Source: an uncultured Alphaproteobacteria bacterium (GTDB taxonomy: Bacteria > Pseudomonadota > Alphaproteobacteria > RF32 > CAG-239). Taken from it: a stretch of 64,000 bases of DNA. A model generated the notes under the pieces. It did not search any database. It was not told where the DNA came from and was given only the letters and a program-made list of their open reading frames with translations. The translations under genes were made by a program, and so were the position numbers. The stretch is taken from positions 360 through 64,359 of the forward strand of contig CAKQDU010000008.1 in NCBI GenBank assembly GCA_934229625.1, given 5' to 3'. Of this stretch, positions 1-64,000 are shown one piece after another (positions within the stretch are counted from its first letter, which is position 1; each line of letters opens with the position of its first letter).

Positions 1-452
1 TGCCCGACTATGAAAAATTAAATTCAAACGGTTCTCAGCTCTATTTAACTGAATTTGCCATTGCTGCAAATTTAACTCCAACAACATGGTCTAATTCGGG
101 ACTTACGCTTATTGATTCCCAAAATCATTGGGTTTGGCCTTTTGTTCGCAACGGCCATTTGGTTTTTGAAATAGGTATTATTGACCAACAAAATGGTATA
201 ATTCTGCCGGACAAAACTAATCTTGAATATTGCCGAGCTTTATACAATAATGTAATGAAACCTTTGCATAGCGCCCTATATTATGTCAGTTTTTATCGTC
301 ATACGGTGGCTTCGGACTACGCATATTATGGAGACAATTATTGCGGCGGAGAAAATAAATGTCTTAACGAACTTACCTTAAATAAAATTGATGAGATGTG
401 TAAATCTTGTACAGATAAATCTCCGTGGTGCCATATTGTTATGACTTTTTAA
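1..452 (+). CDS. C-terminal part of a prepilin-like paralog (5' end outside window; codon phase starts at nt 3)
   Basis: Open frame from nt 3 with no stop; tail ...NYCGGENKCLNELTLNKIDEMCKSC matches the Cys-rich C-terminal motif of the 36153/38050/45099/46016/50614 family; LVFEI and ANLTPTTW motifs shared. Confidence 0.6.
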   Translation, partial: PDYEKLNSNGSQLYLTEFAIAANLTPTTWSNSGLTLIDSQNHWVWPFVRNGHLVFEIGIIDQQNGIILPDKTNLEYCRALYNNVMKPLHSALYYVSFYRHTVASDYAYYGDNYCGGENKCLNELTLNKIDEMCKSCTDKSPWCHIVMTF

Positions 453-467
453 ACATAGCCATACTTA

Positions 468-500
468 TATAAGAAAAACGCCTTCTTAATTAAGAAAGCG
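468..500 (+). terminator. rho-independent terminator
   Basis: aaacgccttcttaattaagaaagcg hairpin (11 bp, 1 mismatch) followed by T7. Confidence 0.6.
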
Positions 501-510
501 TTTTTTTACT

Positions 511-714
511 TCAACGATAGCGGTATCTTGGCGGCGGCAGCGGATATGTGTATCTTGTCACAACCGGAGAGTTGTAGTAGATTACCGTGCCGTAAGGATT
601 ATTGTAATATCCGTTATAATAATCAGTATCAATCCACTCAATACCAATACTGCCGCAGCTGCTCAAAGTACAAATACCGATAGCAGCAAACAAAAAGAAT
701 AAAAACTTTTTCAT
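511..714 (-). CDS. small Tyr-rich lipoprotein
   Basis: signal peptide with lipobox LSSC; 67 aa; Y/P-rich. Confidence 0.4.
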   Translation of the reverse strand: MKKFLFFLFAAIGICTLSSCGSIGIEWIDTDYYNGYYNNPYGTVIYYNSPVVTRYTYPLPPPRYRYR

Positions 715-796
715 AAGGCATAAAAATTAAAAGACATAAATATAATTCTATGCCTTTTAATTTAGTCTAAAATTCCATATTTGTCCAGAAATATTT

Positions 797-1201
797 TCAG
801 TTTTCTTCTTTCAGATAATCTTTATAAGACACGCCGTCTACTTTTAAGTTTGTAATCAATGGCTGATAACCGGATTGATATGAAAATTCCAGCACCACAT
901 TTTTAGCAGCTACGGCTTTTTCCAGCTTTTTGGCTGTGTCTTCTTTTACATAAAAAGAATAAACTTCGGCAAATTCTTTTTTAGGGCAAGCGTTATCCTT
1001 AAACTGAGTGCAATCGGTTTTTTGCCAATTCGGCTGCAGAGCGACATAATAACCGGAAAAAAAGTCTTTAGGGTCATAGCCTTTTACCGCAATTTCTACT
1101 TTTTCAAAATGGGTTAAATATGTCAGCCGCAGCATATACACCGACAAAATTACAACCGGCACAAACAATAAAACAGCGCAAATTTTAGCAAATTTAGTCA
1201 T
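797..1201 (-). CDS. membrane-anchored protein, possibly GDYXXLXY-family
   Basis: ATG at 1201 gives MTKFAKICAVLLF... N-terminal TM; SGYYVALQP motif; 8-bp overlap with upstream polytopic membrane protein suggests operon. Confidence 0.4.
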   Translation of the reverse strand: MTKFAKICAVLLFVPVVILSVYMLRLTYLTHFEKVEIAVKGYDPKDFFSGYYVALQPNWQKTDCTQFKDNACPKKEFAEVYSFYVKEDTAKKLEKAVAAKNVVLEFSYQSGYQPLITNLKVDGVSYKDYLKEEN

Positions 1202-2411
1202 GTTTTTTCTCCCACAATAACTTACCATATTTAACCAGAGCAAAAATCGTTGCCAGCAACAGCAAGCCGGAGCCAATCAGATATATTCCTAAATAGGTTA
1301 AATTGCTTGCGTCGGCATAATAGTAGAGCAGACGGATAACCGCCGCCAACACCGCAACATCAAACAAGCGGCGGCTGTTGTTCAGATAGGCGTAAACAGC
1401 CAAAGCCGCGCAAATAAGCAAAGACGGAATAAGATAGAATACATCCCATCTGAAAGTGGCAAAGAACCATATCAATAGCGCAAACAAAGTCAAATATCTG
1501 AAACGCGGCATTTTGTGATAATAAGCGTAGCCCCACATCAGCAATAAGCTGGTCAGCGCCAAAACAGATTCCACATTGTCTTGTAAAATATTAAATTTCA
1601 ACAGTACGCTTTCAACCACAAATCCCAGTAAAAACCATGGCATAAAGCTAACTCTGCGGTGTTTGCGGTTTAAGGCGTAAATAAGAAACGCCGCTAAAAT
1701 ATATCCGTAAGAAGACAGAGCAATAGTTGACCACGGAATTTGAGCAAAGGCAACATTGGTAATCAAGGGGCGGCAGCTTAGCGGAGCGGCCGACAGCAGC
1801 AATGTTCCGCAATAAAATTTTAAGGGGCGCTCAACGGTTTTGTTGCTTGGTTTGGCGTAAAGCATCCAAAGTTCATAGGTAAAAATTAAGCCATAAAAAA
1901 CAAGCAAGCTGCAGATGAAGTATGCTGTAGTATAGCTCCAGCCGATTCTTCCTGTCAGTATCTCATTGGCGATAGCATTATATGACGTGAAAGATTTTGT
2001 TCCGACAAAAAGCAGCGGTATCCAAAGCCAGAGCAGACGCGGCGTGATTAAAAACAGCGGCCAAGCGCACAACGCCCACAACAGGCAAGCTCCGCTGACA
2101 TCTGAACGCAGTTGGAATATTTGCCCAATCAGTCCGATTACCGCCATAATCAAAGCGGCGAACACTCCGCACAGCACTTGAGTCAGTATGTTTTTTTTGA
2201 ATTTCATAGATAGTATCACCGCAGAAGCGTTGGCTATCATCAAAACTATTGCGCCGCCGAGTTTTACATTATTTGGAATTTGCTCCCAGTTGGCGGCAAC
2301 CAAAGCGATAATTCCCAAGCCGATTAAAAAAGCGGCAAAATAGGCTAAAATCATCAGCCAATAATTTTCATCGTGCAATTTTTCCGGCATTTGCGTTGAT
2401 GTTTTTTCCAT
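1194..2411 (-). CDS. polytopic integral membrane protein (DUF2157-like)
   Basis: 405 aa, >10 predicted TM helices across the whole length. Confidence 0.5.
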   Translation of the reverse strand: MEKTSTQMPEKLHDENYWLMILAYFAAFLIGLGIIALVAANWEQIPNNVKLGGAIVLMIANASAVILSMKFKKNILTQVLCGVFAALIMAVIGLIGQIFQLRSDVSGACLLWALCAWPLFLITPRLLWLWIPLLFVGTKSFTSYNAIANEILTGRIGWSYTTAYFICSLLVFYGLIFTYELWMLYAKPSNKTVERPLKFYCGTLLLSAAPLSCRPLITNVAFAQIPWSTIALSSYGYILAAFLIYALNRKHRRVSFMPWFLLGFVVESVLLKFNILQDNVESVLALTSLLLMWGYAYYHKMPRFRYLTLFALLIWFFATFRWDVFYLIPSLLICAALAVYAYLNNSRRLFDVAVLAAVIRLLYYYADASNLTYLGIYLIGSGLLLLATIFALVKYGKLLWEKKHD

Positions 2412-2412
2412 T

Positions 2413-4164
2413 TTATTCTCCTTGATTTGCGGCTTTCAGCATAACTTCAGGTGCTTCAATACCCAATAAATACAGCATTAAGGTCAGCACGTCGCGCACC
2501 AATTTAGCCATTTTCAAACGAGAGGCCGCCAGCTCCTGCGTTTTGGCAGTCATAATCGGGCAAGCGTTGTAAAATGTGCTGAATGTTTGCGCCAAAGTGT
2601 AGGCATAGTCGGCGATAATGCTTGGCTCTTTGTCTTTTAAGGCACGCATTACCACATTGTGAATCTGCGCTAGTTTTAAGGCTAAGGTGCGTTCTTCTGC
2701 CGCTTCCAGTATTATTTTTCCTTCGGTCAGATTCTGAGCTTTTGCTTTTCGTAAAATGGAATTTATGCGAGCTACGGCATATTGAATGTATGGACCGGTT
2801 TTGCCTTCAAATTTAGCAAAGTCTTCAAGTTCAAAGACATAACCTGAAGCAATAGTGTTTTTCAAATCTTGGAATTTGATGGCGGCAACGGCGATTTGCA
2901 AAACCAGCTTTTCAATTTCCGCTTCGCCGTAACCTTCAACTTCTCCGGCTTTCGGCAATGATTGGCGGACTTTATCTTTGGACATCTCTATCAATGTTTC
3001 CAAATTCATCACGCCGCCGTCACGGGTTTTGAAAGGCTTGCCATCGGCGCCGTTGACTGTGCCAAACACAATATGCTCCAATTCAACATTTGGAGCGATA
3101 CCAAGTTTTGACACACCTTCAAACACCTGTTCAAAGTGCAGGGCTTGGCGGCTGTCTGTAAAATAAACAATTTCCTCAGCCTGCAGCTGGTCAACACGCA
3201 TTTTGATGGTGGCGATATCAGTGGTGTGATAGGTGTAGCCGCCGTCAGATTTAATCAAAATTACCGGCGGTTTTGGTTTGTTGCCTTCTTCCAAACGGAT
3301 AATCTCGGCACCGTTATCAACTTCGGAAATGCCTTTTTCGCGCGCCAGCTTTACAATCTCGCCGCAAGTTTCGTGAGCATCGCTTTCGCCCCACCACAAA
3401 TCAAAATGCACGTCCAGCTGTTCATAATTCTTTTTAATGGCGTTTACCGATTCGCTGCGCAGATGCTGCCAAGCCTTGCGGTATTCCGGATTGCCGTCTT
3501 GTAAAGCTGCGGTAATTTTACGCGCTGTTTCTTTAGCGGTTTCATCTTCTTTGCAACGGATATTGGCTTTTTTATAAAACACGGTAATTTCTTCGATATT
3601 ATAATTATTTACCTTAGACAAATCGCCGTCCTGATGTATAATTTCAGCCAAAATCATACCCATCGGAGTTCCCCAGTCGCCCAAGTGAACATCAGAAACA
3701 ACTTCATTGCCGGCAAAACGCTCAATACGCTGAATGCTTTCGCCGATAACGCCGGAGCGCAAATGTCCGACATGCATTTCTTTTGCCACATTGGGGCCGC
3801 CAAAATCCAAAACAACTTTATGCGGATTTTCTGCCATTCCACAGCCAAGACGTTCATCAGCAGCCATTTTATCCAGAGTTTCGGCAATAAAATCGTTAGT
3901 CAGTTTAATGTTAATAAATCCGGGACCATCAACCGAAACGGCAGATATTTCCGGACAGTTTTTTAATTCATCCGCTATAGATTGAGCTATTTCCCTCGGA
4001 TTTTTATGGGCAATTTTCGCCAAAGCCAAAGCTCCGTTGCATTGAAAATCGCTCAAATCGGCGCGGTCAGATATTTTAACCGCGGCAAAACGAGTATCGA
4101 GTCCTAATCTTTCAAAAATTTCTGTTAAGTCTGTATTTAGTTTATTTTCCGGTTGAAGATTCAT
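2413..4164 (-). CDS. argS: arginine--tRNA ligase
   Basis: 583 aa; HIGH-type motif HVGHLRS; DALR anticodon-binding C-terminus; typical ArgS length. Confidence 0.93.
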   Translation of the reverse strand: MNLQPENKLNTDLTEIFERLGLDTRFAAVKISDRADLSDFQCNGALALAKIAHKNPREIAQSIADELKNCPEISAVSVDGPGFINIKLTNDFIAETLDKMAADERLGCGMAENPHKVVLDFGGPNVAKEMHVGHLRSGVIGESIQRIERFAGNEVVSDVHLGDWGTPMGMILAEIIHQDGDLSKVNNYNIEEITVFYKKANIRCKEDETAKETARKITAALQDGNPEYRKAWQHLRSESVNAIKKNYEQLDVHFDLWWGESDAHETCGEIVKLAREKGISEVDNGAEIIRLEEGNKPKPPVILIKSDGGYTYHTTDIATIKMRVDQLQAEEIVYFTDSRQALHFEQVFEGVSKLGIAPNVELEHIVFGTVNGADGKPFKTRDGGVMNLETLIEMSKDKVRQSLPKAGEVEGYGEAEIEKLVLQIAVAAIKFQDLKNTIASGYVFELEDFAKFEGKTGPYIQYAVARINSILRKAKAQNLTEGKIILEAAEERTLALKLAQIHNVVMRALKDKEPSIIADYAYTLAQTFSTFYNACPIMTAKTQELAASRLKMAKLVRDVLTLMLYLLGIEAPEVMLKAANQGE

Positions 4165-4510
4165 TTTTTATTCCTTTTTTATTCACACATTTAAAATAAG
4201 CATGGCTGGGCAACAGAAGTTTGCCGTCAAAATGAGTTTTTTGTAAAAATTCGGCATTGTCTCCTGTTTTTTGTTTTTGGCATTCTAAAACAGCAAGTTT
4301 TTGTAATTCCTCATCATTGCTCCACAAACCATTGTAACAAATGACTGGCGCATCCGGTTTGGATGGACCGCTGTACAGCAATGCCGGATTTTGTGTTCCG
4401 GGATTACGGCGCCGGTCAATATAGGGATTAAACATACTGCATCCGCACAAACTCAGCATAAATATCGTGCTTATTGTAAATTTTAGACTAGACAATTTAA
4501 AAAACTCCAT
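4142..4510 (-). CDS. putative lipoprotein
   Basis: signal peptide ...FMLSLCGCS; 122 aa. Confidence 0.35.
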   Translation of the reverse strand: MEFFKLSSLKFTISTIFMLSLCGCSMFNPYIDRRRNPGTQNPALLYSGPSKPDAPVICYNGLWSNDEELQKLAVLECQKQKTGDNAEFLQKTHFDGKLLLPSHAYFKCVNKKGIKNESSTGK

Positions 4511-4556
4511 TAAATTATACTTTCAGTAAAAGGTATAATATACAAAGAATATTAAA

Positions 4557-5156
4557 ATGAAAAGCGAAAATAAATATATTGGTGATGATAAGTTCAAAAA
4601 ATTTTTAGAACACTATAACTGTCCAACTCCGTTAGAAGTTATAAAACTAAGATTTGCCGGCGCAATTTGCAGTCCTAACGAGAATTTACGTCCGACTGAC
4701 GTTATTGCCTCTTTTTGGCAGAATAATTTGGCTCCGCGTTTGGAAACAAAAAATGAAGCTGAATTGTTTTTCAAATTTTTTATGGGACTATGGGATGAAA
4801 TGTTTGAATTGGTATCGGCTAACGGAATTGTCTTGCCTCATATAAAACCTACTGATGATTTGATTGCCGTTTGCGAGAATCGGTTTGCTGAGCTTGAATT
4901 GGGATTTGTCGAAGGCTTTTGGGGCGGTAAGGAAGATATAAAAGTGCCGGCCTATATTGCTGAAATGATTGACTCTTTGACACAACTTGCTGAAGTTTAT
5001 AACTCGCTTAAAGAAAAAATAAATCCCGAAAAAAACAATAAAAATATTTTTGACGCAATTATTAAATGTGATAAAATGGCTGCAAAATCCGTGAATATGC
5101 TGATTGAACACTACGTTTTGCCTCATATTGACAATTTACGCCGTACTGTTAACTAA
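4557..5156 (+). CDS. hypothetical protein
   Basis: 199-aa ORF with good coding periodicity, no recognisable motif. Confidence 0.4.
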   Translation: MKSENKYIGDDKFKKFLEHYNCPTPLEVIKLRFAGAICSPNENLRPTDVIASFWQNNLAPRLETKNEAELFFKFFMGLWDEMFELVSANGIVLPHIKPTDDLIAVCENRFAELELGFVEGFWGGKEDIKVPAYIAEMIDSLTQLAEVYNSLKEKINPEKNNKNIFDAIIKCDKMAAKSVNMLIEHYVLPHIDNLRRTVN

Positions 5157-5172
5157 ATTAAAGGAGAAAAAA

Positions 5173-5709
5173 ATGGAATTGTTAGAAGGTTTAAAAACCC
5201 GCCGTTCCGTACGCTTATATGACACAACAAAAAAAATCCCGCATGAGGATATTGAAAAAATTTTAGAGGCTGTTTCATATTCACCATCGGCTCATAATAA
5301 ACAGCCGTGGGAATTTTTGGTAATTGAAGATAAGGAAACGCTGGCTTCTTTACGCAGCATTCAACCCTGGACATCGTTTGCTAAAAATGCTTCATGCGCC
5401 ATTATTGTTTGCAGTAACACGGATGAATCTTTTCATCGCGATAAAGAAAATGAAAAATGGTCTTATGCCGATGTTGACGGAACAATTGCCGCATACGGAG
5501 TTTTGCTGGCCGCTCATGCTTTGGGTTATGGCGCTTGTTTTTGCGGCGCTGCTCCAATGCCGTTGATTATTGAAAATCTGCAGGAAAAACTGCATATTCC
5601 GGCAAATATGCGCCCGATAGCAATTATTCCGATGGGTGTGCCGGCAGAAGAACCAAAACAACCGGCAAGCCGCTATAATCCGGATAAAGTTCATTGGGAA
5701 AAATGGTAA
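5173..5709 (+). CDS. nitroreductase family protein
   Basis: aaggag RBS 7 nt upstream of ATG 5173; RRSVR...SPSAHNKQPWEF motif typical of NfsB/NfnB-type nitroreductases. Confidence 0.8.
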   Translation: MELLEGLKTRRSVRLYDTTKKIPHEDIEKILEAVSYSPSAHNKQPWEFLVIEDKETLASLRSIQPWTSFAKNASCAIIVCSNTDESFHRDKENEKWSYADVDGTIAAYGVLLAAHALGYGACFCGAAPMPLIIENLQEKLHIPANMRPIAIIPMGVPAEEPKQPASRYNPDKVHWEKW

Positions 5710-5736
5710 TTTCCCTTTTTATAAAGGAATTGTAAA

Positions 5737-6345
5737 ATGAAAAAACTTTTATTTGCTGCCATGCTTATTGCCGGTTCGGCGCACGCTGAAAACGCAGATT
5801 TGAATAAAATAGAAAATTATCTGAATAATATCAACACGCTTGAAGCAAGCTTTGTACAGATGTCAAGCAACGGAGGTTCGGCAGAAGGTAAAATTTTTAT
5901 TGAAAAACCAAGCAAAATCCGCATGGAATATACTGCTCCCGACCATTTGTTGATTGTCGGTAACGGTGAATATATTATCTATAACGATAAAGAATTGGAC
6001 CAAATCACCAATATCGATTATAAAGATATTCCGGCAACCATGATTTTAAGCAATAAAATTAAATTTGACGGCAAAAATCTGAAAGTCACCGATTTTTATA
6101 AAGATGGCGGACAAACGTCTGTAACGGTAGAAATGCCAAAATCTCCGGGAGTTAAACCTATTACCTTGATTTTTGATAATTCGCCGTTTCGTTTGAAACA
6201 ATGGAAAGTTATAGACCAACAAAACATTGAAGTTACAATTTCTTTATTTGATGCTGAACAAGACAAGAAGTTGAGTGAAAATTTGTTCAAATTTAATAAA
6301 AAAACAGAGAAAAACCCATCTTCTTCTGTCAGCAGAAGGAAATAA
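5737..6345 (+). CDS. lolA: outer-membrane lipoprotein carrier LolA-like
   Basis: signal peptide MKKLLFAAMLIAGSAHA; FVQ...IEKPSKIRMEYTAPD...LLIVGNGEYI pattern typical of LolA. Confidence 0.65.
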   Translation: MKKLLFAAMLIAGSAHAENADLNKIENYLNNINTLEASFVQMSSNGGSAEGKIFIEKPSKIRMEYTAPDHLLIVGNGEYIIYNDKELDQITNIDYKDIPATMILSNKIKFDGKNLKVTDFYKDGGQTSVTVEMPKSPGVKPITLIFDNSPFRLKQWKVIDQQNIEVTISLFDAEQDKKLSENLFKFNKKTEKNPSSSVSRRK

Positions 6346-6413
6346 ATAAAATATCGAGCTTTGAACAATAAAAAAATCTGCTCCGCTTAACAACGGGCAG
6401 ATTTTTTTGTCTG

Positions 6414-7157
6414 TTAATACTGTGTGTTTATAAAGTTCAAATCATTAGAAAGCAAACGAAGCAAAGCCTCTGCTTCGTTTTGAAGAGTTTCTTGTTTTAA
6501 AATCGCAAAGTCCAACATTGCACTATACGATTTAAAACTGTCTTCAGGCGCTTTTTCGGCAACCATCCATTGACGAAAAACGTTGCAGATGCTGCAATTC
6601 GGCTCCGGCGCATTTGACTTTTCCAACTCTATGACCTCGGTCATAAATAAATCCACAAACAAAGACAATACAGGCGCTGATATTTGGCAATGTTTAACAT
6701 ACCATAACAACTTATTGTAGTTATTGCGATACTCCAGCAGCAACATTTTTGCCGCATCGTTGTCAAACCATTCGATACGCTCGGTATTGACGCATTCGGC
6801 ATACATTTTACAAAAAGCATCTGCCGGCATTTTCTTTATCAAAATAAATTGTTCCGGAACTGAAAGATGTCTGTTTTTCACACTTTCAACATACAAGTTC
6901 CACATTTTGCGCGTACCGATTTGGAAAATAATTTCCAGTTTTGAACCAACAAAATACTTTTCACATTCTGTCAAAAGAGTTGAACTGCTGCCATAGCACT
7001 TCTTGGTAAGCGAGTTTGTTGCCATATATGCGGCTAAAGTCGCGCTTATTCGTTCATTACCTTCCGCATAGCATTCGCACAGTTGTTTAAACGTTTTGAG
7101 CGGCATGCAATTAAAAATAGTCATTACCGCATAACGCATTGCTCTAATAATATTCAT
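6414..7157 (-). CDS. hypothetical protein
   Basis: 247-aa ORF; no motif recognised. Confidence 0.4.
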   Translation of the reverse strand: MNIIRAMRYAVMTIFNCMPLKTFKQLCECYAEGNERISATLAAYMATNSLTKKCYGSSSTLLTECEKYFVGSKLEIIFQIGTRKMWNLYVESVKNRHLSVPEQFILIKKMPADAFCKMYAECVNTERIEWFDNDAAKMLLLEYRNNYNKLLWYVKHCQISAPVLSLFVDLFMTEVIELEKSNAPEPNCSICNVFRQWMVAEKAPEDSFKSYSAMLDFAILKQETLQNEAEALLRLLSNDLNFINTQY

Positions 7158-7249
7158 AAGCTAAAAATTTAAGTTAATAATAAATTTACGCCGTGTAACA
7201 TAGTCCACTGCATTTTCAAAGTCAATATTTTTATATTGTTTTATTCTAT

Positions 7250-9046
7250 TTAAGATAACTGAGCATGGTATAGCGAGGCGTAAATACTATCTGTTTTGGC
7301 CACCAATTCGGCGTGCGTGCCGATTTCGGCAATCTTACCATAGTTCACCACCACGATTTTATCGGCATTGCGCACGGTTGAAAGCCGGTGGGCAATAACA
7401 AACACCGTACGATCGGCCATCAGGTTGTCAATCGCCTGCTGCACAATGGCTTCTGACTTATTATCAAGAGCCGAGGTCGCCTCGTCCAGAATCACAATCG
7501 GCGCATTTTTAATAAAGGCTCGAGCAATGGCTATGCGCTGCTTTTGACCGCCGGAAAGAAGCACTCCGCGTTCTCCGATTTGTGTATCCAAACCTTTAGG
7601 AAGCTCTTTGATAAAATCTGTCAAACAAGCACAGGAAACCGCATATTCAACCGCTTTTTCATCGGCATTTTCATTACCAAGTAAAATATTATCGCGAATA
7701 GAACCGGAAAATAAAAAGTTATCTTGAAAAACAACAGATATTTTGTCGCGCAGAGAATTTAACTTATAATCGCGAATATCCGTGCCGTCTATCAGAATCT
7801 GGCCCGATGTAACATCATAAAACCGCGGCAGTAAGTTAACCAATGTAGTTTTTCCGCCTCCGGAATTACCAACAAATGCAATCGTCTGCCCTTTTTTGAT
7901 GTCCAGGTTAATATCCTGCAGCACCGGTTTGCCGGCGATATATTCAAAATTGACATGCTGATAGGAAATGCCTCGTTTAATCTCGCGCAGCTCCTTAGCA
8001 TTCGGGCGGTCGCAGATTTTCAGTTCCATTTGCAAAAGCTCAAACACGCGCTCCATCGCCAGCAGAGCCACCTGCACATTGTTAAAGTTGTTGCCGATGC
8101 CTTTTATCGGGTTATACAGCAAAATAAGCGCCGCCACAAAAGAAACGAAGTTTCCGGCTGTAATCTGATGATGCACAATCAAATAGCTGCCCACCCAAAT
8201 AACCAAAGCAATCCCCAGCGACACCACAAAGTGCATTAAAGGCGAAAGCATGCCTGTGCGCTGCACCATTTTCATTCCCAGTTTAAACACACGGCGCAGC
8301 GTGTTATCAAAACGGCTGTTTTGATAGTCGTACAAATTATAAGAAGAAATCACGCGGTTGCCGCAAAAACTCTCATTATAATGCGTTACCACTTCTGCAC
8401 CGGTAAATACGGTTTGTTTATTGATATCTTTAATGCGTTTTCTCACTCTGGTAAGAGGATATAAAGCCAAAAACAATATAATCACAGCAATCACCGCGAG
8501 CTGCCAGCTATTGTAGAAAAGCACCGCGATTAAAGAAATTGATGAGAAAAAACGTGTAGAAAACTGTTTGATATTGTTTAAAAGTCCGCTGCAAGCCGCA
8601 TCCACATCATTATTAAAACGCATCATTACATTGCCTGAGGTGGTGGAATCAAAAAAAGAAGCATCAAACTTTGTAAGTTTTTCAAACAAAGAAATTTTTA
8701 CATCACAGGAAATACGGCTGCCAACCCAAGTATTTGCAAAATTTGCGGCAAATGTCAACACTCCCTGCATTGCGCTGAATAAAATAATAACAAGCGGAAT
8801 CCACAGCGTATTACTGTTTTTTTCTATCATCATGACATCCATATACGGCTTGAGCGCCCAAGCTATCACAGCATCCAAAGCACCTACAGGCAAAGTAAGA
8901 CAAACGGCTAGCAAAGCCCTTCCCCAATATGGCTTAACAAAAGGCCACATCTGCCCATAGTCATACAGCACCTGATTATTTTTTATTTTTTCTTTTAATT
9001 TTGCAAACATGTTTATCCTTTGACTTTTTGAGCATATTTTAGCCAA
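7250..9046 (-). CDS. ABC exporter, fused permease/ATPase (MsbA/NdvA-like)
   Basis: 598 aa; N-terminal 6-TM domain; Walker A GNSGGGKTT, signature LSGGQKQR, Walker B ILDEATSALD. Confidence 0.9.
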   Translation of the reverse strand: MAKICSKSQRINMFAKLKEKIKNNQVLYDYGQMWPFVKPYWGRALLAVCLTLPVGALDAVIAWALKPYMDVMMIEKNSNTLWIPLVIILFSAMQGVLTFAANFANTWVGSRISCDVKISLFEKLTKFDASFFDSTTSGNVMMRFNNDVDAACSGLLNNIKQFSTRFFSSISLIAVLFYNSWQLAVIAVIILFLALYPLTRVRKRIKDINKQTVFTGAEVVTHYNESFCGNRVISSYNLYDYQNSRFDNTLRRVFKLGMKMVQRTGMLSPLMHFVVSLGIALVIWVGSYLIVHHQITAGNFVSFVAALILLYNPIKGIGNNFNNVQVALLAMERVFELLQMELKICDRPNAKELREIKRGISYQHVNFEYIAGKPVLQDINLDIKKGQTIAFVGNSGGGKTTLVNLLPRFYDVTSGQILIDGTDIRDYKLNSLRDKISVVFQDNFLFSGSIRDNILLGNENADEKAVEYAVSCACLTDFIKELPKGLDTQIGERGVLLSGGQKQRIAIARAFIKNAPIVILDEATSALDNKSEAIVQQAIDNLMADRTVFVIAHRLSTVRNADKIVVVNYGKIAEIGTHAELVAKTDSIYASLYHAQLS

Positions 9047-9112
9047 TATTTTTCAAAAGTAAACAATTTGTCACAAGATATAAACGAAAAAAGCCTGAAC
9101 ACTATTTTGACG

Positions 9113-10120
9113 TTATTTGCCATACTCTTTGATTAGTTTTTTATAAGTAAAATAGTTTTTAAGTTTATGTCCGCGCCAGCCCAGAAAACCTTTATGATTT
9201 AATTCTGTTAATTCTTCGGCAAAAAGTTTCCATATAGTTTCTTTGGTATTTTGCGTGGTTTCGGAACATCTTTTTAATTGTTCAGCCAAAATTACCGGAA
9301 TGAATTTGTTTTTAATAAATTGTAATTCTTTAGCATTTGTGCATTTCTGATAAAGATTGCAAACAAAAAAAGTTCCGACAGTATAGTCGCTTATAGTTTG
9401 CGGCGTTGATTTTTGTTTGGATATAGACTGAGGATTTATGGTATAAAAATAAAGTTTAGCATCCAAAATAGCCGTTCTGGGCTTGCGAGCCAAAACCGCA
9501 TAAGTGTGCGGATAATCTTCAAAATGAATTTTCGGTATAAATTCCAAACCATTCAAAAGCTCGCGCTTATAAAGCTTGGTCCACACATTAAAAGAAATCC
9601 TATATTTACCATGTCTGCTCTGAAAAAACAGCGGAGTATCTGTAACTTTAATCTTAATTTTAGATAAATTATACTTTTGCGGAATAATATTATGACCGGT
9701 TTTATTTTTCAAAAAGCCAAAGCATACCATTTCTGCCTGATATTTTTCAGCACAGCTGTATGCTGCTTCCAAACATTGCGGATGCAGACAGTCATCAGAA
9801 TCCAGAAAATAAACATATTCGCCTTTTGCTTGTTTCAAAGCATTGTTGCGAGCCATGCTCAAGCCTTGATTAGCTTGATTTATTATAACAAAACGCGCAT
9901 CTTTGTCGGCGTATTGCCGTAAAATCTGCAAAGAATTATCCTTTGAACCATCATTCACGCAAATCGCTTGCCAATGCTGATAGGTTTGCGCCAGCAAGCT
10001 GTCCAGACATTCCGGCAGATATTTTTCCACATTATATATCGGAATAATTACTGAAACAAGTTTATCGCAGATGTTTTTTTCTGATTTTATTACCATAACT
10101 TTCTCCATTAAAAGTGGCAA
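9113..10120 (-). CDS. family-2 glycosyltransferase
   Basis: VSVIIPIYNVEKYL...NDGSKDNS...YFLDSDD (DXD) motifs; probable operon with upstream ABC exporter. Confidence 0.85.
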   Translation of the reverse strand: MPLLMEKVMVIKSEKNICDKLVSVIIPIYNVEKYLPECLDSLLAQTYQHWQAICVNDGSKDNSLQILRQYADKDARFVIINQANQGLSMARNNALKQAKGEYVYFLDSDDCLHPQCLEAAYSCAEKYQAEMVCFGFLKNKTGHNIIPQKYNLSKIKIKVTDTPLFFQSRHGKYRISFNVWTKLYKRELLNGLEFIPKIHFEDYPHTYAVLARKPRTAILDAKLYFYTINPQSISKQKSTPQTISDYTVGTFFVCNLYQKCTNAKELQFIKNKFIPVILAEQLKRCSETTQNTKETIWKLFAEELTELNHKGFLGWRGHKLKNYFTYKKLIKEYGK

Positions 10121-10140
10121 GTCCTTACAAAAAAGCCGCC

Positions 10141-10330
10141 TTGATGAGAGGCAGCAGGAAGTTAGAACCTATAATGGAAATAGTGTAGTGTATTCGGCGT
10201 AAGAGCAAGCTCCTACGCCTTATTAGCTACCTTCCTGCTATCAGGCAACAAGGTAGTTTTTCTCATCTGGAAAAACCAGTTATCCATTAGAGGGTTCTAA
10301 ACCTCACATCGGTAATCAACCGCTGCAATT
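10141..10330. ncRNA. candidate structured non-coding element (unclassified)
   Basis: nested complementary segments gatgaga/tctcatc, gcaggaag/cttcctgc, ggcgta/tacgcc, ttagaacc/ggttctaa in a 315-bp non-coding gap at the phage-block boundary. Confidence 0.3.
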
Positions 10331-10387
10331 TAAAGCTAAAAAATTTAACAAGTAATGTCAAACAAATTTTTGTAGTTTTAAAATATA

Positions 10388-10432
10388 AAAAAAACAGAGA
10401 GCCTTTGCTCTCTGCCTTTTATATTTTTGTTT
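10388..10432 (-). terminator. rho-independent terminator (likely bidirectional)
   Basis: cagagagc-cttt-gctctctg hairpin flanked by A8 and T-runs, immediately 3' of the 10435..10872 gene. Confidence 0.6.
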
Positions 10433-10434
10433 TT

Positions 10435-10872
10435 TTACTTATTTTCAGAAATTTTCGGCTGGAAAAATACTTTACGCGTTGCGATAATCAAAGCAAGCAG
10501 CTCACCGCCGTAGCTCAAAGCAACCAATCCCCAGGCTAAATATTCTTTTAACTGCGAACCGACGCTTTCTGACAAGAGAACCGGCACAACCGCCGCGCTT
10601 ACTATATACAAAATCAAAGAAACACAGCCGATGTAATGCATATATACGGAAAAATTAGGAAACTTTGTGATAAAGCTCTGCAAAAAAACAAATTTCTCTT
10701 TGTGTGACAAACCGACAATCAGGAGAATGACAAAAGCCCAAAACATAACGTCTGTTATAGTCTCAATAGGAGCCGCTAAAGATTCAATCCAACGTCCCGG
10801 CTCCGTAATCAGATAGTCTGCTGTAAAATATAATCCGGCAAGCACACACAGTCCTTTACCTTTTATTTCCAT
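10435..10872 (-). CDS. membrane protein (phage region)
   Basis: 145 aa, 4 TM helices. Confidence 0.4.
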   Translation of the reverse strand: MEIKGKGLCVLAGLYFTADYLITEPGRWIESLAAPIETITDVMFWAFVILLIVGLSHKEKFVFLQSFITKFPNFSVYMHYIGCVSLILYIVSAAVVPVLLSESVGSQLKEYLAWGLVALSYGGELLALIIATRKVFFQPKISENK

Positions 10873-10988
10873 TTATCATTCTCCCGATGCAGTTAAATTA
10901 AATAATATTTAAGTGGTAAAACAAAATAATTACAAATGCAAGCAAAATAATTTTATTTTTTGGCTTTTTCTGCGGTCTGCAGAGCGGC

Positions 10989-11660
10989 TTAACTTGCGCC
11001 GCCGCTGGAAAAACCTCCGGCTATTGTCTGCGCGGTTTTAGACATATTATCCCAGCCGCTTTGACGCGCCGATGTCAGACGGTTTTCAATATCCTTATTC
11101 GTGCCGTATAAGTTCGCCTGATTCTGATAGCCGGAAACTGAACCGTCAAGCAGCGCTTTAATTTGCTGAATATAATTCAGCTGCGAATTATTATTGAAAT
11201 TCGCACTGTTAATATTGTCGCTCAAACTTTGGCTATAGACACCCTGCCCCGCCGCAATACTTTGATAAGCCGCCTGCTTCAGCGCCTCATTCTGCTTTTG
11301 CTGCAGGTCGTTCATTGCGCGCTGATAAGCCTCGCTGCCCACTCCGATACCTTTGTTAGCTAAACCGGTCTCTAAATCCGCCTGTAGCTGCTGATATTGC
11401 GGCGTAAGCTTGTCAATAGCCGACTGATAAACAGCGTTTTCCGCTCTCTGGCGAGCCTCGTCCGAGCCGTTTACCGAAAATTGATATTCCGGCATATTAC
11501 CCAGATTCTGACTCATGCTGAGCGCCTGCCCTGTCATATTCTTCAAGGTGTTGTCATAGTTTGAGGTATCATAATTACCCAGATAATTCAGATAGTTCTT
11601 TTCATAACCGTATTTATCGGTTGAAGAACTTGCAAAAACTTTTCCTATTGATTTACTCAT
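10989..11660 (-). CDS. phage hypothetical protein, Q/N/S-rich
   Basis: 223 aa; coiled/low-complexity; 8-bp overlap with GNAT gene. Confidence 0.4.
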   Translation of the reverse strand: MSKSIGKVFASSSTDKYGYEKNYLNYLGNYDTSNYDNTLKNMTGQALSMSQNLGNMPEYQFSVNGSDEARQRAENAVYQSAIDKLTPQYQQLQADLETGLANKGIGVGSEAYQRAMNDLQQKQNEALKQAAYQSIAAGQGVYSQSLSDNINSANFNNNSQLNYIQQIKALLDGSVSGYQNQANLYGTNKDIENRLTSARQSGWDNMSKTAQTIAGGFSSGGAS

Positions 11661-12102
11661 TTATTTTCTCCTTTTCTTTTATCCATTTACATTCTTCTTT
11701 CAGCATACCGAAAATGTAGCAGTCTTCACCGTTTTCACGATATGCCCTAAACATTCCTTCTTGCTGAAATCCGAGTTTTTTAACAAAATTATAGCTGGCA
11801 GCATTGCTTTTGCTGACCAATAAAGATATCCGGCGGCAATTTAAGCCGTTAAACGCAATGCTAAACATTGTCTTTAGCATTCGGCGGTTGCACCAACGCT
11901 TGTCCGTGGTGAAAACAGTCCACCAAACTTCTGTATTTTGGCGGTAGTTATGAAAAATCAAGCCTCCAATCATTTTTCCGCATCTGGCAAAACCAAAAGT
12001 AAGATGATTGTCCAGCCATTCTTTGCCGCAACCTAAACCTTTGCATACCCAATTTGTAATAAGGTCATTTTTGTCCGGCAAAATCTCATATTCATCAATC
12101 AT
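11653..12102 (-). CDS. GNAT-family N-acetyltransferase
   Basis: 149 aa; ...RRISLLVSKSNAASYNFVKKLGFQQEGMFRAY... acetyl-CoA-binding-like motif. Confidence 0.65.
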   Translation of the reverse strand: MIDEYEILPDKNDLITNWVCKGLGCGKEWLDNHLTFGFARCGKMIGGLIFHNYRQNTEVWWTVFTTDKRWCNRRMLKTMFSIAFNGLNCRRISLLVSKSNAASYNFVKKLGFQQEGMFRAYRENGEDCYIFGMLKEECKWIKEKEKINE

Positions 12103-13658
12103 AGCACACCATTTCCTATTTCATAGCGGATTCCGGTTTCATACCACTCTATCAGATTTCCTTTTGTCTTGGTCTTAAACACAATACTGGCTTTATATCC
12201 TGTAGCAGAATTTGCTATCCATTGACTGCGAATTGAGGTACTCTCCGCAGCACCCCATTTTATACCTGACGGATTAGATGAAACAGACCATTTTGTTTTG
12301 TTCCATTTATGCAAACCTGAAACCGACAGGTTTTCTTTATAGCCGATATTGCGCGTCTCCATATCCATGTTGGTATAAATAACCAACGAATAACCGGAAC
12401 TTGATTTTGTACGCGGATTCAATAGTTGAATTTTTTTAATACTGTTGCTTCCCAAATTGTTATAAGCCTGTTCAACACAACCACTGATTTCCATTCCGTT
12501 ATCGGAATAACCTTCATCAAACCTAAAAACTCCTTTATCTGAGCCAAAATACAATCGTTGGCCATACATTCCCCAACAATGCGCGCGAATCCCCGTAAAG
12601 CGGCACCACGCCCCCGTATTCACGTTAATAACATGCTGCTCATATTGGTTGGAAACAGGCACATTGAACAAACCGTAGCCGCCTCGGCTATAAATTATTC
12701 CTTGCCAGCCATAACTTTTTAAGTTGCGGGAAGTACGCGACAAAACCAGACCGCGTATGGCATCGCTGAAAGCTATCTGCGATGCATTTGCCTGCTCTAA
12801 AGGCAGCGCTTTGGATAACGGAATATATCCGTCTTCAGAAATTATTACCACATCCCCCTGATACGGCACCAAACAGTTATATCCTATCGGCCGGCTGATT
12901 TTATATGAACCTCGCAGCAGCCATTTGTCGGCGTTGTTAATATCCGAACCGGTATAGACCAATGCTTCTCCCTCCGATGTGATAAATACGGTCAAATCAT
13001 CTATTCCTTGTCCGCCATCCTGAGTCCAATTGGCAACCGCCACAATTTCTCCGCCAAAACGGGCAACCTGCGAAAAATCAAAACAATTCAGTTTTCCAGC
13101 TATGTTTCCGGCTGTTTCCGGATACCAAACTTTAAGCGTTCCTCCTTCAATAAACCACAAACGTTGTTTAGAAAGGCCGACACCGGCTATGCGAGCAGCA
13201 TTAAGATTTTCAGCACTAAACCCCCAATCTTCAAAATGTTCGTTTTCATCGCCGTCCTGCCAATAGACTTTGGGCGTGTCACGGCCATTTACAAAATACA
13301 AATAGTTTTTATATTGCTGCGTACGGCAATAACTGTTGGAAAATTTTATATTTTCATAAGCATAAATATTTTTCTGCGAACTGATGTTATAGACTTTGCC
13401 GCCGGAAACAGCCAAGAAACGGCCATTATCCCCTGATTTATATTCAGATAAAGTACATACTTTTTCAGGCAATTTTACATATTCAACATAGCCTTTACGC
13501 AATGCAACCTTTGTATCTGTCGGCATATAATTATCCATAACAATGGCATAGTCCGCGTTCATATCCGACAAAGCATCGCGGACATTCAGTCCCTTAATCG
13601 GAGCCGGCAGCGTATAACTTACCGATTTATTGCCCCGTATTACCGATTTTAACCTCAT
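12099..13658 (-). CDS. phage structural protein (possible tail tubular protein B-like)
   Basis: 519 aa, follows a 240-aa protein downstream of capsid, as in T7-like tail-tube A/B order; assignment by position only. Confidence 0.35.
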   Translation of the reverse strand: MRLKSVIRGNKSVSYTLPAPIKGLNVRDALSDMNADYAIVMDNYMPTDTKVALRKGYVEYVKLPEKVCTLSEYKSGDNGRFLAVSGGKVYNISSQKNIYAYENIKFSNSYCRTQQYKNYLYFVNGRDTPKVYWQDGDENEHFEDWGFSAENLNAARIAGVGLSKQRLWFIEGGTLKVWYPETAGNIAGKLNCFDFSQVARFGGEIVAVANWTQDGGQGIDDLTVFITSEGEALVYTGSDINNADKWLLRGSYKISRPIGYNCLVPYQGDVVIISEDGYIPLSKALPLEQANASQIAFSDAIRGLVLSRTSRNLKSYGWQGIIYSRGGYGLFNVPVSNQYEQHVINVNTGAWCRFTGIRAHCWGMYGQRLYFGSDKGVFRFDEGYSDNGMEISGCVEQAYNNLGSNSIKKIQLLNPRTKSSSGYSLVIYTNMDMETRNIGYKENLSVSGLHKWNKTKWSVSSNPSGIKWGAAESTSIRSQWIANSATGYKASIVFKTKTKGNLIEWYETGIRYEIGNGVL

Positions 13659-14349
13659 TGATTATTACTCCTCCCAATTCTGCGCATTCTGCACTTTTTG
13701 CTAAATTTATATCAGAGGACGAATGTTCAGAACCAAAGCGTTTTTTTAATTCACGCTGAAATTCATCATATTCTTCTCCATAATCCAAACCGCTGCGTTT
13801 AAGCCAACGCCACAAAATATTCAGCTTAACCAAATATTCGTCAAAAACCGGAACATCCGTATTTGAAGTCAGGGAACTTTTCTCCTCAAAAGTATCAAAA
13901 TCCCAAACAACACCGTTGGAACGATATTGAAAAACAATACGCATTCCTCCGGGCGGCGGCGTCAAAAACACAAAACGCCCGTTCTGAATTTTAAATTTCA
14001 ACTCATTTCCCGAACTATAAAAGTACTTTTCTCTCATCCATTGTTCCGGTGTAATCGCGCCGATAATCCGTTCTTTACTGTCTTTTATAAAAATCGTATT
14101 ATTCAGCAAACAATAAAAATCCGGCAAAAATTCGGATATTGGATATTGAGTGCGTCCTTCAACCGTACGCAAACACCCTTCTTTAGTCAGCTCCTGCCAA
14201 TCGCCATAACGCAACAGGCTGTCCAGCGCCGACTTAGCCACACTCAGAAAAATACTTTCCTGTTGACTGTTGGCATCAAACAAATTATCGGGGCGTTTGG
14301 TTGCGGCCAAATCTGCAACCTCGCGGCATATTTCCAAAATTGTCTTCAC
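13627..14349 (-). CDS. phage structural protein (possible tail tubular protein A-like)
   Basis: 240 aa; position after capsid module. Confidence 0.3.
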   Translation of the reverse strand: MKTILEICREVADLAATKRPDNLFDANSQQESIFLSVAKSALDSLLRYGDWQELTKEGCLRTVEGRTQYPISEFLPDFYCLLNNTIFIKDSKERIIGAITPEQWMREKYFYSSGNELKFKIQNGRFVFLTPPPGGMRIVFQYRSNGVVWDFDTFEEKSSLTSNTDVPVFDEYLVKLNILWRWLKRSGLDYGEEYDEFQRELKKRFGSEHSSSDINLAKSAECAELGGVIINEVKIGNTGQ

Positions 14350-14969
14350 AGCTTTTCTCCTTTTTCAAATAGATTTTTTTTGCGTTCATTGTTCAAGGCA
14401 CGTTGGACAACAGCTAGCTGTTCGCGCAAAGCTTCTATCTCTCGCTCATATTCAAGTTCTTTTTCAACAAAATCATTCAATGCTTTGTTATTATTTGATT
14501 TTTCTAAAAACATTTGTGCTAAAACGTGTTCATTTTGCAGCCCCAAACTCTGCACTTTGTCAAAGTCAAGCTCCGCCAAAGTTTCAACCGTAAATACGCC
14601 ACGACTTTTGCAAGTAGCTATTTCAGCCGCTGTCAGAAATGCAAATTGTTCCAGCGGCGTACCTTTTTCAATCTGTTTTTTAGAAAGCTGATATAAGGCA
14701 TATTCTTTGGGAAAACGTCTGATTTTTTCGGCTGTGGCCGGTTGATTAAACACTTCGGTATTATTATCTTTCAGGCGAATTTCAACATAAGTCACATTTT
14801 TGAAAACCGGCATTCCATTTTCAGCAACTTCGCTTGTTTTGACTGCTTTATCATAAAATCTCGCAGCCACATTTTTTTCACTTTCCCCCTGATTCATAAT
14901 TTGCTGAATCAGGGCATATTCCATATCCATAGTTTTTTCCTTTTTTACTTTAAAAAATTTATATAACAA
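14346..14969 (-). CDS. phage hypothetical protein
   Basis: 207 aa; 4-bp overlap with next gene. Confidence 0.35.
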   Translation of the reverse strand: MLYKFFKVKKEKTMDMEYALIQQIMNQGESEKNVAARFYDKAVKTSEVAENGMPVFKNVTYVEIRLKDNNTEVFNQPATAEKIRRFPKEYALYQLSKKQIEKGTPLEQFAFLTAAEIATCKSRGVFTVETLAELDFDKVQSLGLQNEHVLAQMFLEKSNNNKALNDFVEKELEYEREIEALREQLAVVQRALNNERKKNLFEKGEKL

Positions 14970-15014
14970 ATTGAAAAGGAGTGATTTTATTCACTCCCTT
15001 TCTTTATTGGATAA

Positions 15015-15980
15015 TTATTCTTTAGTGTTAATCAACACACCTTGAACCGCGGCATTAGACATAGTCATATTACCGGCCCAACCGATTATGCGGTATAAAG
15101 CATCTTGATTTACAGCTAATCTGTCACCACCGATAATTTTCATGTTACGGTCTCTATGTGTGCGAAGATAAATATAGTTAGTATTCAAAAAATACATATG
15201 ATTCTCAGGACAATGACCGCCTTGACCTCCATCAAAAATCACATCGGCCCCCTTAAATTTTAGACTTATAAAACCGGCATCGGCCATTTTAGGGTCTGAA
15301 AAACGCTGTAAAGCCGATAATGATTCGTCAAACATTGCGTACAAAGCGTCATTGCAAACAACCAAATCCGGTTTATCCGCGTTGCGACAACATTTGTGAT
15401 ATAACGTATTCATTACCTGACGAATGTTTGAAGCGTCAACATTAGCGCTGACAGATTGATTACGCCAAAATTCATTTCCGGCCGACGAGCGGTCTATACC
15501 GCCAACGGTGCCTGATGTCGGGTCATCAGCAACCAACAACGCCAAACCGCCGATTTCTTTGCCGGAAGAACCAGTGCCGTCGCTGAACAATGCCGCAGCC
15601 ATCTGATTTTTTAAAGTTTTTTCCGCATTGGAAATACGTTTTTCAAACAAATCCATAATTTGTTCCGGACCGCTGTTCATCAGCAATTCTTCGCCTGAAA
15701 TAGCAACGGGAACAGCGCATAATTTCAATGCGTATTCCGCAGCCGTAAACAATTGTTTCGGGGTGTAATTGATAGTGTCATATCCGGAATACCACACCAT
15801 ATCTCCCTCGCCGTATTCCAATTCCTCCAAAATTTTGGAACCGCCACTTAACGGACGCATTTTTCCTTTATCTCTGAGGCGCGCCAACAACGCGTTGTTT
15901 TTAGAAATGTTATCCGCCATTTCTTTTGAACGATTTGCCAATGTTACGGTAAACACTTCGTTGTAGTTTTTATTTGTCAT
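15015..15980 (-). CDS. putative major capsid protein
   Basis: 321 aa immediately downstream of an acidic scaffold-like protein; length and C-terminal pattern reminiscent of T7-type gp10. Confidence 0.5.
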   Translation of the reverse strand: MTNKNYNEVFTVTLANRSKEMADNISKNNALLARLRDKGKMRPLSGGSKILEELEYGEGDMVWYSGYDTINYTPKQLFTAAEYALKLCAVPVAISGEELLMNSGPEQIMDLFEKRISNAEKTLKNQMAAALFSDGTGSSGKEIGGLALLVADDPTSGTVGGIDRSSAGNEFWRNQSVSANVDASNIRQVMNTLYHKCCRNADKPDLVVCNDALYAMFDESLSALQRFSDPKMADAGFISLKFKGADVIFDGGQGGHCPENHMYFLNTNYIYLRTHRDRNMKIIGGDRLAVNQDALYRIIGWAGNMTMSNAAVQGVLINTKE

Positions 15981-16004
15981 TTTTTTATCCTTTTAAAATT
16001 TAAG

Positions 16005-16880
16005 TTAATCCATAAAAGCAGCCATGTTTTTTTCAATCTCTTCCCTTAAAGTCAGAGGTCTGTTCGGTGCTTTTGCTTTTCCTTTCGGAGAAAACGCCGC
16101 TTTCTGCGCCTTTTGCGCATCTTCGGCTTCTGAGTTGATTTGTTTGGCAATCAACTCTTTACGGACATCGGCATTGAGCCAAACCGCCTGTTTATAGGCA
16201 TCTTCAAAACCGGCAGCCAGTCCGCTTTGCAGCAAATTACGCATTTGATTGTAAACAGTTTCAAAATACGGATACAAACGACGTCCGTTTTCATCTTTTT
16301 GAGCGCCGAATGTTTGTAATTGACTGTTAAAATCAGCGCTTTGACGTTGCTGCAAATAATCTCTAAGACTATGAAAACCGGCATCCAGTTCTGATAGTCT
16401 TTCTAAAATCCTATTTGTTATTTCTGTTTGAGGAGTTTCAGTAAATTGAGCTTTAACATTAAATACTTTAGCTATGGCGTTTAAGGTTTCCGCCGGACGG
16501 CTGTGAATTTGCTCATCTATAAAAATTAAACCGCTAAGCCATTCCTGCAAACTATGAATACCTTCTTCGCCACAGCGTTTTTGTAAAACATCATCAAAAC
16601 CTTTAAGCCAATTTATAATCTCCAGTTTTGCTGATAATTCCTTACGTTCAGCTTTTATTTTTTCTTCACGCTTGTTTAAATATTTCTGCCATTTGGGAGA
16701 AAGTTCGCTGAACGCAGCCGCATATTCAGGTTCAAAATCGGCAGGAGCGGCAATCAGCACTTTTTCCGCTTCATTATTTGCTTCAGCCTTAATTTCGGCG
16801 TCTGCATCAACATTCGGTTCAGATAAGCCGAATGCTTTGAACTGACGTTCAATTTCTTTTCTTAAATCATTCATTTCCAT
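16005..16880 (-). CDS. putative capsid scaffolding protein
   Basis: 291 aa, highly acidic, helical/coiled, directly upstream of capsid gene. Confidence 0.45.
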   Translation of the reverse strand: MEMNDLRKEIERQFKAFGLSEPNVDADAEIKAEANNEAEKVLIAAPADFEPEYAAAFSELSPKWQKYLNKREEKIKAERKELSAKLEIINWLKGFDDVLQKRCGEEGIHSLQEWLSGLIFIDEQIHSRPAETLNAIAKVFNVKAQFTETPQTEITNRILERLSELDAGFHSLRDYLQQRQSADFNSQLQTFGAQKDENGRRLYPYFETVYNQMRNLLQSGLAAGFEDAYKQAVWLNADVRKELIAKQINSEAEDAQKAQKAAFSPKGKAKAPNRPLTLREEIEKNMAAFMD

Positions 16881-17143
16881 ATCATCCTTTTGTAGTTATA
16901 AAGAAAATCGGCAAACAAAGACTGCTGCCGTTCTCTTTCTTGTTGATTGCGAATATTTTGATAATATTCGGCTGAATAGTCGCTGGCCAGAGCTAAGCCC
17001 GTGGCGCGCAAATACTTGTCAACGTCCGCGACCGAAGACGCGACAGATTCGTCCGGAAGAAGCACATCTTCCGCGAATTGCTTACTGATGTAGGTCATCA
17101 TATTTCTCCAAATTTCGGATATAAAAAAACGCCTTGTTTTCAT
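16871..17143 (-). CDS. phage hypothetical protein
   Basis: 90-aa ORF, overlaps scaffold start by 10 nt. Confidence 0.3.
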   Translation of the reverse strand: MKTRRFFISEIWRNMMTYISKQFAEDVLLPDESVASSVADVDKYLRATGLALASDYSAEYYQNIRNQQERERQQSLFADFLYNYKRMIWK

Positions 17144-17184
17144 ATCAACAAAGCGTTTTGCTTCATAAAGCCAATGATTATTTT

Positions 17185-17409
17185 TTATAGTTTTCCAGCG
17201 GCTTTTTTCTGCCGGTTTTCATCTGTTATCGTCACGCATCCGGTTTGGTTGTTCCAACTCAAACAATCATCACGGCAGATTTTTTGCACCGGGTCATATA
17301 TCTTTCCAATATCCAAGCAATAGGCTTGTTTATCAAAAAACAAATATCCGGCAAAACCAATAACAGCCAAAATGATAAATACTGCTGCAAAATAAAATAC
17401 CCGTTTCAT
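17185..17409 (-). CDS. small membrane protein
   Basis: 74 aa, N-terminal TM, Cys-rich tail. Confidence 0.3.
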   Translation of the reverse strand: MKRVFYFAAVFIILAVIGFAGYLFFDKQAYCLDIGKIYDPVQKICRDDCLSWNNQTGCVTITDENRQKKAAGKL

Positions 17410-17415
17410 ATGTTT

Positions 17416-17796
17416 TTATTCCTTAATTAACTTTTCTATAGTATATTTCCATATCCACCAATCGCCGTAATCCGGCCATAGATAGCGATATAGCAAACAG
17501 TGCAGCTGAAATACTAAATACATAATATCAACTCCGCACAAAAAATAACTTATACAGACGCATTTTGATAAACAAAATAAACCGACTAAAGGAATATATA
17601 AACAAGGTATTAAATGCACAAAAATTGTTGCTAAAATATCTGCAGTTTCAGGTGTATCAGGCTCAATAAAATAATGTACAGAGCTTTCTGCCGCTAAAAC
17701 AAATGATATTATCAAAAAGCACAAAAATACATATTTAACTGTTTTATAATCCCAAGTTTCAGTCATTATTTTAATTTTGCACTCCCTAAAGTCCAC
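17416..17796 (-). CDS. membrane protein
   Basis: 126 aa, 3 TM. Confidence 0.3.
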   Translation of the reverse strand: MDFRECKIKIMTETWDYKTVKYVFLCFLIISFVLAAESSVHYFIEPDTPETADILATIFVHLIPCLYIPLVGLFCLSKCVCISYFLCGVDIMYLVFQLHCLLYRYLWPDYGDWWIWKYTIEKLIKE

Positions 17797-17969
17797 AAAA
17801 CCTCATTTCCGGCACTTATTACAGAAAAAAAATTTTGATTTGTACAAAATAAAAAATATCCTGCAACAAAACCTATATACATAAATTTAATTCTGCGCGG
17901 TACAAAGAAAAATGAAACCACTAATAATACTAACACTATACCATAAAATAAAATTTTAATCATATCCAT
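17766..17969 (-). CDS. small membrane protein
   Basis: 67 aa, 2 TM. Confidence 0.25.
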   Translation of the reverse strand: MDMIKILFYGIVLVLLVVSFFFVPRRIKFMYIGFVAGYFLFCTNQNFFSVISAGNEVLWTLGSAKLK

Positions 17970-18262
17970 CTCAGTATCTTTCTTTCATTCCTCTGTAGCA
18001 CTAATAAGTTGTATTAAGTATTATCAATCAACTGTTTGCAAATTGCAAGTTATTTTTTACCAAAATCATCACGATATTCTTCCTCGCTTCTTTCCGGAGC
18101 AAGTTCATTGTCGCTGTAAGCGTTTTCGTCTTCCGGTTCCGGCTGTGTAGGAACATTAGAAACTCTGCCATAAGCCTCATCTTCCGGCACCCAGCCGTAA
18201 GCCTCGTTTTCACGTACCATTCTTGGTCTATAAGTCATTTTATTTTATCCTTTCTAAAAAAA

Positions 18263-19588
18263 TTACCATTTATCATCGGTGGATTTATTGGCGCGAAACA
18301 TACTTTCTATGCTGTCGCCCGGCAGACGTCCGCACTCTTCGTCTGACCTCTCAAAAACCGGCTCGGCAAAAGTCAGCGCCAAAGCATCCGCCATATCCGG
18401 CGACTTGCCCAACCGCTTTTTAATTTCTTCTTTTTCTTCCAACTGCAAACGTCCGCGGCTGTCATATTTTTTGTTAACGGCGCAAAGCTCATTTGCCAAA
18501 TTTTCATCGTTCGGCAGTTCCACTTTTTGCTCGCCGCTCAGCCATATCCGCAGCTCGTCCCACATCTCAGCGCGGCGGTTGTGATAGCGGTCGTCAGCCA
18601 GCGCCTTTGCTCCAAACATTACTGCCCGCACAACTCGCTTAAAACCGCGGTCGTTCAAAATATCCACCACACCGCCGCCCACGCCGCCGGCATCAACAAA
18701 CACCCGCGCCGGTTTATATTGGCGGATAAAAAAAGTGGCTCGATTTGCCACCTCAACATTATCCAAACGGGCATAGCTTTCAAAAAACAAACACACCCGT
18801 CCGCGCCGGAAGCAAAACACGCTTTTATCATCGCCGAAACGCGCCACATCCAGCCCGATAATCAGCGGAGAAGACGGATTTTCCAGCTTAGTTTCAAACG
18901 CCTGACGCACCAATTTAGGCGCAATAAGCTTATGACTACCCACCGCAACCGGCGCTCCAAGCCAAATATGTTCATAATCTTCCGGACTCTCTTTTTGGCA
19001 CTTTTGCGCCAAATAACGCATTTCTTCCGGACAAAACGGATTATCGGTATAGTTTACTTTAACCACTAAAGTCCGCTCATCGGGATTTGCTCCGACAGCC
19101 AGCCAAACCGGGTCGTTTTCTTCTTCCCTGTTCATAGAAATCCAAATTTCCGAACCTGTTTTACGAATTGTCGGGTCCAAAATCTCCCAGCTTTTTTTGC
19201 TGATTTTCTGCGCTTCTTCCAGCCAGACAATATCAATTCCCTCAAGTGATTTTATGTTGCCGGAATCTTGCTCTCTTAAACCCTTAAATATAAAAGTTGT
19301 ACCGCTGAGCTGATTTACAATCTTTGTTTCGCTGATTTTATAATCAGTTAAGCCATAAAAGTTAATGCGGTCACTCAAAAGTTTATGCACCGAATCTTTA
19401 ATACTGTCTTGCACTTCACGCATACAAGCTATCCGCAATTTTTTCATACGTCCCAAAAAAAGCAAACTATCGGCAAAAGCATATGATTTTCCACCGGCTC
19501 GCCCGCCATAATAAAGCTTATAACGGAACTTACGTTTCATCAGCGGAGCAAATATTTTCGGTATTTTTGCTATCATTCTGTTTGTCAT
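18263..19588 (-). CDS. phage terminase large subunit
   Basis: 441 aa; Walker A YYGGRAGGKS; PBSX/terminase_6-like N-terminal ATPase and C-terminal nuclease with acidic residues. Confidence 0.85.
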   Translation of the reverse strand: MTNRMIAKIPKIFAPLMKRKFRYKLYYGGRAGGKSYAFADSLLFLGRMKKLRIACMREVQDSIKDSVHKLLSDRINFYGLTDYKISETKIVNQLSGTTFIFKGLREQDSGNIKSLEGIDIVWLEEAQKISKKSWEILDPTIRKTGSEIWISMNREEENDPVWLAVGANPDERTLVVKVNYTDNPFCPEEMRYLAQKCQKESPEDYEHIWLGAPVAVGSHKLIAPKLVRQAFETKLENPSSPLIIGLDVARFGDDKSVFCFRRGRVCLFFESYARLDNVEVANRATFFIRQYKPARVFVDAGGVGGGVVDILNDRGFKRVVRAVMFGAKALADDRYHNRRAEMWDELRIWLSGEQKVELPNDENLANELCAVNKKYDSRGRLQLEEKEEIKKRLGKSPDMADALALTFAEPVFERSDEECGRLPGDSIESMFRANKSTDDKW

Positions 19589-19793
19589 TTATAAAATCCA
19601 CCAAAATTTTTGTTAAGTTTTCCGCCGATTGCGAACTTTCTTTATCGGTTTGCATAGCGGCAATTTTACATTTTAATTCTTCCGCCTTTAGAGCTAAATT
19701 GATATTTCCCTCATCAACAGCCATTTGCTGTAGACGATTTAACATTTCCAAACTTTCGGCAAAAGAATAGGCTTGTAATTTTTTTTTGACCAT
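19530..19793 (-). CDS. phage hypothetical protein (possible small terminase)
   Basis: 87 aa helical protein immediately upstream of the large terminase, overlapping it. Confidence 0.25.
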   Translation of the reverse strand: MVKKKLQAYSFAESLEMLNRLQQMAVDEGNINLALKAEELKCKIAAMQTDKESSQSAENLTKILVDFINDKQNDSKNTENICSADET

Positions 19794-19804
19794 TATTCTT
19801 ATCC

Positions 19805-20257
19805 TTACTTAATATCATTATAAAACAAATGATTACCGGCAATATAACATGGTGTTTTACCAATTGCCCATTTAGGTTTTATCTGCTTTGTATGATAAAA
19901 CAGCGCCCCGTTGGTAAAATCCTGCAAATTACCGGACAGAGCTTTTTGCGCCACCTGAAGACATTTTTGAAATCCGTAGGCTGTAATTGTTTTTTGACAC
20001 AGCATCTTGTAATTGACGTCATTTTTATTCCAGCAACTGAACTGCGCTTTTTTCAAACAAGTTTGAGCCACATTCGGAATTTTTTTGCCATTTTGCATTT
20101 CATATCCGGTAAACCATTTGTTTGCCCTAAATCTGTTTAAAATAACACAAGCCACCGCCTCCAGCCCTTCATCTCCCTCGCCTCTGGCTTCGCCAAACAA
20201 AGTACGGGCAAAAATCTGTAAATCATACTCAGTCATTTTTACCGGCCTTTCCGGCAA
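19805..20257 (-). CDS. cell-wall hydrolase (SleB/CwlJ family), putative endolysin
   Basis: LFGEARGEGDEGLEAVACVILNR motif of Hydrolase_2 family; adjacent to holin-like gene. Confidence 0.75.
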   Translation of the reverse strand: MPERPVKMTEYDLQIFARTLFGEARGEGDEGLEAVACVILNRFRANKWFTGYEMQNGKKIPNVAQTCLKKAQFSCWNKNDVNYKMLCQKTITAYGFQKCLQVAQKALSGNLQDFTNGALFYHTKQIKPKWAIGKTPCYIAGNHLFYNDIK

Positions 20258-20516
20258 CTAAAGCCGATAATTTTGTTTTGATAAATTCATTTCCCCATTC
20301 ATATAGCGCGCGGCTAAAAAAAATCACCACACAAGAAATACCGCTTCTGGTTGCTCCCGAAAGTGCGGCATAATCCAAAAGCAAATACATAATATACCCC
20401 ATGCAAAACGCCAAAACAGCATCTATTGTAGCCTGAAAAAAACCTTTATAATGCACATATGCTGACGCAATCGCCATCAGCACAAACAGCGCAATTGTTT
20501 TTAAATCGTCTATCAT
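20229..20516 (-). CDS. putative holin
   Basis: 95 aa, 2-3 TM helices, charged C-terminus, overlaps hydrolase gene start. Confidence 0.4.
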   Translation of the reverse strand: MIDDLKTIALFVLMAIASAYVHYKGFFQATIDAVLAFCMGYIMYLLLDYAALSGATRSGISCVVIFFSRALYEWGNEFIKTKLSALVAGKAGKND

Positions 20517-20974
20517 TTAACCTCTGAAATATTACTGAGAGATGCTTTTTCACTTTCGTTCCAGCTTACAAAATCTAAAACTTTTATATTTGGGAATTCA
20601 TCTGTTTCAGGAATTTTCCGCAAATATTCCAAATATAGCAAATACCTTTTATATGTTTCTAAACTGTCAGCAGTCGGCAAACCGGCGGCGGATTGTTTTT
20701 CATATCTATCGGCTTTTGCTAATATCGTATTCATAAAGGCATCTCGTGACAAACGCACTACCTCGGCCAAAACATCAGACGATAAATCCGTTGTTTCGGC
20801 TATTTCAAAATAATCCGGACGGCAATCTTTGATATCATAACCGTGTTTATTACAAAATTGCGACATTTTTTCATATATAAGCTGATTAAACTCACCTGCT
20901 TTATCAGGAAAAAGTCTAAATCCGATAACAAACTGCCCGTCACAATCTTGCTGATTTTTATAACTATCATTCAT
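20513..20974 (-). CDS. phage hypothetical protein
   Basis: 153 aa. Confidence 0.3.
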   Translation of the reverse strand: MNDSYKNQQDCDGQFVIGFRLFPDKAGEFNQLIYEKMSQFCNKHGYDIKDCRPDYFEIAETTDLSSDVLAEVVRLSRDAFMNTILAKADRYEKQSAAGLPTADSLETYKRYLLYLEYLRKIPETDEFPNIKVLDFVSWNESEKASLSNISEVK

Positions 20975-20989
20975 CTTTTTATTCCTTAT

Positions 20990-22405
20990 CTAAACATAAC
21001 CGATTGCAACCCATTCAAGCGCAACATTTGAAGAAACGGCGACGCTAAAACCGGTTGTCGTCTTCAAAATGGTGTCACAAAAAACAGAAACTGCTCCAAC
21101 CAAATTCCCCGTCATAGCCGTAACCTGTGTTAAAACAACATACGATGTGTCGGCATACGGCTGCTTAAACAAAATCTTAGAGCCATTTGTCACCCCATCC
21201 AATCCCCATTGAAACAACAGACGATTACCAAATTTGCAGCATCCTGAGGTTTTTAATAAAGTGGTGACAATAGAATTTATGCATTCACAAGCCGGCGCTG
21301 TTGTCATAACATTGCCGCTTTTATCAATATAAACTCCCATATCACCGCATTTATTGTCGGCATTGCAAACATATAATGATGATTTTATCGCTCCTTCCGG
21401 AGTTACATCCGTATAAATTGAACCATATTCTGTATCATTTTTATCCAGCGACCTGAAACCTGTAAAAATATGTTTATTCGGAGTTTCTCCAACGGCATAT
21501 TTATCTCCTTTATATATACTGCGATTATTAAAAGTATTTGCATTAAACACATTCACCGATGTCAATTTTGCATAATTAGCATCAGCATATTCAAGATTTA
21601 GAGCTTCCGTTGGTTTGCCGGCAACCGGCGTAGGCACGGTGACATATGTTTGTCCGTCTGCCGTGATATGAACTCCAAGTTCTGCCGTGTTTTTTGTTCC
21701 GTCTGCCGCATAACTGTTCGCGCTTAAAAGCAAATGCGATGACTTATCGGGATTTACCACATTTTTTATCTGTCCGCAAACTCTGTCATTTTTATCACTC
21801 ATAACATAACTGCGGCTATGTGCCGTTTCTATTTTATCGGCAAAAGAAAATTGAAGATTTTTTTGAATCACCGCGCTTTCACTATCCGAATTTTGCACAG
21901 ATAAACCGCTGACTCCCAATACGCCGGATTTTATTTCATCACCAAATCTATGTAATAAACGCTCATCATCAAAAATTTCTGCGCTTTCTGCCGCTGATTT
22001 TGCGCTTTCTGCCGCATTTTGCGCACTTTCAACCGCTGCGGCGGCTGACTGTTTGACAATATGTGCATCAACAGAAACCGCGGCAGCATTTTCAGCGGCC
22101 GCGGCAGCTGCTTTTTCGGCAGTTTCCGTATCAATCCGCACTTTGATACAATTTTGCGCAACCTCTGCTTCACTCTGTGCCGCCGCATTTGCGGAATTTT
22201 CTGCCTTTTCCATCGCATTTTGCGCTTGTTTTTTATAATTTTTAAGCTCCGGCAGAATTTCCTTGTCAGTATATTCTTTTATTTCTGTCTGACCTGATTT
22301 CACATACATAAGCTCAACATCCAAATTCAAGACAACTTCATCCTGCCAATAAATTTCAATATTTTGAGTTTCGATACAATTTACGGAAACTATATTTTCA
22401 TTCAT
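20990..22405 (-). CDS. putative tail fibre protein
   Basis: 471 aa with central Ala-rich heptad region (AAAAAENAAAVSVD...ESAQNAAESAKSAAESAE) and Cys-containing C-terminal domain. Confidence 0.45.
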   Translation of the reverse strand: MNENIVSVNCIETQNIEIYWQDEVVLNLDVELMYVKSGQTEIKEYTDKEILPELKNYKKQAQNAMEKAENSANAAAQSEAEVAQNCIKVRIDTETAEKAAAAAAENAAAVSVDAHIVKQSAAAAVESAQNAAESAKSAAESAEIFDDERLLHRFGDEIKSGVLGVSGLSVQNSDSESAVIQKNLQFSFADKIETAHSRSYVMSDKNDRVCGQIKNVVNPDKSSHLLLSANSYAADGTKNTAELGVHITADGQTYVTVPTPVAGKPTEALNLEYADANYAKLTSVNVFNANTFNNRSIYKGDKYAVGETPNKHIFTGFRSLDKNDTEYGSIYTDVTPEGAIKSSLYVCNADNKCGDMGVYIDKSGNVMTTAPACECINSIVTTLLKTSGCCKFGNRLLFQWGLDGVTNGSKILFKQPYADTSYVVLTQVTAMTGNLVGAVSVFCDTILKTTTGFSVAVSSNVALEWVAIGYV

Positions 22406-22412
22406 ATTTACC

Positions 22413-22772
22413 TCACTTTGTTACTTGCGGAGTTATGCGAAATATTCCGACTTTATTCACATCCGCCGGAAAAATTGTGTTTGTATCTCCGTTGGCGAAC
22501 ACGACCTGAATATCGGTTTTATAATTACCCACCGGAGCAGAAGTTTCTGCCGGAGACAGTCTCAGCAGATAAACACCTATAGCCTCGTCAACTTTTTCAG
22601 CTTGTTTTTGAAAAACCAAAGCATCATCATTTTTTTGCCGTACCTGCATAGTAATTGTCATTGCGGATAAATCTATTTGTTTGTTTTTCGCATTAAATTT
22701 CAATTTTATATTAAAACTGTCTCCTTGCCGGACTTCTACAATGTTTGAACCGGCTAAAATTCTTCCCGTCAT
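22413..22772 (-). CDS. phage hypothetical protein (beta-rich)
   Basis: 119 aa between the two fibre genes. Confidence 0.3.
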   Translation of the reverse strand: MTGRILAGSNIVEVRQGDSFNIKLKFNAKNKQIDLSAMTITMQVRQKNDDALVFQKQAEKVDEAIGVYLLRLSPAETSAPVGNYKTDIQVVFANGDTNTIFPADVNKVGIFRITPQVTK

Positions 22773-22775
22773 TGC

Positions 22776-23540
22776 TTATTGCTCCTTTTTTACCTTAATA
22801 AAATAATTAACAGCCTGATTAACCGGCGTTACATGATTGCTGGCGCCATAAATTGCATTACAGCGTCCGGCATCAAATGTAAAATAGGCAGCGCTGTTTC
22901 CGCCGTCTCCACTTCGAGAAGAACCGCCTGACAATGAAGCCTGAAACGCTCCGCTTGCCGCCGGATTGCGCAAATAACCGTCTTGAGCTTGTGTCTGACC
23001 GGTAATATTCGGCAAGCCTTCAGGCTGAGTGGTTTGCATATCTGAAGCCGAATCTCCGCCTAAACCGCGCAAAAATTTGCCGCGATAATCAGGAAGATTA
23101 AAAGTGGAAGTACCGTCTCCGGCGCCAAAACTTGTTCCGATTAAAGAAAACAAATCGCTGTATTCCGAGCGACTTATCGCCTGACCGTTGCACAAAAACC
23201 ATTTGTCATGATTATTTTTTTGCAATGACGCTTTTATATCGCCGACACAAAATAACGCATTCAAAAGTTCGGTTTGCTGTTTTGCAGCCGCATCCAATTG
23301 CTCTTTATTAACAGCATCTTTTTCTGCCGTACCTTTTCCCATGTTGCAAATTTTAAACCCTCCCATTTTAAGCTCACCCTGCATCGGAGCCCGTCCGTCT
23401 TTGAGCAGACATTCACTCAGTCCATCGGCAAAATTATCGTCTTCTTCATCATGACGGTCAGACACAATATCTATTTCATTTTTACGGTCGTCTTCCCAGC
23501 TGTGTATACGCGTAAACAATCCGTTACTATCATAAGGCAT
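22776..23540 (-). CDS. tail fibre protein with phage tail-collar domain
   Basis: CNGQAISRSEYSDLFSLIGTSFGAGDGTSTFNLPDYRGKFLRG matches Collar domain consensus (C-NG..L....Y..LF..IG..YG.GDG.TTF.LPD.RG). Confidence 0.7.
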   Translation of the reverse strand: MPYDSNGLFTRIHSWEDDRKNEIDIVSDRHDEEDDNFADGLSECLLKDGRAPMQGELKMGGFKICNMGKGTAEKDAVNKEQLDAAAKQQTELLNALFCVGDIKASLQKNNHDKWFLCNGQAISRSEYSDLFSLIGTSFGAGDGTSTFNLPDYRGKFLRGLGGDSASDMQTTQPEGLPNITGQTQAQDGYLRNPAASGAFQASLSGGSSRSGDGGNSAAYFTFDAGRCNAIYGASNHVTPVNQAVNYFIKVKKEQ

Positions 23541-23552
23541 ATTTTTTCTCCT

Positions 23553-25289
23553 TTATTTTATGTTGTTAAGCTCAGTAAACTTTTTTAAATCAAGTTCTTC
23601 GCGTTTAAGCTGATTTTGTTCTTTTTTAATGGCAAAATCGCATTCCATTTTTTTATTTTGAAATTCAAGCATTTTATCTTCTGTAGGTTTTACTGGCATA
23701 TCCGGAGAATTTAGTTCACGGCTTATTTTATCAAACGCATCCTCCAAAACACTTTCAAATTGCCGAGCATTTGAAAGTGTTGCCGCCGCAGCTTCAATCA
23801 TTTGCCTATACAAAGGCAGCAACGCCGGCTGCTGTGAAACAATGCCAAAAGCCTGACTTATCATTTCATTGATGTTTGACAAGACTTTAAGAATATTTTC
23901 TTCTTGCCGATTGATGTCAAAACTGCCGTCTGTTTCTATATCAATCACCATATCGCGCAGCTTTTGAGTTTTCAGCAATTCGATGGCTTGTCCAATCAAT
24001 TCCGGATTTTTTGCGGCATCTTCGGAAGCAAATGAAGCCAATGTTTCGGGAGAAAACTGTTCACAAATAATCTCTGCTTTTATGCGTAGCAAATCTTTCA
24101 AAAAACGCTGCATATCATTTTGGCGGTCCTGGTTACGCAAAGTACCAAAATTTGTTTTTTTCACCACGGCAGTTGCAGTATCTTGAGAATTTGACGAACC
24201 GCGCATAATATCGCTGACACCAGTTACTTCATAAACGGCTTCGGTCAGCACCTGCCGTCGTTCAGCTAAAACCTGCAAAGTTGCGATATATTGTTCAATC
24301 GGAGCAAAATCTATAATTCCCCTGATACCTCCGGCGTCTTTTAATTTTTCAAAATCGTTCAAAGCGATAAGGGTAACATCCTTATCTAAAATATTTGCAA
24401 GCTCCGGAAAAGAATTGTCATAGCAACCGGAAACTTTCAGAGCCTGCATTGTCAGGCGCATTCGGTTGTTTACGCCATCAAGTTCATCCAGCAGACTTTT
24501 AATTTCCACATAATCCGGCACCGGAACAATTCCGTCATTGCTAAGTGTCGCCATAATCGGTTTAGGACACGGAAAAAATCCGCTCAAATGCAAAGTATCT
24601 TCATTGATTTGCAAAAAATCATCTGGATATTCCGGACTGAGATAATATATTTTGCGAGTTTTCTTATCCCAAATTTCATAAACCGAGATGCTTTTGTCGG
24701 TGAAATTATGCTGCCAGAAATAATTTGCCAAATCTTCATTAAAATTAGAATAAATCTCGCTTACATTCATAAAAGTTTTGCGAGCAATCCATTCAACATC
24801 TTCCCAGACATTTACTTTATCAATATCGGCCAAAAAAGACAAAGGATTAACATATTGAGTTGTAACCTGCTCCTTATCTTTTAAAATCACATTGCCTATA
24901 TATTTGAAGCTGGATTGATATTGTTCCCATAATATACCCATACCGGAAAGCAAAAAATCATTGCGCGCATATTTTATGACACTATCAAAGTCAAATTGCT
25001 TCATATCCCAATCCAAAGCTTTTTCCAAAATTTGACAAGCAGTATTTTCAACAGCGTCGGCTTTTTTATTTCCTCTGATGATAAACGGCTGCGGCTGTCT
25101 GAAATATAGGAATGGTTTCAGCGTTTCTACCGACGACCAAAAAATGTTTTGTTTGTTACGATTGCGCTCATTGCGATAATATTTTCGAATTTCTTCAACT
25201 AACGCATAATAATCGCCATAAGTTTTTTCAGATGACCTAATTTTGCTAAGCCATTCCTGATATAATTTGCTATTATTTTGTTTTTCCAT
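23553..25289 (-). CDS. putative portal (head-to-tail connector) protein
   Basis: 578 aa; size and central segment pattern resemble T7 gp8-type portals; located in the structural module. Confidence 0.5.
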   Translation of the reverse strand: MEKQNNSKLYQEWLSKIRSSEKTYGDYYALVEEIRKYYRNERNRNKQNIFWSSVETLKPFLYFRQPQPFIIRGNKKADAVENTACQILEKALDWDMKQFDFDSVIKYARNDFLLSGMGILWEQYQSSFKYIGNVILKDKEQVTTQYVNPLSFLADIDKVNVWEDVEWIARKTFMNVSEIYSNFNEDLANYFWQHNFTDKSISVYEIWDKKTRKIYYLSPEYPDDFLQINEDTLHLSGFFPCPKPIMATLSNDGIVPVPDYVEIKSLLDELDGVNNRMRLTMQALKVSGCYDNSFPELANILDKDVTLIALNDFEKLKDAGGIRGIIDFAPIEQYIATLQVLAERRQVLTEAVYEVTGVSDIMRGSSNSQDTATAVVKKTNFGTLRNQDRQNDMQRFLKDLLRIKAEIICEQFSPETLASFASEDAAKNPELIGQAIELLKTQKLRDMVIDIETDGSFDINRQEENILKVLSNINEMISQAFGIVSQQPALLPLYRQMIEAAAATLSNARQFESVLEDAFDKISRELNSPDMPVKPTEDKMLEFQNKKMECDFAIKKEQNQLKREELDLKKFTELNNIK

Positions 25290-25351
25290 AATTTTTCCCC
25301 ATAGAAAAACAGGCCCGTAAAATAACGAGGCCTGTTTTATTAAAAAATTTA

Positions 25352-25600
25352 TTATTTTATAATTTTACCCAAAAGGCTTTTCTCACGTATGACAACCAGG
25401 TCATCCTGCGGTAAAGGCAATTCATCAAAACAATGAAACAAAACTTTATCTCCAACTTTTGCCCATGTAACATCCTCGCCAATACTTTGCACAACACCTT
25501 GATTTACAATATTATTCTTAATATCATTAAAAATAATCCGGCCATGTTTAAGTTTATCAGGCTTAATAATAAGCCTGTCTTTTATAGCTTTTAGCATCAA
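25352..25600 (-). CDS. GroES-like co-chaperonin
   Basis: 82 aa; KAIKDRLIIKP...VGDKVLF... matches Cpn10 N-terminal (L.DR.(I/V).K) and C-terminal (VGD.V.F) signatures. Confidence 0.5.
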   Translation of the reverse strand: MMLKAIKDRLIIKPDKLKHGRIIFNDIKNNIVNQGVVQSIGEDVTWAKVGDKVLFHCFDELPLPQDDLVVIREKSLLGKIIK

Positions 25601-25726
25601 TATATTTCTCCAAAAAAACAGAGATTAAGCTGATTTCAATCAAAAGCTTAATCTCTAAAAATATAAGTTTTATCAAAACACAATTTTACATGATAGTAAT
25701 TTTATTATCATACAGGTAACCAAATG

Positions 25727-26221
25727 TCAAGAACTTTTTTCATTTTTTTGAAAATAAAATTTAACAAGCCTTTCCAATCCCAGCACCAGCAAGCTTTTCA
25801 GATGATATACAACTTGTTTGCTCAGCAAACTATGCTTAATAATATTCTTATCTGCTTTTAACTCTTTATCTTCTATACAGACGCTTCTGACAACGGGCCA
25901 AAATTCTGTCGGAATGCTCTGTATCGCTTTTATATAGCGCTCTTTATAAATCAACGCATCCTCACGGCAAGAATAATTTGAATTTGTTTTTATTAAAGAA
26001 ATTGATTTCAGATTATTATAATTTCCAAGATAAAAATCTTTTAAGAGACGTTCTCCTGCTATTTTGCGGTCTTCGGCGCTAAATTTACTGCCTTTAAGCT
26101 CTAACACGCCGTTTTCATAGTATTTTTCCAAAACAGAGAGTTTATATAAACCGCCTTCCCGGCGTTTACGATAACCTTTTTTAATTGCATTTTCTTTTGA
26201 TATATATTCTTCATCTGACAT
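25727..26221 (-). CDS. hypothetical protein
   Basis: 164 aa. Confidence 0.3.
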   Translation of the reverse strand: MSDEEYISKENAIKKGYRKRREGGLYKLSVLEKYYENGVLELKGSKFSAEDRKIAGERLLKDFYLGNYNNLKSISLIKTNSNYSCREDALIYKERYIKAIQSIPTEFWPVVRSVCIEDKELKADKNIIKHSLLSKQVVYHLKSLLVLGLERLVKFYFQKNEKSS

Positions 26222-26350
26222 TTTTACCTCCTATTTTTCCTGAAAATATAAGATAAATATTATAATGTCAATAAGAAAAATATCGTTTTACATTGTAAGA
26301 TTTATATTATATAATGCTTTATATATAATTTTTCAAAAAAGGTAATAAAA

Positions 26351-26794
26351 ATGGATGATACAGAAGAAATAAGAAAAAAAATTGCCCGTCTAATTAACGA
26401 ACGCGGCTTGAACTTTGCAAAAGTTTCTCTCAGCATAGGAAAAAATATTGCGTACATTCAACAATTTATTAAAAACGGCTCTCCCAGACGACTTGGCGAA
26501 GTTGAACGACAAAAATTGGCTCGTCTTTTAAAAGTCGATGAACAGGAACTGACAGATTTGCCGCTTAAAGTGTCTTCCGGATATGCACCGGCTGTTAATC
26601 AGGATGTTTTGTGCCTGGTTATAGAAAATATTGAATCATGGTTGGAAAAACGCGAATCAAAAATGTCTCCTCATGATAAAGCTGAACTTATTCGCCTGCT
26701 CTATTCAAAAATCTGCAACGAATCTTTAGAAAACGCCAATGCCAAAATCAAAGACTATATGGATATTTATGACGAATTCCGTAAAGTAAATTAA
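26351..26794 (+). CDS. XRE-family HTH transcriptional regulator (phage repressor-like)
   Basis: N-terminal HTH ...IARLINERGLNFAKVSLSIGKNIAYIQQF...; divergent from structural genes. Confidence 0.65.
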   Translation: MDDTEEIRKKIARLINERGLNFAKVSLSIGKNIAYIQQFIKNGSPRRLGEVERQKLARLLKVDEQELTDLPLKVSSGYAPAVNQDVLCLVIENIESWLEKRESKMSPHDKAELIRLLYSKICNESLENANAKIKDYMDIYDEFRKVN

Positions 26795-27031
26795 AATAAT
26801 ATGTTTTAGGACTATATAATAATGGATATTGATGAACAAATTCGGGATATTTTAATGAAAAGTACACCGATAAATGATAATTCGGCTCAAAAAAAATCTC
26901 CGCTTTCTACCGCTATTTCACAAAATTTTGGTATTAGCGTCATCGGCAATCAAAATATTGTAATCGGCACAGGAGTCGTGCAACTACTTTTGCTGCTAAG
27001 CATTTTACTCTGCTGTGTTTGTTTGCGCTAG

Positions 27032-29203
27032 TCACATAAAAGAATACGGGTCAATATCCACTTCCACCTTTACCCCTGAAGGCACTTTAACCATCTGCAA
27101 CCATTTGGCCAGAACTTGTTGGATATTGATATTCTTATCTGTCTTCAGCATCAATCTGTAACGATAGCGGTCACGCAATAAAAACAACGGCGCCGGAGCC
27201 GGTCCCAACACCGAAACATATTCTGTATGCGGCGCAGTTTTACCAAATTCGGCGGCCACCTCACCGGTTAAATGCTTATCGACTCCGGAAATTATCAATG
27301 CCGCCAATTTACCGTAAGGAGGATAGCCAAGCATTTGCCGCGACTGCTTTTCAAAACTCATAAAACTTTCGCGGTCGTTATTCAGTAGAGCTTTCAGCAC
27401 ATTGTTTTCAGGATACAAAGTCTGCAAATAGACTGTGCCTTTCTTTTCTCCCCTACCGGCTCGACCTGAAACCTGCGATAATAACTGATATGTTTGTTCG
27501 GAAGCTCGTAAATCACTGCCCATAAGCCCCAAGTCGGCATCAACAATACCAACCAAAGTCAAATCAGGAAAGTGATGACCTTTAGCAATAATTTGCGTTC
27601 CCACCAAAATATCTATCTCACGCCGCTCCATACGGGCAATAATTTGCGACACCGCGGTAAACGAACCGGCATTGTCGCTGGAAAGTATCTCTGTTTTGGC
27701 ATACGGAAAACGATGTTTTACTTCTTCGGCCACACGTTCCACCCCCGGACCGCAGGCTGTTAACCCATCCTTAGAGCCGCAATGCGGACAAACATCAGGA
27801 ATTTCCTCAACATATCCGCAATGATGACACATCAGTTTATGAGCTTTTTTATGTTCGGTCAGCCAAGCGCTGCAACTCGGACATTGCATCCGATGTCCGC
27901 AATCGCGGCAAATCATCAACGGCGCATAACCACGGCGGTTTAAAAACAAAACAGATTGCTCACGATGTTCCAAATTTTCGGCTAAAGCCTGCACCAAACT
28001 CGGCGCCAGCCAAGAAACACCCCACTCGCCTTTTTGCGGTTTATCCTTTTTCAAATCGATAATTTTAATATCCGGCAGACTTGCATTGGCATAGCGGCTT
28101 TTAAGCTTTACACAATCATACTTTCCGTCTTCAACATTTACCATTGTTTCCAAATCAGGCGTAGCGGTAGAAAGAATCAGCGGTAAATGCTCTATTTTTG
28201 CCCGCACAATCGCCATGTCTCTCCCCTGATAATTGACCATATCTTCCTGCTTAAACGAATGGTCATGACTTTCATCAATAACAATCAGTCCCAAATTTGT
28301 ATAAGGTAAAAACAGCGCCGAACGCGCTCCGACAATAACTTTAACACCCCCCTCAATAATAGCTTTCCAAGTATCGGCGCGTTCTTTTAAGCTCAAGCCG
28401 GAATGCCAATTTGCCGGACGCACGCCGAATCGCTTTTGAAAACGCTCCAGCCATTGCGTTGTCAGTGAAATTTCCGGCACAAGAATAAGCACCTGCTTGC
28501 CTCTTTCCAGGGTTTTGGCAACAGCTTCAAAATACACTTCGGTTTTACCGGAGCCGGTAATACCGTCCAGCAACGTAACGGAAAATCCGCTGTCTATTTT
28601 TTGACACAGCAATTCCGCCGCATGCTGCTGTTCCGCAGTTAAATCAACTTTCACATAATCTCCGACCGGCTCCAGAAATTCGCGTTTATTTTCCACATAA
28701 ACAGGTTCCAGCACTCCGCTGTCTATCAGCGTTTTTATCACGCTTTGCCCTACGCCGGCACCTTTTGCTATTTCTTGTCTGGTATAAGGAGCATGCTTCA
28801 GCAAATCCATAACATGCCAACGAGCATCCGAATTTTTAAGTTTAGCCTCAGCCAAAGTTTTTCCCGAAAGTTTATACATTACCGTCAATGCCGATGGTTC
28901 AAACGCGGCTTTGACGCTTATCGCCATTTTAAAAACCAACCCAAGCGGAGCCATATTGTAACGCGCCACCCAAGCGATAAATTTCAGCAATTTTTCCGAA
29001 AGCGGAGGAAAATCATAAACTTTGCTTATGCTTTTTATCTTTTCGGCCGGCACATCATTTTGCGGTGAAAGCTCATAAACAACTCCGATTTGCTTGTCGC
29101 GTCCAAACGGAACCTCTACCAACTGCCCAAGTTTCAGCTCATCTTCCGTCTTATAGGTAAACGGCTGATTAAACGGCAGCGGCAGTAAAATTCCGAGCAG
29201 CAA
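27032..29203 (-). CDS. priA: primosomal protein N' (replication restart helicase)
   Basis: 723 aa; Walker A GITGSGKTE, DExH box VIDESHD, Cys4 zinc-binding CRDCGH...CPSC...CHHCG...CPHCG. Confidence 0.95.
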   Translation of the reverse strand: MLLGILLPLPFNQPFTYKTEDELKLGQLVEVPFGRDKQIGVVYELSPQNDVPAEKIKSISKVYDFPPLSEKLLKFIAWVARYNMAPLGLVFKMAISVKAAFEPSALTVMYKLSGKTLAEAKLKNSDARWHVMDLLKHAPYTRQEIAKGAGVGQSVIKTLIDSGVLEPVYVENKREFLEPVGDYVKVDLTAEQQHAAELLCQKIDSGFSVTLLDGITGSGKTEVYFEAVAKTLERGKQVLILVPEISLTTQWLERFQKRFGVRPANWHSGLSLKERADTWKAIIEGGVKVIVGARSALFLPYTNLGLIVIDESHDHSFKQEDMVNYQGRDMAIVRAKIEHLPLILSTATPDLETMVNVEDGKYDCVKLKSRYANASLPDIKIIDLKKDKPQKGEWGVSWLAPSLVQALAENLEHREQSVLFLNRRGYAPLMICRDCGHRMQCPSCSAWLTEHKKAHKLMCHHCGYVEEIPDVCPHCGSKDGLTACGPGVERVAEEVKHRFPYAKTEILSSDNAGSFTAVSQIIARMERREIDILVGTQIIAKGHHFPDLTLVGIVDADLGLMGSDLRASEQTYQLLSQVSGRAGRGEKKGTVYLQTLYPENNVLKALLNNDRESFMSFEKQSRQMLGYPPYGKLAALIISGVDKHLTGEVAAEFGKTAPHTEYVSVLGPAPAPLFLLRDRYRYRLMLKTDKNINIQQVLAKWLQMVKVPSGVKVEVDIDPYSFM

Positions 29204-29206
29204 AGC

Positions 29207-29620
29207 CTAAGCTCCTTTTTTTTGGTGAAAATATTCCGGAGAATAGCCATTCGGATGACGTTTTTTCAGTTTTTCCATATTACGATTTATGATTTCTTCA
29301 AACGGTACATCAAGCGCCAAACAAGCTTGGAACATATACCAGCAAACATCTCCGAGTTCTTTAATAAACATATCTCGCGTTTCATTGGTATAATTAAGTC
29401 CCATAAACTTGATTTTTTTCCATACATCATCAACTTCGCCGACTTCACCGCACAAACCTGAAACGGCATGGTCCAAACGAGCATAATTACCTTTTAGCTG
29501 TTTAGAAAGTTTAGTAAAATTTTGAGCAAAAAGCTCATCGTTTTTTGCTGTTTCAGAAGTAACGCCATCCACAAAACTCTGATATGCGGCAAGATATTCT
29601 TTTTCTTCCATTTTACACAT
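29207..29620 (-). CDS. MazG-like nucleotide pyrophosphohydrolase
   Basis: 137 aa; EVGEVDD and ELGDVCWY metal-binding motifs typical of the MazG/all-alpha NTP-PPase fold; 8-bp overlap with mutS. Confidence 0.65.
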   Translation of the reverse strand: MCKMEEKEYLAAYQSFVDGVTSETAKNDELFAQNFTKLSKQLKGNYARLDHAVSGLCGEVGEVDDVWKKIKFMGLNYTNETRDMFIKELGDVCWYMFQACLALDVPFEEIINRNMEKLKKRHPNGYSPEYFHQKKGA

Positions 29621-32285
29621 CCTTTTTCAGTAATTCTTTTAAGTCATACAATTTTTGCAAAGCCTCGCGAGCAGTCATATCATCCGGATTAAGTTTTTCC
29701 AGCTCATCAATAACCGGAGATTTTTTTATTTCTTTCGGCACATATGAAAACAACGGCAGTTCATTGTCAAAACTGTTAAGCCCCTTATGCTGATTTTCAT
29801 TTTCCAACTTTGTCAAAACCTGTTCGGCACGCTCCAAAACAGCTGTTGGCAAACCGGCTAATTTTGCAACATGAATACCATACGAGCGGTCGGCTGCGCC
29901 ATCTATAACCTCATGTAAAAAAATGACTTCACCCTTAAACTCTTTGATTTTCATGCAATGCAAGCTCATGGCTTTCAATCTTTCCACCAAATCGGTAAGT
30001 TCATGATAGTGAGTGGCAAACAAAGCGCGGCATTTATTTACTTCATGCAAATATTCTACCACCGCCCAAGCAATTGAGAGTCCGTCAAAAGTAGCTGTAC
30101 CGCGTCCTATTTCATCCAAAATAACAAAAGAGCGTTTGTCTGCTCGGTTCAGAATAGACGCAGTTTCAACCATTTCCACCATAAAAGTAGAACGACCGCG
30201 CGCCAAATCGTCTGAAGCGCCGACCCGTGAAAAAACTTTGTCCACATAGCCTATATGCGCCGATTTTGCCGGAACATACGCCCCCATTTGCGCCATAATG
30301 GCTATAATAGCATTTTGCCGTAAAAATGTGGATTTACCAGCCATATTCGGACCAGTAAGAAGCCAAATACGATTATTGTCCACATCCAAACCACAGTTAT
30401 TGCCGACAAAACTTCCTTCATGATTGCGGCGGAGCGCATCTTCAACAACCGGATGCCGACCTTCTTCAATCTCAAACGCATAACTGTCGTCAATTTCCGG
30501 ACGGCAATAATTGTATTCAAGCGCCAAATCAGCCAGCGCCGCTCCGACATCCAGCTCGGCCAAAGCGGTTGCCGTACGGGTTATATCATCAGCAGCAAGC
30601 AAAATATTATGCACTAAATCATCAAAAACGGCTAATTCCAAAGCAAGAGCCTTTTCCGAAGCTCCGCGGATTTGGTTTTCCAGCTCAGTCAGTTCAACCG
30701 TCGTAAAACGAGAAGCATTCAGAACCGATTGTCTGTGAATAAATTCAGGATTTCCAAGCACCTTAGCTGAATCTTTATTGGAAATTTCTATAAAATAACC
30801 GATTACATTGTTATATTTTATTTTAAGGTGTTCTATTCCGGTTTGTTTCACATATTTGCTTTGCAAATTCAAAATATAGTTATGCCCTTTATTTTTCAAA
30901 TCACGCACGGCATCAAGCTCCGGACTGTAGCCGGCTTTGATAAAATCGCCGTCACGCGCCAAAAGCGGCAGGTCGTTTGTTCTGTCTTCCACCCACAAAG
31001 CATTTGCCAGCATATTAACCAGCATGCTATGATTTCCGAATTTTTGCAATACTTCGGCAACCGCTACCGGCAGCTCATCCAAAACATCAATGGCTTTAAA
31101 TGATTCTATTAAAGTTTTCAGCTTTGGCAGACTGCCCAAAGTCATGCCTATGGCTAGCAAATCGCGAGGTCCACCGCGGCCGACGCCAAGTCTGGAAACG
31201 GCACGTTCAACATCAGGACAGCTTTTCAGTATAGCACGCAATTTTTCTCGCACATCTTGATGTTTTAAGAAAAACTCGACCACATCCAAACGTTTATTTA
31301 TTTTATCAACATTCAACAGCGGATTAGCCAAGCGATTGGCTAACAATCTGGCACCGGCTCCGCTTACGGTTCTATCCATTACAGAAATCAGCGTAGCGCC
31401 GCGCGGGCCTTCCAATAAGTCCAAATTATGACGGGTTGCAGCGTCTATTTCCATATATTGACTGCTCAATATTTTTACCGGACGGGCAATGCGCGGCATT
31501 TTGCCTTTTTGAGTATTTTCAACATAATCAAGCAAAATTCCGGCCGCAGAAATTTCAATTTTACTAAAATTTCCAAACGAGTCCAGCGTGTTAACCTGAT
31601 AAAATTCTAAAATCCTTTTCTGAGCATTACCGCTATTAAAACGAGCCTGCGGCAATACAGAAAGTTTTTCTTTATATTCGTTCAACAGATGAAACAATTC
31701 AGGATTCTGCAGCAATGCATCCGACACCAAAATTTCGCTCGGCGACAATCTGTCAATTTCAGTATGCAGCTGAGCCGCCTCATTTTGAGGGCAAACTTCA
31801 AGTAAACGGGTATAAAACACGCCGGTGGAAAGGTCTATCCACGCCAAACCAAACTCGTTTCCATTTTTTGCCACGCACAACAGATAGTTATTTTTCCGAG
31901 AATCCAAAATAGTGTCTTCGGTAATAGTTCCGGGAGTCACCAAACGCACAACGTCTCGGCGCACAATAGCCTTATAGCCGCGTTTTTTAGCCTCTGCCGG
32001 ATTTTCCATCTGTTCGCAAATAGCCACCTTGAAACCCTGTTTCATCAGTTTTGCCATATAGCTTTCATAGGCATGAAAAGGCACGCCGCACATCGGCACA
32101 TCTTTACCATCGGCCTTTCCGCGTTTAGTCAACGCAATATCCAAAGCTTTTGAAGCCGTTATGGCATCTTCAAAAAACAATTCATAAAAATCGCCCATGC
32201 GATAAAACAGCAAATAGTCCTGATGAGCCTTTTTCAGCTCCATATATTGTTCCATTGCCGGCGTTAAATTACTTTTTTCCGTCAT
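29613..32285 (-). CDS. mutS: DNA mismatch repair protein MutS
   Basis: 890 aa; mismatch-binding N-terminus (GDFYELF), Walker A GPNMAGKST, STFMVEM, C-terminal dimerisation. Confidence 0.95.
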   Translation of the reverse strand: MTEKSNLTPAMEQYMELKKAHQDYLLFYRMGDFYELFFEDAITASKALDIALTKRGKADGKDVPMCGVPFHAYESYMAKLMKQGFKVAICEQMENPAEAKKRGYKAIVRRDVVRLVTPGTITEDTILDSRKNNYLLCVAKNGNEFGLAWIDLSTGVFYTRLLEVCPQNEAAQLHTEIDRLSPSEILVSDALLQNPELFHLLNEYKEKLSVLPQARFNSGNAQKRILEFYQVNTLDSFGNFSKIEISAAGILLDYVENTQKGKMPRIARPVKILSSQYMEIDAATRHNLDLLEGPRGATLISVMDRTVSGAGARLLANRLANPLLNVDKINKRLDVVEFFLKHQDVREKLRAILKSCPDVERAVSRLGVGRGGPRDLLAIGMTLGSLPKLKTLIESFKAIDVLDELPVAVAEVLQKFGNHSMLVNMLANALWVEDRTNDLPLLARDGDFIKAGYSPELDAVRDLKNKGHNYILNLQSKYVKQTGIEHLKIKYNNVIGYFIEISNKDSAKVLGNPEFIHRQSVLNASRFTTVELTELENQIRGASEKALALELAVFDDLVHNILLAADDITRTATALAELDVGAALADLALEYNYCRPEIDDSYAFEIEEGRHPVVEDALRRNHEGSFVGNNCGLDVDNNRIWLLTGPNMAGKSTFLRQNAIIAIMAQMGAYVPAKSAHIGYVDKVFSRVGASDDLARGRSTFMVEMVETASILNRADKRSFVILDEIGRGTATFDGLSIAWAVVEYLHEVNKCRALFATHYHELTDLVERLKAMSLHCMKIKEFKGEVIFLHEVIDGAADRSYGIHVAKLAGLPTAVLERAEQVLTKLENENQHKGLNSFDNELPLFSYVPKEIKKSPVIDELEKLNPDDMTAREALQKLYDLKELLKKDV

Positions 32286-32333
32286 CTTGATATTAAACCT
32301 ATTTAAACTTATTGTATACTACAATAAATATGT

Positions 32334-33797
32334 TTGAAGTCTAGCACTTTATTAAATTTATCATACGGGATAACGCCAATGCTGAAAAATATGAAACGCC
32401 TTCTGGGATTGGAAAAAGATTCTTCTTTTTCTACGCGTGTGCTGATTTTGTCGCTGCCTTCGGCCGTATTGTTTACCTTATTGGCTTTTTTTGAACTGGT
32501 GACACCTTTAACGGCGCTGATTTGTTATGTTGTAATTATCATATTCAACATGTTTTCTCTTTTTCCGCTGAGCTATGAGATGCAGTCTCTTAAACAATAT
32601 ATTTATTCTCTGGCCAACGAACATGAAGACGGTTTAAAGCCGAACCTTTCAGAAAAAGACGCGCAAAAAATTGCCGATGCCGTTAATTCCATTCATCGTT
32701 TTTGGACCTCAAAAGCCGAATCGCTTGAAGCGCAGACAATGTCTGACGCCGCGGTCTTAGACACTCTTCCCGACCCGATTTTGATGCTGGACAGCGAAGG
32801 AGTTATCACCGGAGGCAATCTTTCGGCACGCAATTTGCTGGGTGAAGATATAACCGGACGCAATATTGATTCTGTTTTCAGCGTGAATATTTTTGTAACA
32901 TCGGTAGAAAAAGTGCTGAAAAATAAAAGCGAATCCGAAAGTTTGGTATTTCATGCCGGCGGAAAAATCAATAAACGCATTTATGCTCATATAACAAAGC
33001 TTCCGTGGTATTCAAAAGGACGCGCCGTTGCCGTTGTTTCTATTTATGACATCAGCAAAGCCATGAGTTTAGAAAAAATGCAATCGGATTTTGTGGCAAA
33101 CGCCAGTCATGAGCTTAGAACTCCGCTTTCGGTAATCTCCGGCTTTATTGAAACATTGCAAACTTCGGCTAAAGACGATGACGAAGCGCGCGAAGCTTTT
33201 TTAGCCATCATGAAAGAACAAACGGACTATATGTCAAATCTGATAGAAAATCTGCTTTCGCTTTCTAAACTGGAAATGGCTCAAGATAAAGAATTAAAAG
33301 ACAAGGTGAATATATCCGAAGTTATAGACGACGTTACGGAAGCATTAAAAATAAAAGCATTTCAACATTCGGTTAATCTGAAAGTTTCTGAACAAGGACG
33401 CATTCCAAAAATTATTGGAGACAAGCAAGAAATTCGGCAAATTCTGCAAAATCTGACAGACAATGCCATTAAATACGCTCAGGAAAACTCCGAAATAAGC
33501 ATAGATATTAAGACTGTGCCTCAAATTCCGGTCGGAAACGGGCAGAATGTGGCGTCAGGCAAAGCGGTAAGCATCGCCATAAATAACAAAGGTCCGAAAA
33601 TAGCCAAAGAAGATTTGGCTCGTCTTACAGAAAAATTCTATCGTATGCAAATTCACAAAGATATGAAAATCCGCGGAACAGGCTTAGGTTTAGCCATTGC
33701 CAAGCAGATTATTTTGCATCATCATGGAAATTTGACAGTAAACTCAACAGCCTATAACGGAACAACTTTTACGGTTTATTTGCCGCTCAAACCATAA
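32334..33797 (+). CDS. sensor histidine kinase (PhoR/PAS-type)
   Basis: two N-terminal TM helices, PAS-like segment, HisKA H-box ASHELRTPL, HATPase N/G boxes (DNAIKYA, GTGLGLAIAKQI); no cognate regulator adjacent. Confidence 0.85.
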   Translation: MKSSTLLNLSYGITPMLKNMKRLLGLEKDSSFSTRVLILSLPSAVLFTLLAFFELVTPLTALICYVVIIIFNMFSLFPLSYEMQSLKQYIYSLANEHEDGLKPNLSEKDAQKIADAVNSIHRFWTSKAESLEAQTMSDAAVLDTLPDPILMLDSEGVITGGNLSARNLLGEDITGRNIDSVFSVNIFVTSVEKVLKNKSESESLVFHAGGKINKRIYAHITKLPWYSKGRAVAVVSIYDISKAMSLEKMQSDFVANASHELRTPLSVISGFIETLQTSAKDDDEAREAFLAIMKEQTDYMSNLIENLLSLSKLEMAQDKELKDKVNISEVIDDVTEALKIKAFQHSVNLKVSEQGRIPKIIGDKQEIRQILQNLTDNAIKYAQENSEISIDIKTVPQIPVGNGQNVASGKAVSIAINNKGPKIAKEDLARLTEKFYRMQIHKDMKIRGTGLGLAIAKQIILHHHGNLTVNSTAYNGTTFTVYLPLKP

Positions 33798-33852
33798 TTT
33801 TATGATATGACTGCTTATCTCAATAAAAAACTGTTTTCTCTATAAAAAATGA

Positions 33853-33892
33853 AGGCAGAAGCCAACGCACTCTGCCTAAATTTTTTTTGATG
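33853..33892. terminator. bidirectional rho-independent terminator
   Basis: ggcagaagccaacgcactctgcc hairpin flanked by A/T runs between convergent kinase and HU genes. Confidence 0.6.
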
Positions 33893-33901
33893 TAAAAACA
33901 A

Positions 33902-34177
33902 TTAGCCGTTTACAATGTCTTGTAAAGTTTTACCGGCTTTGAATTTAGCTACTGTACGAGCAGGAACTTTTACTGTTTCACGAGTACGCGGATTGATAGC
34001 TGTTGTAGCAGCTCTCTTAGAAGTAGCAAAAGTACCAAAGCCAACCAAACGAACATCGTCACCGGCTTTCAAAGCGTCAGAAACAGCTGCGATGAAAGCG
34101 TCCAAAGCTTTTGAAGAATCTGTTTTGCTTAAACCAGAAGCAGCAGACATACTGTCAATCAATTCACTTTTATTCAT
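33902..34177 (-). CDS. hupB: DNA-binding protein HU
   Basis: 91 aa; GFGTF...NPRT..V.VPAR..KFKAGK consensus of HU/IHF family. Confidence 0.9.
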   Translation of the reverse strand: MNKSELIDSMSAASGLSKTDSSKALDAFIAAVSDALKAGDDVRLVGFGTFATSKRAATTAINPRTRETVKVPARTVAKFKAGKTLQDIVNG

Positions 34178-34341
34178 TTTTATATTCCTCTTTAAGTTAT
34201 AATTTAAAGTTGAGAATTTGTTCTCGCTCTTTATCTAATAGGATTAAAAACGGTTTGTCAAACAAAAAATTATGTCAAACCTCAGAAAAAAGTATATTTT
34301 GCGCCGATTTTATACAAATTGTGAGCTAAAAATATTCATAT

Positions 34342-34917
34342 TTGACTTTGAAAACCGATTTATATAGTATAGTTGTTGGTAATAAGGAGTGTATGCAGAT
34401 GAAAATCAGAATCTTGGGGATAGCATTGGCCGGATTTTTAAGCGCTTGCGGAGAATCGGGAACAGATGAAATTTATAATGAAAACAACACTAATGTTGTT
34501 GAAGGCATAGTTTATGACATAAATGAAAAACCTATTAACGGCACTTATAAAATATATTACCCTAACGGAAACGTAAAAATGGAAGTTAAAAGCAAAAACG
34601 GCAAACCGGATGGTTTAGGACGTTTTTATGACGAAGACGGAAATATTGTATTTGAAGGAAATTTCAAAAACGGATTGATGAACGGTAAAATGCTGAATTT
34701 TTATCCAGATGGCTCCATACATAATGAAATAAACTACACAAACGGCAAACCGGATGGTCTATATAAAACTTATAATCAAGACGGAACACCTGTTGTGGAA
34801 GTCCTTTTTGAAAACGGCACGGCATCCAAAGGATACGCCATTATTCAGGAACATAAAATAGATTTAACTCCTGAGGATTTACAAGAAATCTCAGAACCGG
34901 AACAACCGCTGCAATAG
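34342..34917 (+). CDS. MORN-repeat lipoprotein
   Basis: lipobox LSAC; repeated YxNGxxxxxxxxKNGKPDG units (MORN-variant repeats). Confidence 0.6.
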   Translation: MTLKTDLYSIVVGNKECMQMKIRILGIALAGFLSACGESGTDEIYNENNTNVVEGIVYDINEKPINGTYKIYYPNGNVKMEVKSKNGKPDGLGRFYDEDGNIVFEGNFKNGLMNGKMLNFYPDGSIHNEINYTNGKPDGLYKTYNQDGTPVVEVLFENGTASKGYAIIQEHKIDLTPEDLQEISEPEQPLQ

Positions 34918-35239
34918 CGGTTGTTTTTTTATAAGCAATTGCTATATCTAATAATATAGATGTTTGTCTGTTTGAAACACACGAAAAATACGAATCGCAA
35001 TTTTAGATAAAATTATTATAAATCAAAATGTTATATAAATATGATATAATTTTGCCAAAATAAAAAAATACGCTTGTTTTGCAAAAAAAATATATGGAAA
35101 AAAGGTTTTTTTATATTTTTTTGTACATTTTTTAGAAAAAAATAAAAAAAATGCTTAACAAATACTTAATTTTCTGTTAATAATGTACTTAGATGTGATT
35201 AAAAATTTAATTGTTCAGATTTAGAACTGGAGGAATATA

Positions 35240-35755
35240 ATGAAAAACTTAACAAAATTGCTGGTTGTAGCCATGGTTGCAGGCCTGACAGCGTGTGCCA
35301 GCGATGAAGAAACCGCAAATCGCAACTATCGTTATGCAGGTGAAGACGGTTGCGGCGATGCTTTAATTAAAGAAAAACCAGCTCCGGCTCCGGTTCGTCA
35401 GGTTGCCCGTCCTTGCACCACTTGCCAAGCGACAGCTCCTGCTCCCGTCCCTGCCGCCCGTCCTTGCGGCGGTTGTCAGCCGACAGAATACACAGTTAGA
35501 ACTCCTGTAAAAGTTGTTTATAAAAACACAACATATCATACTGTGTATGAACCTCGTACTTATGAAACAACATCGTTTGAAACACGTCCGTTTAATCGTG
35601 CCGAAGCTTGCACATCAGGTGAATGCTATGGCGGCGGTCAAGCGGTTATGAACGCTCAGCCTGTTATGGCGGCTCAGCCGGTTGTAACACGTCAGCCTGT
35701 TTTGCAGCAGCCTGCCGGACAAGTTTCAGCTCCTGTTGAAGTATATGAAAAATAA
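35240..35755 (+). CDS. Pro/Ala-rich lipoprotein with duplicated ARPC-xx-CQ motifs
   Basis: signal peptide with lipobox LTAC; internal repeat PAPVRQVARPCTTCQAT / PAPVPAARPCGGCQPT; strong RBS ggagg. Confidence 0.6.
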   Translation: MKNLTKLLVVAMVAGLTACASDEETANRNYRYAGEDGCGDALIKEKPAPAPVRQVARPCTTCQATAPAPVPAARPCGGCQPTEYTVRTPVKVVYKNTTYHTVYEPRTYETTSFETRPFNRAEACTSGECYGGGQAVMNAQPVMAAQPVVTRQPVLQQPAGQVSAPVEVYEK

Positions 35756-35928
35756 TTATTGAACATTGTTTTTCTTCTATGCTCCGTATATTTTTCCAAT
35801 ATACGGAGTTTTTTTGTATGCTAAAAAAGTGAAGCACAATCAAACTGCTTTTACTTAAACACAAAATTATCTTTACTTTCAGGTTATCTTTAGTTAAAAT
35901 ATATATCGGATGGACAATAGTTTATCCA

Positions 35929-36124
35929 GGGCGTCAGAAACCCTTTAATAAATTGGATAGTCGCTTCTAAGCATAAGCGACTTAAAATTGTTGTTATGCC
36001 GACTTCTGTTCATAGGACGGATGTCGGCTGAATAAGGCTATATGCTGAATAGGCCGAGCCGTTCTTTTATTCAATTTATTAACGGTTTCTGAACATCCGC
36101 CCGCCTTTATAGCGGGTTTTATTT
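35929..36124 (+). repeat. inverted-repeat-bounded structured element with internal hairpins and 3' intrinsic terminator
   Basis: 20-nt arms cagaaaccctttaataaattg (35935-35955) and caatttattaacggtttctg (36072-36091) are reverse complements with 1 mismatch; three internal hairpins; cccgc-ctttata-gcggg-TTTT terminator 36100-36124. Confidence 0.45.
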
Positions 36125-36152
36125 TATGTGCAATTTTTGGAGGTTTAGAAAT

Positions 36153-36767
36153 ATGAAAAATCAACGTGGTCGCAGTATGATAGAAATGCTGGGTGTTTTG
36201 GCACTTATCGGCGTTCTCTCTGTTGGAGGCATCGCCGGATATTCTAAAGCGATGGAAAAATATAAACTTAATAAAACCATTGAAGAATATAACTATGTTA
36301 CACATGGTTTATTAGAGCATTTGCCTGAACTTCAAAAACTAAATTCCACTGACAGTCAATATATGATTACAGATTTTGTTTTAGCCGCAAATATAGTGCC
36401 TTCAACCTGGAAACGACACAATGGAACAGATTTATCAGATTCCTATGGCGGTGCAATAGCTATTTTTATAAGAAACAATCATCTGAGTTTAGAAATTTAT
36501 CATCATTATCCTTATGATGACGCAGGTTCTTTATCTTCAATTGAATTTTGTAAAACTTTGTTTAAGGATGTAGCGCAACCGCTATCATCAGCCATGTACG
36601 GCGTTGGTCTATATATGTTTGATTATGATGATAATATTATATACGGAAATGCCCATTGTGATGGTGATAAAACCTGTTTGAATAATTTAACGATTTCTGA
36701 AATAAATAAAATATGCAACTCCTATAAAAAAGATGCAAATTACAGTTCGGTTATTTTATATTTTTAA
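36153..36767 (+). CDS. type-IV-prepilin-like protein, paralog 1
   Basis: ggagg RBS; leader MKNQRG then RSMIEMLGVLALIGVLSVGGIAGY (Gly-1, Glu+5, hydrophobic helix); Cys-rich C-terminal motif HCDGDKTCLNNLTISEINKICNSY. Confidence 0.6.
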   Translation: MKNQRGRSMIEMLGVLALIGVLSVGGIAGYSKAMEKYKLNKTIEEYNYVTHGLLEHLPELQKLNSTDSQYMITDFVLAANIVPSTWKRHNGTDLSDSYGGAIAIFIRNNHLSLEIYHHYPYDDAGSLSSIEFCKTLFKDVAQPLSSAMYGVGLYMFDYDDNIIYGNAHCDGDKTCLNNLTISEINKICNSYKKDANYSSVILYF

Positions 36768-36810
36768 ATTTTGCCGTATAGACTGTTTTTATTTTACAAT
36801 TATTCAGCGG

Positions 36811-36903
36811 TTAACTTATGGCGTGAGACTGTTATAAAATTAGAGTGTAAACAACATAATTTTAGAGGAAAGAAAGATGAAAAATAAGTTATTCAAATTC
36901 TAA
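36811..36903 (+). promoter_or_regulatory. orphan, truncated copy of the pilin-paralog promoter-leader module
   Basis: ttaact-N16-tataaa then gagtgtaaacaacataattttagaggaaagaaagATGaaaaataag...; copy lacks the (TC)7 tract and downstream gene; uORF reduced to 8 codons (36877-36903). Confidence 0.55.
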
Positions 36904-37025
36904 ACATCTGATTATCATATGAAAAATGAACAAGCCTGTGCCTTAGTTTTGGATTGTTAGCTAAAATGCCTCAAAAAAAACGCTGTAAACTTTTTAGAGT
37001 TCCGCAGCGTTTTTAATTTTACAAA

Positions 37026-37262
37026 CTATTTGTATTTTCCAAACATCAAGCAAATACATCCTAAAATGCAGAAGCCTAACAACATTAAAGCATCCGCATC
37101 TGAAATTTTTGCCATGATATTTTCATCAAATCCGCGATAAATAAAAATAATCATGCATATAACGAAAAGCACAAACAAATCTATCGCACCAAAAATGGCA
37201 ACAATATTTCTGAATTTCATAGTTATATTCTTTACAAACCAAACACTGGAAATTTTTCCCAC
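37026..37262 (-). CDS. small membrane protein
   Basis: 78 aa, 2 TM. Confidence 0.35.
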   Translation of the reverse strand: MGKISSVWFVKNITMKFRNIVAIFGAIDLFVLFVICMIIFIYRGFDENIMAKISDADALMLLGFCILGCICLMFGKYK

Positions 37263-37675
37263 ATATCAGACAAAACAGCAATCATATTGCTAAATACTTT
37301 TCCCCAATCAATTATACAAATCAAAAGCAGAGAAAAAATTCCGCATAAAATGCTTCCATAAAATGAAGCTGTTAACTCAGTTTTACATTGAGCAAGCCTG
37401 CGTTCTTTTTGTTCAAAATATTCTTCCCTATCCATCTCGTTTGAAAACTTCAAACTGCCGCTGCCTCCCGATTTTTCGTACCGATAATCTGCTTTATCCG
37501 AAAAATAAAAAAACAATGCAATCCTGAAGGAAATCAGCATAATAACCAGCAGAATAGCACAGCTTGAGGCTTTTCCCTGAGCAAAGGGCGCAAGAATTAC
37601 TGATAAAATCAATAAAATTGTTGCAAATAACTTAAAATAATAACCACGCATAATTAAATGATTTAAATTAAACAT
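37232..37675 (-). CDS. membrane protein
   Basis: 147 aa, 3-4 TM. Confidence 0.35.
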   Translation of the reverse strand: MFNLNHLIMRGYYFKLFATILLILSVILAPFAQGKASSCAILLVIMLISFRIALFFYFSDKADYRYEKSGGSGSLKFSNEMDREEYFEQKERRLAQCKTELTASFYGSILCGIFSLLLICIIDWGKVFSNMIAVLSDMWEKFPVFGL

Positions 37676-37811
37676 AATAATAAAATTTGGATTTATTTTG
37701 GCTCATACGCCATTTTTTGTCAACATTTAAATATAAAAAAAGTCTGAAATTTTGTTAGTGAATAAGACAGTCGTTTTTTTTACACACTTTCGACAATAAT
37801 AAAGCTTTGAT

Positions 37812-38100
37812 TTTTGCGGTTGACTTATGAAAAAAGGCTGTTATAGAATTGGAGTGTAAACAACATAATTTTAGAGGAAAGAAAGATGAAAAATAAGCTA
37901 TTCAAAGGTCTCTCTCTCTCTCTGCAAATCCTAAACATCTGATTAAAGGCATATTTTTTGCCACTCAGCGTGTTTTTGCAGAGTTCAGCGCAAAAAATCA
38001 CACATTCGAAAATAACACATTCAGTAGCTACTCTATAAAGGGTTCTGGATTGCTTCGTCGTTGCACTCCTCGCAATGACATTTGCAGCGTGGGACGTTCC
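37812..38100 (+). promoter_or_regulatory. conserved promoter-leader module of pilin paralog 2 (sigma-70-like promoter 37820-37847, uORF 37886-37942 with (TC)7 at 37909-37922, inverted repeat ctctgcaaa/tttgcagag)
   Basis: ttgact-N16-tataga; module ~90% identical to copies at 44869 and 45786; uORF MKNKLFKGLSLSLQILNI preceded by gaggaaag RBS. Confidence 0.6.
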
Positions 38101-38700
38101 ATGATAGAAATGCTCGGCGTATTGGCGATTGTCGGAGTGTTATCAGTCGGTGGCATCGCCGGTTACTCCAAAGCTATGGAAAAGTGGAAGGTTAATCAAC
38201 TGATTAGTGAATATACCCATTTTATGTTTGGAGCCGTTGAGCATTTGGATGATATTAAAAAAGTCCCCAACGGCAGCGGCTATGCCGATATAATGCAGTC
38301 TCTAAATATTATTCCAACCTCTTGGAAATATGATAACGCCAGCAATGTCCATGACCGGCTTAATAACCGAATACAGCTATGGCGGGGAGGTTCAGATTTA
38401 GTTTTTGAAATTTATCTGCTGGAAGAATATGAGGAGAAAGATTCTTATTCTTTAGCTGAACCGCGAGTTCAGCTCTGCCGTGAATTGTTTCTAAACTTTG
38501 TACAGCCGCTTTCCGAATTTGTGGATTATTCCTATGTATGGCGTGGAAATGCGCAAACTCTTAATCCGTTATGGTATGGAAATAATTATTGCGGTGCTGA
38601 TAAAAAATGCCTAAAAAACGTAACTCTGGCAGAAATAAACGCAGCTTGCCATACCTGCGGAGACAGCTACGGAACTTGTTCTATTGTTATAACTTATTGA
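38050..38700 (+). CDS. type-IV-prepilin-like protein, paralog 2
   Basis: TTG-start ORF; conserved ...RNDICSVG|RSMIEMLGVLAIVGVLSVGGIAGY; C-terminal NYCGADKKCLKNVTLAEINAACHTCG. Confidence 0.6.
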   Translation: MLRRCTPRNDICSVGRSMIEMLGVLAIVGVLSVGGIAGYSKAMEKWKVNQLISEYTHFMFGAVEHLDDIKKVPNGSGYADIMQSLNIIPTSWKYDNASNVHDRLNNRIQLWRGGSDLVFEIYLLEEYEEKDSYSLAEPRVQLCRELFLNFVQPLSEFVDYSYVWRGNAQTLNPLWYGNNYCGADKKCLKNVTLAEINAACHTCGDSYGTCSIVITY

Positions 38701-38709
38701 TTATAAATT

Positions 38710-38752
38710 AAAAGCAGATATCCCGCATAGAACGATGAGGAATATCTGCTAT
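38710..38752. terminator. bidirectional terminator-like hairpin
   Basis: agcagatat...atatctgct 9-bp stem between convergent genes. Confidence 0.4.
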
Positions 38753-38755
38753 ATT

Positions 38756-39985
38756 TTATTCATAGCGCAAAGCGTTTATCGGATTCAAAAGCGAGGCTTT
38801 ATAGGCTGGGAAAAAGCCAAACAGCAAGCCGACAATGCCCGAAAAACTAAATGGCAAAATCACATAGAATGTGGATAATTCAGCAGAAATAGAAGTCAGT
38901 TTCGGCAGCAGATAAACACCGGCGATACCGAATATAACCCCGATTAAGCCTCCGAGCAGCGATAAAATCAACGCTTCCATCAAAAATTGCAGACGGATAT
39001 CCCAGCGTTTGGCGCCAATAGCCATACGAATACCTATTTCACGAGTGCGTTCGGTAACCGAAACCAGCATTATGTTCATAATACCGATACCGCCGACCAA
39101 TAATGATATTGAAGCGATTGAGCCGAGTAAAATCGTCATAATTTTAGTGGAATTTTGCATCATTTCCATAAATTGAGTCAGGTTCATAATGGTAAAATCA
39201 TCGTCTTTATTTAATCCCAAACGGTGGCGTTGACGCAACAGGGTAGTAATTTCATCTTGCGATGTGTAAGTGCTTTCTGCGTCATAAGCCTGTAACATAA
39301 GCATATTAACCATATCGGGAAATTCTGTTCCGGAAACTTTTTTCTGCACGGTGCTGAGCGGCAAATAAACCATATCGTCTTGGTCTTGTCCTGGTCCGCT
39401 TTGTCCGCGTGTAGTTAAAGCGCCGATAACCGTAAAAGGCAGACCTTTAATGCGAATTGTTTTGCCTAAAGGGTCAATATCGCCAAACAGCTCTTTTACC
39501 ACGGTCTGTCCCAAAATAGCTACTTTGTTTGCGTTTTTAATATCGGCGTCCGAAAAATCACGCCCATAAGCCAACTCCCATTCTTTTATTTCAAAATAGC
39601 GGTTGTCGGTTCCCACAATATTGGTCGCCCAGTTGGTGTTGCCATAAACGATTTGTCCGCTGTCATTAACAACAGGCACGGCCAAACGGATAGTGGCTAT
39701 TTTGTTTTGAATGGCGTTGGCGTCGCCGTTTTTGAGCGTCGGCTGCGAGCCGTGTCCCATACGCGATCCGCCGGAAGTTGAGGAGCCGGAACGAATCATA
39801 ATCAGATTTGTCCCCATACTGCGCATTTCTTTTTGGATTGAGAGCTGCGCGCCATTGCCGATAGCAAGCATCACAATAACCGCCGCCACACCTATAATTA
39901 TACCCAAGCTAGTCAAAACCGAACGCATTTTATTAGCGTGAATGGCGCGGATGGCAATTTTAAAAATAGTTTTCAATTCAATCAT
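38756..39985 (-). CDS. MacB/FtsX-type ABC transporter permease
   Basis: 409 aa; N-terminal TM, large periplasmic domain, C-terminal 3-TM FtsX domain. Confidence 0.85.
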   Translation of the reverse strand: MIELKTIFKIAIRAIHANKMRSVLTSLGIIIGVAAVIVMLAIGNGAQLSIQKEMRSMGTNLIMIRSGSSTSGGSRMGHGSQPTLKNGDANAIQNKIATIRLAVPVVNDSGQIVYGNTNWATNIVGTDNRYFEIKEWELAYGRDFSDADIKNANKVAILGQTVVKELFGDIDPLGKTIRIKGLPFTVIGALTTRGQSGPGQDQDDMVYLPLSTVQKKVSGTEFPDMVNMLMLQAYDAESTYTSQDEITTLLRQRHRLGLNKDDDFTIMNLTQFMEMMQNSTKIMTILLGSIASISLLVGGIGIMNIMLVSVTERTREIGIRMAIGAKRWDIRLQFLMEALILSLLGGLIGVIFGIAGVYLLPKLTSISAELSTFYVILPFSFSGIVGLLFGFFPAYKASLLNPINALRYE

Positions 39986-40686
39986 TTCTGAACTCTTTTC
40001 GTATTTATTATGTCCGAATGAATTTCTCCGTCCACGATTTTGATTATGCGATTGGCATACAGAGCAATATCTTCTTCGTGGGTAACCAAAATGATGGTGC
40101 GGCGCAGTTCTTTATTTAGTTTTGTAAATAAATCCATAATTTCTACGCTCATTTTTGTATCCAGATTTCCGGTCGGCTCATCGGCAAAAATAATCGGAGC
40201 TTCGTTTACAATGGCGCGGGCGATGGCCACACGTTGCTGCTGACCGCCGGAAAGTTGGTTCGGCTGGTGGTGCATACGCTCGTGCAAACCCACGCTGTTC
40301 AAGGCTTTTTCGGCTCTTTCTTTTCGTTCTTCATCGGCAACACCGGCGTAAACCATCGGCAATTCAACATTTTCTATGGCCGAAGTCCGAGAAAGCAGAT
40401 TAAACCCCTGAAAAACAAAGCCGATTTTGCGGTTGCGGATTTCTGCAAGCTGGTCGCCGCTCAGATGTTCAATATTTTCTCCGTCCAGAATATATTCACC
40501 GGAAGTCGGTGTGTCCAAACAGCCGAGAATATTCATCAATGTAGATTTTCCCGAACCGGAAGGCCCCATAATAGCCACAAACTCTCCAGCCGCAATTTCC
40601 AAATTTATACCTTTGAGAATCTCCAAATCAAAGCCGTCCAAAGGATAACTTTTATGAATGTTTTTGAGTTGAATTAAAGGTTTCAT
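39982..40686 (-). CDS. ABC transporter ATP-binding protein (MacB/LolD-type)
   Basis: Walker A GPSGSGKST, signature LSGGQQQRVAIARA, Walker B IIFADEPTGNLD. Confidence 0.9.
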   Translation of the reverse strand: MKPLIQLKNIHKSYPLDGFDLEILKGINLEIAAGEFVAIMGPSGSGKSTLMNILGCLDTPTSGEYILDGENIEHLSGDQLAEIRNRKIGFVFQGFNLLSRTSAIENVELPMVYAGVADEERKERAEKALNSVGLHERMHHQPNQLSGGQQQRVAIARAIVNEAPIIFADEPTGNLDTKMSVEIMDLFTKLNKELRRTIILVTHEEDIALYANRIIKIVDGEIHSDIINTKRVQK

Positions 40687-41840
40687 CAGCGAGGCATCCT
40701 AAACTTCATTTTTTGAGTATCAGCGGCAGAAAGTTCTTTAGAAACAATAACTTCATCGCCAATTTTTAATGCACTTTCTAAAATTTGAGTATTATCATCA
40801 TCGCTGACGCCGATTTTTACGGTTACGCGTTCTGGATGCCCGTTTTTGATAATCCATACGCCGCGGTCTTTATAGCGTTTTGCCTTGTCGCTATCGTCGA
40901 TATAAAAACGCAAAGCTTGGTTTGGCACCAGCATAACGCCTTTTTCTTCAGCCGTGATAATTTCTACATTGGCGGTCATCCCCGGTTTTAGTTTCATATC
41001 GGAGTTGTCAATGCCGATTACAACCGTGTAGGTTACAACATTTGAAGTGGTGGTAGCCTCGTTGCGGACTTGGGTAACCGTGCCATAAAAATAGTCATCG
41101 GCATAGCTATCGACCGTAAAGCGCACTTTTTGCCCTTCTTTTACTTTAGCGATATCAGCTTCCACAACCGAGGCTTCAATTTGCATTTTAGTCAAATCTT
41201 CGGCTACCGAAAAAATTTCCGGCGTTTCAAAGCTTGCGGCCACAGTTTGCCCAACTTCAACCGATTTAGAAATAACAATGCCGTCAACCGGCGCTTTGAT
41301 TTCGGTATATGAAAGTTCGGTTTGCGCAGAATTTAGCGAGGCTTGAGCCTGTTTGACCTGAGCCTGTTCCAGAGCCAGCTGAGCAACAGAATTATCATAG
41401 TCGCGCTCGGCGGCTTCCAAATCTTTTTCAGTAGAATATTTGGCGGCGTTTAGTTTAGAAATACGGTTTAAGGCTTTTTTATAGTATTTTATGTTGTTTT
41501 CTTCTACAGCCACTTGCGCTTTGGCAATTTCCAACGCCGCCTCTCTTTGCTGCACGGTGGCTTTGGCGTTTTCTTGGTCGATAAGCGCCAGAAGCTGACC
41601 TTTTTTAACCACCGAGTTATAGTCAACATAAATCTCCGCAATACGTCCCGAAGCCTGAGAGCCGACAGAAACGGTAGAAAGCGGATTGATGGTGCCGGAA
41701 GCGGTGATGCTTTCCATTATATCGCCGTTTTCTATTTTTTGTGTTTTATAAACAGTACCGCCGGCGCTGCGGTTAAGCATTTTGTAGCCAATGCCCAAAA
41801 TGGCAAGCAAAGCAATTCCGTAAATCAAATATTTTCTCAT
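40686..41840 (-). CDS. HlyD/MacA-family periplasmic adaptor subunit
   Basis: 384 aa; N-terminal TM, long coiled-coil hairpin, beta-barrel/lipoyl segments; operon with permease and ATPase. Confidence 0.85.
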   Translation of the reverse strand: MRKYLIYGIALLAILGIGYKMLNRSAGGTVYKTQKIENGDIMESITASGTINPLSTVSVGSQASGRIAEIYVDYNSVVKKGQLLALIDQENAKATVQQREAALEIAKAQVAVEENNIKYYKKALNRISKLNAAKYSTEKDLEAAERDYDNSVAQLALEQAQVKQAQASLNSAQTELSYTEIKAPVDGIVISKSVEVGQTVAASFETPEIFSVAEDLTKMQIEASVVEADIAKVKEGQKVRFTVDSYADDYFYGTVTQVRNEATTTSNVVTYTVVIGIDNSDMKLKPGMTANVEIITAEEKGVMLVPNQALRFYIDDSDKAKRYKDRGVWIIKNGHPERVTVKIGVSDDDNTQILESALKIGDEVIVSKELSAADTQKMKFRMPR

Positions 41841-42065
41841 TTTCAGACCTTTCTTTATAAAGATGTTTCATATATAAAAATATTTTGTAAAAAAATCTAT
41901 AAATTTATAACGATAAAATGAAAAAAATGTTCACAAAATAGTATGGAAAAAGTATTGATATGCTAATGAGTTAGAGAGTTATTCACAATTAAAACTTCAA
42001 GTATGAAAAAATACTTTATTTTTTTGAATTTTCTGCTATATATAAATCGCTGAATTTATAACTAT

Positions 42066-43349
42066 GTGATTTTTTTGAGGAATAATTTTTTGAAAAAGCT
42101 TTTGAAAAAAAATAAATTCAAATTTAAAAAACAAAAGGTTCTATATACCGAAAAAAAACCTTTTCTTGCTGACAAAGAAATTATTTTCCGCAGCAACGGC
42201 CGCGCTAAGGTTTTTAATATTTCTCATCGTTTGCAAGTGTTTATGCTGATGCTCTTTGCGGCTGTTTTCGCTTGGTCGGGTTATAATTACTATTTTTATC
42301 ATATTTCAGCCTCCATTATTCATCATAAAGAAAAAGAATTAGGCAAAACCAGAGACGCCTATATGGATTTGATTTCTGATGTGACTGCGCTGCAGAATAA
42401 TTTAAAAAATGTTGTTTCTTCTGTTGATGAAGCCGGAAACGGTTTGCAAGAAATTAAAAACTATAAAGAAAAAGCTCTGGTGGTAGAAGATAAAATTAAA
42501 CAAATAGCCGATTCAGAAAGCTGGATAGACGCTGATAAAATAGAAGAAAAAGTCACTAAAAAAGAAGCATTGCTGCAAAAAGATATTGTCCAGACAGAAA
42601 ACAATCAATTAAAGCAAAAAATTGAAGAACTCGGCGGAAAAATAACCAATCTTCAAGAAACCGTAAAAGGTTTGGAAACGGCGGAAATTGCTATTTTAGA
42701 TAAAATTCATAAACTTTCCGGACGTGAAATAGAGCAAATAAAAACTTCGCTTACACAAATAAATAAATCTCTAAAAGATAAAAACCGCTATTATAATCCG
42801 CTTGCCAATATAAAAGAAGGTAAAGGCGGTGCCTATGAACCTGCACAAGGCATGAAAATAGAAAACCGCAAGCTTTTAGAGAAAATGTCAATAACTTTTA
42901 AGCAAATTGACACATTGGAAAATTATAAACAAGCAATGAAAAGCGTACCTCTTGGCAAACCCGTCTATCGCTATCAGCTAAGTTCGGCTTATGGCACTCG
43001 CCAAGACCCTTTTAAAGCCTATTTGGCTAATCACAAAGGGTTGGATATGCGCGCCGCAGCCGGCAGCCGAATTTCTACTCCTGCGGCAGGACGCGTGACT
43101 TTGGCCGGTTATCAAAAAAACGGATATGGCAATTTGGTGGTTGTTGACCACGGAAATGGTTTTGTTACAAAATATGCTCACATGCGCAAAATTTATGTTA
43201 AAACCGGTGATACAGTGGCTTATAATCAGGCTCTGGGAGAGGTTGGACGCACCGGCCGCGCCACCGGTAACCATTTACACTATGAAGTGCTGTTTCGCGG
43301 GGCAAATGTTAATCCGGCGGCTTTTATTACTTTAAGCAGCCTGAATTAA
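42066..43349 (+). CDS. M23-family peptidase with N-terminal coiled coil (EnvC-like)
   Basis: C-terminal LytM domain HKGLDMRAAAGSRI...GYGNLVVVDHGNGFVTKYAH...GRTGRATGNHLHYEV. Confidence 0.85.
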   Translation: MIFLRNNFLKKLLKKNKFKFKKQKVLYTEKKPFLADKEIIFRSNGRAKVFNISHRLQVFMLMLFAAVFAWSGYNYYFYHISASIIHHKEKELGKTRDAYMDLISDVTALQNNLKNVVSSVDEAGNGLQEIKNYKEKALVVEDKIKQIADSESWIDADKIEEKVTKKEALLQKDIVQTENNQLKQKIEELGGKITNLQETVKGLETAEIAILDKIHKLSGREIEQIKTSLTQINKSLKDKNRYYNPLANIKEGKGGAYEPAQGMKIENRKLLEKMSITFKQIDTLENYKQAMKSVPLGKPVYRYQLSSAYGTRQDPFKAYLANHKGLDMRAAAGSRISTPAAGRVTLAGYQKNGYGNLVVVDHGNGFVTKYAHMRKIYVKTGDTVAYNQALGEVGRTGRATGNHLHYEVLFRGANVNPAAFITLSSLN

Positions 43350-43359
43350 GGAGATAAAA

Positions 43360-43854
43360 ATGAGAAGTTTAAAACGTTTAATTTATTTAAAAATCGCACG
43401 CATGAGCCGCGGCTCTAATACTCCTGTGCCAAGCATTATAAGCTGCGACACCAAAATAAAAGGAGACATCTGGGGCGGCGATACAATTCATATTGACGGC
43501 AAACTCGAAGGTAATATTATGTGCAATGAAGTAATAATCGGCACACGAGGCTATATTGTCGGCGATATTAAAGCCAAGTCTTTGAGCGTTTACGGCACAA
43601 TCAACGGCATAATAGATACCGATGAGCTGTTTGTGGCAAACAATGCCCGCTTAATCGGTAATGCCTATTACAATAAAATAGCTCTTGAACCGGGAGCGTA
43701 TATTGAGGGCAATTGCCTGCCGCGCAACAGACGCCCTGAAGCTCAGCCAAAACCGGCGGCTCTGGTCCAGAACAAACCGGCAGAAACAATAAAAGCAGAA
43801 GCAAAACAGACCGAAGCTAAGTCAGCTGAATCTTCATTAAAAGCTGTAAGATAA
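43360..43854 (+). CDS. bactofilin
   Basis: 164 aa; repeated beta-helical I/V-x-G motifs (DUF583), Pro/Ala/Lys-rich tail. Confidence 0.75.
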   Translation: MRSLKRLIYLKIARMSRGSNTPVPSIISCDTKIKGDIWGGDTIHIDGKLEGNIMCNEVIIGTRGYIVGDIKAKSLSVYGTINGIIDTDELFVANNARLIGNAYYNKIALEPGAYIEGNCLPRNRRPEAQPKPAALVQNKPAETIKAEAKQTEAKSAESSLKAVR

Positions 43855-44333
43855 TGACTGGAAAAAACAAAAAATCAGACTTTATTTCTACTGGTCAGGT
43901 GGCTCAGAATCGCCGTGCGCATTTTGATTATATAATTGACGAAGTTTTTCAGGCCGGTTTGGTTTTAACCGGTACAGAAGTTAAATCTCTGCGCTTGGGA
44001 CATGCCAACATCAACGACGCTTACGGCATTGTTGAACAAGGTGAAATTTATATATCTAATATGTTCATTGCCGAATATGCCAACAAAGGCTATGAAAGCC
44101 ATGTTGAGCGCCGCAACCGCAAACTATTGTTACAGCATAAAGAAATCATTAAAATACAAAACGCTCTGTCGCGTAAAGGCGCCACTTTGATTGCCATGAA
44201 ACTATATTTTGATAATCACGGCAGAGCCAAGCTTGAAATAGGTTTGGGACGCGGTAAAAAACTTTATGATAAGCGAGAGACGGCAAAAGAGCGCGATTGG
44301 AATCGTGAAAAATCTCGTTTGCTGTCGCATTAA
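43854..44333 (+). CDS. smpB: SsrA-binding protein SmpB
   Basis: 159 aa; GTEVKSLR...ANINDAY...HVERRNRKLLL motifs. Confidence 0.9.
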   Translation: MTGKNKKSDFISTGQVAQNRRAHFDYIIDEVFQAGLVLTGTEVKSLRLGHANINDAYGIVEQGEIYISNMFIAEYANKGYESHVERRNRKLLLQHKEIIKIQNALSRKGATLIAMKLYFDNHGRAKLEIGLGRGKKLYDKRETAKERDWNREKSRLLSH

Positions 44334-44403
44334 AAATAGTTTTATAAAATTTCTAACTTCCAAACTAAAAGCCGGATGTACAAACATCAGGCTTTTAGTT
44401 TGT

Positions 44404-44667
44404 TTAAATTCCTAAACCGGCTAAAAATCGGCCGTATTCTTTTTCTGCAGCTGTCGGCTCGCGGTAAAATTCTTTTTGAGCTTTGCCGGCTTTGGTTATT
44501 TTCCAAAGTTTTTCCGTATTGTCAGCGTCGGGGTATTCCTTAATAAATCTCAAGGCAATTAGATGATGGTACGTTTCAAATCCGATATTTTTAATCAGAT
44601 TTTCAGCGCTGCCTTGTTTAGCCTCTCCGATAAATTTAAAAGCATTTATAATATCTTTCATAAGCAT
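44404..44667 (-). CDS. hypothetical protein
   Basis: 87-aa ORF. Confidence 0.3.
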   Translation of the reverse strand: MLMKDIINAFKFIGEAKQGSAENLIKNIGFETYHHLIALRFIKEYPDADNTEKLWKITKAGKAQKEFYREPTAAEKEYGRFLAGLGI

Positions 44668-44868
44668 AAAAATTAGTTTGACATAAAAATAACTATTTGA
44701 ATAAGCAATAAAATATTAACTCATAAAAGTCAATATGTATATTTTAATAAAGTGTATTACATGTCTAAAAATACATCAATATAGAACAAGCATTTTCTCC
44801 GTTATCTTTACACATTTGGCAAGCCTCACTAATTTCTGCCGGTGTCATATCTTTGATATATTTACCTG

Positions 44869-45148
44869 TTGACTTTAGTTAAACGTCTGTTATAGAATTG
44901 GTACGTAAACAACATAATTTTAGAGGAAAGAAAGATGAAAAATAAGCTATTCAAAGGTCTCTCTCTCTCTCTGCAAATCCTAAACATCTGATTAAAGGCG
45001 TATTTTCTGCCGCTCAGCGTGTTTTTGCAGAGTTCGGCGTAAAAAATCACACATTCGGAAATAACAAGTTCAGTAACAACTCTATAAAGGGTTCTGGATT
45101 GCTTCGTCGTTGCACTCCTCGCAATGACGCTTGCTCTACTGGTCGTTC
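44869..45148 (+). promoter_or_regulatory. promoter-leader module of pilin paralog 3 (ttgact 44869-44874, tataga 44891-44896, uORF 44935-44991 with (TC)7)
   Basis: same module as 37812-38100. Confidence 0.6.
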
Positions 45149-45761
45149 CATGATAGAAATGCTCGGCGTTCTAGCTATTATCGGTGTGCTGAGTGTCGGC
45201 GGCATTGCCGGTTATTCCAAAGCAATGGAAAAATGGAAAATAAACAAAACCATTGAAGAATACTCTATGTTAATAACCGGACTTATAGAATATAAAGACA
45301 ATTTTATCAAAAACACCCCGACAGAAACTGATGTATATCTTCCTGATTTTATTCAGGCCGCAAATTTAGTACCTGAAACTTGGAAAAAAGGCGGTTCATC
45401 ATATATGTATGATACTTTAGGAAACAGGGTTAATATATACTTTTCCAACACAGAAAATATTTCCGGCACCCGATATGTCTTTGATATATGGTTTGCTCAA
45501 TCCGCCTCATCAAATAATTCTCTTGCATATAATTTATGCAGAGCTTTTTATCAAGATGTTGGAATTGCCATGTCTTCAAATGTACTGGCAATAATAGTAC
45601 AAAGAGGAAAACACTTTGCATATGGAGATACTTTATGCCACGAAGGGACAGATGAAAAAGGCAACCCAAGACATTGTTTGCGTGATATGAAATTATCAGA
45701 AATTAGTGATATTTGCAAAACCTGCCAGACAACTAATTGCGCTGTGTATCTTGTTTTTTAA
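45099..45761 (+). CDS. type-IV-prepilin-like protein, paralog 3
   Basis: ...RNDACSTG|RSMIEMLGVLAIIGVLSVGGIAGY; C-terminal LCHEGTDEKGNPRHCLRDMKLSEISDICKTC. Confidence 0.6.
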   Translation: MLRRCTPRNDACSTGRSMIEMLGVLAIIGVLSVGGIAGYSKAMEKWKINKTIEEYSMLITGLIEYKDNFIKNTPTETDVYLPDFIQAANLVPETWKKGGSSYMYDTLGNRVNIYFSNTENISGTRYVFDIWFAQSASSNNSLAYNLCRAFYQDVGIAMSSNVLAIIVQRGKHFAYGDTLCHEGTDEKGNPRHCLRDMKLSEISDICKTCQTTNCAVYLVF

Positions 45762-45785
45762 TTATGATTACATCTGATTTTGCGG

Positions 45786-46060
45786 TTGACTTATGGCGTG
45801 ATACTGTTATAGAATTGGAGTGTAAACAATATAATTTTAGAGGAAAGAAAGATGAAAAATAAGCTATTCAAAGGTCTCTCTCTCTCTCTGCAAATCCTAA
45901 ACATCTGATTAAAGGCGTATTTTTTGCCGCTCAGCGTGTTTTTGCAGAGTCCGGCATAAAAAATCATACATCCGGAAATAACAAGTTCAGTAGCTACTCT
46001 ATAAAGGGTTCTGGATTGCTTCGCGTTGCTCGCAATGACGTCTGCAGCGTGGGACGCTCT
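45786..46060 (+). promoter_or_regulatory. promoter-leader module of pilin paralog 4 (ttgact 45786-45791, tataga 45808-45813, uORF 45852-45908 with (TC)7)
   Basis: same module; 6-nt in-frame deletion in the leader-peptide region relative to other copies. Confidence 0.6.
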
Positions 46061-46669
46061 ATGATAGAAATGCTTGGCGTGCTAGCTATTATTGCCATTT
46101 TAACAGTCGGCGGAATTGCCGGTTATTCCAAAGCGATGGAAAAGTTTAAGCTCAATAAAGCAATCAGCGAATATAGTATGCTGATTTTTGGCATGCAGGA
46201 CTATATTGAATCTATACAAAAATATACAATTGACGAACCTCATATCGGCGCTGTACAGATAGCTGAAGCAGCAAATTTAATTCCTCAGGCATGGGAAATA
46301 CAAAGCAATTATGGTCTGCTTGATGTATATGGTAATCGCTTACAAATCTATATAGATAAATCACCTCGGCATTTAATTATAGATTTTTATTTGCAAGGAA
46401 TGACTAAAGCCGAAACCAATCAATATACACAAACATTTTCCGGTAAATTATGTATGGAGCTATTCAATAATATAATTATTCCGCTTAACAATACTATTTA
46501 TGAAGCACACATATTCCGTTCTAAAAGTGGTAATGGTAAAAATTTTTCAGGCAAAACTTCATGCTCCTCAAACAAAACCTGTATAAAAGATATGACACTA
46601 AATGATGTACATAATGCCTGTAATTATTGCACCGCAGAAGATAACTGCGCAATTGTCCTAGTATTTTAA
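46016..46669 (+). CDS. type-IV-prepilin-like protein, paralog 4
   Basis: ...RNDVCSVG|RSMIEMLGVLAIIAILTVGGIAGY; C-terminal SCSSNKTCIKDMTLNDVHNACNYC. Confidence 0.6.
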   Translation: MLRVARNDVCSVGRSMIEMLGVLAIIAILTVGGIAGYSKAMEKFKLNKAISEYSMLIFGMQDYIESIQKYTIDEPHIGAVQIAEAANLIPQAWEIQSNYGLLDVYGNRLQIYIDKSPRHLIIDFYLQGMTKAETNQYTQTFSGKLCMELFNNIIIPLNNTIYEAHIFRSKSGNGKNFSGKTSCSSNKTCIKDMTLNDVHNACNYCTAEDNCAIVLVF

Positions 46670-46722
46670 CTAATTTTGCACACACTTTTAACATTTTAAT
46701 TATGCGGTTAATATTAGTTGAA

Positions 46723-46753
46723 TTGCTGTTTAAGAATATTAAACAGCAATTTC
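46723..46753 (+). terminator. rho-independent terminator
   Basis: ttgctgtttaa-gaatat-ttaaacagcaa 11-bp perfect stem then ttt. Confidence 0.6.
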
Positions 46754-46824
46754 ATATATTAGTCAGCTCAAATATTTCTAAGCCTAAATTTATTGCCGAA
46801 ACCGCCATAAATTATTATAAAACT

Positions 46825-46859
46825 AACCTCCTGAAACCTAGAATCAGTTTCAGGAGGTT
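46825..46859 (-). terminator. rho-independent terminator downstream of rplS
   Basis: aacctcctgaaac-ctagaatca-gtttcaggaggtt 13-bp perfect stem. Confidence 0.6.
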
Positions 46860-46878
46860 AAGCAAACATAGATACTTA

Positions 46879-47268
46879 TTATTTACCTGCGTTAGCGTCT
46901 TTAACAGATACAGACAAATCGTCTGCAATACGAGCAGAACGGCCACGCAAAGCACGCAAGAAGTACAATTTCGCACGGCGAACTTTACCGATACGAGATA
47001 CTTCAATTTTAGCTACGTTTGGAGAATACAACGGGAATACACGCTCAACACCTTCACCGAAAGAAATTTTTCTAACTGTGAAAGAAGAGTTCAAACCGTC
47101 GTTTTTACGAGCAATGCAAACACCTTCATAAACTTGGATACGTTCGCGGTCGCCTTCTTTTACTTTTGTATGAACGCGCAAAGTATCACCCGGCTTAAAT
47201 GTCGGCATATTTTTGCCTTCCATGAGCTTTTCAATTTGCTCTTTTTCAATATTTTCAAGAATGTTCAT
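46879..47268 (-). CDS. rplS: 50S ribosomal protein L19 (alpha-type C-terminal extension)
   Basis: GDTLRV...EGVCIAR...[21 protein letters not shown]...[10 protein letters not shown]. Confidence 0.95.
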
Positions 47269-47323
47269 TAGTTTTACCTTTATTTGTTAATTTGTTACCT
47301 TATAAACCCAAACCTGTCTAAAA

Positions 47324-48028
47324 TCAAGTATTTTCTAACAAGTCAGGTCGTCTTTCTTTAGTTATTTGCAGAGCCTTCTCTTTTTGCCATTTTGCCACGT
47401 TTTCGTGATGACCACTCAAGAGAACGTCCGGTACTTTGCGGTTTTTCCATTCTATGGGACGTGTATACTGCGGATATTCCAGCAAACCGTTTTCAAAACT
47501 TTCGTTTTCGGTGGACGCCGCGTTACCCAACACATTCGGCAAAAGCCGAACAACCGCATCAAGCATTATCATTGCCGCCTGCTCTCCGCCGGTCAAAATA
47601 TAATCGCCGATGCTGAGTTCTTCGATATTGTATTCTTCTAAAACCCGCTCGTCAATTCCCTCAAACCGACCGCAGATAATCGTCAAATTATCTTCTTTGC
47701 TCAATTCATGCACTTTTTGCTGCGTCAGCACCTGCCCTCTCGGACTCATATAAATGATTTTTCCGCCCTTATAGTTGTTGTCAATCGCATTGCCCAACAC
47801 ATCAGGACGCATAATCATTCCGGCACCGCCGCCGCATGGAGTGTCATCAACAGAACCATGCTTATCAAACGCATAATCGCGAATGTTGACAGCTTCCATG
47901 TTCCAAATTCCGTCTTTTAAGGCGCGTCCGGTTAAAGATGTACCTAAAAAACCAGGGAAAATTTCCGGAAAAATGGTCAGAATTTTAACATTCAGCGCCA
48001 TTTTCTTCCTCGCTGTCATCATCAGCAA
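47324..48028 (-). CDS. trmD: tRNA (guanine37-N1)-methyltransferase
   Basis: 234 aa; SPRGQ...GRFEGIDERV...DYILTGGE SPOUT motifs. Confidence 0.93.
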   Translation of the reverse strand: MLMMTARKKMALNVKILTIFPEIFPGFLGTSLTGRALKDGIWNMEAVNIRDYAFDKHGSVDDTPCGGGAGMIMRPDVLGNAIDNNYKGGKIIYMSPRGQVLTQQKVHELSKEDNLTIICGRFEGIDERVLEEYNIEELSIGDYILTGGEQAAMIMLDAVVRLLPNVLGNAASTENESFENGLLEYPQYTRPIEWKNRKVPDVLLSGHHENVAKWQKEKALQITKERRPDLLENT

Positions 48029-48536
48029 AAATCATAGTTGCAGACGAAACAATAATATAACCTTCTTCCAGATTGATTGTCGGCACATACTGCTTGGTAA
48101 ACGGCAGCATTTCAGTTTCTTTGCGGTGCGGCAATTTTATTTCAATTATCTCGCCGGCGCCAAAGTTGCTAAAACGCGCAACCGTGCCAATTTCCTTATC
48201 CAAAGAGTTAAGATATACTTTTAAGCCGATGATATCGCTTAAATAATATTCTTCTTCCGGCAACTGCGGCAAAACATCGCGATTGACATATAGTTCGGTG
48301 CCAATCAAGGCTTCGGCGGCATTGCGGTCGTTTACACCTTCAATTTTCAGGCGCATAACCTCTTTGTGCGGACCAACTGCTTTGATTTTGAATTTATGCG
48401 CAGCCTCTTTATCTTCTACCAAGCCATATTTATCAATATCAGCCGGATTATCGGTGTAGCTGTGAACTTTCACCTCGCCGCGCAAACCATGTGCGGCAAC
48501 AATTTTTCCAAGACATACGCGTTTTTCAGTCATCAA
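47985..48536 (-). CDS. rimM: ribosome maturation factor RimM
   Basis: 183 aa; GKIVAAHGLRGEVKV N-terminal motif; PRC barrel C-terminus; rpsP-rimM-trmD-rplS order. Confidence 0.9.
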   Translation of the reverse strand: MMTEKRVCLGKIVAAHGLRGEVKVHSYTDNPADIDKYGLVEDKEAAHKFKIKAVGPHKEVMRLKIEGVNDRNAAEALIGTELYVNRDVLPQLPEEEYYLSDIIGLKVYLNSLDKEIGTVARFSNFGAGEIIEIKLPHRKETEMLPFTKQYVPTINLEEGYIIVSSATMIFADDDSEEENGAEC

Positions 48537-48587
48537 AGTTCCAATCTAAGGCTCAAAATAACTACCTAATTGTTACATTGCTGAAAA

Positions 48588-48959
48588 TTATTCAGCGGAA
48601 GAAGCAGCTTCGGCAGCAGCGGCAGCTTTAGCTTCTTTTTCTTTCATTCTTTCAACAGCTTTTGCTTTTGGAGCAGATTTTTTAGGCTGTGGAACAATTT
48701 TTGGAGCTTCGCACAAACCCAAGTTTGCAAACAATTTTTGCAATCTTTCTGTCGGCTGAGCGCCTTTTGCCAACCAAGCGGCAACTTTTTCTTTGTCTAC
48801 AACCAATCTTGCTTCATGGTCTTGAGGCAACAACGGATTGTAAGAACCCAATTTTTCAATAAATCTACCATCACGAGGAGCTCTTTGATCAGCTGCAACG
48901 ATACGGTAATAAGGACGTTTTTTAGAACCACTGCGAGAGAGTCTGATACGTACTGACAT
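48588..48959 (-). CDS. rpsP: 30S ribosomal protein S16 with Ala/Lys-rich tail
   Basis: [24 protein letters not shown]... Confidence 0.95.
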
Positions 48960-49000
48960 TTTATAAATTTCCTTTCTTTGTTACAAAACATAACTTCCGC

Positions 49001-50404
49001 TTAAAACGGAAACTTTTTGTTAAACCCGCCAAACGGCATGCCGCCCATCGGATTTCCCTTAAACAATTTAGACATCGCCGACAAAGAGCCGAACTTGCCC
49101 ATTTTTTTCATCATGCCGGACATTTGCTCGTATGATTTGAGCAAAACATTCACATCATGAACAGTTACTCCGGAGCCCTGTGCGATTCTTCTCTTGCGAG
49201 ATGCTTTTATCAAATCAGGATTTAAGCGTTCTTTTTTTGTCATCGACAAAATGATTGCTTCCTGTTTTTTCATCAGATTGTCGCACATGCCGGACTCTTC
49301 AATCTGAGATTTATATTTAGACAACCCCGGAAGCATACCGATAATGCTGCCGATACTGCCCAATTTTTTTATCTGCCGCATTTGCTCCAACATATCGTTC
49401 AAATCAAACGAACCTTTCAGCATTTTTCCGGCCATTTTTTCGGCTTCGGCTTTATCCACGTTTTCAATGGCTTTTTCCACCAAAGAAACCACGTCGCCCT
49501 GCCCCAAAATACGTCCGGCTATGCGGTCAGCATGAAACTCTTCCAATTCATCAATTTTTTCGCCCGTTCCCAAAAACTTTACCGGCGCACCGGAAATCAT
49601 TTTCATAGAAAGAGCGGCACCGGCGCGGGACGAACCGTCTATACGGGTCAAAACCAAACCGGTAATACCAATTTTGTCGTTAAATTCTTTAGCCACATTG
49701 CAGGCTTCCTGACCGATTAAAGCATCGGCAACCAACAAAGTTTCAACCGGTTGCGCCAGTTTTTTAACTTCGGCAACCTCTTCCATTAAAACTTCATCAA
49801 TCTGCAAGCGACCAGCCGTATCCAAAATCAGCAAATCATACACGCCTTTTTTGGCTTCTGCTAAAGCACGTTTAGTAATTTGCAAAGGCTTTTCGCCGGC
49901 AACAATAGGCAAAACATCAACACCGATTTGTTTGCAGAGCTGAGCTAATTGCTCTTGAGCGGCCGGACGGTATACGTCCAATGAAGCCAGCAAAATACGC
50001 TTATTTTTTTTCAGCTTAGCGGCAATTTTAGCGGTTGTGGTAGTTTTACCCGAACCTTGCAGACCAACCATCAAAAAACATACCGGAGCCGGTGCGTTAA
50101 AGTTCAAACTTTCATCACCGTCACCCAACAGTTTAACCAGTTCATCATGCACGATTTTAACAACCATTTGCCCCGGCTGCACCGATTTAACCACCTTTTC
50201 TCCAAGAGACTGTTCTTTAACTTTGGCAATAAATTCTTTAACCACCGGCAATGAAACATCAGCTTCAAGCAACGCCACGCGAATTTCACGCATAGCATCG
50301 TCAATATCTTTTTCTGACAGCACTCCTCGGGAGGTTATCTTAGAAAAAGCCTGGCTCAGCTTGTCGGTCAAATTTTCAAACATTTCTGTTTTTACCTTTA
50401 TCAC
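49001..50404 (-). CDS. ffh: signal recognition particle protein Ffh
   Basis: 467 aa; GLQGSGKTTT, DTAGR, M-domain Met-rich C-terminus. Confidence 0.95.
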   Translation of the reverse strand: MIKVKTEMFENLTDKLSQAFSKITSRGVLSEKDIDDAMREIRVALLEADVSLPVVKEFIAKVKEQSLGEKVVKSVQPGQMVVKIVHDELVKLLGDGDESLNFNAPAPVCFLMVGLQGSGKTTTTAKIAAKLKKNKRILLASLDVYRPAAQEQLAQLCKQIGVDVLPIVAGEKPLQITKRALAEAKKGVYDLLILDTAGRLQIDEVLMEEVAEVKKLAQPVETLLVADALIGQEACNVAKEFNDKIGITGLVLTRIDGSSRAGAALSMKMISGAPVKFLGTGEKIDELEEFHADRIAGRILGQGDVVSLVEKAIENVDKAEAEKMAGKMLKGSFDLNDMLEQMRQIKKLGSIGSIIGMLPGLSKYKSQIEESGMCDNLMKKQEAIILSMTKKERLNPDLIKASRKRRIAQGSGVTVHDVNVLLKSYEQMSGMMKKMGKFGSLSAMSKLFKGNPMGGMPFGGFNKKFPF

Positions 50405-50613
50405 CTTGTTAATACAAACAAATTTACGTCAGTGTGCGAAACCTCGCTGGCTGACGGACTCCTCGGAGCTTGAATTTTTTACAACTCTTTTGGTAAAAAT
50501 TCACTAAATTTGCTTTGTTTATACTTAAAAAATCCCCGCTTGTCAACCCCTTTTTAAAACAATATCCCAGCAAAATAGAATTGTTACATTTCTATTTTGC
50601 TATGACAATCATT

Positions 50614-51324
50614 TCACAACTTGAAAAACATAATCAAACTGCATCGTTTTTCAGAATTGCATTTTTTACAAAAATCATAAATTTCATTCGGCTTAGCAGA
50701 ACCGATATTGTCCAATCTGGTTGCAGAAAATCCATTATAACTGTTATCTGACGCAAAATTTGCAATATCATCAACATATGGAGCAATCGCCTGTGCTTGT
50801 TCTAAAAATGTTACGCAATATTGTTGCTGTAAACGAGTTGAAACATTGTTTTGAGAAATAAGAAAACGCAAAGAATATTCATAAGCATGATGAGTTTTAC
50901 CGTCTTGACTGTTCCATGTATTATACCACATCAGCATATCTAAATTATTGCCGGCAAAATCTTCAAATGCATTATTATGTATTTTTGTCAGTCCGTCAGG
51001 TATCCCCCCCATAGCTTCCATAATATCAGCTGTTGGAACAACTTTGTTATCTTTTAAACATTCGCGCATAAAATCATCTTTTAAATTTATGCTTTGCAAA
51101 AACAATTCGGCTAAATACTCTTTCTGCCGACTAATTTTCCATTGTTCCATAGCTTTTGAGTAACCAGCGATTCCTCCGACTGATAGCACAGCAATAATCG
51201 CCAGTACGCCAAGCATTTCTATCATTGACCGTCCCAATGTACAAATGTCACAATTGCGTGCGGTGCAAATCAATCCGCTAAAATTATACGAATTTTTTGT
51301 ATTTTCTTTTAATTTATCAGACAT
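50614..51324 (-). CDS. type-IV-prepilin-like protein, paralog 5 (long 33-aa leader)
   Basis: aaggag RBS; ...CTARNCDICTLG|RSMIEMLGVLAIIAVLSVGGIAGYSKAMEQWK; C-terminal FCKKCNSEKRC. Confidence 0.6.
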   Translation of the reverse strand: MSDKLKENTKNSYNFSGLICTARNCDICTLGRSMIEMLGVLAIIAVLSVGGIAGYSKAMEQWKISRQKEYLAELFLQSINLKDDFMRECLKDNKVVPTADIMEAMGGIPDGLTKIHNNAFEDFAGNNLDMLMWYNTWNSQDGKTHHAYEYSLRFLISQNNVSTRLQQQYCVTFLEQAQAIAPYVDDIANFASDNSYNGFSATRLDNIGSAKPNEIYDFCKKCNSEKRCSLIMFFKL

Positions 51325-51780
51325 ATTATGAACTCCTTAAAGTAATAATTACACAAAAACCGCTCAAAAAAAGCGGTCGGAGAGTTCAACAATCATATCA
51401 TTACAAATGACTCTTTTAGCCTTTCAAGCTATATTTTTTTCAGAGATAATTATATAGCTTTTGGACATACGCTAAAAGCTCCCCGACCATATTGCTATGT
51501 ATCGGGGATATATTTAATCATCGGCAATAGCGAATAACCGATAACTTGACGATGCTATATCCTAGCACCGGTAATGATAAGAGCCGTTGAAAGCCCCGCG
51601 CTAACCGCGCTTGTTTTAATATATAAAGAATTAAAATAAAAAGCAAACAAATTTTTGCCGAATAACAGCCTATGTGCCGACACACTTTTCAACTTATACT
51701 ATGTGCATATTATAAGTTGCTTGTACCATATCACATGCGCAAATGATAACAATTCAAAGTTAAGTACACATAAGCAACCG

Positions 51781-52262
51781 CAAAAAAATCCCGTTATCTA
51801 ATTATAACGAGATTTTTTTAGTTTTTAGTCAGTTGGTTAATTTTTGAGTTTATAATCAATTTTTCTTAAACATTCTTCCAAAATAGAAATTGACTTAGCT
51901 CCGATTTGCGGCCTGACATAAACATTGCTTTTATTAGAGGCCAATAACTCCCCAACTGTAGAAAAATCCTTAGACAACGCATTCAACATTCGTGTTTTCA
52001 ATTTGTTGTCGCCATCATGATATTTCAACAGCTCAGAAATACTCATATCCTTTAGCTTAATATCTTGTCCGACTTTTTCTAAATCAGATAAAGATGTTTT
52101 GCCTTTGACGCCTGATTGTTCTCTAACTTCAGCAAGATACTTGTCAAAAGAAACTTTAAAATCCTCGCTGATAATTTCATAATAATCTTTCACAAAAGCG
52201 CTGAGCAATTGAGCATCACCTTTTTAAAACAAAAAAAGGAGCATTTTTCCAACACTCCTTTT
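51781..52262 (-). repeat. tandem duplication unit, copy 1 (contains 5'-truncated gene 51837..52208)
   Basis: ~480 bp matching 52733-53215; central ~330 bp identical by eye, flanks ~90%; T-run 7 vs 9 in terminator hairpin. Confidence 0.8.
51837..52208 (-). pseudogene. 5'-truncated duplicate of gene 52789..53205
   Basis: protein identical over most of length to the 138-aa copy but N-terminal ~15 residues replaced; in-frame stop just upstream (ttt taa aaa ggt gat). Confidence 0.5.
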
Positions 52263-52278
52263 TTTGGCAAACAGAAGA

Positions 52279-52647
52279 TTAACTATTAATAGCTAAACGT
52301 CCAAGATACAAAATAAAACCACCTATACAAACAACGACAAAGCCAACACACAAAGGAACAATAATATCCCAAACATTCTGAGAATGCACATGGCTAAGAC
52401 GAGAATTTTCAATCTCCACCACGTCGCCTTTTTTGTAAGCCGGATAGTTTTCACTGTCTTGACAAGCCTCAACAGAAAATGTTTTAGGCTCGGTCACGCC
52501 TTCAAACTTAAAAGTCATGTCAGTTGAAGTAGCTGTCACATCTTCGACGGTATAAACTTCACCATCTTGATGCGAAATATCTCCTGAACACGATGCAAAT
52601 CCTACAATGATTAACATCACGATAATAATCTTTCTCATAAGCGACAA
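52279..52647 (-). CDS. lipoprotein with C-terminal TM anchor
   Basis: lipobox VGFASC; C-terminal hydrophobic helix; sits between the duplicated units. Confidence 0.45.
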   Translation of the reverse strand: MSLMRKIIIVMLIIVGFASCSGDISHQDGEVYTVEDVTATSTDMTFKFEGVTEPKTFSVEACQDSENYPAYKKGDVVEIENSRLSHVHSQNVWDIIVPLCVGFVVVCIGGFILYLGRLAINS

Positions 52648-52732
52648 TTTAATTGAATAGAATAATAAATTTTAAAAATATATTATCTGTTTTATATTTT
52701 TTGTCAATACTTTTATTTTAGCGTCAACCTCA

Positions 52733-53215
52733 AAAAAATCCCGTTATCTAATTATAACGAGATTTTTTTTTAGTTTTTAGTCAGTTGGTTAATCTTTGAG
52801 TTTATAATCAATTTTTCTTAAACATTCTTCCAAAATAGAAATTGACTTAGCTCCGATTTGCGGCCTGACATAAACATTGCTTTTATTAGAGGCCAATAAC
52901 TCCCCAACTGTAGAAAAATCCTTAGACAACGCATTCAACATTCGTGTTTTCAATTTGTTGTCGCCATCATGATATTTCAACAGCTCAGAAATACTCATAT
53001 CCTTTAGCTTAATATCTTGTCCGACTTTTTCTAAATCAGATAAAGATGTTTTACCTTTGACGCCTGATTGTTCTCTAACTTCAGCAAGATAATTGTCAAA
53101 CGAAGCTTTAAAATCATCGCTGATAATTTCATAATAATCTTTAACAAAAGCTCTAAGCAATTTAGCATCGCCATTTGCTAAAAGTAATTGTTCAAACTCT
53201 GTCATAAGAATAAAA
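52733..53215 (-). repeat. tandem duplication unit, copy 2 (contains intact gene 52789..53205)
   Basis: see copy 1. Confidence 0.8.
52789..53205 (-). CDS. hypothetical protein (138 aa), HhH-like C-terminus
   Basis: MTEFEQLLLANGDAKLLRAFVKDYYEI...; driven by consensus promoter at 53244-53273. Confidence 0.5.
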   Translation of the reverse strand: MTEFEQLLLANGDAKLLRAFVKDYYEIISDDFKASFDNYLAEVREQSGVKGKTSLSDLEKVGQDIKLKDMSISELLKYHDGDNKLKTRMLNALSKDFSTVGELLASNKSNVYVRPQIGAKSISILEECLRKIDYKLKD

Positions 53216-53243
53216 TTTAGTTAATAATAATGTCTACTGTTTA

Positions 53244-53273
53244 ATTTATAGACAAATTACCGCGCATTGTCAA
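53244..53273 (-). promoter_or_regulatory. consensus sigma-70 promoter (TTGACA-N17-TATAAA) in portable terminator+promoter cassette, copy 1
   Basis: minus-strand ttgaca atgcgcggtaatttgtc tataaa; preceded by ctgatgtt-acaa-aacatcag terminator hairpin; cassette repeated at 54403-54532. Confidence 0.6.
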
Positions 53274-53316
53274 ACAAAAAAGCCTGATGTTACAAAACAT
53301 CAGACTTTATTGTCAG

Positions 53317-54402
53317 CTAGAAATCTTCAATACGATGAAGCATACTCTCAAAAAAGGCTATTTCTACCACATTACTGTGAGCTTTGCAAAAATTCAAAGC
53401 ATCATAATAGCATTTTTTCCGCGCCTTTTTTACATCTACCGCCAAATACAGACGCACACAGATTGCCTCCATCGTATCTGTCAATTTATGTCCCGTATAG
53501 TTCTCAATATACCTAAAAATACCGGCTGTATTTTCTCCCTCAATGATATCCTTAACAATGTACGAAATTGTTGTAATACCGACAAAAAACGCAGCCAAAC
53601 GTGTCAGTTCTGCCAAAAACACTTCAGTTTTCAGCTGCGGATAAGCCTTGCAAACTTCTGGCATTTCCGTACCGACTGTACTGAATGCCATTAAAAAGCG
53701 CAGCAAATCCACACTATCTGTTTTAATAAGCTGCTGAATAATTTCCGGTGCCGGATAGTTTTTGAACGTAAATTTACTAAGCAGCCACTTGCTGACTTTT
53801 TTATTTTGAAGTTCCAAAATATCCAACTGCAAATCAACATCAGGCAACAGCTTTTGAGCTACCACATTATCTGGTAAATAATGCATAGCTCTTTCCAGCG
53901 CCCAAAGTTTTTCCTTAGCCGGATTTTCAGCATTTTTAGCCTGTTTCAGCAACAAACGCAAAAGCCGAATACTACTGAACCTACCGACATAATACGACAG
54001 TTTACGGCATTTAGATTCCAGCGGCTCGCCGTAATCATCACGCTTGCACTCACCATAACCGGAACTCATAGCCACCAACTTTTGTTCAGCTTCAGCACTA
54101 AGCGCATGGTCCATCATATAGGTGTATTCGCTGTCCAAAATGAGCTGTTCCAATTCAGCACCGTACGGAATTTCTTGGCGTGAATGAATAGCAACTCCAA
54201 GCAGTTTGACCGGATTTAAGTTAATATAATTCAACATTTTTTCATCCGGCATGTGTGAGAATTGCTCTACCAACAGCTGCTCTGCCTGCTGAGCATCTTT
54301 TGCTTTGCACACATGGGTCACAAGTTTCAAAATTTGCTCAGGGATAAGTTTACCTTGTTCAGCATCATCCCACGAAAACTCAGAATAATCAAAATTTGCC
54401 AT
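53317..54402 (-). CDS. MANFDY-family hypothetical protein, paralog A (361 aa)
   Basis: intact ORF; shares N-terminus MANFDY.EF and C-terminus ...EIAFF....IEDF with locus 54516-55378. Confidence 0.55.
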   Translation of the reverse strand: MANFDYSEFSWDDAEQGKLIPEQILKLVTHVCKAKDAQQAEQLLVEQFSHMPDEKMLNYINLNPVKLLGVAIHSRQEIPYGAELEQLILDSEYTYMMDHALSAEAEQKLVAMSSGYGECKRDDYGEPLESKCRKLSYYVGRFSSIRLLRLLLKQAKNAENPAKEKLWALERAMHYLPDNVVAQKLLPDVDLQLDILELQNKKVSKWLLSKFTFKNYPAPEIIQQLIKTDSVDLLRFLMAFSTVGTEMPEVCKAYPQLKTEVFLAELTRLAAFFVGITTISYIVKDIIEGENTAGIFRYIENYTGHKLTDTMEAICVRLYLAVDVKKARKKCYYDALNFCKAHSNVVEIAFFESMLHRIEDF

Positions 54403-54441
54403 AATATATAAAATTTAGTTAATAATAATGTCTACTGTTTA

Positions 54442-54471
54442 ATTTATAGACAAATTACCGCGCATTGTCAA
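54442..54471 (-). promoter_or_regulatory. consensus sigma-70 promoter, cassette copy 2
   Basis: identical ttgaca-N17-tataaa upstream of 53317..54402. Confidence 0.6.
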
Positions 54472-54515
54472 ACAAAAAAAGCCTGATGTTACAAAACATC
54501 AGACTTTATTGTCAG

Positions 54516-55378
54516 TTAGAAATCTTCAATATTACGCAGAATATCTCTGAAAAATGCAATCTCTGGTATTTTTTTCCAGACATCGCAAAGTTTTTTAGCG
54601 TGATATAAGCACTCTTGGCGAACCTGTTCGTTATCCCCCTCAAGATACAGCTTCACATGAATTCCCTCCATTGTGTCAGACCACGGCGCATGCCGGCTAT
54701 CTTCAATATGCTTTATAAATTCAGAAATCCTGAGAGCGTGATATTTTTTTCGTCATCAAGACCTATCATTCTGGTCTTCTCATTGTCTAAAAGCATAAAT
54801 GGACCAATCTTTACAAGATGAGTAAGACGAGCCAATTCAGCTAAATACACCTCCAGTTTAAGCTGAGGCAAAGCTTGACAAACCTCCTTGATTTTTGTAC
54901 CTGCAATACTATGTGAAAGCAAATAGCGCAAAGGTTTAATCATCTTCAGCTGAACAAATTTTTCAATAACCTGTTCTTGCGGATATTTCAGATAGTCAAA
55001 ATGACGAAGCAGCCTCATGGCAACTCTTTCATTCTGAAGGTTCAAAATGTCCAACTGCAAATCACAATCATCAAGAAGTTTGTTTGAATCATCGTCAAAC
55101 ATAAATTCTAAAGCCACATCCAAACCCCAAAGATTTTCATGCGACGGGTCTGGCAGCTGCTTGGCTTTTTCTACCAACAATCGGATTACATCGACGTTGC
55201 TTTTACGTTGAAGATAACCATACAGACGTCTAACTTTTTTATCAAGAATAGTAAAATATTCATCTCTTTCAATGTTTCCATACCCTGGACACACGTCGAG
55301 AACAAGTTTGAACTGTTCTTTATCAAACTTAGAATTATCACTATTCTTCAAAAACTCAAAATAATCAAAATTTGCCAT
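54516..55378 (-). pseudogene. MANFDY-family paralog B, interrupted by a 1-nt frameshift in an A7 tract (54744-54750)
   Basis: N-terminal part 54713..55378 (frame 2) ends ...DDEKNITLSGFLNL*; downstream frame-0 continuation 54516-54752 encodes ...SDTMEGIHVKLYLEGD...EIAFFRDILRNIEDF* matching paralog A C-terminus; inserting one A restores a ~290-aa ORF. Confidence 0.7.
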
Positions 55379-55545
55379 AATATATAATATAAAGTTAATA
55401 ATTAAGTTAACACTTTATAATGTAGACAAATTTTACAAAAAGTCAACAAAAAAACGATATTTAAAAAGTGGCGAAAAATAAAAACATAAATGCTTGGGGC
55501 TGATTTTTTAAGAAAAAAAGACGCATAACCAATATAAATGAATTA

Positions 55546-56265
55546 TTATTTTTCATAAGAATGACAACAAGCTTTCAGAATTGGCAAATATTTTTCATCT
55601 ATGGCAAAATTTTCAGGATACGGATGTTGCAGCAAATCGTGAATATCCGGATTTATCGCTACTTCTTGCGGAATAAAGTGCCGACAAAAAGCACACATCG
55701 CCGCCGCCAAATTTTCGGTATTATAACCGATTTTCCGCAATAAAATCTCCGGATTGTTTTCTTCTACTTTTTCTGCGTCATTCAAATCATACCACAATCC
55801 GATACCATTTTCGGCCAATTTCTGCCACGGGAAAGCCGCTCCAGGGTCTGGCTTGCGTGTCGGAGCGATATCCGAGTGTCCAACCACGTTTTTTGCCGGA
55901 ATATGATGACGTTCAATAATCCTCTGACACAGTTCAATCAAACTTTGTATCTGCCGTTCGCTATACGGCTCTTGCCCCATTGACATAGTGCTGATTTCTA
56001 TACCGATGGAATTATGGTTCAGATTATCAAACTCACGCCATGAGCTTATGCCGGCATGCCAAGCGCGTTTTTCTTCCGGCACCAGCTGTGTCACATCGCC
56101 GTTCAACCCCACCACATAATGCGCGCTGAGTTCTTCTTTTTCCAGCACGGCAATCATATCTTTGGTGTCATGCGCGCTGCAATGCAAAACCAAAGCGCTG
56201 ATTTTTGCAGGACGTTCGTTAAAATACGGCAACATATGAGTTCTCATTTTTTCCTCTATAAACAA
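55546..56265 (-). CDS. ampD: N-acetylmuramoyl-L-alanine amidase (AmpD-type)
   Basis: Amidase_2 motifs: AWHAG, GIEI, VVGHSDIAPTRKPDPG. Confidence 0.8.
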   Translation of the reverse strand: MFIEEKMRTHMLPYFNERPAKISALVLHCSAHDTKDMIAVLEKEELSAHYVVGLNGDVTQLVPEEKRAWHAGISSWREFDNLNHNSIGIEISTMSMGQEPYSERQIQSLIELCQRIIERHHIPAKNVVGHSDIAPTRKPDPGAAFPWQKLAENGIGLWYDLNDAEKVEENNPEILLRKIGYNTENLAAAMCAFCRHFIPQEVAINPDIHDLLQHPYPENFAIDEKYLPILKACCHSYEK

Positions 56266-57017
56266 ATAAACGAATATTGGGTCGGATAGTCTTTTGGTTG
56301 GCTGATTAGTCCCAGATGTGTGTTGCGGCGATAGCTGAAATAGCCGTTTTGCGCCGGATATGTATCTATATGCGAATTAACGACATTGTCAATCCCCAAA
56401 TTATGCAACTTATCTTCCAAGTAGCCGCTTAAATCAAAATAAAAATGCTCGCTGTCTTTTCCGGCGGCAAAATATTTTTCATTAGCGGAATTTTCTTTGA
56501 GCAGCGTTGCCCGCATATCATTCTGCACTTCAAACGAAGCTTGCTGCATACAAGGTCCAATCGCGGCGGCAATATTTTTTAGCTCGGCGCCTTTACGCAG
56601 CATTAAAGCCACGGTGTTTTCCACCACTCCGCGATAAGCTCCGCGCCAACCGGCGTGCGCCGCGCCGATAACCCCGTGTTTGTAATCGGCAAGCAGCACC
56701 GGCGCGCAGTCGGCAGTTTTTATACCAAGCAAAATATTGGGATTAGTCGTCACCGCACCATCGGCGATAATCGTAAACTGCTGCGGTAGGTTTGCTTCTA
56801 CCACCGTATTGGAAACGCCCTGATTCAGCGTAAACATATCTTCATAATTTTTATGAAAATACGCGGTGATAATCTCAAAATTCTGCCGCACCGCAACTTT
56901 TGAATCTTGGCTGTTGTAGTTGGTGTTAAGCGAGGCGTATTTCCCCTGCGACACACCGCCTTTGGCGCCAAAAAAGCAATGCTTTGCGGCAATCAAGTTA
57001 GAAGCCTGCCAACTCAT
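56256..57017 (-). CDS. pgeF: purine nucleoside phosphorylase / laccase-domain protein (YfiH/PgeF)
   Basis: TADCAPVLL...GAAHAGWRG signature of the Cu-oxidase_4/PgeF family. Confidence 0.8.
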   Translation of the reverse strand: MSWQASNLIAAKHCFFGAKGGVSQGKYASLNTNYNSQDSKVAVRQNFEIITAYFHKNYEDMFTLNQGVSNTVVEANLPQQFTIIADGAVTTNPNILLGIKTADCAPVLLADYKHGVIGAAHAGWRGAYRGVVENTVALMLRKGAELKNIAAAIGPCMQQASFEVQNDMRATLLKENSANEKYFAAGKDSEHFYFDLSGYLEDKLHNLGIDNVVNSHIDTYPAQNGYFSYRRNTHLGLISQPKDYPTQYSFICL

Positions 57018-58234
57018 AAAAAGCTTTCTCCGTATTTCATCGGTTCAAGTCCGTAAAAAGCGCAGATTGTCTGGGCAATATCAGCATAAGTTTGACGCTG
57101 TCCAATGTTTTGCGTCTGTACTTTTTTGCCAAACATTATAACCGGCACTTGTTCGCGCGTGTGGTCGGTTCCGGCATAGGTCGGGTCGCAGCCGTGGTCG
57201 GCGGTAATAAAGACAATGTCATCATCGCCTAAAAGCGGCAGCAGTTCCGGCAGACGAGAGTCAAAATATTCCAGTCCGCGCGCATAGCCGGCAACATCGC
57301 GGCGATGTCCATAGACCATGTCAAAATCAACAAAATTAGTGAAAACAACTGCGTCTTTCGGCGCTTTTTTCACTTGTTCCAGCGTCACATTCCAAAGTTC
57401 TTCCAAACCGCTGGCTTTATAGGCCTGAGTAATCCCCGAACCAGCGTATATATCGCGGATTTTGCCCACCGAAACAACCTCGTGTCCGGCATTTGCCGCT
57501 TTGTTTAAAACCGTAACTTCCGGCGGAGTAACCGAATAGTCGTGACGATTTTTGGTGCGGGTAAATTCGCCTTTATGCTCGCCCACAAATGGACGGGCGA
57601 TAATGCGGGCGATATTATAAGGTTTTGCCGCTTCAAAAGCGACTTCGCAAAGTTTATACAGGCGTTCCAAACCAAAATGCTCTTCATGGCAAGCAATTTG
57701 CAGCACGCTGTCGGCGGAGGTGTAAAAAATCGGCTTGCCGGTTTTCAGGTGTTCTTCGCCCAATTCTTCTATAATAGCGGTGCCGGACGCGGCAATATTA
57801 CCTAAAATCCCGTCAATATTGCCTTTGGCGCAAATTTCCGCCACCAATTCCGGCGGAAAAGAAGGATAATCCGGCTTAAAATACCCCCAGTCAAATAACA
57901 CTGGAGTACCGGCCATTTCCCAATGTCCGGAAGTTGTGTCCTTGCCTTTGCTGATTTCTTTGGCATGACCAAATTTATGACCTATTGCAAACGCCGGCTT
58001 GTTTTGGCAATGTAAATCCGTTTTATCGCCGCTGGCCTCAAATCCGGCTTGCTGTAGACCCAAATAAGCCAAATTCGGCACTTCTAAACGACCTTGTTTT
58101 TGAGCAATATGCGCAAACGTATTGGCTCCGACATTAGAAAAAGCGGCCGCGTCAGGCGCTCCGCCAATTCCAAAAGAGTCCATCATCAAGATAATAACTT
58201 TACCGCTCATTTTATATCTCCTCAATATGCTCAT
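57014..58234 (-). CDS. deoB: phosphopentomutase (probable true start at 58210, MSGKVII...)
   Basis: alkaline-phosphatase-superfamily metal ligands (MDSFGIG, TADHGCDP, GTDHTRE), ~400 aa. Confidence 0.9.
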   Translation of the reverse strand: MSILRRYKMSGKVIILMMDSFGIGGAPDAAAFSNVGANTFAHIAQKQGRLEVPNLAYLGLQQAGFEASGDKTDLHCQNKPAFAIGHKFGHAKEISKGKDTTSGHWEMAGTPVLFDWGYFKPDYPSFPPELVAEICAKGNIDGILGNIAASGTAIIEELGEEHLKTGKPIFYTSADSVLQIACHEEHFGLERLYKLCEVAFEAAKPYNIARIIARPFVGEHKGEFTRTKNRHDYSVTPPEVTVLNKAANAGHEVVSVGKIRDIYAGSGITQAYKASGLEELWNVTLEQVKKAPKDAVVFTNFVDFDMVYGHRRDVAGYARGLEYFDSRLPELLPLLGDDDIVFITADHGCDPTYAGTDHTREQVPVIMFGKKVQTQNIGQRQTYADIAQTICAFYGLEPMKYGESFL

Positions 58235-58279
58235 CTTTGAGATATAATGGCACAGTTTTATAAAATTGCAATAGTGAAT

Positions 58280-58552
58280 TTATTGCAATTGCCGAGGGTA
58301 GCGGCAAGCGTTAAATTTTATTTGCGACTGCGGCATAAGCATAACATCTTCGGATTTTTCCGATTTTTCTCCGGCGGCGGCAAAAACTTCTTCGGCATAC
58401 GCCTTTTTGGCGGCATAGAGCAAAAACAGCGGACGCTCTAATTTCAGTTTACCCAAAACTTCTTCCAATGCCTCAAAAGTGTCATAAATCGTGCCGGCAA
58501 AATAAAGATAGTTTTTCATTTCCGATTTTTTGTTTTGTATTAAAGTATTCAT
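58280..58552 (-). CDS. hypothetical protein
   Basis: 90-aa ORF. Confidence 0.3.
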   Translation of the reverse strand: MNTLIQNKKSEMKNYLYFAGTIYDTFEALEEVLGKLKLERPLFLLYAAKKAYAEEVFAAAGEKSEKSEDVMLMPQSQIKFNACRYPRQLQ

Positions 58553-59039
58553 TTTATCACCTCGTTCAAAATAATTCCGATAACAAAAATTTAAGAATAG
58601 TTAAAAAAATTTTAAATATAAAACATCGTCCAGCTTGACAAGGTTTATCCCATAAAATAAAGGAGTCTCATGATTTATATTTTTTTACATGCTTAAATAT
58701 TCCGGATGTTTTTCATGATGAATTTGCAATGCTTTTTGCGGAATTACATAAATATTGTCTGCCCAATCATCGACAATTTTACTGATTATATGATTATTGT
58801 CAAAACCTTCATGCAAATGTGCAGCCGATGACAAATCATAAATAATAACGTTGGCAAAGGTATGTGTTTTCATGGTTTCCTCCTTTTGCTGAATTTATAT
58901 AAAAAAATATAATGATGATTATGTTTTATGAAACCACGCTCACAACAAAAGTCTATGTAAAAATTAGGACAGGTATTTAAATATGTCCGCATAATGCAAA
59001 AAGACCTCTCTGTCTGAGAAGTCTTTTTTTTAGTTTTGA

Positions 59040-59126
59040 TGGTGCTCTGAAGAGGACTTGAACCTCCACGGGAGACCTCCCACATGCACCTGAAGCATGC
59101 GCGTCTACCAATTCCGCCACCAGAGC
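59040..59126 (-). tRNA. tRNA-Leu (anticodon CAG), CCA encoded
   Basis: reverse complement GCTCTGGTGGCGGAATTGGTAGACGCGCATGCTTCAGGTGCATGTGGGAGGTCTCCCGTGGAGGTTCAAGTCCTCTTCAGAGCACCA: 7-bp acceptor, 3-bp D stem, anticodon loop TTCAGGT, long variable arm, T loop TTCAAGT. Confidence 0.92.
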
Positions 59127-59223
59127 ATCTTGACAGCAAAACATATAGACGCATTTTTTGACCCTGTCAAGAATTTTTTACACATATTCTGCTTAGTATG
59201 AAAATTATGCAGCAAAACTTAAA

Positions 59224-60570
59224 TTAGTAATGGTCAGCCCACATGTCATCAAGTTTCTTTTGCAATGCAGCATCTTTACGTCTTTCTGCTTCTTCACGTC
59301 TCTTTTCTTTTGCTCTTGCTAATATTTCTTTTTCAGTATACAAACCCAATCCTTCTGATTCCAACCATTTTTTATATTTCTCACGGTTTTTAATACTCTT
59401 ATATTTATCACTTGCTATTTGATTAACTTTTCTTTCAAATTCCTTTTCAGCTGCTTCTTTTTGGTAGGCCTCCTGAGCTCTCTTTTTTTCTTCTTCTTCA
59501 TATTGACGACACGCTTTTATGTGTTCTTCTTTATCATACTTTGCTCTAATCTCAGAATCATTTTCAAAAAGCACCTCATGCATATTTGCTGAATTATCTT
59601 TTGCTGTTTCCAAAACAAGTTTTATTGTTTTTTCTTTATCACCTAACCTGAAATTTTTAATTGCATTTGACAAATATTCATAAGTTCTTTCAGTTGCAAC
59701 GTGTTTATCAAATACTTTTATCAAACGATAAATAGTTGCCTTATTTTTATAATCTGAAAACACAGCTTTTGTAATATCTTCATCCGACAATTTTACCCAA
59801 CAATGCTTTTCTTTTAACTTCAGCAATGCTGTTGTCATTTTCATATTTTGTTTGGCAGCAGGAACCAAAGCTGCTAAATTATTGCTTAATCTATATGAAT
59901 TATTGGATTGTGCCAATAATTTAACAAAATACTCTTTATCTTCATCTGACAAATCTAATGCTTTAATCAAATTGCCATTATAATTTTTATGAAGTTCAAC
60001 CATAGATTTTCCTGTTTTTTCAGGCAAACTATCAATAAATTCTTCATCGGCTTGATGCAAATAAGCAGCTTCTTTCAAATTTTCAACAAGAGAATCATTT
60101 GAAATAACATATGGATTATATTCTGGATTACCTAATTTTAAGCCACTATCATATAGTTTTTGTACATAATCGGCGTCTATAGCCAAAGCTTCCTGTAATT
60201 TTTCATATTTTCCGGCAGCTTCTTCTATTGTATAATATTGTTTTCTTTTTATTTCTTCCTGCTTTTGTTGTTCTTCTTCTTGTTTTTTGATATTTTCTTT
60301 CTCTATATCATCTTTCCATTTTTTGGAATTTTCTTTTTCTAATTTTAGCTTATAGTTGTTTATTTTATTTCTAATAGCTATACGTTTTTCTCTATCAGTA
60401 TCCAATTGCTCATCAAAATCCAATACATCCTCGTCGTCATACCCTTTGTCAAAGAATTTTTGTTCAGCTTTACGCCCCTCATCATCTGTAATTTTCTTTT
60501 CAAATTTAAGATACGCCATTGCTTTATATTCAACATAAGCATTTATAAATTCTTCATCAAATTTTCTCAT
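59224..60570 (-). CDS. K/E-rich coiled-coil hypothetical protein (448 aa)
   Basis: long ORF; runs of EEEQQKQEEIKRKQ and KEKRREEAERRKD; adjacent to tRNA-Leu. Confidence 0.45.
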   Translation of the reverse strand: MRKFDEEFINAYVEYKAMAYLKFEKKITDDEGRKAEQKFFDKGYDDEDVLDFDEQLDTDREKRIAIRNKINNYKLKLEKENSKKWKDDIEKENIKKQEEEQQKQEEIKRKQYYTIEEAAGKYEKLQEALAIDADYVQKLYDSGLKLGNPEYNPYVISNDSLVENLKEAAYLHQADEEFIDSLPEKTGKSMVELHKNYNGNLIKALDLSDEDKEYFVKLLAQSNNSYRLSNNLAALVPAAKQNMKMTTALLKLKEKHCWVKLSDEDITKAVFSDYKNKATIYRLIKVFDKHVATERTYEYLSNAIKNFRLGDKEKTIKLVLETAKDNSANMHEVLFENDSEIRAKYDKEEHIKACRQYEEEEKKRAQEAYQKEAAEKEFERKVNQIASDKYKSIKNREKYKKWLESEGLGLYTEKEILARAKEKRREEAERRKDAALQKKLDDMWADHY

Positions 60571-60768
60571 ATTTAGCTCCTGACAAACCGATTTTTATAC
60601 AATATAGACTTATATTTGCCACATATTCATATTTTTGTCAAGCAATTTATACAAAAAAAACACCGCCATTTGCGCAGATTAGTGCATAAAACAAGCGCAT
60701 AAAACAGCGGTGATTATTTAATTTAGGAGCTGTTTAGACAGATATTTCCGTCAAACTGCTTTATATAA

Positions 60769-61599
60769 CTAGCTAAACAGCGCTTTTATATCATAAATTC
60801 CATAAGCGTCTAAAAGCAACGCCGTGCCTAAAGCCACGCGATACAGAACAAACGGGAAAAACGACCACTTTTTCAGCCATTGCATCAGCACAAATATTGC
60901 CATCAACGAAAAGCCAAAAGAATAAATCGCTCCGTCACAAGCTGTCAGAAGCAAACCGATATCCCCGCTTTGCCAAATTTCATACCCCTCGACCAAACCT
61001 GCGGCGATAATTGTCGGAATAGAAAGCAACATAGAAAATTTAGCGGCCTCGCGACGCTCCAATCCCAAAAATCTTCCCATAGTAATAGTTATTCCGGAAC
61101 GGCTTGTCCCTGGTAATAAAGCCAAACATTGAGCCAAACCGATTAAAATGGCATCTTTTATTTCTAAATTGCGAATTTTTAATGCTGTCAGAGACATTTT
61201 GTCTATTACCCACAGCAACAAACCATACAGCAGAATATTCCAGCCGATAAGCTTTGTGCTGCGCAATTCTTCCGTCCCCATAAGTTTAAGCGCCAAACCG
61301 CAAAGTAATGCCGGAATGGTGGCAATCAGCACCAAATAAAACACTTTACAGCCATATATTTGAAAATTGGGCAGCAATTTGCTTTTTAACATTCCGACAA
61401 TCATATACCAAATATCGCGCCAAAAATAAATCATCACGGCTATAATAGAACCAATATGCAATGCCACGTCTATTTCCAGCCCCTGGTCGGGAAAATCCGT
61501 AAACTTTGAAAACAGAATCAAATGTCCGGAAGAACTTACCGGTAAAAATTCGGTAATTCCTTGCAGCAATGCCAACATAGTCAAATGAAAAGTAGTCAT
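60769..61599 (-). CDS. uppP: undecaprenyl-diphosphatase
   Basis: 276 aa, 8 TM; motifs GITEFLPVSSSGHL and PGTSRSGITI. Confidence 0.9.
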   Translation of the reverse strand: MTTFHLTMLALLQGITEFLPVSSSGHLILFSKFTDFPDQGLEIDVALHIGSIIAVMIYFWRDIWYMIVGMLKSKLLPNFQIYGCKVFYLVLIATIPALLCGLALKLMGTEELRSTKLIGWNILLYGLLLWVIDKMSLTALKIRNLEIKDAILIGLAQCLALLPGTSRSGITITMGRFLGLERREAAKFSMLLSIPTIIAAGLVEGYEIWQSGDIGLLLTACDGAIYSFGFSLMAIFVLMQWLKKWSFFPFVLYRVALGTALLLDAYGIYDIKALFS

Positions 61600-61600
61600 T

Positions 61601-62434
61601 TTAATCCTCTATTTTTTTACACTCTTTATTATAGAAATCCAACAAATTTTTGGCATCAAAGCGAACCCCGTTCAGCGAAGCTCCCCAATGCAGATGAGAA
61701 CCGGTTGCCCGTCCTGTTTTGCCTGCCAAGCCGATAGTCTGCCCTCTTTGCACCTTATCGCCTTTTTTCACAAGCGTTTTTTGCAGATGAGCATAAACCG
61801 TACTCAAATTATGTCCGTGTTCCAAAACCACCACATTGCCGCTATAAAAATACGGTCCGTCGCTCAAAGTGACAATTCCGTCAGCCGGCGCCTTAATTTC
61901 TGTTCCCTCCGGCACAGCGATATCCCACCCCTGATGCGGATTTTTCTTTTGTCCGTTCATAATGCGCTGCCCGCCGAAATTTCCGCTGGTGCGTCCCTCA
62001 GCCGGTTTCAGCATATCGGCTTTCCAACTTTCGGCATCGCTAAATTCATTCAGCGCACCGCCCACGTCTTTTTGCTCTTTTTGAATAGCCGTCCAATCGG
62101 TTTTAGCCGGAGCAACTTTGGAGCTTGGCAAACCGTCTACTTTCTGCACGTCCCATTTAGTCTGGGCAAGCTGCAGATTATAGGTGCGCATTGCGCCGTC
62201 TCTATAAAAAATTTTCAGCGGCTGCTGCAATTCAGCGTCACGCGCAAAGGCAATCGCCAATTCGCCGTTTTTATCTGCGGTGTAGGTTTTGCCGTTTAAT
62301 TTTATTTTAGCCAAATTATTATCCTGCAAACGGATAATTCCGCCCTGCTGCGCCGCTCCGCACATTGTCAAAGCTTCGGCCGGCAGCGCCGCCAGCACAC
62401 TACAAATCGTCAAACAAATCGCCTTGCACGGCAT
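61601..62434 (-). CDS. M23-family peptidase (LytM domain)
   Basis: HQGWDIAVPEGTEI...GNVVVLEHGHNLSTVYAHL...GKTGRATGSHLHWG. Confidence 0.85.
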   Translation of the reverse strand: MPCKAICLTICSVLAALPAEALTMCGAAQQGGIIRLQDNNLAKIKLNGKTYTADKNGELAIAFARDAELQQPLKIFYRDGAMRTYNLQLAQTKWDVQKVDGLPSSKVAPAKTDWTAIQKEQKDVGGALNEFSDAESWKADMLKPAEGRTSGNFGGQRIMNGQKKNPHQGWDIAVPEGTEIKAPADGIVTLSDGPYFYSGNVVVLEHGHNLSTVYAHLQKTLVKKGDKVQRGQTIGLAGKTGRATGSHLHWGASLNGVRFDAKNLLDFYNKECKKIED

Positions 62435-63737
62435 TGTGTTTCTCCATCATTTTAACCTTAACGATTCCGTCCACAAAGCGGATATGCAATTCATCGCAGC
62501 GTTTCGCCTGAGTAGCCGAATACAGCGTTTTAAACTGTCCGTCCGAAACCCAAGCAAACCCGCGTTTCAGCACCGATTCTACCGAAACAGAATCCAGACG
62601 CAGAGCCAAATTTTTCAGGCTTTCTTTCTTAGCGTCAAACAGATTCTTAATATAAAAAGGTTTCAAATTCGTCAATTTTAACAAATTATCTTTATCTTTC
62701 AGCAAATTTGCAAACGCCAATTTCAGCCGCTCGCTACGGTCATCTATTTTTTGCTGATTTTCCAGCACCAACTGCTCCAGAGGCGGAATCCCTCGCCCCA
62801 ACGCCTCCACATATTGCTTAAATTCACTCATATAGCGAGTAACCGCATTCTGCATACGTAAATCCGCAGTCAACAATGTGTTGTATATGTCTTTTTTGAC
62901 AGGAACAGCCAACTCCGCCGCACCTGTCGGTGTCGGAGCCCGTAAATCCGCCGCATAGTCAATCAGCATGGTGTCGGTTTCATGTCCAACCGCCGAAATC
63001 AGCGGAATAACCGAATCATAAACCGCTCGCACCACAACTTCTTCATTAAACGGCCACAAATCTTCCAAACTACCGCCTCCGCGCGCCACAATCAATACGT
63101 CCGGACGATTTTTATCCCCCAACGGCAAAGCATTAAATCCCTTAATCGCCGCGGCAATTTTCTCGGCAGCTCCTTCGCCTTGCACAGGCGTCGGCCACAC
63201 AATAATGCGGCTGGGAAATCTATCGCGCACCCGATGAATAATATCTCTGATAACCGCACCGGTCGGACTGGTTATAACACCGATGGTCTGCGGAAGATAT
63301 GGAATAGCTTTTTTATGCTCTTGAGCAAACAAACCCTCGGCCAAAAACTTTTGTTTGCGTTCTTCCAAAAGTTTCAGCAACGCACCTTCGCCGGCGATTT
63401 CCAGTTTTTCTATCACCAATTGATAGGACGAACGCCCGTTAAAAGTTGTGATACGTCCGCTGGCAATCACTTCTATTCCATCTTCAATTTTAAGCGGCAA
63501 AGTATTTGCCACACCGCGCCAACAAACGGCGGCAAGCAGAGAATTTTCATCTTTCAGCGACAAATACCAATGTCCGGAATCCGCGCGCTTAGCTCCAAAA
63601 ATTTCGCCTTTTACCCGCACAAATGCAAACGAATTTTCCACCAATTTTTTAATAGCGGCAGAAATTTCGCTCACAGTATATTCTTTTATTTCCGGCATCA
63701 TATCAATCATAAGCGGCATAATAGCGTATTTAGCCAA
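62400..63737 (-). CDS. xseA: exodeoxyribonuclease VII large subunit
   Basis: 445 aa; OB-fold N-terminus (VRVKGEI), central catalytic domain (VARGGGSLEDLW), coiled C-terminus. Confidence 0.9.
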   Translation of the reverse strand: MAKYAIMPLMIDMMPEIKEYTVSEISAAIKKLVENSFAFVRVKGEIFGAKRADSGHWYLSLKDENSLLAAVCWRGVANTLPLKIEDGIEVIASGRITTFNGRSSYQLVIEKLEIAGEGALLKLLEERKQKFLAEGLFAQEHKKAIPYLPQTIGVITSPTGAVIRDIIHRVRDRFPSRIIVWPTPVQGEGAAEKIAAAIKGFNALPLGDKNRPDVLIVARGGGSLEDLWPFNEEVVVRAVYDSVIPLISAVGHETDTMLIDYAADLRAPTPTGAAELAVPVKKDIYNTLLTADLRMQNAVTRYMSEFKQYVEALGRGIPPLEQLVLENQQKIDDRSERLKLAFANLLKDKDNLLKLTNLKPFYIKNLFDAKKESLKNLALRLDSVSVESVLKRGFAWVSDGQFKTLYSATQAKRCDELHIRFVDGIVKVKMMEKHNAVQGDLFDDL

Positions 63738-63798
63738 ATAATCAACCGCCTTTTATAATTTCTGCACGGATTTCAGCACAATCATTTTCTGGCGGAAA

Positions 63799-64000
63799 TC
63801 AATCGTTAAAATTATTGCGCATAAATTGAATTTCTTCAGAATATCCGGCTAAATCATTGGGAGTTTCCAAAACAAAAGGCAAATGTTTAACCGCTTGATG
63901 ATTAACAAAACGTATAAGCGCTTCCGCACCGATTTCACCATTCCCGATTTTGGCGTGACGGTCTTTGTTTGAGCCAAGCGACATCATGCTGTCGTTCAAG
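63799..64000 (-). CDS. nfo: endonuclease IV, C-terminal part (5' end outside window)
   Basis: ...HAKIGNGEIG...LPFVLETPND matches Nfo C-terminal metal-binding region. Confidence 0.75.
   Translation of the reverse strand, partial: LNDSMMSLGSNKDRHAKIGNGEIGAEALIRFVNHQAVKHLPFVLETPNDLAGYSEEIQFMRNNFND

Follow-up and report, generated by a model that had tools for sequence, protein, structure and literature searches.

A podovirus-derived particle gene cluster in gut and rumen Alphaproteobacteria: a candidate gene-transfer-agent-like element

The locus described here raises the question of whether a chromosomal block of phage genes that has no integrase in view is a prophage in decay, a satellite, or a particle that has been taken over by its bacterial host. 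The block lies within a 64-kb stretch of alphaproteobacterial DNA (referred to below as the window), and an earlier note had left the choice between these possibilities undecided, naming both GTA- and tailocin-like particles under the last of them. Few gene transfer agent (GTA) lineages are known.

The phage-derived block comprises ~16 kb (window positions 10989-27031). Judged mostly from PHROGs and Pfam profiles, its podovirus-type particle genes form a full set, with portal, capsid and putative scaffold, a GroES-like protein, adaptor and tail proteins, a collar fibre and the large terminase; a lysis cassette (holin and SleB-type lysin) is also present. The only plus-strand genes are xre147 and a 69-aa ORF; all the others described below are located on the minus strand. 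The phage functions and strands first read from the letters were thus recovered, as were the flanks, i.e. a glycosyltransferase (GT) and an ABC transporter on the left and priA, MazG and MutS, in that order, on the right. The neighbours within 10 kb (ArgRS, LolA, ABC transporter, GT, priA, MazG, MutS and a histidine kinase) and a Pfam scan of 20 flanking genes revealed host functions only. The left boundary required correction. The ORF at 10435-10872, taken previously as the start of the block, encodes a 145-aa membrane protein with three hydrophobic helices; it is restricted to 8-9 close relatives, adjoins a strong terminator-like hairpin (10420-10389), and represents boundary cargo or a host gene outside the conserved core, whose edge lies at ~10989, beyond which the flanks of relatives diverge. 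The GNAT gene is also present, at 11653-12102, and is not the first gene.

The major capsid protein (15015-15980; phrog_9953, 3e-109) is 45-48% identical to those of ppBjS10J-1, Mx8 and BUCT555 and 28% identical to that of Brucella Tb, and gave no match to sequences of solved structures. A terminator-like hairpin (15002-14973) lies directly 3' of its gene. Two conserved families (41 and 63 members) occupy a fixed position upstream of the capsid gene: a 90-aa head-module protein and a 291-aa scaffold-like protein (together 16005-17143). The latter (16005-16880) has no profile match; its earlier designation as scaffold is kept as a putative one, on the grounds of family conservation and of a position corresponding to the annotated scaffold of phage pCB2047-C. 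The portal protein (23553-25289; phrog_12082, 2.4e-115) is 25-29% identical to the portals of Mx8, Brucella Tb and BUCT555, and a GroES-like co-chaperonin gene (25352-25600; Cpn10, 2.7e-6, and phrog_3188) is kept in 52 loci, every time immediately upstream of it. The tail proteins (12099-14969) include a 207-aa protein, a 240-aa adaptor and a 519-aa tail protein (respectively phrog_20268; phrog_6013 "tail protein" and SU10_adaptor, 27.3 bits; phrog_5107, 5.6e-77). They are followed by the last conserved genes of the element, encoding the GNAT acetyltransferase (149 aa) and a 223-aa virion structural protein (together 10989-12102; phrog_4470, 2.8e-33, and phrog_6121, 6e-13). The same trio (519-aa protein, GNAT, structural protein) is found in pCB2047-C, whose counterpart of the 519-aa protein is 27% identical (1e-52).

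The tail fibre with a Collar domain (22776-23540; PF07484, 1.1e-19, and phrog_523, 1.3e-19) is followed, as in 33 loci, by a 119-aa fibre-associated protein (22413-22772; phrog_1084, 1.6e-10, and a weak BppU_N match). Next to it lies a variable receptor-binding module (20513-22405) without profile matches, composed of a second, 471-aa fibre (20990-22405) and a 153-aa ORF. Where capsids are ~90% identical, this module is only 41-70% identical or has been swapped for other families (F20, F45, F28). Four variable small ORFs (62, 67, 126 and 74 aa; 17185-18238), three of which encode membrane proteins by hydropathy, have no profile matches and are restricted to the closest relatives.

The large terminase (TerL; 18263-19588; Terminase_3, PF04466, 4e-33) is 57-100% identical across 80 genomes; its nearest cultured relatives are P22-like phages with terminases of the Sf6, HK620 and CUS-3 type (31-34% identity). 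The end of the preceding gene, s87 (19530-19793), overlaps the TerL start codon. Its 87-aa product is a remnant of the small terminase (TerS): an hhalign comparison with a Terminase_2-type TerS family (probability 91%, E 1e-6) covers only residues 131-194 of 194, and profile searches of s87 detected neither of the domains, Terminase_2 or GP3_package, carried by the full-length TerS of relatives (129-194 aa). The TerS proteins of known GTAs measure 92-125 aa, versus 145-184 aa in phages (PMC6854486). From this alignment, s87 appears to lack the DNA-recognition half of TerS, a deletion that makes self-recognition in packaging unlikely. The lysis cassette (19805-20516) consists of a holin-like protein with two hydrophobic membrane helices (20229-20516) and the SleB-type endolysin (19805-20257; Hydrolase_2, 4.5e-16, and phrog_938).

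A putative divergent promoter/operator region (26222-26350) separates xre147 from p164. Of the sigma-70-like sites in the block, it contains the best (TTTACA-17-TATAAT on the plus strand and TTGACA-17-TATTTT on the minus strand), as well as a ~70-nt core with repeated ATTTTTCTTAT that is nearly invariant over 10 species. The product of xre147 (26351-26794, plus strand; dN/dS 0.03-0.15) corresponds to the DNA-binding N-terminus of a CI/LexA-type repressor. It has no S24 self-cleavage domain, in common with all checked members of the window's clade (146-171 aa, mostly 147), while homologues in relatives are 211-281 aa long and contain Peptidase_S24. Downstream, the 69-aa ORF (26822-27031, plus strand; family F21) encodes a protein without a profile match, whose one hydrophobic segment (residues 44-62) forms a C-terminal membrane helix; the ORF ends beside the priA stop codon and is kept next to xre in 14 related loci. 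The long leftward operon opens with p164 (25727-26221), a putative activator or antiterminator of the DUF6456 (GafA) family. The PF20057 match stands at 0.0021 for the window protein and is found for 17 of the 41 family members (best 9.8e-11); GafA itself carries the DUF6456 annotation (PMC9638019, PMC9765227). The structure of p164 predicted from 15 homologues (mean pLDDT 55) was too poor for a fold search, and its profile had no match among sequences of solved structures. The CtrA-box TTAA-N7-TTAA occurs 4 times in the window (7.6 expected) and is absent from the regulatory region.

Could the block still be a working prophage? As first supposed, no integrase was detected in the window: tblastn of all 64 kb, with one tyrosine integrase and one serine recombinase of the large type as queries, gave no match. 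No replication gene or initiator was found in the block or its flanks, nor any tRNA, tmRNA or Rfam RNA close to the element, and the suggested search of the two ends for att repeats yielded one 12-mer, at chance level. An integrase lying just outside, which would make this an ordinary prophage, is contradicted by the 17 related genomes in which the flanks are host genes without an integrase. The block is not an ordinary functional prophage: integrase/excisionase, replication module and att sites were not found in it or its flanks, and its repressor is not of the cleavable kind. We also rejected a Picovirinae-like small phage (no protein-primed polymerase), a transposable Mu-like phage (merely a weak HTH-level match of xre147 to phrog_296) and an assembly artefact, since the arrangement recurs in independent assemblies of many studies. 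A megablast comparison of the block with 50,697 phage records gave no match.

Temperate relatives of the block do exist. Its portal and tail module are homologous to those of the podoviruses Mx8, Brucella Tb, ppBjS10J-1 (Bradyrhizobium) and BUCT555 (Stenotrophomonas), and 30-35-kb prophages of the same gut Alphaproteobacteria (e.g. IMGVR_UViG_3300029094_000103) have capsids 60-70% identical to that of the block. Nothing in the block corresponds to the large serine recombinase, the three DNA methyltransferases, the S24 repressor or the two additional large virion proteins that these gut prophages encode; more generally, the Mx8/Tb-group phages and gut prophages (30-53 kb, versus 16 kb) contain integrase, S24 repressor, methyltransferases, early genes and two large virion proteins that the block does not. 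The two additional virion proteins seen in the long forms belong to no Pfam family and have no matches in the window or in pCB2047-C; from their position we would guess that they are ejection proteins. The canonical podovirus order (TerS, TerL, GroES-like, portal, scaffold, capsid, tail, fibres, lysis) is still kept in relatives, so that the odd portal position, correctly noticed as unusual, results from lineage-specific scrambling. Gene content and order mark the window's lineage as the most derived one, with TerS cut, S24 lost, the order scrambled and a DUF6456 gene heading the operon.

About 20 gene families of the block recur between host genes in 60 or more species-level genomes of gut and rumen Alphaproteobacteria, and its families are found in most of 80 genome loci from this group. 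The block adjoins priA in 17 genome loci and 5 metagenome contigs, although the genomes concerned are only 78-87% identical to the window at the DNA level. Trees of priA (the sole host marker used) and of capsid plus tail proteins give the same groups. For TerL, capsid, portal and the 519-aa tail protein dN/dS is 0.03-0.14 at dS of ~1-2 (TerL 0.04-0.10, capsid 0.03-0.09, portal 0.03-0.12), similar to priA (0.03-0.08); values for scaffold, collar fibre, p164 and lysin reach about 0.3. Synonymous sites are saturated across the compared species, yet all genes of the block are intact, which contradicts the notion of a decaying prophage.

These data also bear on the possibility of a cryptic defective remnant that makes no particles and persists fortuitously or through some secondary benefit, for instance programmed lysis or superinfection exclusion. 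Such a remnant would account for the absence of integrase and early genes, for the loss of two virion proteins and of half of TerS, for the scrambled gene order, and for three contigs with 82-84% identical priA beside which the element is absent. We nevertheless regard it as improbable, because the structural genes are all intact in dozens of species, TerL, capsid and portal are constrained as strongly as priA (at dS of at least 1), and the regulatory region hardly varies. Were lysis or exclusion the only selected function, terminase, portal, capsid and adaptor would not be constrained to this degree.

A selfish mobile element deserves more weight, though we still consider it unlikely. The block could be a minimal temperate phage, or a "structural" satellite that borrows integration, replication and the two virion proteins from co-resident long relatives. 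Full-length relatives are indeed present in the same host group, and in one MAG a short and a long form (L065 and L067) are found together. In the tree, true phage relatives fall in between short forms, and the history may consequently be one of repeated reduction or phage-element recombination, and not of one old domestication. DNA has also been exchanged recently: the TerL region forms a mosaic tract, 95% identical to that of L002 as against ~80% elsewhere. The position beside priA is not universal (one relative retains the gene order in a different flank), and a related 17-kb scaffold from human faeces was deposited as an (unverified) bacteriophage record. These last observations, with the interspersed long forms, also count against a GTA-like reading, as does the retention of full-length TerS, and in some cases of an intact S24 catalytic pair, in other short lineages. 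Against selfishness stand the missing integrase, replication initiator and att repeat, the constancy of flank and scrambled order at saturated synonymous divergence, an element tree that matches that of priA, and the loss of the TerS half needed for self-recognition. Moreover, at least four gene orders exist among related loci, and terS'-terL stands alone among host genes in one genome (L026) and has moved in another (L022), a separation not tolerable for a packaged phage genome. Known satellites show the opposite pattern, keeping integrase and replication genes while shedding structural ones, so that the satellite origin proposed earlier is unlikely. The PICI and capsid-forming PICI types were rejected: the block has no integrase or primase and has its own adaptor, tail proteins and fibres.

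Particles might act as weapons, or in release through lysis, and not in gene transfer. The complete lysis cassette, the hypervariable receptor-binding fibres and the loss of the probable ejection proteins would suit a bacteriocin-like killer. Tailocins, however, have no capsid, portal or terminase, which are here among the most conserved genes (excluding the tailocin-like option), and a tail of the podovirus type possesses no machinery for contraction or membrane depolarisation. We find this explanation the least credible.

The evidence thus favours the GTA-like form of domestication. We judge, with a confidence a little above even, that the block is a host-chromosomal, GTA-like domesticated element, because (i) its particle and lysis set is complete, with no integrase, att site or tRNA and with host genes on both sides, (ii) it is linked to priA across divergent genomes, with congruent trees and low dN/dS, (iii) phage-specific genes are absent, TerS is reduced to its C-terminal tail and p164 belongs to DUF6456, and (iv) gene orders vary, terS'-terL can be split off, and the fibre is hypervariable where the head is ~90% identical. 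If so, the particles would most likely carry host DNA, as those of a GTA and not of a prophage. As regards size, relatives of the capsid package ~40 kb, and the 16-kb cluster could in principle fit one head; the classical GTA criterion of being unable to package itself would then fail.

From the gene content we infer particle production, random packaging and DNA transfer along the following lines. The element would be a chromosomally fixed derivative of a temperate Mx8/Brucella-Tb-like podovirus that kept everything needed for a DNA-filled tailed particle and for cell lysis, and lost its genes for integration, early functions and DNA modification, along with two large virion proteins and the part of TerS that recognises sequence. 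The divergent promoter would be held shut by the truncated repressor xre147 until a host signal acts through p164 to switch on the ~15-kb leftward operon, past whose internal terminators p164 may also carry transcription. Following capsid assembly, TerL and the 87-aa TerS remnant without a DNA-binding domain would package, by the headful, any DNA present. Holin and lysin would then free the particles, and the variable fibres would attach them to related cells.

In the literature searched, we found no description of this element. It may, as we suggest tentatively, represent a third independently domesticated alphaproteobacterial GTA lineage, podovirus-derived and widespread in gut and rumen, with its phage ancestors and several graded intermediates extant. 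The sequences appear to form graded series, from a dead S24 repressor to one whose S24 domain is gone, from full TerS to a stump, and from canonical order to scrambled and split loci; the passage from phage to GTA was possibly run several times in parallel. If true, this adds a widespread GTA lineage which, unlike the classic systems, has close living phage relatives and stepwise intermediates on hand. The route could then be compared gene by gene: integrase, repressor cleavage, terminase DNA recognition and the probable ejection proteins lost, and gene order relaxed thereafter. Through virus-prediction pipelines such clusters have already entered IMG/VR and GenBank ("Bacteriophage sp.") as viral contigs, and virome counts would be inflated if the clusters are host-owned.

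Among known systems, FpGTA of Faecalibacterium (PMC12946183) resembles the block by description, being a GTA-like element of podovirus-like morphology in a gut commensal. It belongs to a Firmicute, nothing points to a common origin with the block, and its evidence includes experimental packaging data, that for the block being genomic. [quoted passage not shown]

BaGTA (Bartogtaviriformidae), reported only from Bartonella (PMC6899734), is likewise comparable by description, as an integrase-less chromosomal cluster of capsid, packaging and tail-fibre genes in an alphaproteobacterium; it is vertically inherited and co-diverges with its host, as the block may also do. Its core consists of a 107-109-aa TerS directly upstream of TerL (447 aa), followed by portal (620 aa), a ~280-aa protein and capsid (PMC3610622 Table 2; PMC6854486); these sizes resemble those of the block, in a comparison based on published descriptions. 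BaGTA particles were reported to be short-tailed or tail-less (PMC9662315). Phage pCB2047-C, whose TerL is nested in the BaGTA clade, shares the tail trio of the block. Their terminases are 31% identical in the N-terminal half only, that of the block being closer to Sf6-type enzymes; capsid and portal of the block have no BLAST match in this phage, and a search with its terminase returned no Bartonella sequence among the best 120 matches. Furthermore, BaGTA has a run-off-replication origin and brr genes, none of which occur among the neighbours of the block within 10 kb, and its regulator is BrrG/Q-like, as against the GafA-family protein of the block.

RcGTA and CcGTA (Rhodogtaviriformidae and relatives) differ from the block in architecture. 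RcGTA is siphovirus-like, with tail tube and tape measure, whereas the block encodes a podovirus adaptor and collar fibre and none of its ORFs matched a tape-measure or tail-tube profile. Unlike these GTAs, the block holds its lysis genes and regulator internally, together with a CI-like repressor partner, and its regulatory region shows no CtrA-box signal. The likeness lies in a ~15-kb domesticated particle cluster without integrase or replication genes, a truncated TerS, an activator of the GafA/DUF6456 family, and a long operon with internal terminators; in CcGTA, according to PMC11150451 as cited in 10.1101/2024.11.20.624540, GafYZ both activates and antiterminates.

The block at 10989-27031 is confirmed as a conserved, host-fixed and selectively maintained cluster of podovirus-derived particle and lysis genes. 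An ORF listing and profile searches (PHROGs, Pfam) bore out the inventory of phage genes proposed in the earlier note, except that the GNAT gene lies at 11653-12102 and not where it had been placed; the ORF at 10435-10872, previously counted as a block member, encodes a membrane protein beyond the conserved core. Minus-strand transcription runs from 26221 downward through genes for (i) a 164-aa DUF6456 protein (p164) and a GroES-like protein, (ii) the portal, a fibre with a Collar domain, a fibre-associated protein of 119 aa and a variable fibre of 471 aa with a 153-aa ORF, (iii) a holin-like protein (two membrane helices) and a lysin of SleB type (Hydrolase_2), (iv) an 87-aa ORF overlapping the start of the Terminase_3 large terminase (TerL), (v) four small variable ORFs, three of which encode membrane proteins, (vi) a conserved protein of 90 aa, a scaffold-like protein and the major capsid protein, and (vii) a 207-aa protein, an adaptor (SU10_adaptor, a match right at the Pfam threshold), a tail protein of 519 aa, GNAT and a virion protein of 223 aa. 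The plus strand carries only the repressor-like gene xre147 and a 69-aa ORF. GTA-like production of DNA-carrying particles under the control of a repressor/GafA-family switch is, on balance, the probable function of this cluster.

Terminase relatives (57-100% identity) were detected in no fewer than 80 species-representative genomes, which are almost exclusively MAGs of uncultured Alphaproteobacteria from the guts of human, mouse, horse and ruminant. Searches with all block proteins (tblastn) revealed about 20 families that co-occur in most of these loci. Even the closest genomes represent different species, since their DNA is only 78-87% identical to the window. Four alphaproteobacterial loci (L005, L007, L008 and L072), in which TerL and, in those long enough to include it, priA are 95-96% identical, are found in bins labelled Bacteroidaceae, [Ruminococcus] gnavus or Eubacteriales, names that likely reflect mis-binning or mislabelling in the source assemblies. 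Some relatives carry additional proteins. In a variable cargo protein (family F17, 20 members, e.g. L002:18558-19016; also L039:4139-4741), absent from the window, a C-terminal segment looks, by eye, similar to a serum amyloid A motif (…YYHCKANYNA…PEEYW), while in rumen relatives a Stealth_CR2, capsule phosphotransferase-like protein (family F34; L012:7927-8601, L017, L028, L076) is inserted between the fibre and lysis genes.

No close cultured phage was found. The capsid is 45-48% identical to those of Bradyrhizobium ppBjS10J-1, Mx8 and BUCT555 and 28% identical to that of Brucella Tb, the portal shares 25-29% identity with the same group, and the terminase 31-34% with the P22-like phages Sf6, HK620 and CUS-3. 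The true temperate phages of the family are IMG/VR contigs of 30-35 kb, whose capsids are 60-69% identical. In these long forms, early genes, three of them encoding DNA methyltransferases, lie between the repressor and small terminase (TerS) genes, and the 223-aa virion protein is followed by two additional large proteins (about 320 aa and 620-780 aa). Their repressor has a Peptidase_S24 domain, and a 514-aa large serine recombinase adjoins a dnaB gene. None of these features occurs in the window element or in the other short forms, except that some short clades retain an intact S24 Ser/Lys pair in the repressor. In a tree of capsid and tail proteins each short form is monophyletic, with long phage forms dispersed between them, a pattern compatible with either multiple independent reductions or recombination of phages with resident elements. 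The MAG RGIG3474 contains two forms (L065 and L067), one a short rearranged element, the other a long relative of phage type that has early genes as well as an extra virion protein.

An ordinary prophage was rejected, as the short forms lack the serine recombinase and early genes and are flanked by host genes. The absence of an integrase claimed in the earlier note holds: tblastn with serine and tyrosine recombinases gave no match within the window. The block and its flanks are alike in GC content, and neither att-like repeats at the block, nor a tRNA gene near it, nor an Rfam match was detected. Host genes lie on both sides (ArgRS, LolA, an ABC transporter and a glycosyltransferase on one; priA, MazG, MutS and a histidine kinase on the other), and beyond the element in short loci we found genes for flavodoxin-like and Hsp20 proteins, a MurD-like ligase, a mechanosensitive channel, an AnmK-like kinase, the CCA-adding enzyme and a nitroreductase. 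The only recurrent recombinase family among 119 flank proteins scanned was a resolvase/invertase of 226 aa that a few loci carry and the window lacks. This serine recombinase (Resolvase plus HTH_11) is encoded just past the tail-gene end of the element (L002:19775-20452(-), L022:11382-12059(+)) and might drive inversions or phase variation in the adjoining glycosyltransferase region. In the window, the glycosyltransferase and 145-aa membrane protein genes are separated by a 314-nt intergenic stretch (10121-10434), which lacks any Rfam match and contains two strong terminator-like hairpins. The window also encodes five paralogues of about 215 aa (family F25; 36126-36767(+), 38050-38700(+), 45099-45761(+), 46016-46669(+) and 50614-51324(-)), found in relatives' flanks as well. 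One copy tested matched the prepilin-type N-terminal methylation motif weakly and below threshold, and this pilin-like cluster could be relevant to DNA uptake or as a particle receptor. For the uptake of DNA, the known GTAs depend on comEC, comM, comF and dprA.

Within the window's clade the element directly adjoins priA at 17 loci in genomes and on 5 metagenome contigs (priA identity 76-96%), and neighbour-joining trees of priA and of the capsid plus 519-aa protein recover the same groups. Locus L027 has the same gene order within a different flank, and three contigs close to element-bearing clades (priA 82-84% identical) have other genes beside priA. In more distant species (L145-L149, L157, L216; priA 63-70% identical) the five genes after priA encode proteins of about 184, 516, 303, 480 and 125 aa, whose sizes, the sole criterion here, suggest atpHAGDC; in the window's clade the element replaces this synteny.

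Pairwise dN/dS between the window and eleven relatives was 0.04-0.10 for the terminase, 0.03-0.09 for the capsid, 0.03-0.12 for the portal, 0.04-0.14 for the 519-aa tail protein and 0.03-0.15 for the repressor, and 0.03-0.08 for the host gene priA. The other element genes tested gave mostly low values, those of the scaffold, collar fibre, p164 and lysin being higher (up to about 0.3). Taking into account that synonymous divergence is mostly 0.8 to above 2, these low ratios rule out a decaying remnant, and we regard an inert remnant in general as improbable. Relatives with capsids about 90% identical have fibre modules that are swapped or share only 41-70% identity; such variability is expected where particles must still bind cells. 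That the particles serve killing or lysis seems very improbable. The tract at 18077-20517 (terminase and lysin) is 95% identical in DNA to L002, compared with about 80% elsewhere; in this pair dS is 0.05 for TerL and 0.8-1.8 for the adjacent capsid, portal and priA. Similarly, at 10989-12102 the GNAT and virion protein genes are nearly identical to those of L060 (dS 0.04-0.08). These mosaic tracts show homologous exchange between lineages.

The unusual synteny pointed out in the earlier note is real, and represents one of several lineage-specific rearrangements of a canonical order kept in more distant relatives and in MT835830.1, a 17-kb scaffold from human faeces deposited as an unverified bacteriophage record. 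The canonical order is repressor(-), DUF6456, TerS, TerL, GroES-like, portal, 90-aa protein, scaffold, capsid, tail proteins, GNAT, virion protein, collar fibre, fibres and lysis; in the window's clade it is regulators, GroES-like and portal, fibres and lysis, truncated TerS and TerL, then scaffold, capsid and tail. Elsewhere the truncated terS-terL pair follows the tail genes (L022) or stands alone among host genes (L026), or the adaptor, portal and 519-aa protein precede the terminase (L062, L065, L066, L075). The solitary pair of L026, a rumen MAG (9778-11300; TerL 76% identical), has no other element gene within 10 kb on each side, which implies a split locus. Several gene orders argue that the block is not packaged as a unit, and a chromosomally fixed set can tolerate such freedom. 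Heads holding about 40 kb, as in the capsid's relatives, could accommodate the whole cluster in one particle. A still-selfish, helper-dependent element is an unlikely reading.

The TerS proteins of relatives are 129-194 aa long, with Terminase_2 or GP3_package domains. The 87-aa ORF aligns to only their last ~60 residues (hhalign probability 91%, E 1e-6) and contains the terminal 'LV-F-V/I' motif common to all three TerS families just before TerL. The lysis-terminase junction therefore cuts through terS, removing its DNA-binding half. Repressors of the long phage forms contain the S24 Ser/Lys pair (GDSM...KR), those of the canonical short clade mostly have GDAM or GEAM with Arg replacing Lys, and those of the window's clade (146-171 aa, 147 in most) have no S24 domain. 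By analogy with LexA/CI self-cleavage, loss of S24 is expected to uncouple induction from RecA. The best promoter matches of the block fall between the repressor and activator genes; the ~70-nt core of this region, near-invariant in ten species in which p164 identity falls to about 50%, contains ATTTTTCTTAT repeats, candidate xre147 sites. Terminator-like hairpins within the operon, e.g. directly after the capsid gene, would fit antitermination control but do not prove it. The first gene of the operon, p164, is a member of DUF6456 (matched by 17 of 41 proteins in its family, with a best E of 9.8e-11), and the RcGTA activator GafA is annotated as DUF6456 too (PMC9638019, PMC9765227). GafY and GafZ, the Caulobacter counterparts of GafA, act in activation and antitermination of a GTA operon, as summarised in 10.1101/2024.11.20.624540. 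The truncated TerS, S24-less repressor, DUF6456 activator and conserved regulatory DNA all point to domestication in the lineage of the window.

Should the GTA reading be correct, the origin of a GTA becomes tractable here, as ancestors and intermediates are extant. [quoted passage not shown] The podovirus-type tail of the window element differs from the siphovirus-type tail of RcGTA, so its architecture is not RcGTA-like. Experimentally studied GTA small terminases are short, as the 87-aa ORF is: they have 92-125 aa, versus 145-184 aa in phages, and retain a TerL-binding C-terminal helix (PMC6854486). The run-off replication module characteristic of BaGTA is absent from the window element, but BaGTA has a similar core order, similar gene sizes and a short TerS (PMC3610622, PMC6854486). 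Likeness to the BaGTA clade was judged via phage pCB2047-C, whose terminase nests in this clade (PMC9662315): terminase similarity is limited and capsid and portal do not match, yet the phage shares the tail trio of the window element, i.e. the 519-aa protein, GNAT and the virion protein.

What the first reader, a model, noticed from the sequence alone, without database searches (positions are those of the whole stretch)
36153..51324. Dispersed multigene family of type-IV-prepilin-like proteins with hypervariable Cys-rich C-terminal domains
There are six members: <1-452, 36153-36767, 38050-38700, 45099-45761, 46016-46669 and 50614-51324 (minus strand). All share an almost invariant G|RSMIEMLGVLAIIGVLSVGGIAGYSKAMEK(W/F/Y)K(L/V/I)N N-terminus with Gly-1, Glu+5 and a hydrophobic helix, which is the class III signal-peptide architecture. 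All have a conserved tail, (N/H)-(Y/C)-C-x3-5-(K/N)-(K/T)-C-(L/I)-(K/N)-(N/D)-(V/L/M)-T-L-x-(E/D)-(I/V)-(N/H/S/D)-x2-C-x2-C. The middle ~120 residues are highly divergent.

This pattern (conserved N-terminal assembly helix plus Cys-stapled C-terminal domain, diversified centre) fits surface-exposed pilin subunits under diversifying selection or a set of alternative minor/major pilins. No pilus assembly genes (pilB/C/D/M-Q, gspD/E/F) lie in this window, so the family is dispersed away from its machinery.
Basis: partly seen in the sequence, partly recalled or inferred. Interest (0 to 1): 0.8.

Follow-up and report, generated by a model that had tools for sequence, protein, structure and literature searches.

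The report
Phase-variable pilin-like gene family
An uncultured human-gut alphaproteobacterium carries dozens of scattered genes for type IVb-pilin-like surface proteins, and many appear to be switched on or off individually by a short (TC)n repeat in an unusually long leader-coding region, giving a bet-hedging system not previously described for pilins.

Summary

Three window genes (38050, 45099, 46016) share a near-identical 5' cassette:
- a promoter-like site
- an RBS and ATG (MKNKLFKG)
- a (TC)7T tract
- a 54-56-codon leader that is open only in the pilin frame

With (TC)7 the ATG frame stops after 19 codons, so all three are OFF. With (TC)6 it reads through to G|RSMIEML. A 98%-identical strain (L029) has (TC)6 at the 45099 locus, and that is the only indel.

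Across 51 tract-bearing genes, the tract-to-Gly distance (48-627 nt) is always a multiple of 3. In the 38 analysed in detail, 3,022 leader codons hold 0 stops in the pilin frame, against 179 and 273 in the other frames.

No prepilin peptidase, platform protein or secretin was found in about 1.5 Mb sampled, only an orphan T2SSE ATPase. Filament assembly is therefore unproven.

The parts
3..452 (+). C-terminal 149 codons of a family member; its 5' end lies outside the window.
   Evidence: Translation and alignment. The syntenic ortholog in L102 (10001-10603) has a (TC)7T tract 354 nt upstream, which is the OFF state.
36153..36767 (+). Family member with a classical short prepilin-type leader, MKNQRG|RSMIEML. 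It has GGAGG before the ATG and no repeat tract.
   Evidence: Pfam N_methyl scores 19.5 bits against a 21.2 cut-off.
36807..36900 (+). Relic of the 5' cassette: promoter-like site, RBS, then ATG AAA AAT AAG TTA TTC AAA TTC TAA. It has no TC tract and no pilin gene after it.
   Evidence: blastn hit at 94.5% identity to the cassette; sequence read.
37820..37849 (+). Promoter-like site TTGACT-18-TAGAAT of gene 38050.
   Evidence: Located. The same motif scores 10 of 12 at the two sister genes.
37886..37945 (+). RBS-backed ATG and OFF-state short ORF MKNKLFKGLSLSLQILNI*, which contains the (TC)7T tract at 37909-37923.
37924..38700 (+). Leader (56 stop-free codons in the pilin frame, to Gly at 38092-38094) followed by the 201-aa mature protein. 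It joins the ATG at 37886 only if the tract loses one TC unit or gains two.
44869..44898 (+). Promoter-like site TTGACT-18-TAGAAT of gene 45099.
   Evidence: 10 of 12 matches, the joint best hit in that region.
44935..44994 (+). RBS-backed ATG and OFF-state short ORF, with the (TC)7T tract at 44958-44972.
   Evidence: The ortholog in L029 has (TC)6T, and this is the only indel in the upstream alignment.
44973..45761 (+). Leader (56 codons, to Gly at 45141-45143) followed by the 205-aa mature type IVb-pilin-like protein. This is the member that was modelled.
   Evidence: pN/pS against its orthologs is 0.07-0.16.
45786..45815 (+). Promoter-like site TTGACT-18-TAGAAT of gene 46016.
45852..45911 (+). 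RBS-backed ATG and OFF-state short ORF, with the (TC)7T tract at 45875-45889.
45890..46669 (+). Leader (54 codons, to Gly at 46052-46054) followed by the 204-aa mature protein. Synteny with strains L001 and L002 ends inside its conserved N-terminal region.
50614..51324 (-). Family member with AAGGAG before the ATG and a 31-aa in-frame leader ending in a degenerate GLICTARNCDICTLG| module. It has no repeat tract.

Best explanation
The window holds six members of a very large dispersed family of type IVb-pilin-like pre-proteins from an uncultured human-gut alphaproteobacterium. A related MAG has at least 44 copies.

Each gene has its own promoter-like site and start codon. It encodes four parts in order:
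1. a leader
2. an invariant Gly followed by R-S-M-I-E
3. a nearly invariant hydrophobic alpha-1 helix
4. a roughly 150-residue head that differs between copies and usually has six Cys

About a third of the genes, including three in this window, carry a shared 5' cassette. An RBS-backed ATG (MKNKLFKG) is followed by a (TC)n tract, and then by a leader of 16-209 codons that is open only in the pilin frame.

Gain or loss of TC units by slipped-strand mispairing puts the ATG in or out of frame. (TC)6 is ON, while (TC)5, (TC)7 and (TC)8 are OFF. Each gene is therefore an independent, heritable and presumably reversible ON/OFF switch. All three tract genes in this window are OFF, and two others (36153, 50614) have fixed in-frame starts.

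The following steps are inferred, not shown. The leader stays cytoplasmic and is cut off at G|R by a prepilin peptidase. The mature protein is then built into, or displayed by, a type IV filament. The cell population thereby varies its adhesive, antigenic or phage-receptor surface.
For: Family and fold:
- The alignments show residues 1-36 at 86% pairwise identity and the rest at 21-28%.
- Gly is at -1 in 162 of 162 ORFs, and +1 is R in 158 and K in 4. The median mature length is 204 aa, and 116 of 157 have six Cys.
- The AF2 model has pLDDT 85.9 and pTM 0.80, with a helix over residues 8-50.
- The GRS codons vary synonymously between paralogs, so translation must begin upstream of them.

Switch:
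- The cassette is near-identical in three window genes. Its promoter-like site scores 10 of 12.
- A metagenome scan found tracts of 13, 15 and 17 nt. Only the 13-nt tract joins the ATG to a 269-344-aa ORF.
- L029 is syntenic with window 42040-45885 at 98.2% identity. Upstream of gene 45099 it differs by a single TC unit, making it ON there and OFF in the window, L001 and L002.
- In 51 of 51 tract-bearing genes the tract-to-Gly distance is a multiple of 3, across more than 20 different lengths.
- In the 38 genes analysed in detail, 3,022 leader codons have 0 stops in the pilin frame against 179 and 273 in the other frames. Shuffles predict 1.1 of 38 stop-free.
- The OFF gene 45099 is under purifying selection, with pN/pS 0.07-0.16, so it is not a decaying pseudogene.

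Scale:
- More than 7,900 hits at the 90% cluster level, with no Pfam family; all named hits are Alphaproteobacteria MAGs.
- 5,563 representatives at 50% identity.
- At least 44 copies in 316 kb sampled from MAG CAKQRZ01.

Machinery:
- A conserved T2SSE-family ATPase exists in the close relative CAKQRZ01.
Against: - No A24 prepilin peptidase, T2SSF platform or secretin was found in the window or in about 1.5 Mb of related loci. The ATPase is an orphan with no pilus neighbours.
- Pfam and NCBIfam prepilin motifs score below their thresholds.
- Foldseek against PDB gave no significant hit.
- Arg at +1 and leaders of 60-200 aa are unprecedented for characterised pilins.
- Tract-length change at one and the same locus was seen for only one orthologous group.
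- Heterogeneity within a single population could not be examined.
- Most tracts share one length: 35 of 51 are (TC)7.
Confidence: 0.6

Rival explanations
1. The proteins have a pilin-like fold but are not filament subunits. They would be signal-anchored, or Sec-cleaved after GGIA|G, periplasmic or surface proteins. This resembles the large prepilin-motif families of Planctomycetes and Verrucomicrobia, whose function is unknown. The (TC)n switch would still operate.
For: - No peptidase, platform or secretin was found in about 1.5 Mb sampled.
- The genes are never next to machinery genes.
- The prepilin HMMs score below threshold.
- The +1 residue is basic.
Against: - Residues 1-36 are 86% identical between paralogs that share about 21% elsewhere. 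That is typical of an assembly helix, not of a Sec signal peptide.
- Gly at -1 and Glu at +5 are invariant.
- A T2SSE ATPase is conserved in the lineage.
Confidence: 0.25
2. The out-of-frame genes are silent donor cassettes or pseudogenes. Variation would arise by gene conversion into a few expressed loci, as with Neisseria pilE/pilS, and the TC tract would be incidental.
For: - The 5' cassette and N-terminal coding region are near-identical between paralogs.
- Synteny with L001 and L002 breaks inside the conserved N-terminal region of gene 46016.
- A chimeric ORF, P0002, exists.
- Both observations point to recombination between copies.
Against: - Every copy is full length, with its own promoter-like site, RBS and ATG.
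- Leaders are kept in frame and stop-free in 51 of 51 genes, which is pointless for untranslated donors.
- ON alleles exist.
- pN/pS is 0.07-0.16.
Confidence: 0.08
3. The tract-bearing genes are expressed constitutively from an internal TTG or GTG start within the LLRR...SVG module. The upstream ATG-(TC)n ORF would be only a regulatory upstream ORF.
For: An in-frame TTG lies 14-15 codons before the conserved Gly in genes 38050, 45099 and 46016. From reading the sequence, an AAGGG lies about 7 nt upstream of it.
Against: - This does not explain why the whole 48-627-nt stretch from tract to Gly is always a multiple of 3, or why it has 0 stops in 3,022 codons.
- It does not explain why relatives without the tract use the homologous upstream ATG with a strong GAGGAGG RBS.
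Confidence: 0.07

Closest known systems
Type IVb pilins (CofA/CFA-III, TcpA, LngA, Salmonella Typhi PilS)
   Same: - Similar size, about 200 aa.
- Leader longer than in type IVa pilins, ending in Gly.
- A non-Phe residue at +1 and Glu at +5.
- A long alpha-1 helix plus an alpha/beta head, with C-terminal Cys.
   Different: - There is no detectable sequence similarity, and Foldseek does not recover them.
- The +1 residue is Arg or Lys.
- Most members have six Cys rather than two.
- There are dozens of dispersed copies instead of one gene inside an assembly operon.
- No cognate machinery was found.
Helicobacter pylori Hop outer-membrane protein genes (oipA, sabA and others) with CT dinucleotide repeats in the 5' coding region
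   Same: The repeat unit is the same (CT/TC) and sits in the 5' coding region. Frameshifting gives ON/OFF states, and each member of a paralogous surface-protein family switches on its own (PMC10564699, PMC2715451; window data).
   Different: - The H. pylori proteins are beta-barrel outer-membrane proteins with Sec signal peptides.
- Here the cargo is pilin-like, with a class III-type N-terminus.
- Here the tract is followed by a long, modular, translated leader of up to 209 codons.
Neisseria opa genes (CTCTT repeats in the leader-coding region) and the pilE/pilS and pilC systems
   Same: From my own knowledge, not tested here: opa genes form a dispersed multigene family whose members switch independently through a pyrimidine repeat in the leader-coding region. 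Neisseria pili also vary in antigen and phase.
   Different: - Opa proteins are not pilins.
- Neisseria pilin variation uses promoterless partial pilS copies and gene conversion. Here every copy is complete and has its own start.
Large families with prepilin-type N-termini in Planctomycetes, Verrucomicrobia and Lentisphaerae (DUF1559-type)
   Same: From my own knowledge: tens to hundreds of dispersed paralogs per genome share a prepilin-like N-terminus, lie away from any assembly operon, and have no known function.
   Different: - Those have the canonical GFTLIE motif and a different C-terminal domain.
- I know of no repeat-based switch for them.
- The present family matches no Pfam family.

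Membership tests
Type IV pilin / class III signal-peptide proteins | Leader ending in Gly(-1), with Glu at +5 of the mature protein | tested here: met
   Gly at -1 in 162 of 162 family ORFs. The E of GRSMIE is at least 90% conserved across 77 sequences. Short basic leaders such as MKNQRG| and MKQNQS-G| occur in some members.
Type IV pilin / class III signal-peptide proteins | Match to the curated N-terminal methylation motif models (Pfam PF07963, TIGR02532) above their cut-offs | tested here: not met
   Best PF07963 score is 19.5 bits against a 21.2 cut-off. Best TIGR02532 score is 15.1 against 16.3. The other members score lower.
Type IV pilin / class III signal-peptide proteins | Hydrophobic or aromatic +1 residue (Phe in type IVa; Met, Leu or Val in type IVb) | tested here: not met
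   The +1 residue is Arg in 158 and Lys in 4 of 162. An alternative cleavage register, RS|M, cannot be excluded.
Type IV pilin / class III signal-peptide proteins | Pilin fold: extended N-terminal alpha-1 helix packed on an alpha/beta head | tested here: met
Type IV pilin / class III signal-peptide proteins | Cleavage by an A24 prepilin peptidase encoded in the genome | tested here: inconclusive
   tblastn, phmmer and a 3-sequence HMM found none in the window or in about 1.5 Mb from about 12 related MAGs. That covers only about 15-20% of any one genome.
Type IV pilin / class III signal-peptide proteins | Assembly machinery: T2SSE ATPase, T2SSF platform, and a secretin in diderms | tested here: inconclusive
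   Only an orphan 317-aa T2SSE ATPase was found (PF00437, E 2e-32) in the close relative CAKQRZ01. It is 80-94% conserved in the lineage. No platform or secretin was found.
Simple-sequence-repeat (contingency-locus) phase variation | Repeat tract within the 5' coding region whose unit number sets the reading frame | tested here: met
   The (TC)n tract begins 23 nt after the first base of an RBS-backed ATG. A 13-nt tract is in frame, and 11, 15 or 17 nt are out of frame. In 51 of 51 genes the downstream distance is a multiple of 3.
Simple-sequence-repeat (contingency-locus) phase variation | Tract length differs between strains at the same locus | tested here: met
   L029 has (TC)6, while the window, L001 and L002 have (TC)7, at the syntenic 45099 locus (98.2% identity). 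This is the only indel. It is one locus only.
Simple-sequence-repeat (contingency-locus) phase variation | Frequent, reversible switching within a clonal population | not testable with these tools
   This needs raw reads or cultures. No overlapping contigs from one sample were available.
pilE/pilS-type gene-conversion antigenic variation | Promoterless, 5'-truncated silent copies that donate to one expression locus | tested here: not met
   All complete copies keep the conserved N-terminus, a start codon and, where examined, a promoter-like site.
Type II secretion pseudopilins (GspG-K) | Located in a gsp operon, with sequence similarity to GspG-K | tested here: not met
   No gsp genes lie nearby. 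Only N-terminal matches to GspG were found, at E about 1e-3. Structural matches to type IVb pilins are better than to any pseudopilin.

The most novel reading that the evidence does not exclude
A human-gut commensal lineage of Alphaproteobacteria maintains about 50 alternative type IVb-like pilin genes per roughly 2-Mb genome. About a third of them would be stochastic switches driven by a (TC)n tract. They would be expressed through giant leaders (up to about 200 aa) assembled from in-frame, repeat-like DNA modules that are removed at an invariant G|R site. This would be a pilus-based antigenic, adhesive or phage-receptor variation system, with a leader architecture and possibly an assembly machinery unlike any characterised type IV filament system.
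Probability: 0.35. Interest if true: 0.85.

Novelty: new variant of a known kind. Interest (0 to 1): 0.72.

Why it matters
Repeat-driven contingency loci are known almost only from pathogens such as Neisseria, Haemophilus, Helicobacter and Campylobacter. Here the same logic appears in an uncultured commensal lineage of the human gut. It is applied to a pilin-like family that takes up a few percent of a small genome and has no Pfam family.

If the proteins are surface filaments, this is a ready-made system for studying how a commensal evades IgA or phages, or changes its adhesion.

The leaders are also of interest in themselves. Stretches of 16-209 codons built from repeat modules are kept in frame and free of stops in every gene examined. 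This implies that insertions into a cleavable leader are tolerated and filtered only for translatability.

Practically, gene callers mis-annotate these genes, with starts at internal TTG codons or long spurious N-terminal extensions. OFF alleles look like 5'-truncated or mis-started genes.

Tried and rejected
- **Rfam scan of the window.** It found only a tRNA, so there is no known riboswitch or leader RNA upstream of the genes.
- **A REP element spread through the genome.** The CTCGCAATGAC module occurs only at the three cassettes in the window. Leader modules are largely confined to family upstream regions, with 119 hits inside and 15 outside.
- **Sequence similarity to solved structures.** None was found.
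- **Foldseek.** The PDB search gave no significant hit, and the afdb50 library was unavailable.
- **Diversifying selection between orthologs.** Rejected for gene 45099, where pN/pS is 0.07-0.16.
- **Machinery search.** E. coli Gsp, ETEC Longus (type IVb) and Kozakia T2SS baits were run by tblastn, phmmer and small HMMs. Only an orphan ATPase turned up. Its genomic contexts in relatives show no pilus genes.
- **Within-sample ON/OFF pairs.** No overlapping contigs were available.
- **Literature.** Searches found no description of this family.
- **First genome scan.** The scan with alignment A1 failed because it had no fully conserved stretch. It was repeated with alignment A5.

Full report
**1. 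Observation**

The window (38% G+C) carries housekeeping genes: argS, priA, mutS, smpB and ffh-rpsP-rimM-trmD-rplS. It also holds a prophage.

A six-frame motif search and translation confirm six paralogs at the stated coordinates. The first is a C-terminal fragment.

In the five complete copies, mature residues 1-36 (GRSMIEMLGVLAIIGVLSVGGIAGYSKAMEKWK...) are 86% identical pairwise. The head is 21% identical and the Cys-containing tail 28%. The 'conserved tail' is thus mainly a Cys pattern, complete in four of the six copies.

No pilus-assembly gene lies in the window.

**2. What the proteins are**

Sequence-based tests give little:
- Pfam and NCBIfam return only sub-threshold prepilin-motif hits: PF07963 at 19.5 bits against a 21.2 cut-off, and TIGR02532 at 15.1 against 16.3.
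- A profile of the family finds no solved structure by sequence.

The family is nevertheless very large:
- More than 7,900 clusters at 90% identity. None has a Pfam domain, and all that carry names come from uncultured Alphaproteobacteria MAGs.
- 5,563 representatives at 50% identity with E <= 1e-3, and 3,961 with E <= 1e-10.
- More than 583 matching stretches in species-representative genomes, mostly human-gut MAGs.
- At least 44 distinct copies in 316 kb sampled from CAKQRZ01. That MAG is syntenic with the window start.

Structure prediction is more informative. An AlphaFold2 model of the mature 45099 protein, built from a 77-sequence alignment, has pLDDT 85.9 and pTM 0.80. It has a helix over residues 8-50 followed by an alpha/beta head.

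Across 162 family ORFs:
- Gly precedes the conserved block in all of them.
- The next residue is Arg in 158 and Lys in 4.
- The median mature length is 204 aa.
- 116 of 157 have exactly six Cys.

The GRS codons differ synonymously between paralogs: GGT/GGA, CGC/CGT/CGG and AGT/TCN. They are therefore translated, and the start codon must lie upstream, so a leader exists. Some members have textbook short leaders, such as MKNQRG| in the window and MKQNQS-G| or MKYNQI-G| in CAKQRZ01.

**3. The switch**

Genes 38050, 45099 and 46016 share about 260 nt of near-identical upstream DNA. It contains, in order:
- TTGACT-18-TAGAAT, which scores 10 of 12 and is the best promoter-like match in the region
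- AGAGGAAAGAAAG followed by ATG AAA AAT AAG CTA TTC AAA GG
- a (TC)7T tract
- 162-168 nt that are open only in the pilin frame, ending at the conserved Gly

With (TC)7 the ATG frame stops after 19 codons. One unit fewer would fuse it to the pilin frame.

A pattern scan of metagenome contigs found 24 further cassettes with tracts of 13, 15 or 17 nt. Every complete 13-nt case reads from the ATG through the leader into a 269-344-aa pre-protein.

Contig L029 is syntenic with window 42040-45885 at 98.2% identity. It carries (TC)6 at the 45099 locus, whereas the window and two other strains (L001, L002) carry (TC)7. This is the only indel in the upstream alignment.

Among 165 distinct family ORFs, 51 have the tract. 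The tract lengths are:

| Tract length | Genes | State |
|---|---|---|
| 13 nt | 5 | ON |
| 15 nt | 35 | OFF |
| 17 nt | 10 | OFF |
| 11 nt | 1 | OFF |

In all 51, the distance from the tract to the Gly codon (48-627 nt, more than 20 different lengths) is a multiple of three.

For the 38 genes analysed in detail, 3,022 leader codons contain 0 stops in the pilin frame, against 179 and 273 in the other two frames. Shuffling predicts 1.1 stop-free leaders out of 38. The leader is therefore under selection to be translatable from the tract onward, which only makes sense if the upstream ATG is the start.

Relatives without the tract use the homologous ATG in frame, with a strong GAGGAGG RBS. An example is MFKGIEFFKGKSREVEYGLLRVARNDVCSVG|RSMIEML.

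The OFF gene 45099 evolves under purifying selection, with pN/pS 0.07-0.16 against its orthologs. It is not a pseudogene.

**4. Leader modules**

Leaders differ by insertion of repeat-like modules. Their translations include LLRRCTPRND, LHRPWCDKILGTD...GGRGAN and ...DSWDKPKNDG... These modules are largely confined to family upstream regions: 119 blast hits inside them against 15 outside, several of the latter at contig ends. Gene callers turn them into spurious N-terminal extensions.

**5. Machinery**

Baits from E. coli Gsp, the ETEC Longus type IVb operon and a Kozakia T2SS were searched by tblastn, phmmer and small HMMs. The target was all ORFs of the window plus about 1.5 Mb of related loci.

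No A24 peptidase, T2SSF protein or secretin was found. The only hit was a 317-aa T2SSE-family ATPase in CAKQRZ01 (PF00437, E 2e-32). It is 80-94% conserved in the lineage, and NCBI names its orthologs 'TadA'. It is always an orphan, with a FadL-type porin on one side and no pilus genes nearby.

Only about 15-20% of any one genome was sampled, and always around family members.

**6. Interpretation**

Shown:
- a very large, dispersed family of proteins with a type IVb-pilin-like predicted fold and a class III-like N-terminus
- a (TC)n tract whose length sets the frame
- tract-length polymorphism at one orthologous locus and between paralogs
- strict maintenance of a translatable leader

Inferred:
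- reversible slipped-strand switching within populations
- cleavage at G|R; an RS|M register is also conceivable
- incorporation into a type IV filament
- a role in surface variation

The closest mechanistic analogues are the CT-repeat switches of H. pylori oipA and sabA (PMC10564699, PMC2715451; general review PMC11868660) and, from my own knowledge, the Neisseria opa genes. The closest structural relatives are the type IVb pilins. The pilE/pilS model does not fit, because every copy is complete and has its own start.

I found no paper describing this family.

**7. Verdict**

The pilin-like reading is supported by motif and fold, but unproven at the level of processing and assembly.

The main new result is the repeat-driven ON/OFF switch and the long modular leader. 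I rate this a new variant of known kinds (contingency loci and type IV pilin-like proteins), of high interest for gut-commensal biology.

Noticed in passing
window 10400-26800: A prophage lies between the glycosyltransferase/ABC-transporter genes and priA. It encodes terminase large subunit (18263-19588), portal (23553-25289), major head protein (15015-15980), tail fibre/collar (22776-23540) and endolysin (19805-20257), all with PHROG hits. The syntenic relative L102 has a family member and the T2SSE ATPase in this neighbourhood instead.
   Followed up: partly
window 36807-36900: A solo relic of the 5' cassette sits just downstream of gene 36153. It has the promoter-like site, RBS and ATG AAA AAT AAG TTA TTC AAA TTC TAA, but the TC tract and the pilin gene are deleted. 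This suggests past loss of a family member.
   Followed up: partly
window 45699-46175 versus L001/L002 3601-4083: Synteny with two 97.7%-identical strains ends inside the conserved N-terminal coding region of gene 46016. Downstream they carry a different 193-aa family member and unrelated genes. The conserved 5' block therefore seems to act as a recombination breakpoint that swaps heads or rearranges the genome.
   Followed up: partly
P0002 (969-nt MGnify contig; 100% identical to gene 45099 over 96% of the query): This ORF fuses the Cys tail of another family member (MTPAEISEACQMCKENGENAC) directly to ...STG|RSMIEML of gene 45099. It is either a recombinant or an assembly chimera at the repeat.
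   Followed up: no
L073 19348-20301 (= L102 18280-19233): An orphan 317-aa T2SSE-family ATPase is highly conserved in the lineage, with 400-468-aa forms in more distant relatives. It has no pilus neighbours. In relatives it is followed by a 630-666-aa hydrophilic protein with no Pfam match.
   Followed up: partly
window 51837-52208 and 52789-53205; 53317-54402 and 54713-55378: Two pairs of local paralogs with no Pfam match for the members scanned (51837-52208 and 53317-54402). One pair is near-identical 123- and 138-aa proteins (…VKDYYEIIS.DFK…). The other pair both begin MANFDY. They lie just beyond family member 50614-51324.
   Followed up: no
L036-L114 (record titles): Several bins that carry many family members are labelled Bacteroidaceae, Eubacteriales, Lachnospiraceae or [Ruminococcus] gnavus. 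This is probably mis-assigned taxonomy or contaminated bins of the same alphaproteobacterial lineage.
   Followed up: no
L108, L111, L112 (about 75 nt upstream of the conserved Gly codon): Three family members in MAG CAVBCV01 have an A10-11 homopolymer about 75 nt upstream and a very short open upstream frame (LMYTQS-G). This may be a different, promoter-level repeat switch.
   Followed up: no

Follow-up and report, generated by a model that had tools for sequence, protein, structure and literature searches.

Pilin genes of an uncultured human-gut alphaproteobacterium are probably phase variable, switched by slipped-strand changes in the length of a TC dinucleotide tract that lies within the coding sequence. 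Under this interpretation, to which a probability of about 85% is given, a conserved module and the pilin open reading frame downstream of it together form a single gene. It would encode a type IVb-like prepilin whose leader is exceptionally long, with (TC)n in codons 8 to 13 of that leader. Three such genes are present in the 64-kb stretch of DNA that was analysed (the window), and a related metagenome-assembled genome (MAG) would hold at least 12.

A repeat search of the 64-kb window identified three copies of the module, each of approximately 300 nt, at 37812-38111, 44861-45160, and 45778-46077. In gapped alignments of the three copies the promoter-to-leader part is 88-90% identical, the region encoding the N-terminal helix is approximately 76% identical, and the remaining coding sequences share 53-56% nucleotide identity and 29-31% amino acid identity. 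A sigma-70-like promoter with 10 of 12 matches was found in each by a promoter scan, reading TTGACT-N18-TAGAAT in copy 1 (37820-37849, plus strand) and recurring at 44869 and 45786. The module promoters are among the top-scoring sites in the 11.5 kb scanned and the promoter is conserved in most of 20 aligned module copies. An alternative -10 sequence in copy 1, TATAGA, has TGT directly before it. Further downstream on the plus strand are a Shine-Dalgarno (SD) sequence, AGAGGA (37873-37878), a 7-nt spacer, and an ATG at 37886-37888; the corresponding ATGs of copies 2 and 3 are at 44935 and 45852. The segment containing these, AGAGGAAAGAAAGATGAAAAATAAG, is invariant in 20 out of 20 aligned copies, though absent from the search pattern, as are the first codons. 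In ON alleles the called open reading frame (ORF) begins at this SD-ATG. Judged from the sequence, pilin gene 1 really starts at ATG 37886.

The second putatively phase-variable gene extends from 44869 to 45761 on the plus strand, with its promoter at 44869-44898, a (TC)7 tract at 44958-44971, its Gly(-1) codon at 45141-45143, and its stop at 45761; it is in the OFF state. The third, also on the plus strand, extends from 45786 to 46669 (promoter 45786-45815, (TC)7 45875-45888, Gly(-1) codon 46052-46054, stop at 46669) and is OFF here, with an ON (TC)6 version in another contig, L026. A truncated fourth module, identified in the repeat search at about 36802-36915 (plus strand), retains the promoter, the SD, and the first 7 codons, ATGAAAAATAAGTTATTCAAA, and is 88.5% identical to copy 1 over 87 nt. 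A deletion between two CAAA repeats has removed approximately 22 nt, the TC tract among them, and no pilin ORF is present downstream. When the whole window was searched against Rfam at gathering thresholds, the sole match was a tRNA-Leu; the module had no match.

An earlier note on this DNA, made from the letters alone, had described approximately 90% identical modules attached to three pilin paralogs, upstream of strongly diverged coding regions. It listed in each a near-consensus sigma-70 promoter, an 18-codon ORF equipped with a ribosome binding site and containing exactly (TC)7, and a 9-bp inverted repeat around the stop of that ORF. All of these are present. The promoter is the identical site, then read as TTGACT-N16-TATAGA.

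The tract is a perfect (TC)7 in all three copies. In copy 1 it lies at 37909-37922 (plus strand), codons 8 to 13 after the ATG, where n=7 is OFF and n=6, 9, or 12 would be ON. No other dinucleotide repeat in the 64-kb window reaches 5 units. With seven units the ATG opens an 18-codon ORF, MKNKLFKGLSLSLQILNI, in 3 of 3 copies, and translation of copy 1 ends this out-of-frame product at TGA 37940-37942 (plus strand). The ATG frame is offset by 2 nt from the pilin frame. The pilin frame itself is free of stops from just past a TAA at 37894, through the tract, and into the pilin in all three copies; the other two frames have 2-5 stops over the same stretch. When tract lengths of (TC)6 or (TC)9 were simulated, MKNKLFKG(LS)n became fused to ANPKHLIKG...G|RSMIEMLGVL... 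in all three copies, giving products of 270-276 aa, and (TC)5, 7, 8, and 10 gave products of 14-20 aa.

Between TAA 37894 and TTG 38050 the pilin frame has no ATG, GTG, or TTG, therefore its continuity through the tract makes sense only for the upstream ATG. Because the frames join at (TC)6 and (TC)9, and because no other start precedes TTG 38050, the apparent upstream ORF (uORF) is best seen as the 5' end of the pilin gene itself, read in the wrong frame when the tract is (TC)7. The repeat unit is not divisible by 3 and lies inside an ORF past its start codon, and a full-length product is made only at some repeat numbers, the others ending soon after the tract. These are features of phase variation by simple sequence repeats (SSR).

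According to the proposed mechanism, transcription would begin at the conserved sigma-70-like promoter and ribosomes would start at the SD-ATG (37886, 44935, and 45852). Where n is a multiple of 3 (6, 9, 12), the ribosome would read MKNKLFKG-(LS)n/3-ANPKHLIKG...G|RSMIEMLGVL... and carry on through the pilin, so that the gene would be ON; where n is 7 or 8 it would stop after 16-18 codons and the gene would be OFF. Gain or loss of TC units through slipped-strand mispairing in replication would switch the paralogs independently, each cell drawing from a repertoire. The window genes would all be OFF, and loss of a single TC unit would turn any one of them ON. The long leader would remain in the cytoplasm and be removed by prepilin peptidase after Gly(-1), and its sequence could drift and accept in-frame insertions while the frame stays open. 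We infer expression, the occurrence and rates of switching, leader cleavage, and pilus assembly from the structure of the genes.

Variation in the tract is found in related DNA. A protein search using the hypothetical (TC)6 product as the query returned many homologues, which their sources label as coming from uncultured Alphaproteobacteria. Of the 120 top-ranking protein clusters, 23 begin MKNKL[FS]KG(LS)nANPKHLIKG, with (LS) counts corresponding to TC6 in 19, TC9 in 3, and TC12 in 1. The DNA was inspected directly for one example of each: TC6 (L026), TC9 (L029), and TC12 (L030). Tract lengths of (TC)6, 7, 8, 9, and 12 occur across public assemblies with the module. An unbiased DNA pattern scan with a count of the tract found 12 copies in an alphaproteobacterial MAG from the Hadza gut, with TC7 in 8 and TC8 in 4. 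The same kind of scan, scored by match length, found 14 copies in metagenome contigs, with TC6 in 4, TC7 in 7, and TC8 in 3.

The most direct comparison comes from L026, an independent ENA contig that is 99.7% identical to window positions 45021-47102 over 2082 nt. The two are separated by a single indel, one TC unit long, that puts copy 3 ON in L026. The remaining differences are four SNPs within 22 nt of the copy-3 leader (window 45951-45972), at which L026 has the copy-2-type leader sequence. This patch suggests gene conversion between modules. In addition, six groups of mature pilins with at least 93% identity occur in different tract states, including 6/7/9, 6/7/8, and 6/7. Repeat-number polymorphism with conserved flanks is thus seen among related alleles. 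The earlier note had proposed that the TC tract acts as a slipped-strand switch for each paralog, and had suggested that strains be compared for TC-length variation. Such variation was found, with lengths of 6, 7, 8, 9, and 12 among near-identical alleles, and this part of the proposal holds.

It is very improbable that errors of assembly or sequencing, at a site that is repeated and of low complexity, account for the differences in tract length. Many of the modules are at contig ends, where assemblies break, and the metagenome contigs are from short reads, as this explanation would predict. However, the five lengths come from many independent assemblies and samples and always differ by whole TC units, the flanks are clean and identical, and lengths of 7 and 8 are present at different loci of one MAG. 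The tracts, at 14-24 nt, are also well under read length.

Many metagenome contigs end inside or beside the module (L002, L005, L014, L015, L017, L019, L022, and L024). The repeated cassette evidently breaks short-read assemblies, and for this reason pilin repertoires in MAGs are probably under-counted.

Each of the 15 copies from the window plus the Hadza MAG is OFF, an outcome with a probability of approximately 0.002 under random states. The frameshift model must therefore assume either that at any locus most cells are OFF, as for opa, or that the OFF state has been selected. These OFF states could also mean that the three window genes are pseudogenes in decay, frameshifted relatives of a functional paralog such as that at 36153-36767, and that the TC differences are neutral indels. 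A leader without constraint at the amino acid level and the dead, truncated module at 36802-36915 would fit such decay. Yet the sole frame-breaking lesion is always the tract, and 55-219 leader codons and approximately 200 mature codons are free of stops and other frameshifts in every copy. The SD and ATG are invariant, the key residues and Cys of the mature protein are conserved, and the same alleles recur in frame elsewhere, with 4 of the 14 metagenome copies ON. Decay is therefore considered unlikely to be the explanation, with only a slight probability, and frameshift switching of intact genes is preferred.

The leader between the tract and the cleavage site is the strangest part of these genes. 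In copy 1 its coding region in the pilin frame is 57 codons (37924-38094, plus strand), from ANPKHLIKG to LLRRCTPRNDICSVG, the last codon being Gly(-1). Complete leaders were available for 22 copies, and in all 22 the first codon after the tract and G|RSMIEM share one frame. The leaders in these copies are 55-219 codons in 12 distinct lengths (165-657 nt), every one a multiple of 3. The pilin frame contains 0 stops in all 22, compared to 2-21 in the other frames. Based on mononucleotide shuffles, the chance of a stop-free frame is approximately 0.03 at 55 codons and 0.001 or less at 117 codons or more. Single-site differences in the pilin frame number 288 synonymous and 1162 non-synonymous, and variable columns are spread over the three codon positions as 21, 28, and 24, so that neither the substitution counts nor the codon-position spread detected purifying selection at the amino acid level in the leader. 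Since there is no amino acid constraint, the coding status of the leader is drawn from frame and stop statistics. Selection seems to act on the continuity of the ORF alone, as would be expected for a leader that is cleaved and cytoplasmic.

Leaders of the module pilin genes (L001-L030; proteins P0008, P0040, and P0114) are mosaics with in-frame, repeat-like insertions. The translations of these insertions include CVAVGNKVMDTRLPQPAGCGDKYDVSG, YPSPDAKASPSPARGEG, HRPWCDKILGTDCASRPSMTGARG, and VILGLVPRI...EDSWDKPKNDW. In the longer leaders they are present both upstream and downstream of a TTG-containing element encoding LLRRxxPRND. Long leaders include those of 219 codons in L007, where the module is on the minus strand, 183 codons in L003, and 155 codons in L001 from position 7427. 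One mature allele is found with leaders of 55, 117, or 219 codons. In the ON state the leaders would be 67-71 aa for the window alleles and up to approximately 182 aa in called ON proteins, with an overall range of 67 to approximately 230 aa. Prepilin leaders have been described as short and hydrophilic, of 6-30 aa (PMC4471445). The module genes in the ON state fall outside this length for a class III signal peptide, and the leaders of two pilin paralogs that lack the module, at 6 aa (paralog 4) and 31 aa (paralog 5), fit it.

The TTG-containing element, GATTGCTTCG...CGCAATGAC, encodes GLLRRxTPRND just before the cleavage site and is at 38048-38079, 45097-45128, and 46014-46039, as well as at 6052-6086 in L027, from a related species. 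Within the window it is in the three modules only, with the version in copy 3 being 6 nt shorter and in frame. In related loci, short copies also occur outside recognised leaders, and the element is kept even in species that have another pilin start (MFKGIEFFKGKSRG...) and no TC tract.

The earlier note had proposed that a separate leader uORF, through the position of its stop relative to a 9-bp hairpin, controls the pilin by translation-coupled switching or attenuation; in such a model the pilin itself would start at the TTG at about 38050. The inverted repeat, CTCTGCAAA (37920-37928) and TTTGCAGAG (37975-37983), brackets TGA 37940 on the plus strand, and in the (TC)7 and (TC)8 states the short ORF does end between its conserved arms. 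Attenuation of this kind has been documented for the pil1 locus (PMC3894217), and gene callers sometimes place the pilin start at the TTG, as in P0064 and P0083. The stem also appears in the minimum free energy (MFE) fold of 37856-38000, as the earlier note had thought worth checking. However, the energy is not unusual (z = -1.71), with 16 of 200 shuffles folding at least as well. No terminator-like site was found in a scan of 37886-38100; the stem has no U-run, and the stretch directly 3' of it is A-rich rather than U-rich. No covariation was seen across 20 copies, where the arms are nearly invariant and so uninformative. In L030, the (TC)12 ON allele, the right arm is TTTATAGGG and the stem is broken with no compensating change. 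The inverted repeat is real in the sequence, and a function for it is unsupported.

The reading frames argue further against a separate uORF. At n = 6, 9, and 12 it does not exist, being fused with the pilin, and the model leaves unexplained the in-frame, stop-free leaders of 12 lengths in 22 of 22 copies, including those with insertions upstream of the TTG. The TTG at 38050 has a weak AAGGG upstream. The homologues of the leader tail in paralog 5 and L027 are translated from upstream ATGs with a strong SD; in L027 the TTG-containing element is inside an ORF that begins at an upstream ATG with an AAGGAGG SD, which speaks against a TTG start. Attenuation through the hairpin thus has no more than a small likelihood, although some weak, tract-independent initiation at TTG 38050 could occur. 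In the same MFE fold, part of the (UC)n tract is base-paired to the SD region, which is rich in purines (AGAGGAAAG), within 37873-37922. Tract length could thus also influence SD accessibility in the predicted structure, the overall fold of which is not significant.

Returning to the frameshift reading, a more tentative extension of it, put at somewhat less than an even chance, concerns the leader. It may be a long (67 to approximately 230 aa), unconstrained spacer that needs only to be translated, changing by in-frame insertion and recombination of short repeat-like or palindromic elements. With the promoter, SD, ATG, and (TC)n it may make up a portable phase-variable expression cassette, evolving in concert and passed between pilin genes. 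The association of one mature allele with three leader lengths and the clustered four-SNP patch hint at this. If so, the class III signal peptide would extend far beyond its known limits and the leader would be a new example of selection on ORF continuity only. With such leader lengths and no amino acid constraint, cleavage and assembly of the precursor remain a proposal.

The proteins downstream of the modules have the hallmarks of type IV pilins, which have been defined by a leader ending in Gly and a hydrophobic stretch with Glu5 (PMC4471445). In G|RSMIEMLGVLAIVGVLSVGGIAGY, the Gly that ends the leader is followed by approximately 21 hydrophobic residues interrupted by Glu5. Mature pilin 1 (RSMIEMLGVLAIVGVL..., with Glu5; 38095-38700, plus strand; 201 aa and a stop) was delineated from its translation, homologues, and predicted fold. 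Gly-1, Glu5, and the hydrophobic helix are invariant in 42 homologues, and the Cys and key mature residues are conserved. The predicted structure is a pilin fold, with a long N-terminal helix on a beta-sheet, and its best matches are CofA and TcpA. A Foldseek search with the pilin had no match and a PDB profile search found no pilin match. Pfam N_methyl scored 19.5 bits, against a cutoff of 21.2, for paralog 4 only, and NCBIfam prepilin families matched with E = 3e-4 to 3e-3, far below their cutoffs. Their identification as type IVb-like pilin paralogs is supported by the N-terminal features, the Cys, and the predicted fold, in agreement with the attachment of the module to pilin paralogs first noted.

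Two other paralogs in the window lack the module. Paralog 4 (36153-36767, plus strand) has a GGAGG SD and the leader MKNQRG|RSMIEM, and its first three codons, ATGAAAAAT, are common to the module. Paralog 5 (50614-51324, minus strand) has an AAGGAG SD, an ATG, and a 31-aa leader that ends FSGLICTARNCDICTLG|RSMIEM.

The closest parallel is with the opa genes of Neisseria, in which CTCTT repeats are present in the leader-peptide coding region and repeat number sets the frame. About 11 opa genes are described, subject to stochastic phase variation (PMC3745409). As with opa, the module genes are a scattered multigene family of surface proteins with a conserved 5' end and a pyrimidine repeat just past the start, each copy of which would be ON or OFF independently, with most OFF at a time. 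Unlike opa, the repeat unit here has two nucleotides instead of five, the product is type IV pilin-like with a class III signal peptide rather than a beta-barrel outer membrane protein with a Sec signal, and the host is an uncultured gut alphaproteobacterium.

The CT-repeat outer membrane protein genes of Helicobacter pylori (oipA/hopH, sabA, and hopZ) share the CT/TC unit, the 5' position in the signal or leader, and the (LS)n peptide. H. pylori, to our knowledge, is without MutS/MutL mismatch repair. For oipA, a 5' CT repeat with a frame-shift ON/OFF logic is described (PMC10564699). The genes described here differ in that MutS is encoded, the products are pilins, and approximately 55-219 unconstrained codons separate the repeat from the mature protein.

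The pil1 locus of Streptococcus gallolyticus is the analogue of the attenuation proposal. Its pilus genes are preceded by a short leader ORF that contains a repeat, and its pilus heterogeneity is stochastic; the leader ORF there stays separate in every case and exerts its effect via a stem-loop transcription terminator (PMC3894217). In contrast, the leader ORF here fuses with the pilin at n = 6, 9, and 12 and no terminator was found; neither an always-separate leader ORF nor an intrinsic terminator before the structural gene is present.

In common with the type IVb pilins (TcpA, CofA, BfpA, and PilS), the mature protein is approximately 200 aa, with Glu5 and a hydrophobic alpha1-N helix after a leader that ends in Gly, +1 is not Phe, a C-terminal Cys is conserved, and the predicted fold is closest to CofA and TcpA. 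We know of no type IVb major pilin that is switched by intragenic repeats. Type IVb leaders are longer than those of type IVa (PMC4471445). Even so, the leaders of 67 to approximately 230 aa differ from the about 15-30 aa of type IVb, and there is Arg at +1. Past the N-terminus there is no significant Pfam, NCBIfam, or PDB pilin match, and no adjoining assembly operon was found.

This type of switch is already known; it is the host and the gene family that are new. The oddity is in the prepilin leaders, which are very long, mosaic, and unconstrained, yet always in frame, and these raise the question of what prepilin peptidase and the SRP/Sec route require of a leader. The uncultured gut bacterium would possess an opa-like set of independently switchable pilin genes. 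At least 3 candidate switchable genes in the window and 12 in the related MAG suggest that the pili are under strong fluctuating selection, for which host antibody, phage, or adhesion targets are the candidate causes. The locus allows population heterogeneity to be read straight from metagenomic reads. It also carries a warning for annotation, as gene callers give OFF genes arbitrary starts or split them into a uORF and a pilin.

The neighbours of the pilin genes are of the housekeeping kind and include mutS, a histidine kinase, MacB-type ABC/HlyD, an M23 peptidase, a bactofilin, smpB, and trmD-rimM-rpsP-ffh. The MutS (29613-32285, minus strand) is full-length and lies 5.5 kb from the first module. 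On the basis of this gene the organism is probably proficient in mismatch repair, which should damp dinucleotide instability and so counts against the switch. The scanned ORFs of the window yielded neither a prepilin peptidase nor pilus machinery. Literature searches found nothing for the RSMIEML motif and nothing relevant on the pili of gut Alphaproteobacteria.

Elsewhere in the window, a prophage-like block on the minus strand, at about 11650-26000, has many ORFs without Pfam hits, along with a terminase large subunit (18263-19588) and an SU10 adaptor-like protein (13627-14349). Two pairs of near-identical direct repeats (98-100%) are also present, 51775-52112 with 52725-53064 and 53210-53365 with 54408-54564. 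These flank and include paralogous small ORFs, namely 51837-52208 with 52789-53205 and 53317-54402 with 54713-55378.

Follow-up and report, generated by a model that had tools for sequence, protein, structure and literature searches.

Gene B, an orphan gene in the accessory genome of an uncultured alphaproteobacterium from the human gut, is split into two reading frames by a run of seven A residues (A7) that has eight (A8) in most of its relatives. The A7 form is very probably a young, lineage-fixed frameshift allele, that is, a nascent pseudogene or a truncation, and not a rapidly reversible switch. Both tract lengths circulate in nature, A7 arose from A8 at least twice, and tract length is completely linked to the haplotype on which it sits.

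The gene lies in a contiguous stretch of DNA of 64,000 nucleotides, referred to here as the window. An intact tandem copy, paralog A, stands beside it, and these two are the only genes in the window that start with MANFDY. Here, we describe the split gene and its relatives, the distribution of A7 and A8 across haplotypes, the setting of the tract, the predicted protein and the variable region around it, and we weigh the explanations that have been offered for the frameshift.

A gene in two frames

The 5' part of gene B is a minus-strand ORF of 221 codons that ends in ...MIGLDDEKNITLSGFLNL in the ORF list (its C-terminal letters are also given as ...DDEKNITLSGFLNL), with its stop 10 codons past the A7 tract. 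The -1 frame stays open between about 54758 and the stop codon at 54516. Its translation reads ...KKYHALRISEFIKHIEDSRHAPWSDTMEGIHVKLYLEGDNEQVRQECLYHAKKLCDVWKKIPEIAFFRDILRNIEDF, a product of the form ...KKYHALRISEF...EIAFFRDILRNIEDF, and the 3' part in this frame (Table 1) is free of stops and further indels. The switch between frames falls inside gacgAAAAAAAtatcac, where the coding-strand A7 is a plus-strand T7 at 54744-54750, the position and sequence at which an earlier note on this DNA had placed it.

Adding one A gives a single continuous ORF of 287 aa, close to the roughly 290 aa that the earlier note had forecast, and we agree with it that the two pieces are one gene divided by a one-base change in a homopolymer. 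Translations of altered tract lengths show that A5 also restores the frame and that A6 and A9 do not. For the A7 and A8 alleles compared, the tract deletion is the sole indel in the alignment of the gene. Over its entire length the repaired protein matches paralog A (361 aa), with 37% identity (E = 2e-53), a similarity far above chance. The aligned region includes the C-terminus encoded after the frameshift, so the match between the shifted frame and the end of paralog A, noted before, holds over the full length. The segment bearing the tract is deleted in paralog A.

Table 1. Features of gene B and its paralog, in window coordinates
Feature	Position	Strand	Basis
Gene B, 5' part, frame 0, truncated product of 221 aa	54713..55378	-	ORF list
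Coding-strand A7, site of the 1-nt deletion relative to A8	54744..54750	-	Sequence and tract lengths in 25 related loci
Gene B, 3' part, -1 frame, conserved C-terminal 74 residues	54516..54752	-	Translation, alignments, structure model
Paralog A, intact tandem copy of 361 aa, reading-frame reference	53317..54402	-	ORF list, alignment
Terminator-like hairpin closing the gene B transcription unit	54478..54507	-	Terminator scan
Hairpin after paralog A, identical to that of gene B	53308..53279		Terminator scan
Promoter-like TTGACT-N16/18-TACATT/CATTAT upstream of gene B	55417..55446	-	Consensus scan only, no evidence of function

Both tract lengths occur in nature

A search with the repaired protein returned 112 relatives. 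This set includes 102 distinct full-length proteins (285-289 aa, 92-100% identity), carried by ~373 contigs (the sum over the contig counts of the search) and originating from human-gut metagenomes and from MAGs labelled Alphaproteobacteria bacterium. The tract is A8 in all 12 full-length loci in which it was read (L011, L014-L022, L024 and L025); L023, full-length by tblastn, stands outside these 12. With these variants and the divergent orthologs, which are also in frame, the intact ORF is the prevalent state among relatives, and it is the ancestral one.

The truncated form is also widespread. The protein collection has an identical 221-aa product in 29 blocks, on no fewer than 22 contigs, which originate from MEGAHIT, SPAdes and Logan assemblies made in several studies, Hadza gut metagenomes among them. 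For the 10 fetched loci that encode this product the DNA was read, and every one has A7. A7/A8 is thus a true biological polymorphism with both alleles in circulation.

Other collections contributed little. A scan of genome contigs recovered the gene in only two GTDB species representatives, both uncultured Alphaproteobacteria MAGs with an intact copy, and a scan of JGI metagenomes for all tract lengths, a sparse sample, recovered one locus, which is A8. Megablast of window 53000-57000 against plasmids gave no match.

Tract length follows haplotype

We aligned an 870-nt region of the gene from 25 loci and the window. Group 1 comprises the window, L001-L010 and L026. The gene haplotype of the window and L001-L010 is the same, without a SNP in the 870 nt, and L026 has it with one extra SNP (N3K). 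All 12 group-1 contigs read are A7, so every sampled member of the group carries the lesion. Between the group-1 haplotype and every A8 allele there are 8-17 SNPs, several of them private and synonymous. The flanks of group-1 loci match the window at 99.8-100% identity across as much as 19 kb; the exception is L004, which has the group-1 gene haplotype and is recombinant upstream. Because these flanks are nearly identical whereas the A8 strains are about 2-2.5% diverged from the window, group 1 represents one widespread strain lineage.

Exact look-ups of predicted products extended the comparison beyond the aligned loci. The protein that the window haplotype would encode with A8 has no exact match among about 15 billion proteins; the closest entries, P0001 (V69L) and P0002 (F141L), both belong to other DNA haplotypes. 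Nor was there an exact match in about 15 billion proteins for the A7 products predicted from the seven commonest A8 haplotypes (P0011, P0025, P0042, P0009, P0016, P0029 and P0012; 177 contigs together), or for the A9 products predicted from three haplotypes. Across ~400 contigs, assessed by exact look-up or by DNA, no haplotype was seen in both tract states. The look-ups and the alignment thus show that tract length is completely linked to haplotype, where tract state means the per-sample consensus (majority) of a metagenome assembly, which would not show an ON subpopulation that is in the minority within its host. The earlier note had put the locus forward as a candidate for ON/OFF phase variation, and this strict linkage speaks against that interpretation.

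A second A7 allele, P0108 (L012/L013, two sibling runs), forms group 2. It is 17 SNPs away from group 1, and the two groups have different SNPs 13-37 nt either side of the tract. Since the A7 of group 2 sits on a separate haplotype, the change from A8 to A7 happened at least two times. We also considered the movement of A7 between haplotypes by recombination and rejected it, as it is less parsimonious and would require a conversion tract of less than about 50 nt. Such recurrence is expected of a contingency locus and equally of any mutational hot spot. The comparison of orthologs across strains, which the earlier note had suggested as a check, uncovered both tract lengths and a repeated origin of A7, with states that track haplotype.

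The downstream frame is undamaged. It has no stop or indel, 11 group-1 contigs show 0 SNPs across the 870 nt of the aligned region, and no secondary degenerative mutation was seen downstream of the lesion in group-1 contigs. A reversion to A8 would for this reason fully restore the gene. The lack of secondary damage fits a very recent lesion, or else continued constraint on the 3' part. A fixed pseudogene had been named as an alternative to phase variation, and it is the best fit, with the qualifications that fixation extends to one strain lineage only and that there is no secondary decay so far.

An ordinary tract late in the gene

The 64-kb window holds 69 A7/T7 runs, 19 A8/T8 runs and two T9 runs, and the A7/A8 tract is ordinary for this genome. 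It covers codons 211-213 of 287, 73% into the gene and away from the 5' end, and in the A8 form it supplies the E-K-K codons of an in-frame GAA AAA AAA TAT (E-K-K-Y). Alleles that are at least 84% identical keep the tract. In the divergent orthologs P0105, P0107 and P0111 the corresponding residues are DDETK or DDETE, E-K-K having become E-T-K or E-T-E, and the tract is interrupted in these three because any threonine codon breaks the A run. The description of the tract as phase-variable is hard to sustain for a run that is short, common in the genome, far into the ORF, missing from the paralog and broken up in divergent orthologs.

Indels between strains are mostly one-base changes in A/T runs, and the majority of those are intergenic. 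Two further frameshifts were observed in coding sequence. An orphan ORF of 448 aa (window 59224..60570, minus strand), intact in the window and without a Pfam match, is split into 200 and 259 aa in the commonest A8 strain lineage (P0011; L019-L021 4814-6159) by an A6-to-A5 change at about window 60020, a lineage-specific homopolymer frameshift. In gene B itself, L025/P0109 has a TG duplication (GCTG to GCTGTG) at about gene nt 540 (about nt 669 of L025), which shifts the frame of an otherwise A8 gene; it is known from a single 971-nt contig and may be an assembly error. Taken with the A/T-run indels, these two cases indicate that slippage lesions in accessory orphan genes are general in the species and not specific to this tract.

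The predicted protein

Scans of both paralogs and of the neighbouring orphan genes with Pfam, PADLOC and PHROGs gave nothing significant, and the sole true match in those domain scans was Amidase_2 in the gene upstream. A profile HMM search of 1.84 billion representative proteins found 11 family members, most of them 360-420 aa long like paralog A. With just 11 members, no function is transferable, and by this search the MANFDY family is extremely restricted taxonomically. The 287-aa paralog B is without about 83 N-proximal residues that are found in the members of 360-420 aa.

An alignment of seven sequences gave a confident AlphaFold model of the gene B protein (pLDDT 88.5, pTM 0.87), which consists of 17 helices and is entirely alpha. 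Among PDB structures, its best matches were to solenoids of the ARM, importin-alpha, PUF and AP-2 kinds, none of them significant (best E = 0.1, TM <= 0.31, 9-15% identity). Like Armadillo, HEAT and PUF alpha-solenoids the predicted fold is entirely helical, but unlike those proteins it has no Pfam match, and the likeness is one of resemblance only. At its N-terminus (MANFDYFEFLKNSDNSKFDKEQ) the protein is acidic and lacks a hydrophobic signal sequence; no signal peptide or membrane segment was found in it, and it is probably cytoplasmic and all-alpha-helical. The idea of a switch in a surface or effector gene sits poorly with a product that belongs to no recognisable family and carries neither a signal peptide nor a membrane segment.

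Through the frameshift the protein loses its final 74 residues, equivalent to about four helices of the model and including M237, I240, L244-L246, D249, R254, C257 and C265, which are invariant in the family according to the alignment of paralog A and the orthologs. Given the loss of these residues, loss of function is likely, and the truncated 221-aa product would likely be non-functional.

Two shorter entries, P0119 (106 aa) and P0122 (73 aa), start like gene B but then run on into sequence unrelated to it, and may represent chimeric contigs or further alleles that are disrupted or rearranged.

A strain-variable island

Between ffh and a gene for an AmpD-like amidase lies an island of orphan genes that has a lower GC content and varies between strains, and gene B is part of it. 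Synteny breaks at about window 55454, just upstream of the putative gene B promoter. In L011, a gene for an ankyrin-repeat protein and aspS precede gene B, replacing the amidase, YfiH-like and phosphopentomutase genes, and the similarity of L023 and L024 to the window ends at this same junction (L011, L023 and L024 upstream of position 9925). On the basis of these loci, the junction is strain-variable. L004 has a 1300-aa orphan protein further upstream.

Downstream, the intergenic sequence and the terminator hairpins are identical after both MANFDY paralogs (Table 1). L012 (1121-1764) has no paralog A and carries a 138-aa gene directly after gene B, an arrangement that looks like a deletion between the hairpin/intergenic repeats. 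A segment of ~455 nt is duplicated at 96% identity (window 52725-53183 and 51775-52229), with one copy containing a 138-aa ORF (52789..53205) and the other a 123-aa copy with a TTG start (51837..52208). The two copies flank a small predicted membrane protein (52279..52647), and the second has a strain-dependent length of 123, 127 or 135 aa. Elsewhere in the window, an (AG)n repeat at about 45889, between the ORFs 45099..45761 and 46016..46669, differs by one unit between the window and L019.

Comparison with known systems

Gene B has features in common with three kinds of system in which slippage at a simple repeat shifts a reading frame. Like homopolymer-frameshift pseudogenes of host-associated bacteria, it has an intact ancestral state, a single-base indel in an A/T run and inheritance within a clade, and a neighbouring orphan gene has the same kind of lesion in another lineage. 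Unlike those pseudogenes, it is without accumulated secondary degenerative mutations.

With classical contingency loci built on simple sequence repeats, such as the poly-G/C tracts of Campylobacter and Neisseria and the tetranucleotides of Haemophilus, it would share slipped-strand mispairing at a coding repeat as the route to a frameshift. In such classical loci the tracts are longer, switching proceeds at about 1e-2 to 1e-5 per generation, single clones are themselves variable, and the genes usually serve surface or restriction-modification functions. In gene B, in contrast, the state is lineage-fixed and the tract short and unexceptional.

The third case is inlA of Listeria monocytogenes. 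Its 5' poly(A) is in frame as A7 and frameshifted as A6, with slippage rates for A6 and A7 of 5.5e-7 and 3.9e-8 (Orsi et al. 2010, PMC2831843). Rates of this kind mark a mutational hot spot, yet are far below those of classical phase variation. The A7/A6 alleles of inlA arose at least two times, and one clade holds both A6 and A7 alleles with the indel as the sole difference (PMC2831843). The two genes are alike in having a short poly(A) within the ORF, where one-base slippage leads to a premature stop, with both lengths circulating and at least two independent frameshifts. They differ in that the inlA clade mixes A6 and A7 whereas no gene B haplotype occurs in both states, and in that the tract lies at codon 8 of inlA and at codon 212 of 287 in gene B. 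Furthermore, inlA encodes a known surface virulence factor, and the gene B protein is without an export signal or an assigned function.

Weighing the explanations

The least credible account is that A7 is a sequencing or assembly error and the gene is intact, with A8, in this strain. Homopolymers are error-prone on some platforms and a single base is at issue, but the identical A7 product recurs on independent short-read contigs from different assemblers and studies, which excludes a one-off error. A8 alleles of other haplotypes moreover come from some of the assembly series that also yielded A7 contigs (for example the Hadza and ERZ2728xxxx MEGAHIT sets), and tract state co-segregates perfectly with linked SNPs. 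The earlier note's alternative of an error is therefore refuted. It is also highly improbable that the A7 allele yields some full-length protein by recoding, either through -1 ribosomal frameshifting at A_AAA_AAU or through transcriptional slippage. The frame-0 codons GA-A AAA AAU do make a formal X_XXY_YYZ heptamer from which a -1 shift leads exactly into the A8 frame, and A/T runs are known slippage sites of RNA polymerase. However, RNA folding of 54760..54640 revealed no downstream stimulatory structure for a -1 shift, this segment folding less stably than its shuffled versions (-20.1 kcal/mol; mean of the shuffles -25.4; z = +1.6). Appreciable transcriptional slippage requires runs of about nine or more, and the frameshifted arrangement is a rare derived state, most orthologs being simply in frame.

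A more serious competitor, though still an unlikely one, is that A7/A8 is a reversible low-frequency ON/OFF element used by selection, with group 1 held OFF in the gut; its named analogues are the A7/A6 tract of Listeria inlA and the 7C tract of M. tuberculosis glpK. The occurrence of both lengths in nature, the independent A8-to-A7 events and the intact downstream frame, which makes the change reversible in principle, are in keeping with this idea, and tracts of 6-7 nt are described as phase-variable elsewhere in three reports (PMC2831843, PMC10334774, 10.1101/717272). On the other side are the ~400 contigs without a haplotype in both states and the A9 products, none of the three predicted ones being found. 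Counting this tract, the 64 kb contain about 90 comparable runs; it lies far from the 5' end and is conserved neither in divergent orthologs nor in paralog A. There is also a non-tract lesion in the same gene, and a neighbouring orphan gene has an A6-to-A5 frameshift in another lineage. We regard as slightly less likely again the fuller version of the idea, namely a slow selectable switch of the inlA/glpK type acting on a protein that is restricted to the lineage, resembles alpha-solenoids and might take part in interactions with the host or with phages, with group 1 held OFF by selection and not by mutation and drift.

The reading that we favour, a young frameshift allele fixed in one lineage, runs as follows. 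The ancestral and prevalent form has the in-frame GAA AAA AAA TAT, from which slippage during replication would have deleted an A, turning A8 into A7, when the window's strain lineage had its common ancestor. Translation now shifts frame and stops 10 codons on, so that the protein is without its conserved C-terminal quarter and is in all likelihood inactive. The mutation has since been inherited stably while the lineage spread among human hosts, and such stable inheritance in a spreading lineage argues for a lineage-fixed allele and against a rapid switch. On this scenario, the loss would be neutral or the gene dispensable.

Significance

The main value of this work is practical, as it offers a way to separate candidates for phase variation from ordinary frameshifts at the strain level. 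When one genome shows a frameshift in a homopolymer, public metagenomes can reveal whether the state of the tract goes with the haplotype, and at gene B this linkage test shows a stable inherited lesion. The lesion is an ordinary phenomenon that brings neither a new mechanism nor a new question. For the biology of this uncultured gut alphaproteobacterium, it is a small data point on the inactivation of accessory orphan genes by slippage at short A/T runs. One such A7 strain is widespread in humans, and its lesion could serve as a strain marker.
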